DNA of 39,414 nt from an uncultured Alistipes sp. Its GTDB lineage: Bacteria; Bacteroidota; Bacteroidia; Bacteroidales; Rikenellaceae. The stretch spans positions 1-39,414 of the forward strand of contig CAZVGH010000002.1 of the NCBI GenBank assembly GCA_964626515.1. The letters run 5' to 3'. The notes beneath the pieces were generated by a model that was not told where the DNA came from, ran no database searches, and saw only the letters and a program-made list of their open reading frames with translations. Shown here in pieces: positions 1 through 39,414 of the stretch (position 1 is the first letter of the stretch; each line of letters begins with the position of its first letter). A program made the position numbers and the translations under genes.

Positions 1-1020
1 GAGGAGAACTGCGGCTGCTGCGACAACTGCCGCAATCCCCGCCCGCGCGTCGAGGCGAAGACCTCGCTGCGCCTTGCGCTGCAGACGCTGCGCGATTTGG
101 GCGACAAATTCAAGGTCGACTACCTCATCAGCGTGCTGACGGGCAAGGTGACGGCCCTCGTCAAGAGCTACGGCCACCAGGACTCGAAATGGTTCGGCGC
201 GGGCGAGGATCACGATGCCCGCTACTGGGGTGCGGTGATGCGTGAGGCGCAGATCCTCGGCCTGATCGACAAGAACATCGAGAACTACGGCCTGATCTCG
301 ATCAACGCCAAGGGCGAGCAGTTCATCGCCCGCCCGCATTCGGTGCAGATTACGCTCGATCACGACTACGACGGCGAGCAGACGGCCGCCGAGGCGGCGG
401 CTCCCGCGGGCCGCGGCGGCGGGGTGGCGGACGAGGAGCTCTTCGCGATGCTCAAGGACCTGCGCAAGAAGGTGGCCAAGCAGCATGAGCTGCCCCCCTT
501 CGTGATTTTCCAGGATCCGTCGCTGGAGGATATGGCGATCCAATACCCGATCACGATCGAGGAGATGCAGAACATCACGGGTGTCGGCGCGGGCAAGGCG
601 AAGCGCTTCGGCGCGCAGTTCATCGCCCTGATCAAGGCCTACGTCGAGGAGAAGGAGATCATCCGTCCGCAGGATATGGTCGTGAAGGGCGTGGGCGCCA
701 AGTCGGGCAACAAGATCTTCATCATCCAGTCGATCGACCGCAAGATGGATTTCGAGGATATCGCCCGCGCCAAGAATCTCGATTTCGACGAGCTGCTCTC
801 CGAGATCGAGGGCATCGTCAACTCGGGTACGCACCTCGATATCTCCTACTACATCGACAGCTTTATGGATGAGGATAAGGTGGAGGACATCTACCTCTAT
901 TTCAAGGAGGATGCCGAGAGCGATTCGCTCGATGCGGCGATCGAGGAGCTGGGTTCGGACTACTCCGAGGAGGAGATCCGCCTCGTGCGCATCAAGTTCA
1001 TGTGCGAGATGGGCAATTGA
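1..1020 (+). CDS. recQ: DNA helicase RecQ, C-terminal part (truncated by window start)
   Basis: Frame is open from base 1 (EENCGCCDNC Zn-binding motif), followed by RQC winged helix and HRDC (LKDLRKKVAKQHELPPFVIFQD...GVGAGKAKRFG). Confidence 0.93.
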   Translation, partial: EENCGCCDNCRNPRPRVEAKTSLRLALQTLRDLGDKFKVDYLISVLTGKVTALVKSYGHQDSKWFGAGEDHDARYWGAVMREAQILGLIDKNIENYGLISINAKGEQFIARPHSVQITLDHDYDGEQTAAEAAAPAGRGGGVADEELFAMLKDLRKKVAKQHELPPFVIFQDPSLEDMAIQYPITIEEMQNITGVGAGKAKRFGAQFIALIKAYVEEKEIIRPQDMVVKGVGAKSGNKIFIIQSIDRKMDFEDIARAKNLDFDELLSEIEGIVNSGTHLDISYYIDSFMDEDKVEDIYLYFKEDAESDSLDAAIEELGSDYSEEEIRLVRIKFMCEMGN

Positions 1021-1055
1021 TACGCCCCTTCTGCCGAACGAAGAAGAACAGACGA

Positions 1056-1289
1056 ATGAAGATACGATTCGATTGGATGCAGCTCGTGCGGCTGCTGGTG
1101 ATGGTCGTGGCGGTCGCCGCCGTGATCTATGCGTTGGAATACATGCCCTCCTCGCCGTGGATGTGGGTGTCGGTCGGGGTGCTGCTCGTCGGCTTTATGC
1201 TGATGCTCTTCGCCTTCCGCGTGGCGCAGCGGCAGCGAAATGCACGCCGCGGGACGCCGCGTGAAACCATCAAACGGCGACGGTCATGA
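1056..1289 (+). CDS. Small two-TM membrane protein, hypothetical
   Basis: ATG at 1056; two hydrophobic stretches and a basic tail; stop overlaps the rsmA start (ATGA). Confidence 0.6.
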   Translation: MKIRFDWMQLVRLLVMVVAVAAVIYALEYMPSSPWMWVSVGVLLVGFMLMLFAFRVAQRQRNARRGTPRETIKRRRS

Positions 1290-2074
1290 CGGAGGTTCGG
1301 GCGAAAAAGGCGCTGGGCCAGCACTTTCTGGTCGATCTGAACATCGCGCGCAAGATTTGCGACGCCCTCTCGGGCGGCACCGCCGAACTGCCTGCCGAGG
1401 TACTCGAGGTGGGGTGCGGCATGGGCGTGCTGACGCAGTTTCTGCTGGCGCGCAAGGAGCTGCGGACATGGGGAGCCGAGATCGACACGGAGAGCGTCGA
1501 CTACCTGCATGCGCACTATCCCGACTTTGCGCCGCGGCTGATCGAGGGCGATTTCCTGAAACTCGACCTGCGTGCACGCTTCGCGGAGGGATTGCGGCTG
1601 ATCGGCAATTTCCCGTATAACATCTCCTCGCAAATCTTTTTCAAACTGCTCGAAAACAGGGATCTGATTCCCGAATGCGTCGGCATGATCCAGAAGGAGG
1701 TGGCGGTGCGCATCGCCGAGCCGCCCGGTTCGCGCGAGTACGGCATCCTTTCGGTGCTGTTGCAGGCGTGGTACGACATCGAATACCTCTTTACGGTCAA
1801 CGAAACGGTCTTCGCGCCGCCTCCGAAGGTGAAGAGCGCCGTGATCCGCCTGCGCCGCAACGGCGTCGCACGGCTCGACTGCGACGAAGAGTTGTTCGTC
1901 AAGGTGGTGAAGGCCGCCTTCGGACAACGCCGCAAGATGGTCCGCAATGCCTTGAAGGCCGCTTTCGGCGACTTCGGTGGAGCCGAACATCCCTTCTTCT
2001 CGCAGCGCGCCGAGCAGCTTTCGGTCGCCGATTTCGTCGAACTGACCCGCTGGGTGGAGGAGCACCGGCGATAG
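1286..2074 (+). CDS. rsmA: 16S rRNA adenine dimethyltransferase RsmA/KsgA
   Basis: AKKALGQHFL, LEVGCGMG, GNFPYNIS, PPPKVKSAV, FGQRRK motifs. Confidence 0.96.
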   Translation: MTEVRAKKALGQHFLVDLNIARKICDALSGGTAELPAEVLEVGCGMGVLTQFLLARKELRTWGAEIDTESVDYLHAHYPDFAPRLIEGDFLKLDLRARFAEGLRLIGNFPYNISSQIFFKLLENRDLIPECVGMIQKEVAVRIAEPPGSREYGILSVLLQAWYDIEYLFTVNETVFAPPPKVKSAVIRLRRNGVARLDCDEELFVKVVKAAFGQRRKMVRNALKAAFGDFGGAEHPFFSQRAEQLSVADFVELTRWVEEHRR

Positions 2075-2102
2075 GATGCCGAGAGGGCCTGTATCTGAAA
2101 CA

Positions 2103-2146
2103 CCCCGCCGAAGATTGCTGTAACGCGATTCGCGGCGGGGTTCTTT
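2103..2146. terminator. Probable intrinsic terminator between convergent rsmA and repressor gene
   Basis: CCCCGCCG / CGGCGGGG stem followed by TTCTTT. Confidence 0.55.
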
Positions 2147-2166
2147 GTGCCGTTCGGTGCCGGTGT

Positions 2167-2598
2167 TCAGACGTTTCGGAAGAGGCCGTCGATTCCTTCG
2201 CTGCCGTGTTTCGTCAGCCGGTCGACGATGAGCCCGATCAAATCGTTCTGGGCCTCGATTTTACTTTGCAGCCGCATATTTTCCTGCGTCAGTTGCTCGA
2301 TGCGCTGCAGCAGCCCTTCGTCTGCGTCCGCCTCCCCGAAATCCGGCCAGACGCTCTGTTCGCAGCCTTGTGCCAGGATCATCGGGCCGCGCCCCGTCAG
2401 CAGCCAGGAGAGATTCGCATCCGGAATCATAGTTATTATTTTTTCCATTGCATGGGAGTTTAGGGCAGAATTTTTTGCTTTTCCTTTGAAACTGCCGTAT
2501 GTCATGCCGATTCTGGTGCAGAAATCTTCCAGAGTGTACCCCTTGAAATTGGCCAGAAAGAGGCAGCGCTCCTTGATGTTGGAAAGATTATTATCCAT
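2167..2598 (-). CDS. CI/XRE-like helix-turn-helix repressor with C-terminal coiled coil
   Basis: N-terminal HTH ending in NLSWLLTGRGPM (typical WLLTGxGxM); heptad-like LLQRIEQLTQENMRLQSKIE; no S24 peptidase domain; lower GC than neighbours. Confidence 0.8.
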   Translation of the reverse strand: MDNNLSNIKERCLFLANFKGYTLEDFCTRIGMTYGSFKGKAKNSALNSHAMEKIITMIPDANLSWLLTGRGPMILAQGCEQSVWPDFGEADADEGLLQRIEQLTQENMRLQSKIEAQNDLIGLIVDRLTKHGSEGIDGLFRNV

Positions 2599-2612
2599 TT
2601 ATATTGGATTTG

Positions 2613-2626
2613 GAAAATATATTTTC
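2613..2626. promoter_or_regulatory. Perfect 14-bp palindrome, candidate operator
   Basis: GAAAATATATTTTC is its own reverse complement and lies 15 bp upstream of the repressor ATG. Confidence 0.5.
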
Positions 2627-2634
2627 TATCTTTG
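2627..2634 (+). promoter_or_regulatory. Bacteroidota -7 promoter element, rightward
   Basis: TATCTTTG matches TAnnTTTG; ATTG lies 20 nt upstream. Confidence 0.5.
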
Positions 2635-2663
2635 TTCATGGTTTCGAGGCGGGGCCTCTGCGA

Positions 2664-2671
2664 CAAATATA
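2664..2671 (-). promoter_or_regulatory. -7 promoter element for the repressor gene
   Basis: TATATTTG on the minus strand, about 65 nt before the ATG. Confidence 0.55.
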
Positions 2672-2910
2672 CGAATTAAAATCGAATAAGGGCATGAATA
2701 AGTGCTTGTCGGAGGAGCTTCGGGTGGCAGCCGGATAAACAACCGCCCCGCCGTACCGGTGGCACGGCGGGGAACGGCCCGCTCCTGTTTGATCGCAGCG
2801 TGAACCGGTGCATAAGGGCACCGGCTGTTCGGAAGATTGCAACGAATACACCCGTCGTCGTGCCGCAGAGCGGCGGGCGACGATGGCGGTGACTGAACAA
2901 AAGAGCCCGC

Positions 2911-3140
2911 AAATAAAAAGGGGCGCGGTGTCAGCCTCTGCATGTAGGTCTTGGGAACCCGAATCCGGCAGCTGTCCTGCGCCCTTGTTTGTTCCGCCCT
3001 TTGTGAGCGGAACATAACAAGGACCGACAACTATTATACCCAGATTAAACAACCTCCGTGCGGAGGGTCCCAAGTTTACATGCAGATATAAAGAGTTGCT
3101 TACCCTTTATGATATAGCTCGTCGACCGGCGATCGACGAC
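2911..3140 (-). ncRNA. Structured leader/antisense-attenuator RNA, copy 1 (C4/CI-like architecture)
   Basis: Lies downstream of -7 box 3146-3153; hairpins 3119-3139, 3088-3110, 2983-3022; blocks 3068-3086 complementary to 2937-2956; closing stem GGGCGC/GCGCCC plus U-tract. G-U pairs favour the minus strand. Confidence 0.65.
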
Positions 3141-3145
3141 GATTG

Positions 3146-3153
3146 CAAAGATA
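3146..3153 (-). promoter_or_regulatory. -7 promoter element upstream of structured RNA copy 1
   Basis: TATCTTTG on the minus strand in an AT-rich patch. Confidence 0.55.
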
Positions 3154-3564
3154 AGATAAATTTTTGCATCCGCCGCGCCCCGCTGCAAAAAATATGGAGG
3201 CGCTCCGTTGCTTTTTCCGCTTGCGCGGCGTGCGGACTGCGGTATGCGGCAGTCCGCTGCGACGACTGCCGGCTTGCGTGTCGGTTGCCGCGGGAAGGCG
3301 AAGACCCGTTTGTCGGATTTGTCGCAGGAGCGGCGGCAGCGGAGCCGGCTTTTGGACTGCGGGCAGCAGCAGTCCCGCGGCTGAGGCCCGCCGCTTCAGG
3401 TAGTGTCGTCGTACATTTTCCGCAGACTGTGCTCTGCGGGCATACGGCCGAAAACGACGGCGCCATGCGTTCGGTCGGGCAGCGGGGAAGGAAGCGGGCA
3501 GGAGAGAACGGGGCAGGATGCGGGCAAGAGAACGAGGCATGACAGCTGCTCCCGGTTCCTCCGT

Positions 3565-3602
3565 AAAAACAAGACGGGACATGTCTGTTGACATGCCCCG
3601 TC
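3565..3602 (-). terminator. Intrinsic terminator of rplU-rpmA
   Basis: Minus strand GACGGGGCATGTC-AACA-GACATGTCCCGTC followed by TTGTTTTT. Confidence 0.75.
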
Positions 3603-3623
3603 GGATTCGTGTGTCGCAAGCGC

Positions 3624-3884
3624 TTACTCGCTCAGCGGCATAACGCTTACATAGGACTTGTTCTCGCCCTTCTTGCAGAACGAAACCGTTCCGTCTACGA
3701 GCGCAAACAGCGTATGGTCTTTGCCCATACCTACATTCTCACCGGCGTTGTGTACCGTACCGCGCTGACGAACGATGATGTTGCCCGCCTTGGCGAACTG
3801 GCCGCCGAACAGTTTGATGCCGAGTCGCTTGCTTTCCGACTCACGGCCGTTCTTCGAACTACCTACACCTTTCTTGTGTGCCAT
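3624..3884 (-). CDS. rpmA: 50S ribosomal protein L27
   Basis: [22 protein letters not shown]...IIVRQRGT. Confidence 0.98.
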
Positions 3885-3906
3885 TGTGCTACTTCGTTTT
3901 TAAGGG

Positions 3907-4218
3907 TTACGCAACGATTTCCTCCACGAGAATCTGGGTCAGATACTGACGGTGACCGTTGCACTTCTGATAGCCCGTTCTGCGCTTCTTCTTGAAGACC
4001 AGGACCTTGTCGTCCTTCAGGTGCTTCAGGATCTTGCACTTTACTGCGGCGCCTTCTACTACAGGTGCGCCGACTTTAACCTGACCGTCGTTGTCTGCAA
4101 GCAGGACTTTGTCGAAGCTCACGGACGAATCAACTTCGCCCTGAAGACGGTGTACATAGAGCTTCCGACCCTTTTCAGCTTTGAATTGCTGACCTGCGAT
4201 TTCTACGATAACGTACAT
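3907..4218 (-). CDS. rplU: 50S ribosomal protein L21
   Basis: [13 protein letters not shown]...[10 protein letters not shown]...GHRQ. Confidence 0.98.
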
Positions 4219-4259
4219 TGAATTGCAATAGTTAGTGTTCGAAACACATTTTTGGTCTG

Positions 4260-4291
4260 CAAATGTACGCCCTTTTTATCGGATAAACAAA
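4260..4291 (-). promoter_or_regulatory. Primary-sigma promoter of rplU
   Basis: TTTG (4291-4288), 20-nt spacer, TACATTTG (4267-4260). Confidence 0.75.
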
Positions 4292-4457
4292 TATTCCGCA
4301 ACTTTTTTTCGCCGTGCCGCCCGCAACCTTTTCCGCCTGCCCTTTGTCCGCCTTTCCGTCCGCCTTTGGCGATCTGCGTGCGGCCCGCTCCGCCGTTCGG
4401 GGCCGCGTCGGGACCGGCGTGCGCGGGAGTGTGCCGCAAAGAGGCTCGCAGCGGGTT

Positions 4458-4474
4458 TTGGCACGGTTTTGGGC
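4458..4474 (+). promoter_or_regulatory. Possible sigma-54 (-24/-12) promoter
   Basis: TTGGCACGGTTTTGGGC: good -24 TGGCACG, imperfect -12; about 35 nt before ATG 4510. Confidence 0.4.
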
Positions 4475-4509
4475 AGTTGCTCCGTTCCGTGTGAAAAGCG
4501 TCAGCCCTC

Positions 4510-4881
4510 ATGAACTCCGTACCGCGCATATTGATCTTCTCGTCGGACGACCTGCTCGCCGAACTGGTCTGCACGTCGCTGACGGGGCTCGAGGCGGAGA
4601 TCCGGATCGTCTCGGACCTCGAGAGCTTCGAACGCCTCACCGCCCGCCAGCTCTTCGATCTGGTGATCGCCCTCGAGGTCTGGCCCTTCTGCTGCGGCGC
4701 CGAGGTGCTGCGGCGGCTGCGCCCCGAGCGGCTGCGGCGTCCCGCGATTTACGTCGTCTCGTGGCAGCAGAGCGAACAGACGGTCCTCGGCCTGCTCGAG
4801 TGCGGCGTGGACCAGTACATGACCTTCCCGCTCAATCTGATGCGCCTGCGCGGCAAGGTGATCGGCGCCCTGAACCGATGA
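4510..4881 (+). CDS. Stand-alone atypical (pseudo-)receiver domain protein
   Basis: CheY-like layout (RILIF, FDLVI, GAEVLRRLR, GVDQYMTFP) lacking the phosphoacceptor Asp and conserved Lys. Confidence 0.7.
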   Translation: MNSVPRILIFSSDDLLAELVCTSLTGLEAEIRIVSDLESFERLTARQLFDLVIALEVWPFCCGAEVLRRLRPERLRRPAIYVVSWQQSEQTVLGLLECGVDQYMTFPLNLMRLRGKVIGALNR

Positions 4882-5822
4882 TCCGTCTCCTTTATATATC
4901 CTATGCTGCGCTGCTCGGCGCTGCGGCCGTTCTGCTCGCCGTGCGGATTTGCGGCACGGCGCTCGGCCGCCGGCGCGGCCAGCGCGAGCGGCTGCTGTGC
5001 CGCTATGCGGTCCGTCAGATCGTCTCGGCCCAGCTGTCCGACGCTCCCTCGACGGTGTTGCTGCCGCTGCGGCGGATCGTCGGACGGCGGCGCCGCCTCT
5101 GCGAACTGCTCTCCGAGCTGGCGGCCGCCACCTACGGCCTCGACACCGCTCCCGTGCGGCAGATCGTGCGGAGTTACGGATTGGAGCGGTGGCTGTTGCG
5201 GCGCATCCGCTTCAGCCGCGGCTGCCGCCGCGCCCGCTATCTGAAATGGCTCTCCGATCTGCCTGTCGGCGAGGAGGCGGCCCGTGCCGCCGCCCGCTGC
5301 CTCGCCGATCCGTGCCGGGAGGTGCGTTTTTGCGCTCTGCTCGTGCAGATCGTCGCCGATCCGCAGCAGGTGCTGCGGACGATCGCCGGTTTCGATCCCC
5401 CGCTGACCGACGGCGAGACGGCAGAGGTGCTCCATTTGCTGCGGCGCGGCCTGCTGCCGATCGCCTATCAGCCGCTGCTCGAGTCCGACAACGGCAACCT
5501 GCGCCGCCTCGGGCTGGCCATCGTCGAGCGTTTCGGCATCGAGGAGGCGGAGTCGACCCTGCTGCGGATCGTCGGCGGGGCGGATGCCGCCTGCGCGCAG
5601 GCGGCCCTGCGGGCCCTCGTGTCGATGCACCGTTCGCTGCGCCACCGCGAGGTGACGGCCTGCGTGCGCCGCATGAACGTCGCCGAACGCCGCTCGCTGC
5701 TGCGGATGCTGGCCCGCGAGGGGTATGCGGTCCCCTCGGTGCGGCACCTCTGCGCCGCGGACGAGGAGGCCCGCTACGAGGCGCTTGTCGGATCCTATAA
5801 ACGGCAGCTGGCATGGTCGTGA
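4878..5822 (+). CDS. Membrane-anchored HEAT-repeat-like protein
   Basis: ATG overlaps upstream TGA; N-terminal TM; repeats such as LADPCREVRFCALL and LLESDNGNLRRLGLAIV. Confidence 0.65.
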   Translation: MIRLLYISYAALLGAAAVLLAVRICGTALGRRRGQRERLLCRYAVRQIVSAQLSDAPSTVLLPLRRIVGRRRRLCELLSELAAATYGLDTAPVRQIVRSYGLERWLLRRIRFSRGCRRARYLKWLSDLPVGEEAARAAARCLADPCREVRFCALLVQIVADPQQVLRTIAGFDPPLTDGETAEVLHLLRRGLLPIAYQPLLESDNGNLRRLGLAIVERFGIEEAESTLLRIVGGADAACAQAALRALVSMHRSLRHREVTACVRRMNVAERRSLLRMLAREGYAVPSVRHLCAADEEARYEALVGSYKRQLAWS

Positions 5823-6643
5823 CAGGGGTGTTGCTGGCGGTCGCGGCGGCGGTCGCCCTGGGATGGACGCTGCGCTCGGAACGCGCCTTCGCCCGCCGCC
5901 GCCTGCTGCTTTCGATGCACGGCGCGCGGGCCGATGCGGTCGGCGGCATCGGCCTCTCGGTGTTGCTCCCCGAGGGGGTGACGCCGCGGCTGGCGGAGGA
6001 GCTGCTGTCGACCGAATACGCGCTCTTCGAGGTGGTCGCCGTGGTCGACGGCCTCTCCGATCCCGCGCTGCTGGCGCAGCTCGCGGCCCGCTACCGCCTC
6101 TTTCGGGTGAGTGCACCGCCCGCCGACGGCACGCGGGCGCTCTACCGCTCGCGCAAGCGCCGCTTCCGCCGCTTCGTGCTGCTCGACCGTCCCGCGACGG
6201 ACCGAAGACGTGCCTGCCGCGCCGCCGCTGAAGCGGCGACCTACGACTATCTGCTGCCCCTGCGGCCGAACGAGCGGCTCACCTGCGGCGCTGTCGAACG
6301 CGTGGTCTGCGAGCTGGCGGCCGCCTCCGGGACCGCCGTGCTGCGGTCGCTGTCGGGGGCGCGGGGGCGGGTATTCTGTCGGGCGGCCTTCGGGGCGGCC
6401 TGCCGCGGCAAACGGTCGGGGCGGCTGCTGCGGCCGTGCCGGACCCTCTGCGATCCGATCACCGTGCGGCGGCGTCCGCCGCGGGCGCTGCGTCGTGCGG
6501 GGTGGGCGGCCGCCGCGGTGACGGCAGCCGCCGGTGCCGCCGCTGCGCCTGCGTGGTGGGTCGCCGTCGCATGGGTGCTCACGCTGCTGGTCGTGCTGCT
6601 CGCCGCGGTGCGGATCGGACAGCTGCGCCGCACCTGCGGATAG
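5813..6643 (+). CDS. Degenerate glycosyltransferase family 2-like membrane protein
   Basis: GLSVLLP, LLSTEYALFEVVAVVDG, RALYRSR...FVLLDR resemble a GT2 N-terminal half; no DXD or QxxRW; N- and C-terminal TM segments. Confidence 0.6.
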   Translation: MVVTGVLLAVAAAVALGWTLRSERAFARRRLLLSMHGARADAVGGIGLSVLLPEGVTPRLAEELLSTEYALFEVVAVVDGLSDPALLAQLAARYRLFRVSAPPADGTRALYRSRKRRFRRFVLLDRPATDRRRACRAAAEAATYDYLLPLRPNERLTCGAVERVVCELAAASGTAVLRSLSGARGRVFCRAAFGAACRGKRSGRLLRPCRTLCDPITVRRRPPRALRRAGWAAAAVTAAAGAAAAPAWWVAVAWVLTLLVVLLAAVRIGQLRRTCG

Positions 6644-6727
6644 CGGGGCGGATTTTGTAAAATAAACGCGGAAAAACGGTGGAATATTTATAAATTTTGT
6701 TATCTTTACAGCACGATACCCGAAAAA

Positions 6728-7603
6728 ATGAACGCTTCCAACCATTTCGACGCGGAACTCGAAACGAGTATCCGATCCATCCTGCTGCCTGCCATGTTCA
6801 ATGCGGCGGTGCGGGCGGGAGCCGCCATCATGCAGGTGCACGGCCGTCGCGAGGATTACGACATCGGGCTGCGGAACGACCGCACCCCCATCACGCTGGC
6901 CGACCGCATGGCTCACCGCACGATCCGCGAGGCGCTCGGTTCGACCCGCATCCCGATCCTGAGCGAGGAGGGGCGCGAGATGCGCTACGACGAGCGCCGC
7001 AACTGGGAACTCTACTGGCTGGTCGACCCGCTGGACGGCACGGCCGAGTTTATCGACGGTTACAACGAGTTCACGGTCAACATCGCCCTCATGTCGCACA
7101 ACACCTGCGTCGGGGCGGTGATCTACGTTCCCTATTTCGAGAAGATGTACGTCGCGGGGCGGGGCTTCGGCGCCGCGCTGCGCGAGCATGTGCCCCCCGC
7201 GGCTGATGCGGCTTATACCTTCGAGGAGCTGCGGGCCGACTGGCGCCCCCTGCCGCTGACGGACGAAGTGCCGCACGAGGGGCTGCGCGTCGCCGTCTCG
7301 CGCCTGCACTGCACGCCCGAGACCGAGGCGCACATCGCGCGGCTGCGGGCTGCGCATCCCGATCTGGAGATCGTCGAGCAGGGCAGCTCGTACAAGTTCT
7401 GCATGCTGGCCGAGGGGACGGTCGACTACTACGTCCGCACGTCGCAGACCTACGAATGGGATACGGCGGCCGGCGAGCTGATCCTCGCCGAGGCGGGAGG
7501 CCGCACGCGGCTGCTCGGAGAGGACCGGGAGCTGTGCTACAACGAGGAGGATCTGCGGAATCCGTGGTTCGTCTGTCGTTCGAAGTTCTGCCCTGTCGAA
7601 TAA
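6728..7603 (+). CDS. cysQ: 3'(2'),5'-bisphosphate nucleotidase CysQ
   Basis: PITLAD, LSEE, WLVDPLDGTAEF, GSSYKFC, WDTAAG motifs. Confidence 0.9.
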   Translation: MNASNHFDAELETSIRSILLPAMFNAAVRAGAAIMQVHGRREDYDIGLRNDRTPITLADRMAHRTIREALGSTRIPILSEEGREMRYDERRNWELYWLVDPLDGTAEFIDGYNEFTVNIALMSHNTCVGAVIYVPYFEKMYVAGRGFGAALREHVPPAADAAYTFEELRADWRPLPLTDEVPHEGLRVAVSRLHCTPETEAHIARLRAAHPDLEIVEQGSSYKFCMLAEGTVDYYVRTSQTYEWDTAAGELILAEAGGRTRLLGEDRELCYNEEDLRNPWFVCRSKFCPVE

Positions 7604-7643
7604 GCGCGCCTTTTCGTAAATAAAAAGTTCACATACCCGAGAG

Positions 7644-7675
7644 AGGGCGCCCGACGGATCGAAGTCGGGCGTCTT
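7644..7675. terminator. Hairpin between convergent genes, probable terminator
   Basis: AGGGCGCCCGAC / GTCGGGCGTCTT stem. Confidence 0.5.
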
Positions 7676-7766
7676 CGCTTGGGGTGTACGGACGAGGGGG
7701 CGGGAAAGCGGATGCGGGACGCGGTTTGCCCGGCTGCCGCTGCCGAAGCGGCGTCGGGCGGCGCGC

Positions 7767-8033
7767 CTACTCCCGGTTCGACGGAATGTCGCAGGCGCCG
7801 CAGTTGCCCGAGCAGCCCGCGAGGGGCGAGGCGCTCTCCGAGCAGGAGGCCGTGCCGTCGGCCTCGCGCGTCTCCTGCACGGCGCACTTGATGCCGAGGC
7901 GCTGCATCTCCTTGTTGGTCGAGATTTCGGAGTCGATGTGGTGCCCCTTGATGAGGAGCGTCAGCGAAAGACCGACGACGAAGAAGCCGACGGCGGCGAC
8001 GGAGATGAGAATGACAAGCAGCCAGTTCGGCAT
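7767..8033 (-). CDS. Small membrane protein with Cys-rich C-terminus
   Basis: N-terminal TM; C-terminal CSGNCGAC; consensus promoter just upstream. Confidence 0.7.
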   Translation of the reverse strand: MPNWLLVILISVAAVGFFVVGLSLTLLIKGHHIDSEISTNKEMQRLGIKCAVQETREADGTASCSESASPLAGCSGNCGACDIPSNRE

Positions 8034-8060
8034 GGTTCGGCGGTTTTTTGAAGAATAAAA

Positions 8061-8108
8061 TTTGGGCTTTCGACCGCAAATTTATATATTTGTCGATTAA
8101 AATGCAAA
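8061..8108. promoter_or_regulatory. Overlapping divergent promoter pair
   Basis: Plus: TTTG 8061-8064, N20, TATATTTG 8085-8092. Minus: TTTG 8108-8105, N20, TAAATTTG 8084-8077. Confidence 0.75.
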
Positions 8109-8209
8109 CCTCGTTCCGCGCCGGTCGGAAAGGGCCGCGCGACGTGCAAAAAAGGCGCTGCGACGGCCGGCGGCTGCGCGGACGGGTTGCGTAAACTTCG
8201 ATACAGACC

Positions 8210-9547
8210 ATGAAAATCGTGATTGCGGGTGCCGGCGAGATGGGCAGTCACCTGGCGAAAATGTTGAGCGGCAACGGCCACGACATCACCGTCATCGACG
8301 GCGATCAGAAACTTCTTGCCGAGGTCTCGAGCCTGGCCGACGTCATCACCGTCGAGGGCGACTCGACCACCTTCGCCGTGCTGCGGCGCGCCGCCGTGCG
8401 CCGCTGCGACCTCTTCATCGCCGTGAACCACGAGGAGAACGACAACCTGGTGGCGGCGATTCTGGCCAAGAAGCTCGGCGCCAAGAAGTCGATCGCGCGC
8501 ATCGACAACAACGAGTACCTCGAGCCCAACAACAAGGAGCACTTCATCGACATGGGTATCGACTACCTCTTCTATCCCGAGAAGATCGCCGCGCGCGAGG
8601 TCATCAACCTGCTGGGCCACACCGCGACGACCGAGTACGTCGATTTCTCGGGCGGCAAACTCTCGCTGGCGGTCTTCCGCCTCGAGCCGTCGTCGCCGCT
8701 CATCGGCCGTTCGCCGCTCGGTCTCGACGGCGCGGAGCAGCCCGCCTACCGCACGGTGGCCCTCACGCGCGACGGACAGACGATCATCCCGACGGCCGAC
8801 GAATGCTTCTCGGAAGGCGACACGGCCTATATCATCGCGCGGCAGGATGCCGTGGCGGCGGTCATGGAGTTCTCGGGCCGCTCGAACATCGAGGTGAAGA
8901 ACATGATGATCCTCGGCGGCTCGCGCATCGGCATCCGCATCGCGACCGAGCTGCAGGAGGAGATGAACATCAAGCTCATCGACTACAACGGCGAGAAGGC
9001 CTACCGGCTGGCCGAGCGGCTCGACAAGACGCTCATCATCAACGAGGACGGCCGCAATACGGAGGCGATGCTCGAGGAGGGCCTTTCGAACATGGACGCC
9101 TTCGTGGCCGTGACGGGCCGCAGCGAGACGAACATCCTTACGGCGATGCTCGCCAAGCGGATGGGGGTCAAGAAGGTGATCGCCGAGGTCGAGAACCTGA
9201 ACTACATCCACCTGGCCGACTCGGTCGGCATCAATACGATCATCAACAAGAAGCTCGTCACGGCGTCGAACATCTTCCGCTTCACGATGTCGACCGACGT
9301 GCAGGCGATCAAGTGCCTCACGGGCAGCGATGCCGAGGTGCTGGAGTTCATCGTCAAGCCCAACTCGCCCGCCACGAAGGCGCGCATCCGCGACCTCGGC
9401 CTGCCGGCCGACGTGATCGTGGGCGGCATCGTACGCGGCGACAAGGTCTTCATCGCCGTGGGCAACACCGAGATCCGTCCCTACGACCGCGTAGTGGTCT
9501 TCTCGATGCCGGCTTCGGTGGGCAAGGTGGGACGTTTCTTCAATTAG
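8210..9547 (+). CDS. trkA: Trk potassium uptake NAD-binding protein TrkA
   Basis: Two RCK_N/RCK_C pairs; MKIVIAGAGEMG and ILGGSRIG. Confidence 0.95.
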   Translation: MKIVIAGAGEMGSHLAKMLSGNGHDITVIDGDQKLLAEVSSLADVITVEGDSTTFAVLRRAAVRRCDLFIAVNHEENDNLVAAILAKKLGAKKSIARIDNNEYLEPNNKEHFIDMGIDYLFYPEKIAAREVINLLGHTATTEYVDFSGGKLSLAVFRLEPSSPLIGRSPLGLDGAEQPAYRTVALTRDGQTIIPTADECFSEGDTAYIIARQDAVAAVMEFSGRSNIEVKNMMILGGSRIGIRIATELQEEMNIKLIDYNGEKAYRLAERLDKTLIINEDGRNTEAMLEEGLSNMDAFVAVTGRSETNILTAMLAKRMGVKKVIAEVENLNYIHLADSVGINTIINKKLVTASNIFRFTMSTDVQAIKCLTGSDAEVLEFIVKPNSPATKARIRDLGLPADVIVGGIVRGDKVFIAVGNTEIRPYDRVVVFSMPASVGKVGRFFN

Positions 9548-9558
9548 CCGATCACGCC

Positions 9559-11088
9559 ATGTCGCTCACGAGCCGTCTTTTTCGCCGATACCTCGACTAC
9601 CGCCTGCGGCGGATCGACCGTTTCCGCCGCCACCCCGCGGAGGTGCAGGCCGAGCAGCTGCGCGAACGTCTCGAGGCGGGCCGCCGCACGAGCTTCGGCC
9701 GCGAGCTGGGGCTGGAGCGGGTCCGCACGGCGGAGCAGTTCCGCGCGGCGGTGCCGTGCTTCGACTACGAAGCCTTCAAGCCCTTCGTCGAGCGGATGCT
9801 GGCGGGCGAACGTTCGGTGACGGCCCCCGGCCGCGTTACGCTCTACGCCCGCTCGTCGGGTACGACGGCCGACCGCAGCAAGTACCTGCCTATCACGCGG
9901 ACCTCGATCCTGCGGAACCATACGCTCGGCATGCGCGACGCCGTGGGGCTCTACCTCGACGCCTTCCCGCAGTCGAAGCTGCTCGAGGGGCGCACGCTCA
10001 CGCTCGGCGGCACCTGCCGGTGCGAAGGGACGAATCTGGTGGGCGACCTCTCGGCGATCCTGCTGCACGAGACGGCCCGCTGGGGTGCCTCGATGCGGGC
10101 GCCGCGGACCGAAACGGCGCTCGAGGCCGATTTCGAACGGAAGATCGACCGCATCGCCGCCGAGTGCGCCCCGCAGCGCATCACCGCCTTCGCCGGGGTG
10201 CCGTCGTGGAACCTCGAGCTGATGCACTGCGTGCTGGAGCGGACGGGCCGCCGCCACCTGCGGGAGGTGTGGCCCGGGCTGGAGCTTTTCCTCCACGGCG
10301 GGGTCGAGTTCCGTCCCTACCGGCGGGCCTACGAGCAGCTCGTGCCCGCGGCGGACATGCACTACATGCAGACCTATAACGCCTCGGAGGGCTATTTCGC
10401 GACCGCCGACGACCTCTCGCGGGAGGATATGCTGCTCATGCTCGACTACGGCACCTACTACGAGTTCCGCGACGGCGACGAGGTGGTGCCGCTCGAGGGG
10501 GTGGTGCCGGGGCGCGTCTACGCGATGCTCGTCACCTCGAACAACGGCCTGTGGCGCTACGAGATCGGCGACACGGTGGAGTTCACCTCCGTCGATCCCT
10601 ACCGCATCCGCTTCGCGGGACGCACGCGGCAGTTCATCAACGTCTTCGGCGAGGAGCTGATCGTCGACAACGCCGACCGCGCCCTTGAGGAGGCCTGCCG
10701 CAAGACGGGGGCCGTGGTGAACGAATATACGGTGGCGCCGTGCTACATGTCGCTCGACAGCCGCGGCGCCCACGAGTGGATCGTGGAGTTCGCCGCCGAG
10801 CCCGACTCGCGCGAGCACTTCGCCGAGGCGCTCGACGAGGCGCTGCGGCGCGTCAACTCGGACTACGACGCCAAACGCCGCTCGACGATCGAGCGGCAGC
10901 ACCTGACGGTGGTCGGACGGGGCTGGTTCCTCGGCTGGCTGCGCCGCAAGGGCAAAAACAAGGTGCCGCGGCTGGTGAACGACCGCCGCGTGGCCGACGA
11001 AATACACCGCGAGCTGGAGGCTTCGGGCCGGACCGCTGCGGCGAACGGAGAAACCGACAACCAAACCGAACAGATACCATGTATATAG
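9559..11088 (+). CDS. GH3 (auxin-responsive promoter) family acyl-adenylating enzyme
   Basis: SSGTT, YNASEG, WRYEIGD, FAGRT, NSDYDAKR, KVPRL motifs; ATG 12 nt after the trkA stop. Confidence 0.9.
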   Translation: MSLTSRLFRRYLDYRLRRIDRFRRHPAEVQAEQLRERLEAGRRTSFGRELGLERVRTAEQFRAAVPCFDYEAFKPFVERMLAGERSVTAPGRVTLYARSSGTTADRSKYLPITRTSILRNHTLGMRDAVGLYLDAFPQSKLLEGRTLTLGGTCRCEGTNLVGDLSAILLHETARWGASMRAPRTETALEADFERKIDRIAAECAPQRITAFAGVPSWNLELMHCVLERTGRRHLREVWPGLELFLHGGVEFRPYRRAYEQLVPAADMHYMQTYNASEGYFATADDLSREDMLLMLDYGTYYEFRDGDEVVPLEGVVPGRVYAMLVTSNNGLWRYEIGDTVEFTSVDPYRIRFAGRTRQFINVFGEELIVDNADRALEEACRKTGAVVNEYTVAPCYMSLDSRGAHEWIVEFAAEPDSREHFAEALDEALRRVNSDYDAKRRSTIERQHLTVVGRGWFLGWLRRKGKNKVPRLVNDRRVADEIHRELEASGRTAAANGETDNQTEQIPCI

Positions 11089-11702
11089 CAATCGCCGGAA
11101 ATATCGGCAGCGGCAAGACGACGCTGACGCAGATGCTGACGGAGCGATACGGCGCCAAGGCCTATCTCGAGAATATCGACAACCCCTACATCGGCGATTT
11201 CTACGAAGATATGAACCGTTGGTCGTTCAATCTCCAGATCCGCTTCTTGGCCAGCCGCATCGACCAGACGATGGAGATGCTCGCCGACAAGAACCAGCAC
11301 ATGATCATCCAGGACCGCACGATCTACGAGGACGCCTACATCTTCGCGGGAAACCTCCACGAAATGGGGCTCATGTCGTCGCGCGACATCGACACCTACA
11401 TGCGCATCTTCCGTCTGGTGACGCATCTCGTGCCGAAACCCGATCTGCTGATCTACCTCCGCGCCTCGGTGCCGACGCTCATCTCGCAGATCCGCAAGCG
11501 CGGCCGCGACTACGAGATGAACATCGACGAAGCCTACCTCGGCCGTCTGAACGACAAGTACAACCGCTGGATGGATTCGATCTACGAGGGGCCCGTGCTG
11601 ACCGTCGACAAGGACCGCGAGGACTTCGTGGCCGATCCGGAGGTCTTCGAGCGCATCTGCGCCGAACTCGACAAGCGGGATATTCAGAAGCGCCTGTTCT
11701 GA
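11079..11702 (+). CDS. Deoxynucleoside kinase
   Basis: IAIAGNIGSGKTT P-loop, DRTIYED, PDLLIYL, IRKRGRDYE lid. Confidence 0.93.
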   Translation: MYIAIAGNIGSGKTTLTQMLTERYGAKAYLENIDNPYIGDFYEDMNRWSFNLQIRFLASRIDQTMEMLADKNQHMIIQDRTIYEDAYIFAGNLHEMGLMSSRDIDTYMRIFRLVTHLVPKPDLLIYLRASVPTLISQIRKRGRDYEMNIDEAYLGRLNDKYNRWMDSIYEGPVLTVDKDREDFVADPEVFERICAELDKRDIQKRLF

Positions 11703-11703
11703 T

Positions 11704-13086
11704 ATGGAGTTGCCTGCACGATTCGTCGAACGGCTGTGCGAGCAGCTGGGGGCGGCCGAGGCGGAGCGCCTTGCCGCGGCGCTCGACGGCCGTCCGCCCG
11801 TCTCGATCCGTCTGAACCCCGCCCGCGAAGGGGGCGAAGCGCTGCTGCAACGGCTGGAGTGCCGTGCGGCGGTGCCTTGGTGCGAGGGGGGATACTACCT
11901 GCGCGAACGCCCCTCGTTCACGCTCGACCCCGCCTTCCATGCCGGGTCCTACTACGTGCAGGAGGCCTCGTCGCAGTTCGTCGGACGGCTGCTGCCCGCC
12001 GAGACGGCGGGGCTGCGCATCCTCGACCTTTGTGCCGCCCCGGGCGGCAAGACGACCCTCTACGCCTCGAAGGCGGGTCCGGAGGGGCTGGTCGTGGCGA
12101 ACGAGATCGACCGCAAGCGGGTGCAGATCCTCGCGGACAACGTCCGCAAATGGGGTACGGGCAACGTCGTGGTTACCTGCTGCGACCCGCAGCGCATGAC
12201 GGGGGTCGACGGCCGCTTCGACGTGGTGGCGGTCGATGCGCCCTGCTCGGGCGAGGGGATGTTCCGCAAAGACGATACGGCCCGCGCTGAGTGGAGCGAA
12301 CAGAACGTGCGGCGGTGCGCCGCCCGACAGGATGCGATCCTCGACGATGCGTGGCGGATGCTGTGCCCGGGCGGAACGCTGATATACAGCACCTGCACCT
12401 TCAACCGCGAGGAGGACGAGGGTTCGCTCGAACGCTTCCTCGAACGCGCAGGCGGCGAGGTCGTCGAAGCGCCCGCGGCGGAGCTTCCCGAACAGTGGGG
12501 GATCGTCGGCGGACGGGTCGGCGTCTTCCGAACCTTCCGCTTCTTCCCGCACCGGGCCGAGGGCGAGGGTTTCTTCGCCGCCGTGGCCCGCAAGGCGGAG
12601 ACGGCGGCTGCGGGAGGCCGTCCGCCGAAGGCGAAGCGGTCGCCCCTTGCACCGGTCGACCGCACGACGCGGGCCGAGCTGGCCCGCTGGGTCGCCGATC
12701 CCGCGGCGATGAGTTTCGGCATGGCGGGCGACACTTGCTACGGCTGGTTCGCCGCGCAGGCCGCCGAGGTGCGGCTGCTGGCCGAGCAGCTCCCCGTGGT
12801 CTACTCGGGCGTGGCGATGGGGCAGCTCTTCAAGGGACGCCTCAAGCCCGATCCCGCGCTGGCCTGCTTCGCTGGACTGAACCGTGCGGCGCTGCCTGCG
12901 GCGGAGCTTACGGAGGAGGAGGCGACGGCCTACCTGCGCAAGCAGGAGGTGCCTGCCGCAGCCTTTGCCGAAGGGATGAACCTCGTCTGCCGCGAGGGGC
13001 GCGCGCTGGGCTTCGCCAAGCGCATCGGCGCCCGTGTCAACAACCTCTATCCGAACGGATGGCGGATCCTGAAAAACGACGATTGA
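11704..13086 (+). CDS. RsmF/NOL1-NOP2 rRNA cytosine-C5 methyltransferase
   Basis: YYVQEASS, LDLCAAPGGKT, DAPCSGEG, YSTCTF motifs. Confidence 0.92.
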   Translation: MELPARFVERLCEQLGAAEAERLAAALDGRPPVSIRLNPAREGGEALLQRLECRAAVPWCEGGYYLRERPSFTLDPAFHAGSYYVQEASSQFVGRLLPAETAGLRILDLCAAPGGKTTLYASKAGPEGLVVANEIDRKRVQILADNVRKWGTGNVVVTCCDPQRMTGVDGRFDVVAVDAPCSGEGMFRKDDTARAEWSEQNVRRCAARQDAILDDAWRMLCPGGTLIYSTCTFNREEDEGSLERFLERAGGEVVEAPAAELPEQWGIVGGRVGVFRTFRFFPHRAEGEGFFAAVARKAETAAAGGRPPKAKRSPLAPVDRTTRAELARWVADPAAMSFGMAGDTCYGWFAAQAAEVRLLAEQLPVVYSGVAMGQLFKGRLKPDPALACFAGLNRAALPAAELTEEEATAYLRKQEVPAAAFAEGMNLVCREGRALGFAKRIGARVNNLYPNGWRILKNDD

Positions 13087-13099
13087 ACCGAAGAACGAT

Positions 13100-13678
13100 A
13101 TGGCCGAAAAACTCTTTTATTCGATGGGCGAGGTGTCGGAGCTCTTCGACGTGAATCCCTCGCTGCTGCGTTACTGGGAGGAGCAGTTCCCGAAACTGCA
13201 GCCCAAGCGCAACAAGAAGGGCAACCGCCTCTACTCGCCGCAGGACGTCGAGCTGCTCAAGACGATCTACCACCTGGTCAAGGAGCGCGGCATGAAGATC
13301 GAGGGGGCCCGCAAGGCGCTGCGCGGGGAGTTGCGCCCCGGCACCGTCTCGCGACAGGCAGAGCTGATGGAGCGGCTGCAGCGCATCCGGGCGCAGCTGG
13401 TCGAGGTTCGCGAGGAGCTGAAGGCCGACGACGAACTGCCGGCCGACCGCGCGGCGGATATTCCCGCCGTATCGGCCGCACCTGCCGTACCCGCCGCTGT
13501 CGCGTCTGCGGAACCTGTCGAAGCGGAAGCAGCCGAAACGCCTGCCGTCGCGCCCTCTTCCGCCGAACCCTCTTCGGCCGAGCAGCCTTCCTCCTCGCGT
13601 CCGCGCCGCCCGCGCCGTAAAAAGGAGGAGGGAGAGACGAAAGAGCTCTTCGCTTTTTATGAACAGTCGCTATTCTGA
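13100..13678 (+). CDS. MerR-family HTH protein with long low-complexity tail
   Basis: YSMGEVSELFDVNPSLLRYWE...GNRLYS...GMKIEGA. Confidence 0.88.
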   Translation: MAEKLFYSMGEVSELFDVNPSLLRYWEEQFPKLQPKRNKKGNRLYSPQDVELLKTIYHLVKERGMKIEGARKALRGELRPGTVSRQAELMERLQRIRAQLVEVREELKADDELPADRAADIPAVSAAPAVPAAVASAEPVEAEAAETPAVAPSSAEPSSAEQPSSSRPRRPRRKKEEGETKELFAFYEQSLF

Positions 13679-13692
13679 AATATCCGATACCC

Positions 13693-14475
13693 ATGAAACT
13701 CAAAACCGTAACCGATGCGATCGAAGCCTTCGCGCCGCTGCGCTGGCAGGAGTCGTATGACAACTCGGGGCTTGTCGTGGGGCGCCCCGACGACGAGGTG
13801 CACCGCGCGCTGCTGGCGGTCGACGTGACCGAGGCGGTGCTCGACGAGGCCGAACGCGAGGGCTGCGATCTGGTCATCACGCACCATCCGATCATCTTCC
13901 ATCCGCTCAAGCGGTTCAATTCGGCGTCGGCGGTCGAGCGCTGCGTCGAGCGGGCGATTCGCCGCGGCATCGCCCTCTACGCCTGCCATACGAACCTCGA
14001 CAGCGCTCCCGGCGGCATGAGCTGGCGGCTGGCCGAGCGGTTGGGGATCGGTGCGCTGAGCCTGCTCGAAGCCTCGGACAAGGGCGACGGCGCAGGTTTC
14101 GGTGTGGTGGGCGAGCTTCCCGAGGCGGAGCCGACGATCGCGCTGCTCCGCCGCATCCGGGACGGGCTGGGGATCGGCGCGATCCGTTACAGCGCGCCTG
14201 CGACCGAAACGGTGCGCCGCGTGGCCCTCTGCACGGGGGCGGGCGCCTCGATGATCGGGGCGGCACGCGCCGCAGGGGCCGAACTCTACCTGACGGCCGA
14301 TCTGAAATATAACGATTTCATGACCCCCGATGGAGCGCTGACGGTGGCCGACATCGGCCATTTCGAGAGCGAATATGTCGCAATTGATCTGTTATTTGAT
14401 ATTTTGTCGAAAAAATTATGTACCTTTGCGGTCTTGAAGAGCGGTGCAAGCCGCAATCCGATCCGTTATTTGTAA
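13693..14475 (+). CDS. Nif3/YbgI-like dinuclear metal centre protein
   Basis: ESYDNSGL, ITHHP, HTNLD, GHFESE motifs. Confidence 0.93.
   Translation: MKLKTVTDAIEAFAPLRWQESYDNSGLVVGRPDDEVHRALLAVDVTEAVLDEAEREGCDLVITHHPIIFHPLKRFNSASAVERCVERAIRRGIALYACHTNLDSAPGGMSWRLAERLGIGALSLLEASDKGDGAGFGVVGELPEAEPTIALLRRIRDGLGIGAIRYSAPATETVRRVALCTGAGASMIGAARAAGAELYLTADLKYNDFMTPDGALTVADIGHFESEYVAIDLLFDILSKKLCTFAVLKSGASRNPIRYL
14421..14428 (+). promoter_or_regulatory. Internal -7 element in the nif3 3' end
   Basis: TACCTTTG in an abruptly AT-rich stretch about 70 nt before ATG 14500. Confidence 0.55.
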
Positions 14476-14499
14476 GCGAATAAATACACGATAAACAAG

Positions 14500-15264
14500 A
14501 TGGCAACACAGAAAAAGACGCAGGAAGCGGATTATTCGATGCAGGAAAAGATCCTGGCTCTCTACGAGTTGCAGAAGATCGACAGCAAGATCGACGCGAT
14601 CAACAAGGTGAAGGGCGAACTGCCGCTCGAGGTGCAGGACCTCGAGGACGAGATGGCCGGCCTCAAGACGCGCATCGACAACATCAACGCCGAGATCGAG
14701 GAGCTCAACACGCTCACCAAGCAGCGCAAGCGCGAGGTGGACCAGGCGAAGATCCAGATCGCCAACTACAAGGAGCAGCAGAACAACGTCCGCAACAACC
14801 GCGAGTACGACGCGATCACGAAGGAGATCGAATACCAGGAGCTCGAGATCGAGCTGGCTGAGAAGCGTCTGAAAGAGTATGCCGCAGCCGTGAAAGTCAA
14901 GAAGGCGGCGCTCGAGACTGCCGAGACCGAGGCTGCGGGCCGCGAGGCCGATCTGAACCTCAAGCGCGAGGAGTTGACGGGCATCGAGGCCGAGACGGCG
15001 CCGCAGGTGGCCGAGTACGAGGCACAGGCCGCGCTCGCCAAGCAGAAGATCGACGAGCGTCTGATCGTCGCCTACGACCGTATCCGCCGCAACGTCCGCA
15101 ACGGCATGGCCGTCGTGACGGTGAAGCGCGATGCCTGCGGCGGCTGCTTCAACCACATTCCGCCCCAGCGTCAGGCCGATATCCGGCAGGGCAAGAAGAT
15201 CATCATCTGCGAGTACTGCGGCCGTATTCTGGTCGCCGATCCCGAGGAGCAGGCTGCCGAGTAG
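14500..15264 (+). CDS. Coiled-coil C4-type zinc ribbon protein (DUF164/CT398-like)
   Basis: LYELQKIDSKI, long coiled coil, CGGC...CEYCGRIL. Confidence 0.92.
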   Translation: MATQKKTQEADYSMQEKILALYELQKIDSKIDAINKVKGELPLEVQDLEDEMAGLKTRIDNINAEIEELNTLTKQRKREVDQAKIQIANYKEQQNNVRNNREYDAITKEIEYQELEIELAEKRLKEYAAAVKVKKAALETAETEAAGREADLNLKREELTGIEAETAPQVAEYEAQAALAKQKIDERLIVAYDRIRRNVRNGMAVVTVKRDACGGCFNHIPPQRQADIRQGKKIIICEYCGRILVADPEEQAAE

Positions 15265-15397
15265 GCACCGGCCCGCAGGGGGGGGAGATCGCAGAATCGC
15301 GCGCAACGACTGAGACCGCAAAGGGTTCGCAGGGGCTTCCGCAGTGAAAGGCGTTCCGTACCCGGGCGCCGCGACGAACGGCGCAGCAGCAAACAGG

Positions 15398-15436
15398 GCG
15401 TCCGATACCGAACAAAGGTGTCGGACGCTTTTTTTT
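15398..15436 (+). terminator. Intrinsic terminator
   Basis: GCGTCCGATACC / GGTGTCGGACGC stem followed by T8. Confidence 0.85.
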
Positions 15437-15572
15437 GTGCCGTGAGCCGCGCTGCCTATACACGCTGCATGTCCCGCGTTGCCTGCGTTTTCCGTGACGG
15501 GATAGCCGCTGCCGGCTGCGCATCCGAGCCTGACTTCCGCCGCCCTCGAATATTTCCGCGGCATTCCTGTTA

Positions 15573-15645
15573 ACCTCTCCGCACCTCTCCGCACCTCTCC
15601 GCACCTCCCTGCACCTCCCTGCATCCCCATGCCCCCCCCTGCACC
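15573..15645. repeat. 10-bp tandem repeat, about 7 degenerating copies
   Basis: (GC)ACCTCTCC x3, GCACCTCCCT x2, GCATCCCCAT, GCCCCCCCCT, GCACC. Confidence 0.85.
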
Positions 15646-15771
15646 GTTCCGCTGACCGCCTCGGAGGGCCGCCCGGATGCGAATCGCGAGCGAAAAAGGG
15701 CCGATGCGCCCAAAGTTGCCTTTTGTTAAGATATTAACACCGTTTTATTTTCGTCTTAACCAAATAATCGT

Positions 15772-15779
15772 TACCTTTG
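15772..15779 (+). promoter_or_regulatory. -7 promoter element of nadE
   Basis: TACCTTTG in AT-rich DNA about 47 nt before the ATG. Confidence 0.6.
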
Positions 15780-15825
15780 CCCTGTCCGAAAGACCCACTT
15801 TTGTTTGACGAAAATTGCTGCTACG

Positions 15826-17403
15826 ATGAAAATTGCTCTGGCCCAATTGAACTATACGATCGGCGATATCGAAGGCAACTGCGCCAAAATTATCGAAGCC
15901 GTCGAGCGTGCGAAAACCGAACGGGCCGATCTGGTTCTCTTTGCCGAGCAGGCAGTCAGCGGTACGCCCGCCTTCGATCTGCTGCGTAAAACCACCTTCC
16001 TGGAACTTTGCGAAGATGCGCTCGAACGCATCGCCGCTCACTGCGATACGATCGCCGCGATCGTCGGATCGCCCGTCCTGACGACCGAGGGTACGATCTC
16101 GGCGGCCGTCGTCATGGAGGAGGGCCGCGTGCAGCACTGCATCGGCAAGAAACGCATCACGGCCCGCCGCGAGATGGGCTTCCTGACCGGCGGCGAGGGC
16201 TCCCGTTGCGTAACGATCAAGGGCCGCAAGTGCGTCGTGGTGGTCGGCGACGACATGCGCTTCGAAACCGAGTACGACCATTCGGCCGAACTCATCATTT
16301 CGATCAACGCCCGCAAATACTACAAGGGGGTGATGACCTACCGCCTCGAGACCCTGCGCAACGCGGCGCTGGTCGAGGGCAAGGAGATCATCCTTATCAA
16401 TCAGGTCGGCGGTTCGACCGAAATCGTCTACGACGGTACGTCGGGCGTGGTGAACAGCCGCGGCGAGCTGGCGCTCATGATGAAGAGCTTCGAGGAGGAT
16501 TTCCGGATCTACGACACCGAGGCGGAGCACACGCCGATCGAGATCCCGAAGCAGATGCACCGTACCTACATGGTCTTCGAGGCGGCCTGCTGCGGTCTGC
16601 GCGACTATTTCCACAAGAACGGATATACGAAGGCCTGCATCGGCCTCTCGGGCGGCATCGACTCGGCCGTCGTGGCCTGCATCGCCGTCGAGGCGCTCGG
16701 CCGCGAGAACGTGCGGGCGCTGCTGATGCCGTCGCCCTTCACGGCCGAGACTTCGGTCGAGGATGCGCGGCAGCTGGCCGAGCGGCTGGGCATCGCCTAC
16801 GAGGTGATTCCCATCTCGGACATCTATGCGCAGGTCCTCGCCGTGATGAACCCCGTCATCGGCGACATCAAGTTCGACCTGATGGAGGAGAACATCCAGA
16901 CCCGCATCCGCACGATGCTCCTCATGGCCCTGCAGAACAAGACGGGCTACATGATGCTCAACTCCTCGAACAAGAGCGAGAACGCGCTGGGTCTCTGCAC
17001 CCTCTACGGCGATACGGCGGGCGCCTTCAGCCCGACGGGCGATATCTACAAGAGCGAGATGTACGACGTGGCGCGCCACATCAACCGCATCCGCGACAAC
17101 GTCATCCCCGAAAACATCCTGACCAAAGAGCCTTCGTCCGAGCTGCATATCGGTCAGAAGGACAGCGATATCCTGCCTCCCTACGAGGTGGTGGACGCCA
17201 TCCTCTACCGCATGATCGAGGAGAGCCAGCACCGCGAGGAGATCATCAACGCGGGCTTCGACTCGGAGGTCGTGGAGAAGATCCACGCGATGATTATGCG
17301 CAACGAAAAGAAGCGCTACCAGTTCCCGCCCGTGCTGCGACTCTCGTCGTGCGCCTTCGGGCACGAGCGACTGATGCCGCTCACGAACAAATACGGTGAC
17401 TGA
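15826..17403 (+). CDS. nadE: NAD+ synthetase with N-terminal nitrilase-like domain
   Basis: MKIALAQLN...GDIEGN; GLSGGIDS, ENIQTRIR, NKSE, TLYGD, PSSEL, NEKKRYQ. Confidence 0.92.
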   Translation: MKIALAQLNYTIGDIEGNCAKIIEAVERAKTERADLVLFAEQAVSGTPAFDLLRKTTFLELCEDALERIAAHCDTIAAIVGSPVLTTEGTISAAVVMEEGRVQHCIGKKRITARREMGFLTGGEGSRCVTIKGRKCVVVVGDDMRFETEYDHSAELIISINARKYYKGVMTYRLETLRNAALVEGKEIILINQVGGSTEIVYDGTSGVVNSRGELALMMKSFEEDFRIYDTEAEHTPIEIPKQMHRTYMVFEAACCGLRDYFHKNGYTKACIGLSGGIDSAVVACIAVEALGRENVRALLMPSPFTAETSVEDARQLAERLGIAYEVIPISDIYAQVLAVMNPVIGDIKFDLMEENIQTRIRTMLLMALQNKTGYMMLNSSNKSENALGLCTLYGDTAGAFSPTGDIYKSEMYDVARHINRIRDNVIPENILTKEPSSELHIGQKDSDILPPYEVVDAILYRMIEESQHREEIINAGFDSEVVEKIHAMIMRNEKKRYQFPPVLRLSSCAFGHERLMPLTNKYGD

Positions 17404-17492
17404 AACCGGTGAACGGGGCGGCGAAGGGCCGGTGGCGGAACCGCAGCGCTTTCGGCGCCCTCCGAACGAAAACAGACAAAGGAGCACGAACG

Positions 17493-17912
17493 ATGGCGGT
17501 GGAGATATTCCATAGCGGTACGGTGGACCGGGTCGAGGGCACGACGGTGCGGGTGCGCATCCTGTCGAAGAGCGCCTGCGGCTCGTGTGCCGCGCGGACG
17601 GCCTGCGGACTGGCCGAGGCGACCGACAAACTGATCGACGTCGTGACGCCCGAAGCCGGCCGTTATGCGGTCGGCGATGCGGTGACGGTCGGCGTGCGGC
17701 GCAACCTCGGGCTGCGGGCCGTGGCGCTCGGCTACGTCGGTGCGCTGGCGGTGCTGCTCGCGGCGCTTGTCGTGACGGTCGGCGTGCTGGGCTGGAGCGA
17801 GGGCGCGGGAGCTGCGGCGACGTTCGGAGCCGTGGCGCTCTACTATGTTATATTATGGCTCTTCAGAGAGCGGATAGCACATACAATTCAATTTACAATA
17901 ACAAAAAACTAA
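17493..17912 (+). CDS. rseC: RseC/MucC-family membrane protein
   Basis: SACGSCAARTAC motif and two C-terminal TMs; TAATG coupling to rnfB. Confidence 0.85.
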   Translation: MAVEIFHSGTVDRVEGTTVRVRILSKSACGSCAARTACGLAEATDKLIDVVTPEAGRYAVGDAVTVGVRRNLGLRAVALGYVGALAVLLAALVVTVGVLGWSEGAGAAATFGAVALYYVILWLFRERIAHTIQFTITKN

Positions 17913-18976
17913 TGGAAGTATTACTTTACACGATCCTGACACTGTGTGTGTTGGGTGTGCTCGCGGCGGTCATTCTCTACTTCGTGGCCCAAAAGTTCAA
18001 GGTAGAGGAGGATCCGCGGATCGACTGCGTGGAGAAGATGCTGCCCGGAGCCAATTGCGGCGGTTGCGGTTTTGCCGGCTGCCGCGGTATGGCCGAGGCG
18101 CTCGTGAAGCGGGATGACATCTCGGCATTGTTCTGCCCCGTGGGCGGCGGCGATACGATGAAGGCCGTAGCCGGCTATCTGGGCAAGGCTGCGGCGGAGA
18201 AGGAGCCGCAGGTGGCCACGGTCCGCTGCGGCGGTACCTGCGCGAAGCGTCCCCGCACGAACCGCTACGACGGCGCTTCGTCGTGCGCCGTTGCGGCTTC
18301 GCTCTATGCGGGCGAGACGGGCTGCTCGTTCGGCTGTATCGGTTACGGCGACTGCGTGACGGTCTGCGCCTTCGGTGCCATCTCGGTCAACCCCGAGACG
18401 GGTATTCCCGAGGTCGACGCCGACAAGTGTACGGCGTGCGGCGCCTGCGTGAAGGCCTGCCCGAAGAAGGTCATCGAGCTGCGCAAGAAGTTCCCCAAGA
18501 ACCGCGCCGTCTACGTCTCCTGCGTCTCGCACGACAAGGGCGCTGCGGTGATGAAGGCCTGCAAGGCGGGCTGCATCGGCTGCGGCAAGTGCGCCAAGAC
18601 CTGCCCCTTCGGTGCCATCATGGTGGAGGGCAACCTGGCCTACATCGACCCCGCGAAGTGCAAGCTCTGCCGCAAGTGCGTGAACGAGTGCCCGACGGGT
18701 GCCATCAAGCTCGTCGGCATGGATCCGCTGCCTAAGGCTCCGAAGGCAGCTCCCGCGGCTCCCGCCGCAGCCAAGGCCGCTCCGGCCGCCGCTGCCGCGA
18801 AGAGCGAGGGCCCGCAGCTCGTCGAGCTGAAGGAGGCCGCGAAGAATCCGCTGACGCTGCTCAACCCGCGCAAGACGGTGGCTGCCGCTCCGAAAGCCGC
18901 CGCTGCCGCCGAGGCGCGCACGCTCGTGCCGCTCAAGGAGGCTGCGCTGCGTCCGCTCCGCCTGCTGAAGCACTAA
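17912..18976 (+). CDS. rnfB: Rnf complex subunit B
   Basis: N-terminal TM, LPGANCGGCGFAGC, several CxxCxxCxxxCP ferredoxin motifs. Confidence 0.93.
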   Translation: MEVLLYTILTLCVLGVLAAVILYFVAQKFKVEEDPRIDCVEKMLPGANCGGCGFAGCRGMAEALVKRDDISALFCPVGGGDTMKAVAGYLGKAAAEKEPQVATVRCGGTCAKRPRTNRYDGASSCAVAASLYAGETGCSFGCIGYGDCVTVCAFGAISVNPETGIPEVDADKCTACGACVKACPKKVIELRKKFPKNRAVYVSCVSHDKGAAVMKACKAGCIGCGKCAKTCPFGAIMVEGNLAYIDPAKCKLCRKCVNECPTGAIKLVGMDPLPKAPKAAPAAPAAAKAAPAAAAAKSEGPQLVELKEAAKNPLTLLNPRKTVAAAPKAAAAAEARTLVPLKEAALRPLRLLKH

Positions 18977-19012
18977 ACACGAATCGTCAAACGAGAAGAG
19001 AACAACAACGAT

Positions 19013-20362
19013 ATGAGAACATTTCCAATGGGCGGAGTTCATCCGTCGGAAAATAAGTTGAGCCGTGCGAAGGCGATCGAGGTGCTGCCGCTGCCCGAGG
19101 TGGTGCAGATCCCGCTTGCCCAGCACATCGGCGCACCGGCTACGGCCAAGGTGGCCAAAGGCGACAAGGTGCTGACGGGTCAGCTCATCGCCGAGGCTAC
19201 GGGCTTCATGTCGGCCAACATCCACGCCCCGATCTCGGGTACCGTGCAGTCGGTCGACCTGCAGCCGAACGGTCAGGGCGTGCGCCAGATGATGATCACC
19301 ATCAAGCGCGAGGGCGACGAGTGGGTCGAGACGATCGACCGCTCGGAGGAGCTCAAGAAGGAGTGCACGCTCGAGCCGCAGGCGATCATCGCCAAGATCA
19401 AGGAGGCGGGCATCGTCGGTATGGGCGGTGCCACGTTCCCGACGCAGGTCAAGCTGTCGGTGCCTCCCGGAAAGAAGGCCGAGTGCCTGATTATCAACGG
19501 TGTCGAGTGCGAGCCCTACCTCACCTCCGACCACCGCACGATGCTCGAGCACGGCGAGGAGCTCCTCGTCGGCGTGACGATCCTCATGAAGGCGATCGGC
19601 GTCGAGAAGGCCTACATCGGCATCGAGAACAACAAGCCCGATGCGATCGCCCACCTGCAGCAGCTCGCCGCCGCCTACAAGGGCATCGAGGTGACGCCGC
19701 TCAAGGTGCGCTACCCGCAGGGCGGTGAGAAGCAGCTGATCGCAGCCGTTACGGGCCGTCAGGTGCCTCCTCCGCCGGCTCTGCCGATCGACGTGGGTGC
19801 CGTGGTTTGCAACGCTTCGACGACCTACGCCGTCTACCGTGCCGTGCAGAAAAACATGCCGCTCATCGAGCGCGTGGTGACGATCACCGGCAAGGGGCTG
19901 AAGGAGCCGAAGAACCTCCTGACGCGCATGGGTACCCCGATCACGTCGCTGCTCGAGGCTGCCGGCGGTCTGCCGGAGGATGCGGGCAAGGTCATCAACG
20001 GCGGCCCGATGATGGGTCGTGCGATGGTGAACCTCGAGTCGCCCGTGACGAAGGGCTGCTCGGGCATCACGGTCATGAGCGGCCGCGACGCCGAGCGCAA
20101 GACGGCCGGTCAGTGCATGAAGTGCGCCAAGTGCGTCGAGGCCTGCCCGATGGGTCTGGAGCCCTACTACCTCTCGAAAATGACGCAGAAGAAGAACTGG
20201 GACGAAGTCGAGGCGCAGATGATCACCTCGTGCATCGAGTGCGGCTGCTGCCAGTCGACCTGCCCCGCCTACCTGCCGCTGCTCGACTGGGTACGCCTCG
20301 GTAAGCAGACCACGATGGGCATCATCCGTGCGCGCATGGCTGCCGCAGCTCCTAAAAAGTAA
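19013..20362 (+). CDS. rnfC: Rnf complex subunit C
   Basis: QHIGAP, GIVGMGGATFPT, ECEPYLTSD, GGPMMG, two 4Fe-4S motifs. Confidence 0.96.
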   Translation: MRTFPMGGVHPSENKLSRAKAIEVLPLPEVVQIPLAQHIGAPATAKVAKGDKVLTGQLIAEATGFMSANIHAPISGTVQSVDLQPNGQGVRQMMITIKREGDEWVETIDRSEELKKECTLEPQAIIAKIKEAGIVGMGGATFPTQVKLSVPPGKKAECLIINGVECEPYLTSDHRTMLEHGEELLVGVTILMKAIGVEKAYIGIENNKPDAIAHLQQLAAAYKGIEVTPLKVRYPQGGEKQLIAAVTGRQVPPPPALPIDVGAVVCNASTTYAVYRAVQKNMPLIERVVTITGKGLKEPKNLLTRMGTPITSLLEAAGGLPEDAGKVINGGPMMGRAMVNLESPVTKGCSGITVMSGRDAERKTAGQCMKCAKCVEACPMGLEPYYLSKMTQKKNWDEVEAQMITSCIECGCCQSTCPAYLPLLDWVRLGKQTTMGIIRARMAAAAPKK

Positions 20363-20383
20363 CAGAAAAACAGCAAGATAATT

Positions 20384-21349
20384 ATGGCAAACAAACTTAT
20401 TGTCTCGCCGTCACCCCATGTGCAGTCGACGCAGTCCACGGCCTCGATCATGCGCGATGTCGTCATCGCGCTCATCCCGGCGCTGGTCGTTTCGACGGTG
20501 GTGTTCGGTGCGAGCGTACTCGCCGTGACGGCCCTTTCGGTGGTCGCCTGCGTTCTGTTCGAGTACCTGATTCAGCGCTTCCTGGTGAAGGGCCCCTGCA
20601 CGATCTGCAACTGGTCGGCAGCCGTTACGGGCGTCCTGCTCGCCTTCAACCTCCCCGCGTCGATTCCGTGGTGGATCGTCGTGATCGGCGCCTTCGTGGC
20701 GATCGCCGTGGCCAAGATGACCTTCGGCGGTCTGGGCAAGAACCCCTTCAACCCCGCGCTGGTGGGTCGTGTCTTCCTGCTGATCGCCTATCCCGTGCAG
20801 ATGACCTCGTTCCCCGCGCCGCAGAGCGGTGCGCTTGACGCTCTGTCGGGTGCTACGCCGCTGGCTGCCGTGAAGCACGGCGTCGAGGCCGGTGTGCTGC
20901 CGATGCAGGACCTGCTGCTGGGTAACATGCCCGGTTCGCTCGGCGAGGTGGCTTCGCTGGCGCTCCTGCTCGGCTTCGTCTACCTGCTGTGGCGCAAGGT
21001 GATCTCGTGGCACATTCCCGTGACGGTGCTCGTTACGATGGCGCTCTTCGCCTTCGTCGTGGCGCTGTCGCGCGGCGGTGACGCCTCGATGCTGTGGCAG
21101 TTCCCGCTCTTCCACGTGCTGGCCGGCGGTGCGCTGCTCGGTTCGATCTTCATGGCTACGGACTACGCGACCTCGCCGATGACGGTCAAGGGTGCCGTGA
21201 TCTACGCCGCAGGTATCGGTGCGATCACGATGTGCATCCGCCTCTGGGGTGCCTATCCCGAGGGTATGTCGTTCGCGATCCTCATCATGAACTCCGTCAC
21301 GCCGCTTCTGAACAAGTATATCAAACCCAAGCGCTTCGGCGTCAAATAA
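20384..21349 (+). CDS. rnfD: Rnf complex subunit D
   Basis: SPSPH, FGGLGKNPFNPA, SGATPL, FMATD. Confidence 0.96.
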   Translation: MANKLIVSPSPHVQSTQSTASIMRDVVIALIPALVVSTVVFGASVLAVTALSVVACVLFEYLIQRFLVKGPCTICNWSAAVTGVLLAFNLPASIPWWIVVIGAFVAIAVAKMTFGGLGKNPFNPALVGRVFLLIAYPVQMTSFPAPQSGALDALSGATPLAAVKHGVEAGVLPMQDLLLGNMPGSLGEVASLALLLGFVYLLWRKVISWHIPVTVLVTMALFAFVVALSRGGDASMLWQFPLFHVLAGGALLGSIFMATDYATSPMTVKGAVIYAAGIGAITMCIRLWGAYPEGMSFAILIMNSVTPLLNKYIKPKRFGVK

Positions 21350-21361
21350 CGGTAGAGAGAG

Positions 21362-22027
21362 ATGAAAAGTACACTTATCAATATGGTGGCGGTGCTCTTC
21401 ACGATCACGCTCATCGCATCGGCCGGTGTCGGTGTCGTGAACATGATTACCGAGCAGCCGATCGCCGATGCGAAGGCCGCTGCGACGCAGCAGGCTTTGA
21501 GCGAGGTCCTGCCCGCCTTCGAGCAGACCTCGATCGAGGAACTGGAGATCGACGGCCTGCAGATCAAGGTCTACACGGCTACGAAGGGCGAGGCGCTCGC
21601 CGGTTATGCCGTCGAGACGCAGACCAAGCAGGGCTTCAACGGCGTAGTAAAACTCATGGTGGGCTTCCTGCCCGACGGTACGGTGACGAACGTCAACGTG
21701 CTCGAGCAGGCCGAGACGCCGGGTCTGGGTTCGAAGATGACCGAGGAGGGCAACCCCCTGCTGAAGTCGATCCGCAACTGCAAACTCGAGGAGAAGAAGC
21801 TCGTGAACGGCCGGCTGGCCGTTACGAAGGACGGCGGCGACGTTGATGCCCTGACCGCCGCGACGATCTCGTCGCGTGCCTATGTCGACGCGGTCAACCG
21901 TGCCTGGACGGCCATGACGAGCGTTCGCGACAACAAGCAGCCGGCGGATGCCGCTTCGGGCGCTACGGCAGCAACTACGGTACAAACAGAGGAGCCTGCG
22001 GCTCGGGAAGGAGAGAGCAATGAATAA
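21362..22027 (+). CDS. rnfG: Rnf complex subunit G
   Basis: ETPGLG, DALTAATISS. Confidence 0.94.
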   Translation: MKSTLINMVAVLFTITLIASAGVGVVNMITEQPIADAKAAATQQALSEVLPAFEQTSIEELEIDGLQIKVYTATKGEALAGYAVETQTKQGFNGVVKLMVGFLPDGTVTNVNVLEQAETPGLGSKMTEEGNPLLKSIRNCKLEEKKLVNGRLAVTKDGGDVDALTAATISSRAYVDAVNRAWTAMTSVRDNKQPADAASGATAATTVQTEEPAAREGESNE

Positions 22028-22604
22028 GCTGCAAATCATTACGAGTGGTATTCTGAAAAACAACCCGACCTTCGTGCTGGTGCTGGGTATGTGCCCGACG
22101 CTGGGTACGACCACCTCGGCTTCGAACGGTATGGGTATGGGTCTGGCCACGATGGCCGTGCTGATTATGTCGAACCTGGTGATCTCGCTCATCAAGAACC
22201 TGATCCCCGACAAGGTGCGCATTCCGGCCTTCATCGTCGTCATCGCATCGTTCGTGACGATCATCCAGATGCTCATGCAGGCCTTCGTGCCGGCGCTCTA
22301 CGCTTCGCTGGGTGTCTTCATCCCGCTGATCGTGGTGAACTGCATCATTCTGGGTCGCGCCGAGGCCTTCGCCTCGAAGAACGGCGCCTTCGATTCGATC
22401 CTCGACGGTATCGGCATCGGCTTGGGCTTCACGCTCTCGCTGACGGTGATCGGTGCCGTGCGCGAGATTCTCGGCAGCGGTGCCGTATTCGGTGTGTCGC
22501 TCGGTACGGCGGATGTGATGCCGCTCGTCTTCGTGCTGGCACCGGGCGGCTTCCTCACGCTGGGCTACCTCATGGTATTGTTTAACAAATTAGCCAAGAA
22601 ATAG
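22020..22604 (+). CDS. rnfE: Rnf complex subunit E
   Basis: [31 protein letters not shown]. Confidence 0.95.
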
Positions 22605-22606
22605 TC

Positions 22607-23185
22607 ATGGAGATTTCCTACTTTGCAATCATTATCGGTGCCATCTTCGTCAATAACGTCGTTCTGGCCCAGTTCCTCGGCATCTGCCCCTTCCTGGGCG
22701 TGTCGTCGAAAGTGGAGACCTCGCTCGGCATGAGCGCCGCCGTGACCTTCGTCATGGCGCTGACGGCTCTCGTCTGCTGGCCGCTGCAGACGTTTGTCCT
22801 CAATCCGCTCAACATCGGCTACATGCAGACGATCGTCTTCATCCTAGTGATCGCCGCGCTGGTGCAGATGGTCGAGATCATTCTTAAGAAGGTTTCGCCC
22901 GCGCTCTACCAGGCGCTCGGTATCTTCCTGCCGCTGATCACGACCAACTGCGCCGTGCTGGGTGTGGCCATTCTGATGATCCAGAAGGAGTTCACGCTGC
23001 TTCAGAGCGTTACTTACTCGGTGTCGACGGCGCTCGGCTTCGGCCTTGCGCTGGTGCTCTTCGCCGGTTTGCGCGAGCGCCTCGATTTCGAGGATGTTCC
23101 TGCCGCTTTCAAAGGGGTGCCCATCGCACTCATAACGGCCGGCATTTTGGCCATGGCCTTTATGGGATTTTCGGGTCTGGTATAA
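22607..23185 (+). CDS. rnfA: Rnf complex subunit A
   Basis: [28 protein letters not shown]. Confidence 0.96.
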
Positions 23186-23209
23186 GCCCGAAACACCCCT
23201 TTTTGCCGC

Positions 23210-23245
23210 ACCGCCTGTCCCGAATTTCGGGGCGGGCGGTTTTTT
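23210..23245 (+). terminator. Intrinsic terminator of the rnf operon
   Basis: ACCGCCTGTCCCGAA / TTCGGGGCGGGCGGT stem followed by a T-tract. Confidence 0.85.
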
Positions 23246-23335
23246 GTTTCGGTTGCGGACGATAAATGGGTAACTGCGTATGATAAGTACGATGCTCGGG
23301 CACTGTTTGTAGTCGTGAACCTGCGAGTTTGTCGC

Positions 23336-23371
23336 AAAAAAAGCCCGCTCTGCATTATGCGGAGCGGGCTT
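23336..23371 (-). terminator. Intrinsic terminator of the beta-barrel gene
   Basis: AAGCCCGCTCCGCAT / ATGCAGAGCGGGCTT stem plus T-tract on the minus strand. Confidence 0.85.
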
Positions 23372-23407
23372 GAATACGGAGGTATGATCGCCGGGCCTCC
23401 GTTCCGG

Positions 23408-23956
23408 TTAGAACTTTAGACCGACCTTTACGAAGAACGAGTTGATGGCATAGCTGCCGTTCGTTGCCTGATGCTGGCAGCCGAGACCGAAGTTGAGCTT
23501 GCCGTAGTTCAGACCGACGCCATACGAAGCATACAGACCGCCGTCAGCATCGCCTGTGATGAAAGGCGAGTAACCCAAGTCGATGCTCACATAGGGGGCG
23601 AATTTCTCGCTGACGGGGTAGTAGCCCTTCATGTCTACGAATACCGGCAGCGTGATATCCTTCCACTCGTGTGCATATTGAACGCCGATACCCAGACCGA
23701 CGAAGGCGTACTTCGTGATGCGTACACCGTGAATCGTCTCGGCGAAGACACGACCGAAGTCTGCCGAATGGCCGTCTACCGTACCGTTGAGGCCATAGCC
23801 GACATTCACTTCGCCCTGATACCAGATATTCACCTCCCGGGTCTTGGTCTGGTAGGTCTTTTCGTGGTTGATGTTCGTGACCGTCATCTTCTGTGCGAAC
23901 GACGTGGCCGGAGCGACCATCATGGCCGCTACCAGCAAAAGAAAGAATTTCTTCAT
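23408..23956 (-). CDS. Small outer-membrane beta-barrel protein
   Basis: Signal peptide ending SFA-Q; alternating aromatic/Gly strands; C-terminal FVKVGLKF. Confidence 0.8.
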   Translation of the reverse strand: MKKFFLLLVAAMMVAPATSFAQKMTVTNINHEKTYQTKTREVNIWYQGEVNVGYGLNGTVDGHSADFGRVFAETIHGVRITKYAFVGLGIGVQYAHEWKDITLPVFVDMKGYYPVSEKFAPYVSIDLGYSPFITGDADGGLYASYGVGLNYGKLNFGLGCQHQATNGSYAINSFFVKVGLKF

Positions 23957-24015
23957 GTTTGTAAAATAATTAAAGGTTATAAAAAAGGGTTAAAAAAGGT
24001 TTGCTGTTGTCCGTG

Positions 24016-24684
24016 TCAGTCTTTTGCGCCGATGCGTTTTGCGCTGTCCTCCGTTAACTGGGCGTTGACATTCGAGTTCGAAAGCGTTCCCTGCAGGTAA
24101 AGATCCTTGATCCAGCGGTCTTTCTCCGTGCCGGTTCGGAAGCCCGTGTAACGGGCGGGAAAGCCCGTCATTTCGACTTGCATGACGTATTTGCCGTTGC
24201 GCTCGCACGGCACCTCGGTCGAAGTGACACCGCCCGCATCGTCGGTCACCTGTACCATTTCGAGTTTGTGTGTGATCTTGAACTGCGGCATGACGATCAG
24301 ATCGGCCTGCTCCTGGGTACAGAAATCGTAGATGGCCGAGGCCTTCAGCTGGGTGTAGAGGACGTCGAGTACGACATTGAAATTGATACCTTTGACATTC
24401 TCGATCTTGCTCATGAGGTATTCTCCCGTGAACTTGCGATTTTCGAATGTGGTCGTCGTGCCGCTGTTCCGGCCGATTACCTCGACTTTGGCGATGAGCG
24501 GCTCGATGAGCATCTCGTGCTTGGATTCGAGGGCCGTCGCCTCGGTTCGTTCGTAGGTGGCCTGTATATCGGCCAGTCGGGTGGTGGTGATGGTTTTTGC
24601 CGTGCTGCGCTGGGCATACGCGGCGTTGCTGCCTGCAACGATGGCGGCGGCAGTCAGTAGTAGGGAAATACACAATTTCTTCAT
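24016..24684 (-). CDS. Secreted hypothetical protein
   Basis: Signal peptide ending AYA-Q; natural composition; co-oriented with the barrel gene. Confidence 0.75.
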   Translation of the reverse strand: MKKLCISLLLTAAAIVAGSNAAYAQRSTAKTITTTRLADIQATYERTEATALESKHEMLIEPLIAKVEVIGRNSGTTTTFENRKFTGEYLMSKIENVKGINFNVVLDVLYTQLKASAIYDFCTQEQADLIVMPQFKITHKLEMVQVTDDAGGVTSTEVPCERNGKYVMQVEMTGFPARYTGFRTGTEKDRWIKDLYLQGTLSNSNVNAQLTEDSAKRIGAKD

Positions 24685-24728
24685 AACGAGAAATTCGGGT
24701 GCACCCTCGGCTCCTATGATGCGGTGTG

Positions 24729-24958
24729 AAAAAAAGAAAGTGTGGAGTCGATTCGTTTATCTGACGAGAGGCTCCGGTAAGCCCGAAAACAAATAAACAA
24801 TACCCCACACTTGTAAGGCAGCGAAATGCGAATCGCATGCCGATACAAGTGATGAGTGCGTCGTTTTCCTTGTTTTCTCGAAATTTACCGGATTTCTCGT
24901 CAAGGATAAAAGCGAAACACTTTCATCGAATATGTCTTGACTGTCTTCACAGACAGCC
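24729..24958 (-). ncRNA. Structured leader/antisense-attenuator RNA, copy 2
   Basis: Lies downstream of -7 box 24963-24970; hairpins 24939-24958 (GUGA tetraloop), 24905-24927, 24808-24851; blocks 24885-24902 complementary to 24762-24780; terminator stem plus U-tract 45 nt before ATG 24684. Confidence 0.7.
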
Positions 24959-24962
24959 GCGA

Positions 24963-24970
24963 CAAAGATA
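24963..24970 (-). promoter_or_regulatory. -7 promoter element upstream of structured RNA copy 2
   Basis: TATCTTTG on the minus strand. Confidence 0.6.
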
Positions 24971-25133
24971 ATGAATGTTTTTCGAAACGACAACACCCAG
25001 CGGGATATTGTTCAAGGACAAAGGTCGGTAAAACAAACCGTAGTTGCAAGCCCCCGAACGGACGTATCATCAATTTGTTTTGCGTAAATTGGGGAGGGGT
25101 TGGCGTTTAGATGAACTGCAGGAGTTTTTTTAC

Positions 25134-25172
25134 AAAAAAACTCCTGCCCCGAAGATTCGGACAGGAGTTTTC
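25134..25172 (-). terminator. Intrinsic terminator of the SusCD-ABC operon
   Basis: AAAACTCCTGTCCGAA / TTCGGGGCAGGAGTTTT TTT on the minus strand. Confidence 0.8.
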
Positions 25173-25262
25173 GTTTGCGGCCGTCGATGCGGTGCGCGCG
25201 GCACCGATCGGCCTAATTGCCTCTTTTGGGCGGCCGTTGGGCCGGGCTGATACCGTTTCGGA

Positions 25263-27578
25263 TTATCCGCGTCGTCTCCGCAGGCAGATCGCGAGCCCGA
25301 GCAGACCGATCGCGATCGGTATTGCGAAGAGGTAGATCCAGGTGACGGTCCGCAGCGAGGCGGGCGTCAGCGTGATATCCGTGTCGCGTCTGGGCTGGTG
25401 GGCGGCCGAAACGGGGAACTGGCCGTAGCAGAGGCGGCGGAACAGGTCGGGAATCATCGTAAAATTCGAACTAATGATCCCCGGGCGCTGTCCTGCCGTC
25501 AGCTCGGCATTGCTGAAGCAGTCGGCGTCGCCCGTGACGTAGATGCGCTGCTGCCGTCCGTTAAACGGCCGCGTCAGCAGCACGGCCGTGGGATAGCAGC
25601 CCGCCGTCTCGCCCGCAGCGGGGTCGAGGGTCGGCGTCTCAGCCGTGAAATCGGTCGTCTGCCGCTCGATCCATGCGTCGGCCGACGTCTGCAAGGTCAC
25701 GAGGGGGCGGAAACGGGTGGTGTCGATGATCTCGAGCGCCGCGGCCGATGGCATCGTGACTGCATTGCGGGGGCCCCGCAGCATGCTCCGGTAGACGCCG
25801 CCGAGCGAGTCGGCCGCCTGCTGCGTGGGGCGGACGGTCGTCAGGTCGCAGGCGTGAACCTCCGAAGGCTGCACAAGCACCCCTTCGCGCAGCCGCACGC
25901 CGAAGCGTCCGAGCAGCGGATTCATCGTTCCGGCGCGCCCCACATCTCCGAGGATCAAGAGGTTGCCGCCACGGTCGACGAAACGGTCGATCGCCTCCGT
26001 CTCACGCTCGGTGAGCGGCTTGCGCAGCTCGGCGATGAGTAGGATGCTGATCTCTTCGGGAACGTCGCCCGCCTCGTCGAGGTTGAGTTCGATGACGTCG
26101 AAGCCCTGGTTGATCAGCGAATAGCGGAAGCGGCCGCGCGTGGCGAAGATCGAGTAGTCGCGGTCGCCCGTCTTCGCGATCGAGCGCTCATAGTGCCCCG
26201 TGAGGGTACCGACCTTCACGAGCGGCACGATCATCTTCTTCAGCGCCGCCGAGATCTCCCGCTCCTCGGGGTGGCGCATCATATCGTCGAACAGACGCAG
26301 CCGCGCCTCCTCGCCCGAGCCGCGCCGGATGACGCGCACGAAGCGGTACCCTTCGGCCGCGAGGTCGATCTCGCCCTTCAGCTCCTCGGCGCTCTTCAGG
26401 CGGCGCGGGTTGAATCCCTTCTTGCGGGCCACTTCGCAGGCGATGCCGTATGTGTCCAGATCGGGATACTGCTCGCGGAGCGCCGCGTCGCGCGGTTCGG
26501 AGTAGTAGTAGACGTATTTCATGCGGATTTCGGGCTTGTAGCGCGTGTACCTTTTGAAACGGGCGTAATCCTGCATCTGCGTCTGCGGCGAGGCGAGGTC
26601 GAACTCTGCATCGAAGATGTCGAGATAGGTAGTGATCGTCAGCGGGCCGTCGAGCTGCTGCATGATCTCCTGGCTCTCCGCGGAGAGGGTGCGCTCCTTG
26701 TTGTGCGTCGCGTCGTAGAAGGTCATGACGGCCGGGCGCGAGCTGACGAAGCCGATAAGAACGATCGTGGCGAAGGCCGTGCCGTAGCGGACGAGCTTCT
26801 GGCGCCATGTTCGGCGCGAACGGTCGTTGTCGAGCTTGATGACCGTCAGCCACAGGAAGAGCAGGATGACGGAGAGAAAATAGACGACGTCGTCGCTGCA
26901 GATGAGGCCGCCTACCATCTCGCTGGCGCGCCCCTTGATCGAGAGCCAGTAGGTGATCTCACGCACGAAGGGCATCGTCTGGCCGACCTGACCCACGTAG
27001 TTGAAGAAGGCGAGGGCCGTGAGCGTCGAGATGGCGGCGACCACCTGGTAGGAGGTGAGCGACGACATGAAGAGACCGATCGAGCAGTAGGTGAGGATCA
27101 GCAGGAACATCGAGAGCAGACCCGCCAGTACGAGCGTGACGTCGACGCCGGGGATCGTGCAGTACATGACGGCGAACGGCAGGGCCAGCACCAGCACGAA
27201 GAAGAGCGTGAAGACGACCATCGCCAGGAATTTGCCGCCGACGATGTGGGTGCTTGAGACGGGCGAGGAGTAGAGCAGCTTGATCGACCCCGAGGCGTAT
27301 TCGCGGCTCATGAGGTTCATCGTGAGCAGCGGAATATAGAGGTAGATCGTGTGCTGGATCATCTCGTAGATGCCTGAATAGCCGAGGACGACGCCGGCCG
27401 TGGCGCTGAACGTGATCTGCCGGCCGAGCGCCTTGATGCGGACGATCTGGGTCAGGATATTGCTGAAATCCATGCCGAGGTGGACGGCGAAGGCGATCAG
27501 CAGCAGCCATGCGACGGGCGAGTAGAAGAGGGTCGCCAGTTCGTTGCGGGCGATCCCGCATATCAGTTTGCGATTCAT
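25263..27578 (-). CDS. ABC-2 permease fused to GldG-family periplasmic domain (paralog 2)
   Basis: IARNELATLFYSPVAW, SREYASGSIKLLYSSP, TGHYER, GDADCFSN, C-terminal TM then RRRRG. Confidence 0.88.
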   Translation of the reverse strand: MNRKLICGIARNELATLFYSPVAWLLLIAFAVHLGMDFSNILTQIVRIKALGRQITFSATAGVVLGYSGIYEMIQHTIYLYIPLLTMNLMSREYASGSIKLLYSSPVSSTHIVGGKFLAMVVFTLFFVLVLALPFAVMYCTIPGVDVTLVLAGLLSMFLLILTYCSIGLFMSSLTSYQVVAAISTLTALAFFNYVGQVGQTMPFVREITYWLSIKGRASEMVGGLICSDDVVYFLSVILLFLWLTVIKLDNDRSRRTWRQKLVRYGTAFATIVLIGFVSSRPAVMTFYDATHNKERTLSAESQEIMQQLDGPLTITTYLDIFDAEFDLASPQTQMQDYARFKRYTRYKPEIRMKYVYYYSEPRDAALREQYPDLDTYGIACEVARKKGFNPRRLKSAEELKGEIDLAAEGYRFVRVIRRGSGEEARLRLFDDMMRHPEEREISAALKKMIVPLVKVGTLTGHYERSIAKTGDRDYSIFATRGRFRYSLINQGFDVIELNLDEAGDVPEEISILLIAELRKPLTERETEAIDRFVDRGGNLLILGDVGRAGTMNPLLGRFGVRLREGVLVQPSEVHACDLTTVRPTQQAADSLGGVYRSMLRGPRNAVTMPSAAALEIIDTTRFRPLVTLQTSADAWIERQTTDFTAETPTLDPAAGETAGCYPTAVLLTRPFNGRQQRIYVTGDADCFSNAELTAGQRPGIISSNFTMIPDLFRRLCYGQFPVSAAHQPRRDTDITLTPASLRTVTWIYLFAIPIAIGLLGLAICLRRRRG

Positions 27579-27591
27579 GGGTAGTTTCGGA

Positions 27592-29913
27592 TTAGTTTCT
27601 GCGGCGGACGAGCCAGATGCCGATGCCGGTCAGCAGCAGCAGGCCGGGCAGAATGATCTTGAAAAGGACGGTGAGCGGGGTGGCTGCGTCGGACGATACC
27701 GAGAAGCGGCTGTCGAGGGTGTGGGGACGGCGCACGTCGACCGGGAACTCGCCGCCGGTGAGGTAGCGGAAACTCTCGAGGATCAGCTTTTGGTTGCCGG
27801 GGCTATACCCCTCGCGCTGGCTCGCCAGCTCGTTGTTGGCGAAGCAGTCGGCGTCGCCCGTGACAAGGATGCGCTGCGTGCGTCCGTTTACCTCGCGCTC
27901 GGCGGCGTAGGCGGTGATGTAGCGCTGTTCGCGCTCGCCTGCTGCCGGGTTGCAGACGACGGGAGCCCCCTCGAAGGCCGGCTCCTCGCATTCGATCCAT
28001 GCGCCGCTGTCCTGGGTGCGGAGCACGGGAATGTGGCGGAAGCCCGTACCGTTGTCGAGGGTCGAGAGGGCGGCGCAGCCCGGCATCGAGATGCGCAGGC
28101 GGCCCTGCTGCAGGCCGGCACGGAAGCTGTCGCCGAGTTCGGCCGCTTCGTCGGTCACCGCGGAGAGCACCAGTTCGGGATCGAAATCGCCGAAGGGCTG
28201 CACGAGCCGGTGCGGCTCCATCGCAAGGCCGAAGCCGGCCAGCAGCGGATTCATCACGTCGCGGTCTTCGGGATCGGTCAGCACCAGCAGGTTGCCGCCG
28301 CGGTCCGTATAACGCCCGATCGAGGCCTGTTCGGCCGCCGCGAGGGGGCGTTTCATGTCGGCGATCACCACGATGTCGATCCCGTCGGGCACCTCGGCCC
28401 CGTCGGCGAGGTTCAGTTCGCGGATCTCGAAGCCCTGGTTGACGAGGGCCGTGCGGTTGTACGTCTCGACGGCGAAGCGGCTGTATCCGCGGTCGCTCGG
28501 GTTGCCTGCCTGCCGCTCGCCGTGCCCCGTGAGGAAGCCGACGGTCACGGCTCCGACGGTCAGGCGCTTGAATGCGGCGATGATCTCGGCCTCCGACGGA
28601 ACCTGCCGGTCGTCTTCGAAATCGGGCAGGCGGATCGAGCGGCCGTCGGCCGTTGCGACCACGCGTGTGAAGGCGGACTGCACATCCCGCAGGTCAACCT
28701 GCGCGCGAACCTCCTCGGGCGTGTGGAAGACGCGCGGATCGAGGTCGTAGATGATCGCCATGAGGTCGCGCGCCTCGTCGAGCGTCTTGCCGCTGAACCG
28801 GGGGTGGGTCACCAGCTGCGGCACCGAGTCGTAGTAGAAGAAGTAGCGCTCCTCGAGATCGCTCTTGCGGACGCGATAGGGGATGAAGAGTCGCCGGTTC
28901 TGCATGAGGCGGTTCGGCAGGTAGGAGGTGCTCTTGTTGTCGAGCAGGTTCACGTAGTTCGTGATCGTCACGGGACCCTCGACGGCTGCCAGCGTCCGGC
29001 AGCTCTGTTCGGTGATCGACTGCCGCCCGAAGCGGGTCGCGTCCCAGACGCGCACGAGTGCGGGCTGCGAGGAGACGACGCCGATGATGAGCACGGCGGC
29101 GAAGACGCCTGCGTAGGCGGCCGTGCGCCGCAGCCGGCTGATGGTGCGGCGTCCGAATGCGATGCGGAAGCGGGTGAAGGCGAGGAACAGCGTCGTGACG
29201 GCGAGGAAGTAGATCAGATCGTCGCTGCGCAGCTGTCCCATGAGCATTTCGGTCGAGCGGCCGTTGACCGAGAGCCAGTAGGTGAGCTCGCGGATGGCGG
29301 CATACTGCTGACCCACGCTACCGATGAATCGCAGCGTGGCGAGAATGGCGAGCGTGCCGATGGCGGCGACCACCTGGTAGGAGGTGAGCGACGACATGTA
29401 GAGGCCCACGGCGCAGGAGACGCAGATGAGCAGGAAGATGCCGAGCAGCGCCACCAGCACGGGGCACCAGTCGAAGTGGGTGATGGTGCAGGCGCCGGTG
29501 AACATCGAGGCGATCGGCACGAGCATCATGCAGATGCCGAAGCCGACGGCGGCGAAGTACTTGCCCAGCACGATCTGCGTGCTCGTCACGGGCGACGAGT
29601 AGAGCAGTTTGATCGACCCCGAGGCGGTTTCGCGGCTCAGCAGACCCATCGTCAGCAGCGGGATGTAGATATAGAGCTGATAGACGATGCCGGCAAGGAA
29701 GCCGTTCTGGGGATCCAGGTAGAGATAATCGGTGAGCGAGATGTTCGCCAGCGGATCGTAGCCGTTGAGGTCGTAATGGGTAAGGAAACTCGAGATGCTC
29801 CCGACGAAGCTCGAGGCGGTCAGGAACGAGAAGATGATCAGGATGAACCACGCGATCGGGGAGTAGAAGAGGGTCGCCAGCTCGGTGCGGGCGATGCGCA
29901 GGATGATCTTCAT
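27592..29913 (-). CDS. ABC-2 permease fused to GldG-family periplasmic domain (paralog 1)
   Basis: IARTELATLFYSPIAW, GFLTGHGER, GDADCFAN, C-terminal TM then RRRN. Confidence 0.88.
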   Translation of the reverse strand: MKIILRIARTELATLFYSPIAWFILIIFSFLTASSFVGSISSFLTHYDLNGYDPLANISLTDYLYLDPQNGFLAGIVYQLYIYIPLLTMGLLSRETASGSIKLLYSSPVTSTQIVLGKYFAAVGFGICMMLVPIASMFTGACTITHFDWCPVLVALLGIFLLICVSCAVGLYMSSLTSYQVVAAIGTLAILATLRFIGSVGQQYAAIRELTYWLSVNGRSTEMLMGQLRSDDLIYFLAVTTLFLAFTRFRIAFGRRTISRLRRTAAYAGVFAAVLIIGVVSSQPALVRVWDATRFGRQSITEQSCRTLAAVEGPVTITNYVNLLDNKSTSYLPNRLMQNRRLFIPYRVRKSDLEERYFFYYDSVPQLVTHPRFSGKTLDEARDLMAIIYDLDPRVFHTPEEVRAQVDLRDVQSAFTRVVATADGRSIRLPDFEDDRQVPSEAEIIAAFKRLTVGAVTVGFLTGHGERQAGNPSDRGYSRFAVETYNRTALVNQGFEIRELNLADGAEVPDGIDIVVIADMKRPLAAAEQASIGRYTDRGGNLLVLTDPEDRDVMNPLLAGFGLAMEPHRLVQPFGDFDPELVLSAVTDEAAELGDSFRAGLQQGRLRISMPGCAALSTLDNGTGFRHIPVLRTQDSGAWIECEEPAFEGAPVVCNPAAGEREQRYITAYAAEREVNGRTQRILVTGDADCFANNELASQREGYSPGNQKLILESFRYLTGGEFPVDVRRPHTLDSRFSVSSDAATPLTVLFKIILPGLLLLTGIGIWLVRRRN

Positions 29914-29923
29914 GGCTGCGGGA

Positions 29924-30862
29924 TCAATGGTTGTCGTTTTTGAGTTTTCCCGAGAGCTGGGCGAAGATCACGTCGAGCGAGCAGCGTTCGAGGGCGATTT
30001 CGCGCAGGTGCCAGCCGGCGGCGATGCTGCGGGCGATGATGCGCTCGGTGATCGTCTCGTCCTCCGTGAAGCGGATGCGGTACATGCCCGGGCCCGTGCA
30101 GTCGACGTGCAGCACATGCTCGATCGCGGCTAACTCCCCGAGGGCGGGCGGGTTGGCGAAGGTCACCGTGAGGCTGTTGGGCACCACGTAGTTGTCGAAC
30201 TCCTCGATCGTGCCCGAGAAGACCATGTTGCCGTGCTCGATCATGCGGATGTCGCGGCAGGTGGCCTGCACCTCGGAGAGGATGTGGGTCGAGAGCAGCA
30301 CCGAGTGGTCGACGGCGATCTCCTTGATGAGCGAGCGGATCTCGAGGATCTGGTTGGGGTCCAGACCGTTCGTCGGCTCGTCGAGTACGACGAACTCGGG
30401 GTCGTGGACGATGGCCTGGGCGATGCCCACGCGCTGCTGGTAGCCGCCCGAGAGGTTCTTGATGAGGCGCTTGCTGAAGTGGCCGATGGCGCAGCGCTCT
30501 TTGGCCCGCTCGACGGCGGCGCGGATCGCCCGCGGCTCCATGCGGCGCAGCGTCGCGCAGTGCACGAGGTATTCGTCGACCGTCAGGTCGGGATAGAGGG
30601 GCGGTTTCTGGGGCAGGAAGCCGATGTGGCGCTTCGCCTCGACGGGGTTCTTGCGCAGGTCGATGCCGTTGATCAGGACGTCGCCCTCGGTCTGGTTCAG
30701 GACGCCGCAGATGATGTTCATCGTCGTCGACTTGCCGGCGCCGTTCGAGCCCAGCAGGCCCAGAATGCCCGTCTTCTCGATCGAGAAGCTGATATCGCGG
30801 ATCGCCCAGTTGACGCTGTAGCGGTGCGACAGGTGTTTGACTTCGACAATGGGAGTGCTCAT
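29924..30862 (-). CDS. ABC transporter ATP-binding protein (GldA-like)
   Basis: GSNGAGKST, LSGGYQQR, LDEPTNGLDP, STH; likely start at MSTPIVEV. Confidence 0.93.
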   Translation of the reverse strand: MSTPIVEVKHLSHRYSVNWAIRDISFSIEKTGILGLLGSNGAGKSTTMNIICGVLNQTEGDVLINGIDLRKNPVEAKRHIGFLPQKPPLYPDLTVDEYLVHCATLRRMEPRAIRAAVERAKERCAIGHFSKRLIKNLSGGYQQRVGIAQAIVHDPEFVVLDEPTNGLDPNQILEIRSLIKEIAVDHSVLLSTHILSEVQATCRDIRMIEHGNMVFSGTIEEFDNYVVPNSLTVTFANPPALGELAAIEHVLHVDCTGPGMYRIRFTEDETITERIIARSIAAGWHLREIALERCSLDVIFAQLSGKLKNDNH

Positions 30863-30988
30863 AGGTTGGTGTTTGTGTTGGATGTGATACGGATTTGAGA
30901 GCGGAAAAACGCGCCGGCGGAGCGTCCGCACGGCAGGCCCGTGCGCTGTTCCGGCGGCGCGTTCTTACTGCATGTGCGTTCGGCAGGA

Positions 30989-32665
30989 TCAATAGCCGGT
31001 CGTGGCGACGTCGAGGATCTTGCCGAATCCGTCGAACTTCATCGCTTTCGAGCGGTCGAGGTTACCCGTTCCGAGCTGCGTCATCGGCACGACATAGACG
31101 AATCCCTCCGTGTCGCTCTTCTGCGTGGTGACGATCACGGCGCTGTTCGTCAGGTCGAGCAGCGGACGGTAGGTTTCCCCGCCGTACATATCGGCCTGAC
31201 ACATCGCGGCCGAATAGTAATAGACGCCCTGTCGGTAGAGTTTGACCGAGGTGATCTGCTCGCCGGCGTCCGGGGTGAACTTCACGCCGCCTTCGACAAC
31301 GTTGCCCGTGATGAAAAGCACGGCGGAGAGCGCGTCGGGCGTAGCGATGTAGAGAATGGCCTGCTTGGTGCAGAACTCCGTGTCGACGGCGCGGTCCAGC
31401 TGCGTCTTGACCGTGCCCGGCAGTGCGATGCGTGCGCGCGGCGCATAGAGCTGCTCGGGCGTGTCGACGGTCCATCCCTCCCAGTTGTCCGGATCTTGGT
31501 AGTGGCCGACCTCGGGCGAATAGGGCGTGATGGTGTAGATGGCGTATTCGCCCGTGGCGTTGTCCTTGAGCAGCATGGCGGGAATATCCTCGTTATAGGT
31601 CATGCCGGCGCCGATGATGCTCTGGTCGCCCATGTTCTCGGCGTCGTAAGCCGGGGTGCCCTCTGCCGGATTTTCGAGCAGCGTGAGGTAGGGAGTTCCC
31701 ATACCGCTCATATCCATCATCATGAACCGTCCCGTCGCCTCATCCAGCCATGCAGCGCTGCAGTAGCCGTCATTGCTGTAGGTCGCCGATGCGCAGATGT
31801 TGTTTTTCATGGCGGTTTGGCTGAAAGCCGCGATCGGCATGCCGAACTGGTTCGCCGAGGTCGGGTTGATGACGTAATTTCCGTGCGTGGTCATCATGAC
31901 CAGACCGGCGGTCGTCGCACTGTTGTTCGCAGCCGAAATGAATTTTTGTACGCGCTGTCCCTCGTACTGGTAGAGCAGGACGTTCGAAGTCGGCTCTGCG
32001 GCGAAGTCCTCGCAATCGAAGCGGACCGGATTCCCCCGGTCGTCGATGGCAAGCAGGTAGTTCCAGTGTGTGCCTGTGATAGAGCTAAACAGATAGGGGT
32101 ACAGCGAACCGAGCAGCGCGGGGTACGGTGTGCCCGTTGCCGAGGTGATGATGTCGCGGAAGATCTTTTCGGGTTTGCCTGCGTAGTTGGTCGTCAGCCG
32201 ATCGTTGAGGATCAGCGTCAGATCGGAACTTACGCCGTCCTTCGTGTCGCTGACCACCAGGCCGTCGAGAAAGGCGGTTTGTACATAAAGATTCCATGCG
32301 AACAGATACTCCAACTCATTGGCGAGGTCCGTCACGGTCAGCTTCAGCAGGTAACTGCCGATGTTGATCGGCTGGTTCAGCACCGTATGCAGTTCACGTT
32401 CCGTACCGATCACTTCGAAATCGCTGCTTTTCGGAATATCGTTGATCTCCCAACGGTAGGTATAGTTCTCATTGTCCAGCTCTTTGCCGCCCTGGGTCAG
32501 TGCAGGTGCGAAATCGAACGGCTCGAGATAGCCGATCGAAATGTCGGCCTGGTCGTTGGCTGCCAGCTCGATATCTGCGACGCTGTTGACGGGAAAGGTC
32601 GTCTTGTCTTCGATGCAGGCCGTGAGCGAGGCGGCTGCAAGGAGCGTTATAAGGATCTTCTTCAT
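30989..32665 (-). CDS. PKD-like family surface lipoprotein
   Basis: Lipobox LTAC-IEDK; YTYRWEI...GSYLLKLTVTD PKD-like segment; position in SusCD locus. Confidence 0.75.
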   Translation of the reverse strand: MKKILITLLAAASLTACIEDKTTFPVNSVADIELAANDQADISIGYLEPFDFAPALTQGGKELDNENYTYRWEINDIPKSSDFEVIGTERELHTVLNQPINIGSYLLKLTVTDLANELEYLFAWNLYVQTAFLDGLVVSDTKDGVSSDLTLILNDRLTTNYAGKPEKIFRDIITSATGTPYPALLGSLYPYLFSSITGTHWNYLLAIDDRGNPVRFDCEDFAAEPTSNVLLYQYEGQRVQKFISAANNSATTAGLVMMTTHGNYVINPTSANQFGMPIAAFSQTAMKNNICASATYSNDGYCSAAWLDEATGRFMMMDMSGMGTPYLTLLENPAEGTPAYDAENMGDQSIIGAGMTYNEDIPAMLLKDNATGEYAIYTITPYSPEVGHYQDPDNWEGWTVDTPEQLYAPRARIALPGTVKTQLDRAVDTEFCTKQAILYIATPDALSAVLFITGNVVEGGVKFTPDAGEQITSVKLYRQGVYYYSAAMCQADMYGGETYRPLLDLTNSAVIVTTQKSDTEGFVYVVPMTQLGTGNLDRSKAMKFDGFGKILDVATTGY

Positions 32666-32680
32666 GATTGTTTCACGTGA

Positions 32681-33547
32681 TTAATAGGTTCTTGCCTTGA
32701 TGGGTTTCCCGGCCTGGGCTCCGGCGTTGTGCAGCAGCTCTTCGCCGTGCTCGGCCTTGTAGGCATTGAGGTAATCCTGCAGCATCAGCGCGTAGGCTTT
32801 GTAAAGGTCGCCCGTTACGAGTGCGGTGTAGCGGGGTAGATACTTGTAAGACTGGTAGGTCGCCTCGTTGTTGTAAATCTGGTGCTTGGAACTGTCGTTC
32901 CAGTCGTCCCAACCCGTAGCGGCAACGATCGCCTTGAGCCCGTTCGGGCTGATCTGAGCGGCTGACGTAGAGATATAACTTGCCTCGCCTGCGATCAGCA
33001 TGTTGTACGTGCGGCGGAGGTTGTTGTGCGTCGGATAGGGGATCGAGTTGTGCCAGGTGAGCTGCGTGCGCAGGTAGTGCGACTGGCCGACCTTCAGCTG
33101 CTCGTTTTCTACGAGCCGGAATCCCACCGTGTAGCTCATGTCGTTGAGCTCTTCCGCATTGTCGATGCGCACGCGCAGGTAACCGCGAATTTCGTTGGCC
33201 GGAATGACCGAAGCGACGACTTCGTAGCTCCCTTCGGGTGCCGTCGTCTGTTCGGGCAGGATCTCCCAGGCGAAGGTGCGGTCTACCGCAGCCGGCATGC
33301 CGACCAGATAGACGGGAATGTCGAATTCGTGATCCTTGACGAACGGAGTGTCGAGAAACGAATAGCTGAAATAGGAAAAATTGGTTTCACTGTCAAAAAC
33401 CAACTCCTGATCGGAGAATGTGCTGACGCTACCTGCCGTGAAGCGGACTGCATCGTAGTCGGCATCGTAGTTTTCGATGGCCGAGTCGCCGCAGGCCGTC
33501 GAAAAGAGGGCGGCGAACAGACCGAAAGTTATGATCGTGTGTTTCAT
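32681..33547 (-). CDS. Lipoprotein, DUF4843-like (alternative start 33556)
   Basis: Lipobox STAC; YSF...IPVYLVG...DRTF; typical position after susD. Confidence 0.7.
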   Translation of the reverse strand: MKHTIITFGLFAALFSTACGDSAIENYDADYDAVRFTAGSVSTFSDQELVFDSETNFSYFSYSFLDTPFVKDHEFDIPVYLVGMPAAVDRTFAWEILPEQTTAPEGSYEVVASVIPANEIRGYLRVRIDNAEELNDMSYTVGFRLVENEQLKVGQSHYLRTQLTWHNSIPYPTHNNLRRTYNMLIAGEASYISTSAAQISPNGLKAIVAATGWDDWNDSSKHQIYNNEATYQSYKYLPRYTALVTGDLYKAYALMLQDYLNAYKAEHGEELLHNAGAQAGKPIKARTY

Positions 33548-33568
33548 GTCGTACATGTGTTTTTCGGG

Positions 33569-35074
33569 TTATTGGATACGTCCCGATTCGGTCTCGAAGT
33601 CGGGGTAGGGCAGTACGTACTGCGCATCGCCCATGACCGCCTCGAAATCGGGAATTTCGGTGAAACCGAGGCGTTTGTAGTAGTAGAACATGACGCCTTC
33701 GGCCAGGAACTCCTTGCGGTACTCCTTGCGGATCTCCTCCATGACGTCGACGCTCTCCGGCAGCGGATCGTAAAGGCCGCGCTTCTCACGCACGATGTTC
33801 AGCAGCTCGACCGCCTTCGCGGGATCGGGGGTCTCTCCCGTCGCATAGCATTCGGCGGCGATGTAGTACATCTCCGGGAGGCGGATCAGCGGCACGCGGT
33901 TGTAGTAATAGTTGCCATTCTCCGAATTAAGCAGTTTTTTCGACACGTAACCCTGATCCGCGGTGCTGCTCTGCGTCTGATCCAGCAGCCCGTTCCAGGC
34001 GCGCCAGTCGGTGGGGCTCATCTCGTAGATAAGGTCCACATTGGCGGGCGTGACGAAGAGCGGATCCTGGTCGTTTCGCGTATAGTTCGTAATGTAGTAC
34101 GGTTTCAGCGACCTCTGCAGCGTCGGGACATTGAGCGCGAAGATCTGCTCGAGACCCATGCCGGGAAAGGCTGCCACGTCGTTTGCCGTCATCCAGCGCC
34201 AGATGTTGAAGTTGCCGATCTTGCCGCTCTTGCTCAGGAAATCGGCGATCACCTCCTCGGCGGCCTCGCGGGCCAGCTTCTTGCTGGCGGGGCTGCCCTC
34301 CCACAGGTAAGCGCGGGCCTGCAGCGCGCGCACGGCGTAGTAGTTGAGGTGCAGGTTGCGCCAGTCGTAGAAACCGTCGGCATTTACCTCGTCGTAGTCG
34401 CTCCACGGACGTGCGCCGGTGATCGGGTCCTGCTCCTTGAGCAGACGGGCCGCCTCCTTCAGATCTTCGGTCAGTTGAACGAAGAAATCCTTCATGGGGA
34501 GCTGCGGCACGGCCTTCTTGTCGACCTTCGTCAGGTAGGGCACGGCGTTCTTGGCGTCGATCTCGGCCTTGCGGGCAGCCCAGTTGCCGTATCCGAAGAG
34601 ACGGATCAGATCGAGATGTATGTAGGCACGGATGGCCAGCAGCTCGCCCTTGATGATGCCGTACTCGATCGGGCCGAGCATGTCGGCCTTGGCATCGATG
34701 TAGAGCAGCGCCTCGTTGGCGTTGACGATGACGTTGTAGGCTTGTGCCCAAATGGCATCGATGTACCCTTTGCTGGTGGTGCGGGCATAGTCGTACTGCT
34801 GGAAATAGTACAAATCGATGCTGTTCATAAGCGAGTACGGCTTGAACTGGCGTCCGAGCAGTTCGGGGAAGAACCAGGAGGTGTTTTGACCGTAAAGGCT
34901 CGCGTCGGTCATGCCGATATAGCAGCCCGTCAGCGTCTGCTGGAAACCGGCGACGGTCGAATAGTGCTCTTCGGCGCGAATTTCGGAGTCGGCCGTCTGG
35001 TCGAGCCAGCTTTCGCAGGCCGTCATGCAGAGAACGGCGGCCGTCAGCAATGCGGATATGAAATGTCTTTTCAT
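33569..35074 (-). CDS. susD: RagB/SusD family lipoprotein
   Basis: TAC-ESWLD lipobox; GELLAIRAYIHLDLIRLFG; RLPEMYYIAAE; EYRKEFLAEG. Confidence 0.93.
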   Translation of the reverse strand: MKRHFISALLTAAVLCMTACESWLDQTADSEIRAEEHYSTVAGFQQTLTGCYIGMTDASLYGQNTSWFFPELLGRQFKPYSLMNSIDLYYFQQYDYARTTSKGYIDAIWAQAYNVIVNANEALLYIDAKADMLGPIEYGIIKGELLAIRAYIHLDLIRLFGYGNWAARKAEIDAKNAVPYLTKVDKKAVPQLPMKDFFVQLTEDLKEAARLLKEQDPITGARPWSDYDEVNADGFYDWRNLHLNYYAVRALQARAYLWEGSPASKKLAREAAEEVIADFLSKSGKIGNFNIWRWMTANDVAAFPGMGLEQIFALNVPTLQRSLKPYYITNYTRNDQDPLFVTPANVDLIYEMSPTDWRAWNGLLDQTQSSTADQGYVSKKLLNSENGNYYYNRVPLIRLPEMYYIAAECYATGETPDPAKAVELLNIVREKRGLYDPLPESVDVMEEIRKEYRKEFLAEGVMFYYYKRLGFTEIPDFEAVMGDAQYVLPYPDFETESGRIQ

Positions 35075-35087
35075 GCGGATCGTTGGA

Positions 35088-38000
35088 TTAGAAGGTGGCG
35101 GTCAGGGCAAACGACATCGTGCGGGCGAAGGGATAGGAGAGGCCTCGCTCGACCTTGATCGACGAAATGGTTGCCACGTTGTTGATATAGAAGGTCAGTC
35201 GCATGCGCTGCATGTGCAGGGGCTTGACGACAGCCCGCGGGAATTCGTAGTAGGCCGAGATCGACGAAATCGTCAACTCGTTGCGGTCCTGCACGAAACG
35301 GGTCGTGGGACGGGTGCTCACCGCGGAGTTGAACTTCTTGAAGGCTGTGATCTGTCCCGGAGTGGTCCAGCGGCCCGTCAGCACGCGACGGTCGACGTTG
35401 TAGGCCATGTCGACGTTCTCGATGCGGTCGACGAGGGTCGAGTTGTACATCTGACCGCCGCCGAGGTAGCTGAACGTCGTGTTCAGACCGATGCCCTTCC
35501 ATTCGCCCGAGAAGCCGAACGTACCGCGGTATTTCGGATCCGAAACACCCGCTACGACCATATCGTCGCCGCTGTACTTGTAGGTGAGCGAGCCGTCCTT
35601 TTTGATGTAGACCTCCTGACCCGAGGCGGGGTCGATACCGGCCGACGGAACGGCCCAGATGGCGTTCATCGGCATGCCGTCCTCATAGAGCAGCACGGGG
35701 GTCGAGTTGCCGGCAGCTTCGGCATTCTTGCGCGTCTGCTCGTTGTAGGTGCGCATGCTCTCCGAGAGGCGGATGATCTTGTTCTTGCCGTAGTAGATCG
35801 TACCGTTGAGGTTGAAGAATCCGTTCTTGCCCTGCCATGCCGTGAATTTGGCCTGCAGCTCGAAACCGGTGTTGCGCACCAGACCGAGGTTCGTCTTCAC
35901 CGAGCCGAAGCCCGTCGAGGTGGGGATCGACATATCGGTGAGCATGTTCTCCGAGTCGGCGCGGAAGAGGTCGGCGGTCAGCTGCAGCTTCCAGATATCG
36001 AGGTCGACACCGACGTTGTAGTCCATCTTCTGCTCCCAGCGCAGCTCGGGGTTGGGCATGATCGAGAGGTAGGCGCCCGTCTGGCCCTGGTAGGAGACAC
36101 CCGTATAATAAAGGTAGGTGGCGATCGAGCTGTTGGTCGTGAAGTTCTGGTTACCCGTCAGACCGACCGAACCGCGCAGCTTGAGGCGCGTGATGACCTG
36201 CTGGTCCTGCATGAAGGATTCGTTGTGCAGGTTCCAGCCGATACCGACCGACCAGCTCGATGCCCAGCGGTTGTCGGCACCGAAGAGCGACGAGGCGCTC
36301 AGGCGGTAGGTGGCGTCGAGCAGGTAGCGGTTGTCGTAGTCGTAGGCTGCCGCTGCGAGGAAGCTCGCCTCGCGGTTGAGCGACGACATGCCGACCGGCT
36401 TCGTACCCTCGGCATACTGGCGTGCGAGGGTGATATCGGCCTTGTTGCTGTTGGGGAAACCTTCGGCGGTGTGCTGATAGGCCGAGTATTTCGTTTCGGA
36501 GAGGCTGCCGCCGAGGTTGGCGAAGACGGAGTGTTTGCCGAACTTCTGGTTGAAGTTGATGTTCAGGTCACCCGACATCATGCTGCGCTTGCCGTTCTCG
36601 AGAATGTATTTGCCTCGGAGGAGCAGCTGATCGGAGTTATAGGAGTGGAACATCGAGTGCTGGGCCGGATAGAAGGCGTCCGAGTCGTTGCGCTGCTGCG
36701 AAACGCCGAAACGGCCGACGGCCTTGAGCGACTTGAGGATCTGCCACTCGGCGTAGAAGTTGTTCGTGAAGGTCAGGTAGCTTGACGTGATCGACGTACC
36801 GATGGTCGCGTCGTAAAGCGGGTTGGCTACCTTGGTGACGGTCGATGAGTAGCCCTCAACACCCTCGGCATAGCGGTACAGGTTGCCCTGCTCGTCGGTC
36901 GCCTGCCAGAAGGGGTTCATCTTGGCATAATCGCTGAACGAGCCGTAGGGCGACTCCTTGCTCTTGTTCGAGAGCACGGTCAGGATGTTGCGGAACAGCA
37001 GCTTCTTGGTGCGGTAGGCGACGTTGGCGCTGATCTGGGTGTTCTGACGGCCCGAGCCCTTCATGACACCCTGCACGTCGTTGTACGAAACGTCCAGCAG
37101 GGTGCGCAGTCCGCGCGGATCGCCCAGCTCGACGCTCAGCGTGTGCTTGTGGCCGATACCCGTGCGGAGCGGCTTGGCGAGCCAGTCGGTGCTCAGACCC
37201 TCTTTGGCCAGCTTGTAGCGGCGGTTGTAAAGCTGGGTCAACTCGGCCTGTTTCTGCGGGTCCGTCTTACTCGTATAGAGTCCTTCGTTGAGCTCGGCCT
37301 GGAGTTTTTCGAAAGCGTTGCAGAGGTCGTAGCTCGAAAGGTCGGGCATCTCGACCGACATGCTGCCGTTGTAGGAGACCGTCGGACGGCCGCTCGAAAG
37401 ACGGCGCGTCTCGATGACGATGACGCCGTTGGCGGCCTTCGAACCGTAGAGCGCCTTCGCCGAGGCGTCCTTGAGCAGGGTCATGCTCTCGACGCGGTTC
37501 ATGTCCATATCCATGATCGTCTCGATCGAAGTCTCGAAACCGTCGAGGATGAAGAGCGGCTGGTTGGGCTGGTTCTGGTAGTTGCTCTTGAAGGCCGTGG
37601 CCGATTCGGCGCCCGGGAAACTCGTGTTGCCGCGCATCGAAATCGTGGGCATCGAGTTCGGGTCGGAGCCGGCCAGCATGTTGTCGGGCATGTAGATCGT
37701 CGGGTCGATCGACTTCAGGCTCTGCAGCAGGTTCTGGTTGCCGACACGCATGATATCGCTCTGGGTCAGCGTCTTCGAAGCACCCGTGTAGCTCTCGGCC
37801 TTGCGGGTGTAGATACCCGTGACGACCACTGCATCCATGCTCTGGGCCTCGGGCTCCATACGCACGAGGCGTGCGTCGCGGATGTTGACTGTCTGAGGTT
37901 TGTATCCGATGAAGGAGAAGCGCAGCGAGTCGCACCGTCTGTCGACGATGATGGAGAACTGGCCCTTGTTGCCCGAGGTCGTACCTGTGCCGGGTTTGCT

Positions 38001-38222
38001 GGGATCGACGATTGTCACGCCGACCATTTCTGCGCCCGTCTCGTCGACTACGACGCCGTGGATCGCAACCGAGTTCCGCGATTGCTGTTGAGCCTCCGCG
38101 ACGGAGGCCGCGAATAGCAGGATCAGGACGAGCGCCTTATGCAGGCACGGTCTGAATCCCCCCCCCTCGTTCGACTGTATTCGGTTGAGAACCAGTCTGA
38201 TGCTTGAGTAGAATTTTTTCAT
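35088..38222 (-). CDS. susC: SusC/RagA TonB-dependent outer-membrane transporter
   Basis: Carboxypeptidase-like N domain (FSFIGY), TonB box DAVVVTG, LKDASAKALYGSKAANGVIVI, NPELRWE, C-terminal F; likely start MKKFYS. Confidence 0.95.
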   Translation of the reverse strand: MKKFYSSIRLVLNRIQSNEGGGFRPCLHKALVLILLFAASVAEAQQQSRNSVAIHGVVVDETGAEMVGVTIVDPSKPGTGTTSGNKGQFSIIVDRRCDSLRFSFIGYKPQTVNIRDARLVRMEPEAQSMDAVVVTGIYTRKAESYTGASKTLTQSDIMRVGNQNLLQSLKSIDPTIYMPDNMLAGSDPNSMPTISMRGNTSFPGAESATAFKSNYQNQPNQPLFILDGFETSIETIMDMDMNRVESMTLLKDASAKALYGSKAANGVIVIETRRLSSGRPTVSYNGSMSVEMPDLSSYDLCNAFEKLQAELNEGLYTSKTDPQKQAELTQLYNRRYKLAKEGLSTDWLAKPLRTGIGHKHTLSVELGDPRGLRTLLDVSYNDVQGVMKGSGRQNTQISANVAYRTKKLLFRNILTVLSNKSKESPYGSFSDYAKMNPFWQATDEQGNLYRYAEGVEGYSSTVTKVANPLYDATIGTSITSSYLTFTNNFYAEWQILKSLKAVGRFGVSQQRNDSDAFYPAQHSMFHSYNSDQLLLRGKYILENGKRSMMSGDLNINFNQKFGKHSVFANLGGSLSETKYSAYQHTAEGFPNSNKADITLARQYAEGTKPVGMSSLNREASFLAAAAYDYDNRYLLDATYRLSASSLFGADNRWASSWSVGIGWNLHNESFMQDQQVITRLKLRGSVGLTGNQNFTTNSSIATYLYYTGVSYQGQTGAYLSIMPNPELRWEQKMDYNVGVDLDIWKLQLTADLFRADSENMLTDMSIPTSTGFGSVKTNLGLVRNTGFELQAKFTAWQGKNGFFNLNGTIYYGKNKIIRLSESMRTYNEQTRKNAEAAGNSTPVLLYEDGMPMNAIWAVPSAGIDPASGQEVYIKKDGSLTYKYSGDDMVVAGVSDPKYRGTFGFSGEWKGIGLNTTFSYLGGGQMYNSTLVDRIENVDMAYNVDRRVLTGRWTTPGQITAFKKFNSAVSTRPTTRFVQDRNELTISSISAYYEFPRAVVKPLHMQRMRLTFYINNVATISSIKVERGLSYPFARTMSFALTATF
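38158..38166 (-). repeat. G9 homopolymer within the susC 5' coding region
   Basis: GAG GGG GGG GGA (E-G-G-G), about codons 19-22. Confidence 0.8.
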
Positions 38223-38587
38223 TGGATAGGAGTTAAATAAAAGGATGCGAACTTTTCGCATAAAATCCAACGGCAATGTAAGACTTTTTTTGCAATAAAA
38301 TAGAGCTGTTTGTGTTATTTTATCATCATTTAATTAACAATTCTTTGATTATCTTATCCGCAGGCGTCGAAAGCCACTTTTTTGAAAGCATTTTCCGCCA
38401 TCCTTCGCATGCGCTTTTTTGCGGCCACGGCTGCGGTTGCCGACGGCGCCAGCGGACGGGGTTTCCCCGCAGCCGCTCGCTGCGGCGGCCGTCCGTTTTG
38501 CGCCTCGGCAGGGGATGCCCGGGGTGGCACGATCGGGACGGATCGAAAAGGTCGCATTTTTTTTATGCGTTTTCGGGGAGAATGTTA

Positions 38588-38595
38588 TATCTTTG
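38588..38595 (+). promoter_or_regulatory. -7 promoter element of hpt
   Basis: TATCTTTG 44 nt before the ATG. Confidence 0.6.
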
Positions 38596-38638
38596 TACCT
38601 CTTCGAGAGGTAACCGAACCAAACTGCTATAAAAATAT

Positions 38639-39187
38639 ATGGAGCAAATCATCCGACTTCACGACAAACGCTTCAAGGTGATGATTCCTGCCGAGCGCAT
38701 CGACAAGGTGGTGTCGGCCGTAGCCGACCGCATCAACAGCGACTATGCGGATAAGGAGACGCCGATCTTTCTGGGCGTGCTGAACGGCTCGTTCATGTTT
38801 TTCAGCGACCTGATCAAGAAGATCGAGTTCAACAGCGAGATCTCCTTCGTCAAGCTCGCTTCCTATGCAGGTACCGCCTCGACGGGTGAGGTGCGCAGCC
38901 TGATCGGCCTGAACGGTTCGATCGAGGGGCGCCACATCATCATCGTGGAGGACATCGTCGATACGGGCGAGAGCATCGCCCACATGATCGCCGAACTCGA
39001 GAAACACCGCCCCGCGTCGGTGGAGGTCTGCACGCTCTTCTTCAAGCCCGCCTCCTACCGCAAGCAGATTCCGATCCGCTACGCCGCCATGGAGATCGGC
39101 AACGAGTTCATCGTGGGCTACGGTCTGGACTACGACCAGCTGGGCCGTTCGCTGAAGGATATTTACGTCGTCACGGAGGAGGAGTAA
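38639..39187 (+). CDS. hpt: Hypoxanthine phosphoribosyltransferase
   Basis: [27 protein letters not shown]. Confidence 0.96.
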
Positions 39188-39194
39188 CCCGGCC

Positions 39195-39414
39195 ATGACT
39201 GCCATCGAGAGGACCGAACTGCTGGACGGCGGCCGCCTGCTGCCGCTCGTGGAGGATTTCTATACGATCCAGGGTGAGGGGTATCACGCCGGCAAGCCGG
39301 CCTATTTCATCCGCCTGGGCGGATGCGACGTGGGGTGCAGCTGGTGCGATGCGAAGTACACGTGGAATCCGCGCCTCTATCCTCCGACGCCGATCGGCAC
39401 GGTGATCGAGCGCG
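39195..39414 (+). CDS. queE: 7-carboxy-7-deazaguanine synthase QueE (truncated by window end)
   Basis: Hand translation: [37 protein letters not shown] (radical SAM CxxxCxxC). Confidence 0.9.

Follow-up and report, generated by a model that had tools for sequence, protein, structure and literature searches.

Both minus-strand elements of the window, by which we mean the whole 39,414-nt stretch of uncultured Alistipes sp. DNA analysed here, are members of an extensive, unnamed leader-RNA family of the Bacteroidota whose codes are private to each copy and covary fully, as the earlier note on this DNA had proposed. Each copy carries an upstream code and a matching anti-code in its 3′ hairpin, and we lean towards reading the family as self-addressed transcription attenuators, in which a copy's own 3′ hairpin would act in trans on transcripts of the same copy. 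A covariance-model search against Rfam returned no match in the window (E ≤ 1), nor in 20 member loci.

Layout of the two window elements

The seven features that had been described for each element, from promoter box to U-tract, were all located at their expected places on the minus strand (Table 1), and the span 2911–24970, presented earlier as one feature, is actually two separate elements of ~230 nt. Putative transcription starts are placed near 3141 in element 1 and near 24958 in element 2. The 5′ hairpin of element 1 is variable among members and the shortest members compared have none. The 8-bp stem (H1) is present, with an alternative state overlooked before: its 5′ strand can pair instead with the U-tract and the 3′ arm of the terminator, a helix that covaries in alignment A1 (helix 1). 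In element 1 this strand is the predicted antiterminator partner; when element 2 is folded to minimum energy, strand 24924–24917 takes that place.

Block 1 of element 1 pairs with anti-block 1 (2946–2937) at 10/10 bases and block 2 with the apical loop (2956–2950) at 7/7; the corresponding pairings of element 2 (24769–24762 and 24780–24773) comprise 8/8 bases each. The code was originally taken to have two blocks and has three. A UUCG preceding GGY, once thought conserved, is present in just 6 of 126 members; in the window elements it is part of the third variable block and pairs with the third upstream block. In its predicted fold the 3′ module of element 1 displays all three anti-blocks, the second of them in the apical loop, a module call based on model R2, which had the element 1 copy in its training set. 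Folding z-scores against 200 shuffles were −6.2 for element 1 and −8.5 for element 2.

Table 1. Features of the two elements and their neighbouring genes
Element	Feature	Position	Strand	Basis
1	−7 box (TAnnTTTG, Bacteroidota promoter)	3146..3153	-	sequence
1	5′ hairpin	3119..3140	-	folding
1	hairpin H1, 8-bp stem 3110-3103/3095-3088, 7-nt loop	3088..3110	-	folding
1	code block 1, hypervariable target	3077..3086	-	subfamily variation, pairing
1	AA linker	between block 1 (ends 3077) and block 2 (begins 3074)	-	sequence
1	code block 2, semi-variable target, 3′ of AA linker	3068..3074	-	pairing
1	code block 3, hypervariable; pairs 3047-3040/2968-2962	3040..3047	-	alignment A4, family test
1	inner (antiterminator) hairpin, sequesters terminator 5′ arm	2979..3024	-	folding
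1	anti-code hairpin	2959-2947	-	sequence
1	3′ module: predicted terminator hairpin and U-tract (to 2911)	2911..2986	-	model R2, folding
1	next gene, P0001, 143 aa	2167..2598	-	open reading frame
2	−7 promoter box	24963..24970	-	sequence
2	5′ hairpin	24941..24956	-	folding
2	conserved ACAUA motif	24931..24935	-	family conservation
2	hairpin H1, 8-bp stem 24927-24920/24912-24905	24905..24927	-	folding, alignment A1 helix 1
2	code block 1	24895..24902	-	pairing
2	code block 2	24885..24892	-	pairing
2	code block 3; pairs 24880-24871/24791-24784	24871..24880	-	folding, family test
2	inner (antiterminator) hairpin	24802..24858	-	folding
2	anti-code hairpin	24783-24770	-	sequence
2	3′ module: predicted terminator hairpin, displayed anti-code, U-tract 24739-24729	24729..24812	-	folding, model R2
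2	cargo P0002, 222 aa, signal-peptide-like start	24016..24684	-	
2	likely second cargo gene, 182 aa, signal-peptide-like start, then terminator	23408..23956	-	

Directly behind element 1 there is no clear gene. The next one, P0001, has its own −7 box near 2670, and its link to element 1 is uncertain; it may be repressor-like, and it had no match in Pfam, NCBIfam, PHROGs or PADLOC. Behind element 2, P0002 matched no protein family and the 182-aa protein had no Pfam match. Four of six P0002 homologs within the genus also have an element upstream, three of these four with a different code.

Extent of the family and its codes

A genome-wide two-block scan gave 25 matches, six of them with the AA linker; since five of these six are family members (the other is a look-alike variant), the pairing in the elements is not due to chance. 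Homologs retain the complementarity, as had been anticipated: in a set found from the 3′ part alone, 22 of 26 copies (one a training copy) have the matching upstream code against 4 of 650 swapped controls, and in a second such set 105 of 115 against 2 of 568. At least 8 copies are present in the source genome and 17 in one complete relative, and members also occur on prophage/ICE contigs and in Fibrobacter. Among 126 elements there are 101 distinct code combinations; 108 have a −7 box 45–200 nt upstream of the code (2/126 background windows) and 95 have ACAUA at −50 to −30 (1/126 background windows), a motif whose role is unexplained. Own-genome targets of the code were found exactly once in 7/7 cases tested.

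All 16 code pairs covary, being 97–100% paired, in an alignment of 21 rows that had been selected for pairing. G-U pairs make up 1.5–2.7% of block 1 and 0.1–0.5% of block 2, compared with 14–18% of other stems, and this scarcity fits a fidelity-limited address. Block 1 divergence in the element 1 subfamily is 0.54, against 0.56 for the unpaired flank and 0.20 for a single-partner stem, which block 1 exceeds in 108 of 120 pairs (kin, hence not independent). The code is thus almost purely Watson-Crick and diverges at the pace of unpaired DNA. Because block 3 lies in a cis stem, the fact that it pairs within the copy does not independently point to a role in trans. Orthogonality by code avoidance did not emerge: of 329 within-genome pairs one has identical codes, compared with 24 among 5131 pairs from different genomes (p = 1.0), and for close scaffolds a shared code in 1/12 versus 13/37 (p = 0.14) gives no significant within-genome avoidance. 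One genome carries two copies with one code (L078/L080), and near-identical same-code copies stand before different genes in different genomes (L085/L096, L160/L092, L084/L129).

Most copies directly precede an intact gene and move together with it. Signal-like starts occur in 76 of 114 cargo proteins versus 108 of 331 in a crude background, and most cargo is predicted to be surface or secreted proteins and lipoproteins. Contrary to the earlier supposition, the family is not restricted to chromosomal non-phage genes: 21 elements were parsed from viral contigs, some adjoining tail-fibre, integrase, recombinase or resolvase genes, with one (L119) right after an integrase. A Pfam scan of 109 cargo proteins found no antirepressor gene.

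For B. thetaiotaomicron members, published dRNA-seq tables show the ~230-nt terminated RNAs expected from the −7 box: BTnc169, BTnc235, BTnc262 and BTnc140 are annotated there as RNAs from promoter to U-tract (PMC7366714). The printed sequences of the first three contain code and anti-code and that of BTnc140 the anti-code module. BTnc169 (235 nt) and BTnc262 (319 nt) both end at the U-tract; the BTnc169 start lies 5 nt past a TAnnTTTG-type −7 box and is common to BT_3039, as the BTnc235 start is to BT_4141 (PMC7366714). One weak antisense start is recorded beside BTnc169, and the annotation gives BTnc163 as a 5′ part of 102 nt with high coverage. Members in this table begin at transcription starts, with no cleavage end or processed module listed. 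Two leader-gene pairs were compared across nine expression sheets, and in a single sheet the leader departs from its gene: BTnc235 changes by +3.2 log2 while BT_4141 changes by −0.55, probably under gentamicin (condition inferred from the legend). The sRNAs of the duplication cluster BTnc235/169/262/163/166/198/047/042/006, for which 11 sites are recorded as similar, are family members; the published tables present them only as intergenic or antisense sRNAs and duplications, without structure, code or function.

Predicted folds, mechanism and alternatives

Two mutually exclusive conserved folds are predicted before the gene: a rod, in which the code is paired in cis and the terminator concealed, and an intrinsic terminator hairpin showing the anti-code in loops. 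In 25/25 cases the free 3′ module gave a hairpin without branches, containing apical as well as internal loops, the anti-code being exposed with an unpaired probability of up to 0.99 in the loop. A terminator was predicted for 1 of 123 free leaders, for 57 with blocks 1 and 2 covered and for 97 with all three covered, against 0/123 for an upstream control. With blocks 1 and 2 covered and the full 5′ end kept, the window elements failed to switch (0.01 and 0.10), and when leaders were co-folded with their cognate module at equilibrium, the terminator formed in 23/123, neither window element among them. Opening the code costs a predicted median of 16 kcal/mol, so the full-length RNA is expected to refold as an inert rod. 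The B. thetaiotaomicron RNAs end at the U-tract despite this read-through default, and therefore something overrides it.

The mechanism we favour, with somewhat better than even confidence, builds on the −7 box, code, anti-code and U-tract and on the B. thetaiotaomicron RNAs spanning promoter to U-tract. A lone nascent transcript would form the rod, hide the terminator arms and be read through into the cargo. The 3′ ~85 nt, folding alone, would form the terminator hairpin, whose 8-nt apical loop presents anti-block 2 and whose internal loop presents anti-blocks 1 and 3. Processing may free this module from its 5′ partner, letting it accumulate, meet a cognate leader still being transcribed, kiss block 2 and then pair with blocks 1 and 3; the rod would then be blocked and the terminator would form. 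The net effect would be a burst of cargo upon entry of a copy into a naive cell and a low level afterwards, shielded from differences in promoter strength and copy number, different codes keeping the many copies of one cell independent.

A switch between terminator and antiterminator acting only in cis, with the code as a drifting long-range stem and an ACAUA-binding protein, polymerase speed or pausing, the ribosome or temperature as reader, is unlikely, for all that it accords with two conserved exclusive folds, the retention of ACAUA, exclusively full-length annotated RNAs, the divergence of BTnc235 from BT_4141 and the lack of within-genome code avoidance. A drifting stem ought to allow G-U pairs and evolve slowly, and the code does neither; the fixed AA/RCC geometry and the loop-presenting GGY-RCC stem would be superfluous in cis. 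Nor is a leader peptide general, as a leader-peptide attenuator with its conserved short reading frame over the switch would need: just 26/126 members have an ATG no more than 50 nt from the code. A trans effect of opposite sign, in which the long RNA is remodelled, and cargo expression raised, by the short RNA or by a liberated 5′ fragment or sponge bearing the target blocks, has a precedent in IsrK, which ends at a terminator and acts on the longer RNA that reads through it (PMC4825925), and would suit the high-coverage 5′ part BTnc163. Covering the target blocks promotes the terminator in folding, however, and the cargo starts 40–60 nt past the terminator, with no complementarity to that start found, which leaves this reading decidedly improbable.

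We regard as very improbable that the chromosomal anti-code RNAs are primarily a decoy library silencing incoming same-code prophages and ICEs, the cargo link being secondary. Such a role was proposed for Acinetobacter C4-like RNAs (PMC5320573) and would fit the members on viral contigs, including the one following an integrase, and the same-code copies across genomes; against it stand the intact, signal-rich genes that travel with most copies, the unique own-genome targets and a PADLOC match in just 1 of 28 proteins tested (radical SAM). Barely plausible is a hairpin working as DNA, whether as an attC-like cassette site or as a single-strand promoter, or else a mobile repeat in decay, in either case devoid of RNA function. 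The strict Watson-Crick code, the long imperfect palindrome and the joint relocation of element and gene would agree with it, but the oriented promoter, the U-tract, strand-specific G-U pairs in other stems, the two exclusive folds and B. thetaiotaomicron RNAs with matching ends in the published tables do not.

If self-addressed attenuation holds, it would supply a structure and a testable mechanism for hundreds of elements across a dominant gut phylum and for a dozen B. thetaiotaomicron sRNAs that lack an explanation; horizontally acquired surface lipoproteins would be dosed without a protein regulator, phage-immunity RNA logic would extend to ordinary accessory genes, and re-codable terminator switches would be ready for Bacteroides engineering. 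We tentatively speculate that RNA feedback switches that need no protein, are orthogonal to one another and number in the hundreds may form a natural library in Bacteroidota, with lock and key in each ~230-nt cassette; a newly acquired surface-protein gene would then bring a pulse-then-buffer circuit with it, and at least 17 such circuits would run in parallel per cell. Codes would be under diversifying selection, and where codes collide, a gene on an incoming prophage or ICE would be silenced by the resident copy.

Comparison with known systems

The predicted pair of exclusive folds upstream of a gene, one an intrinsic terminator, matches a transcription attenuator, as does the short RNA from the gene's promoter to the U-tract in B. 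thetaiotaomicron (PMC7366714). Like the paralogous FopS and GibS, the B. thetaiotaomicron members are multi-copy Bacteroides sRNAs. FopS represses PUL mRNAs through a common single-stranded seed and has a terminator (PMC11697453); unlike its shared R1 seed in the 5′ part, the code here differs in each copy and pairs internally. The Gifsy-1 locus of IsrK yields this terminated short RNA together with a longer one, on which IsrK works in trans (PMC4825925); it activates translation, whereas the new family is predicted to terminate, its antisense part being 3′ and within the terminator.

Antisense RNAs of pT181 and pIP501 bind the nascent leader and favour its terminator, with loop-initiated, re-codable specificity, and are made from their own promoter on the opposite strand. 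In the new family target and anti-code lie on one strand.

The C4 RNAs of P1/P7 use a variable loop and an adjacent single strand, few changes yielding non-cross-reacting pairs, and Acinetobacter baumannii carries several C4-like copies in one genome (PMC5320573). The new family shares the multi-copy habit and a variable single-stranded code matching an upstream target of the same transcript. It differs from C4 (RF01695, c4-2) in its three blocks, in matching no Rfam model in the window or the 20 member loci searched, in an unbranched hairpin without the P2 tetraloop stem or three-stem a′/b′ loop layout drawn for C4 (PMC5320573), and in having neither an a2-b2 target at the ribosome site nor, among the 109 cargo proteins scanned in Pfam, an antirepressor. 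Release by RNase P is a further C4 trait; the B. thetaiotaomicron tables give transcription starts as the 5′ ends of members. P4 CI confers immunity by triggering premature termination as a processed antisense RNA pairing in trans with seqA/seqC targets, antisense module and upstream target being on one transcript, as here (PMC4825925). The C4/CI likeness suggested earlier holds in its logic and fails for a second, seqC-like downstream target: only the upstream target was found, an own-code target within 600 nt downstream occurring in 1 of 126 members (6/126 for a random other code). Unlike P4 CI, the family has many copies per genome and mainly secreted or lipoprotein cargo rather than replication genes, and its antisense module doubles as the intrinsic terminator hairpin. 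Relative to P4 CI and C4, the trans-acting self-attenuator that we favour would thus differ in having one target and in carrying an intrinsic terminator within the antisense module.

Anatomy and codes of the leader RNA family

The seven-part layout that the earlier note described for both minus-strand elements was found in each of them, and they fold with z-scores of −6.2 (element 1) and −8.5 (element 2) against shuffled sequences. Across the family the order is promoter box, optional 5′ hairpin, ACAUA, the 8-bp hairpin H1, block 1, an R-AA linker, blocks 2 and 3, an inner hairpin whose length varies and the 3′ module, which itself runs terminator 5′ arm, anti-block 3, GGY, anti-block 2, RCCU, anti-block 1, terminator 3′ arm and U-tract. 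The promoter box is present in 108 of 126 members versus 2 in the background, and ACAUA in 95 of 126 versus 1. ACAUA lies 35-46 nt upstream of the linker; it coincides with the start site in the shortest members, and longer ones have it 3′ of a hairpin.

A two-block code had been proposed: blocks 1 and 2 stand, but there is also a third, which forms 5 or more consecutive pairs with its own anti-block in 121/126 members versus 119/630 swapped combinations, and this block 3 belongs to the cis stem. UUCG, previously listed as a shared feature, is part of block 3 and occurs in only 6/126 members.

Complementarity between code and anti-code was scored in two sets of matches found without any upstream information. 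For R2, a model of the 3′ module only, 22 of 26 matches had 13 or more code bases matched upstream (one of the 26 being a training copy), and the swapped control returned 4/650, all four from two near-identical copy pairs. Among 3′-module pattern matches with enough flank, 105 of 115 reached at least 13 of 14, two reached 12 and eight had 11 or fewer (swapped control 2/568); three of the four named low scorers are outside Bacteroidota. In a pooled set partly selected for pairing, 123/131 score 13 or 14; of 167 profile matches 140 could be parsed, 2 more were entered manually, and 10 with a weak U-tract and 1 truncated copy were removed. The claim of private, covarying codes was borne out: in alignment A3, whose rows were chosen for pairing, both partners vary in each of the 16 code pairs, and 97-100% of cells are paired. 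There are 101 code combinations among 126 elements, block 1 having six positions with at most 0.27 bits and block 2 a restricted repertoire of 33. Evidence for the structure and covariation of the family is strong.

Distribution and genomic setting

In the own genome, 1.79 Mb at 76% completeness, complementarity scanning and model searches gave eight copies: two in the window and one each on contigs C24, C36, C75, C124, C128 and C142, the last cut by the contig end. The seven that could be read carry seven different codes. A look-alike on C163 (locus L004) has the AA linker and a CGG bulge, lacks the GGY-RCC stem, folds as a rod and is not matched by R2; it is possibly a sister family.

As a DNA query, one copy found matches in 25 of 61 genomes, the own genome included. 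With 150 candidates scored in each, two complete genomes from the genus yielded at least 19 and at least 7 copies by R2. R1, the model of the rod (code paired in cis, terminator hidden), matched at least 18 of 150 genomes from across the phylum, with 20 candidates scored in each. A 3′-module-only pattern returned 119 loci in 10 of 64 parts of a named genome collection, or an estimated ~840 stretches. High-scoring named records include Bacteroides, Parabacteroides, Prevotella, Alistipes, Rikenella, Flavobacterium, Chryseobacterium, Tenacibaculum and Fibrobacter, along with two Firmicutes-labelled assemblies that may be misbinned. Three loci (L196, L257, L275) with labels including Acutalibacteraceae and Segatella copri have one common code and precede genes of one kind, which suggests misbinning or cross-phylum transfer.

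The pattern search found 19 and 3 loci in viral contigs. By blastn, one member gave one short match among annotated phages and none among annotated plasmids; Bacteroides-type members matched three unannotated phage records and five plasmid-collection records, and nothing in a third search. In viral contigs L119 and L121 (110 and 94 kb), elements that differ in block 1 sit in tandem, each preceding a 70-90-aa ORF, the L119 pair lying immediately 3′ of an integrase gene; this setting is early-gene-like.

The earlier note could not place the RNAs in a named family, and neither window element matches Rfam (two weak chance matches fall elsewhere in the window); 20 member loci likewise gave no Rfam match at E ≤ 1. 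The literature covered by our search holds no description of the family, and the main texts of PMC11109978 and PMC8632094 contain no match to "Bacteroid-". The family is real and large and apparently undescribed so far.

Of 114 genes that come next after an element, 76 have a signal-like start and 43 a lipobox; the corresponding counts for 331 crudely called own-genome genes are 108 and 56, all by heuristics rather than a predictor. Cargo Pfam families include BspA-type repeats, BACON, lipocalin, DUF4988 and outer-membrane barrels, and most of the 109 cargo proteins scanned have no family. Defence cargo was considered and set aside, with 1/28 proteins matching PADLOC and 0/14 matching PHROGs. 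Upstream neighbours are housekeeping genes or genes of mobile elements (resolvase, recombinase, integrase, relaxase and tail fibre). At the site adjoining era, L151 (G009) and L086 (G011) hold different elements, codes and genes.

Element 1 is flanked by rpmA and the gene for the 143-aa protein P0001; its target is uncertain, because no clear gene lies directly 3′ of it. A genus search with P0001, which we take to be repressor-like in look, reached 136 of 300 genomes, every match being weak and N-terminal. The slot after rpmA varies, and among 29 loci (four with little or no downstream sequence) element 1 occupies it only in the own genome; L373 holds another family member there and L358 a reverse-oriented match. 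Element 2 follows a GldF/G-like ABC operon and precedes two genes with signal-peptide-like starts. Its 222-aa cargo P0002 matched only unnamed Bacteroidota clusters in the ESM Atlas; four of six P0002 homologs retain an upstream element, three of these with a different code. An 8-codon ORF stops within block 1 of element 2, whose subfamily has other short ORFs like it; a leader peptide conserved across the family was not found (ATG near the code in 26/126).

Coordinates of the elements and associated features
Feature	Sequence	Position	Strand	Remark
Element 1	window	2911-3153	-	leader RNA
Element 2	window	24729-24970	-	leader RNA
P0001	window	2167-2598	-	own -7 box; no family match
Variable slot downstream of rpmA	window; loci L355-L383 across genus	3160-3620 (window)		
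ACAUA of element 2	window	24931-24935		
8-codon ORF	window	24900-24926	-	
Look-alike	G000:C163	~2870-2990	+	
Tandem elements	L119 (viral contig)	1780-2750		
Tandem elements	L121 (viral contig)	450-1410		

Expression and predicted switching

In the parts of the PMC7366714 supplements covered here, the Bacteroides thetaiotaomicron sRNAs BTnc169 (235 nt) and BTnc235 (238 nt) have TSSs in common with BT_3039 and BT_4141, respectively. The module is visible in the sequences of both, and in those of BTnc262 (319 nt) and BTnc140 (234 nt); a matching code can be seen by eye in BTnc169, BTnc262 and, with one mismatch, BTnc235. BTnc169, BTnc235 and BTnc140 have block 2 in common and differ in block 1. 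The listed 3′ ends of BTnc169 and BTnc262 coincide with the U-tract. The same source tabulates 11 similar sites as duplications, nine with BTnc names, and in the parts covered all named sites begin at a TSS, none has a cleavage end and a terminator is called only for BTnc166. For BTnc163 only the first 102 nt are annotated, with high coverage, and similarity continues for another ~160 nt, which hints that the element is processed internally. In the portion of PMC10294740 covered, the single mention of BTnc140 is as a candidate roc regulator that failed. In nine of the 11 source-data sheets of PMC10994844, leader and gene are mostly flat; in one, probably gentamicin, leaders rise by 3.2 and 1.6 log2 and genes change by −0.55 and +0.24, which weakly supports buffering.

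Folding predicts two mutually exclusive structures. In the rod predicted for the full leader, the terminator 3′ arm is paired with the H1 5′ strand and the 5′ arm is held by the inner hairpin; the module alone is predicted to form the terminator hairpin with the anti-code unpaired. Predicted terminator probability is below 0.2 in 120/123 free leaders and exceeds 0.5 in 52/123 once blocks 1 and 2 are covered (controls 0 and 13), the window elements not switching (0.01 and 0.10). With a shorter 5′ end the terminator is predicted in 1 of 123 free leaders, 57 with blocks 1 and 2 covered, 97 with blocks 1-3, 18 with block 3 alone and none with an upstream control; the window elements then reach 0.85 and 0.86, element 1 with only 7 nt past block 2 covered as its block 3 was mislocated. 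Equilibrium co-folding with the cognate module gives the terminator in only 23/123 leaders, neither window element among them, versus 1 with a non-cognate module, and the attenuator model therefore needs kinetics. Attenuators usually depend on kinetics. On nascent RNA, folding has the cognate module binding better in 78/123.

Candidate mechanism and relation to known systems

We lean towards a trans-acting self-attenuator, whose trans mechanism we infer. By default transcription would read through into the cargo; the 3′ module would be released and could then capture new cognate leaders in a code-specific manner, and the captured leaders would terminate. A switch working only in cis is rather unlikely in our judgement. 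Bearing on whether the code is an address or a plain stem, the G-U share of pairs is 1.5-2.7% in block 1 and 0.1-0.5% in block 2, versus 14-18% in other stems. Element 1's subfamily, present in 49 of 300 genomes searched in the genus and aligned for 16, has an almost fixed scaffold; per-site difference is 0.54 in block 1 and 0.61 in block 3, close to the 0.56 of the unpaired flank and far from the 0.20 of a single-partner stem. Near-identical copies within one genome often carry different codes. Code avoidance within genomes is not significant (same code in 1/329 pairs within versus 24/5131 between genomes; for close scaffolds 1/12 versus 13/37, p = 0.14), which counts against the address reading.

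A trans RNA that activates its target is improbable, and a library of decoys very doubtful. A second target downstream was not found (own code in 1/126), nor were orphan targets in the own genome. That the elements act at the DNA level or are decayed is the least credible account.

The self-attenuator reading would make the family an apparently undescribed variant of antisense-coded attenuation. The leader RNAs differ from FopS and, in the part of the record covered, from IsrK in the predicted sign of effect. The leader RNAs fall outside the P4 CI/C4 group, having no Rfam match, an unbranched fold, no second target and no antirepressor; as far as the covered parts of PMC4825925, PMC5320573, PMC12197685, and PMC2864571 with its supplements go, the likeness to P4 CI and C4 lies in the proposed working logic.
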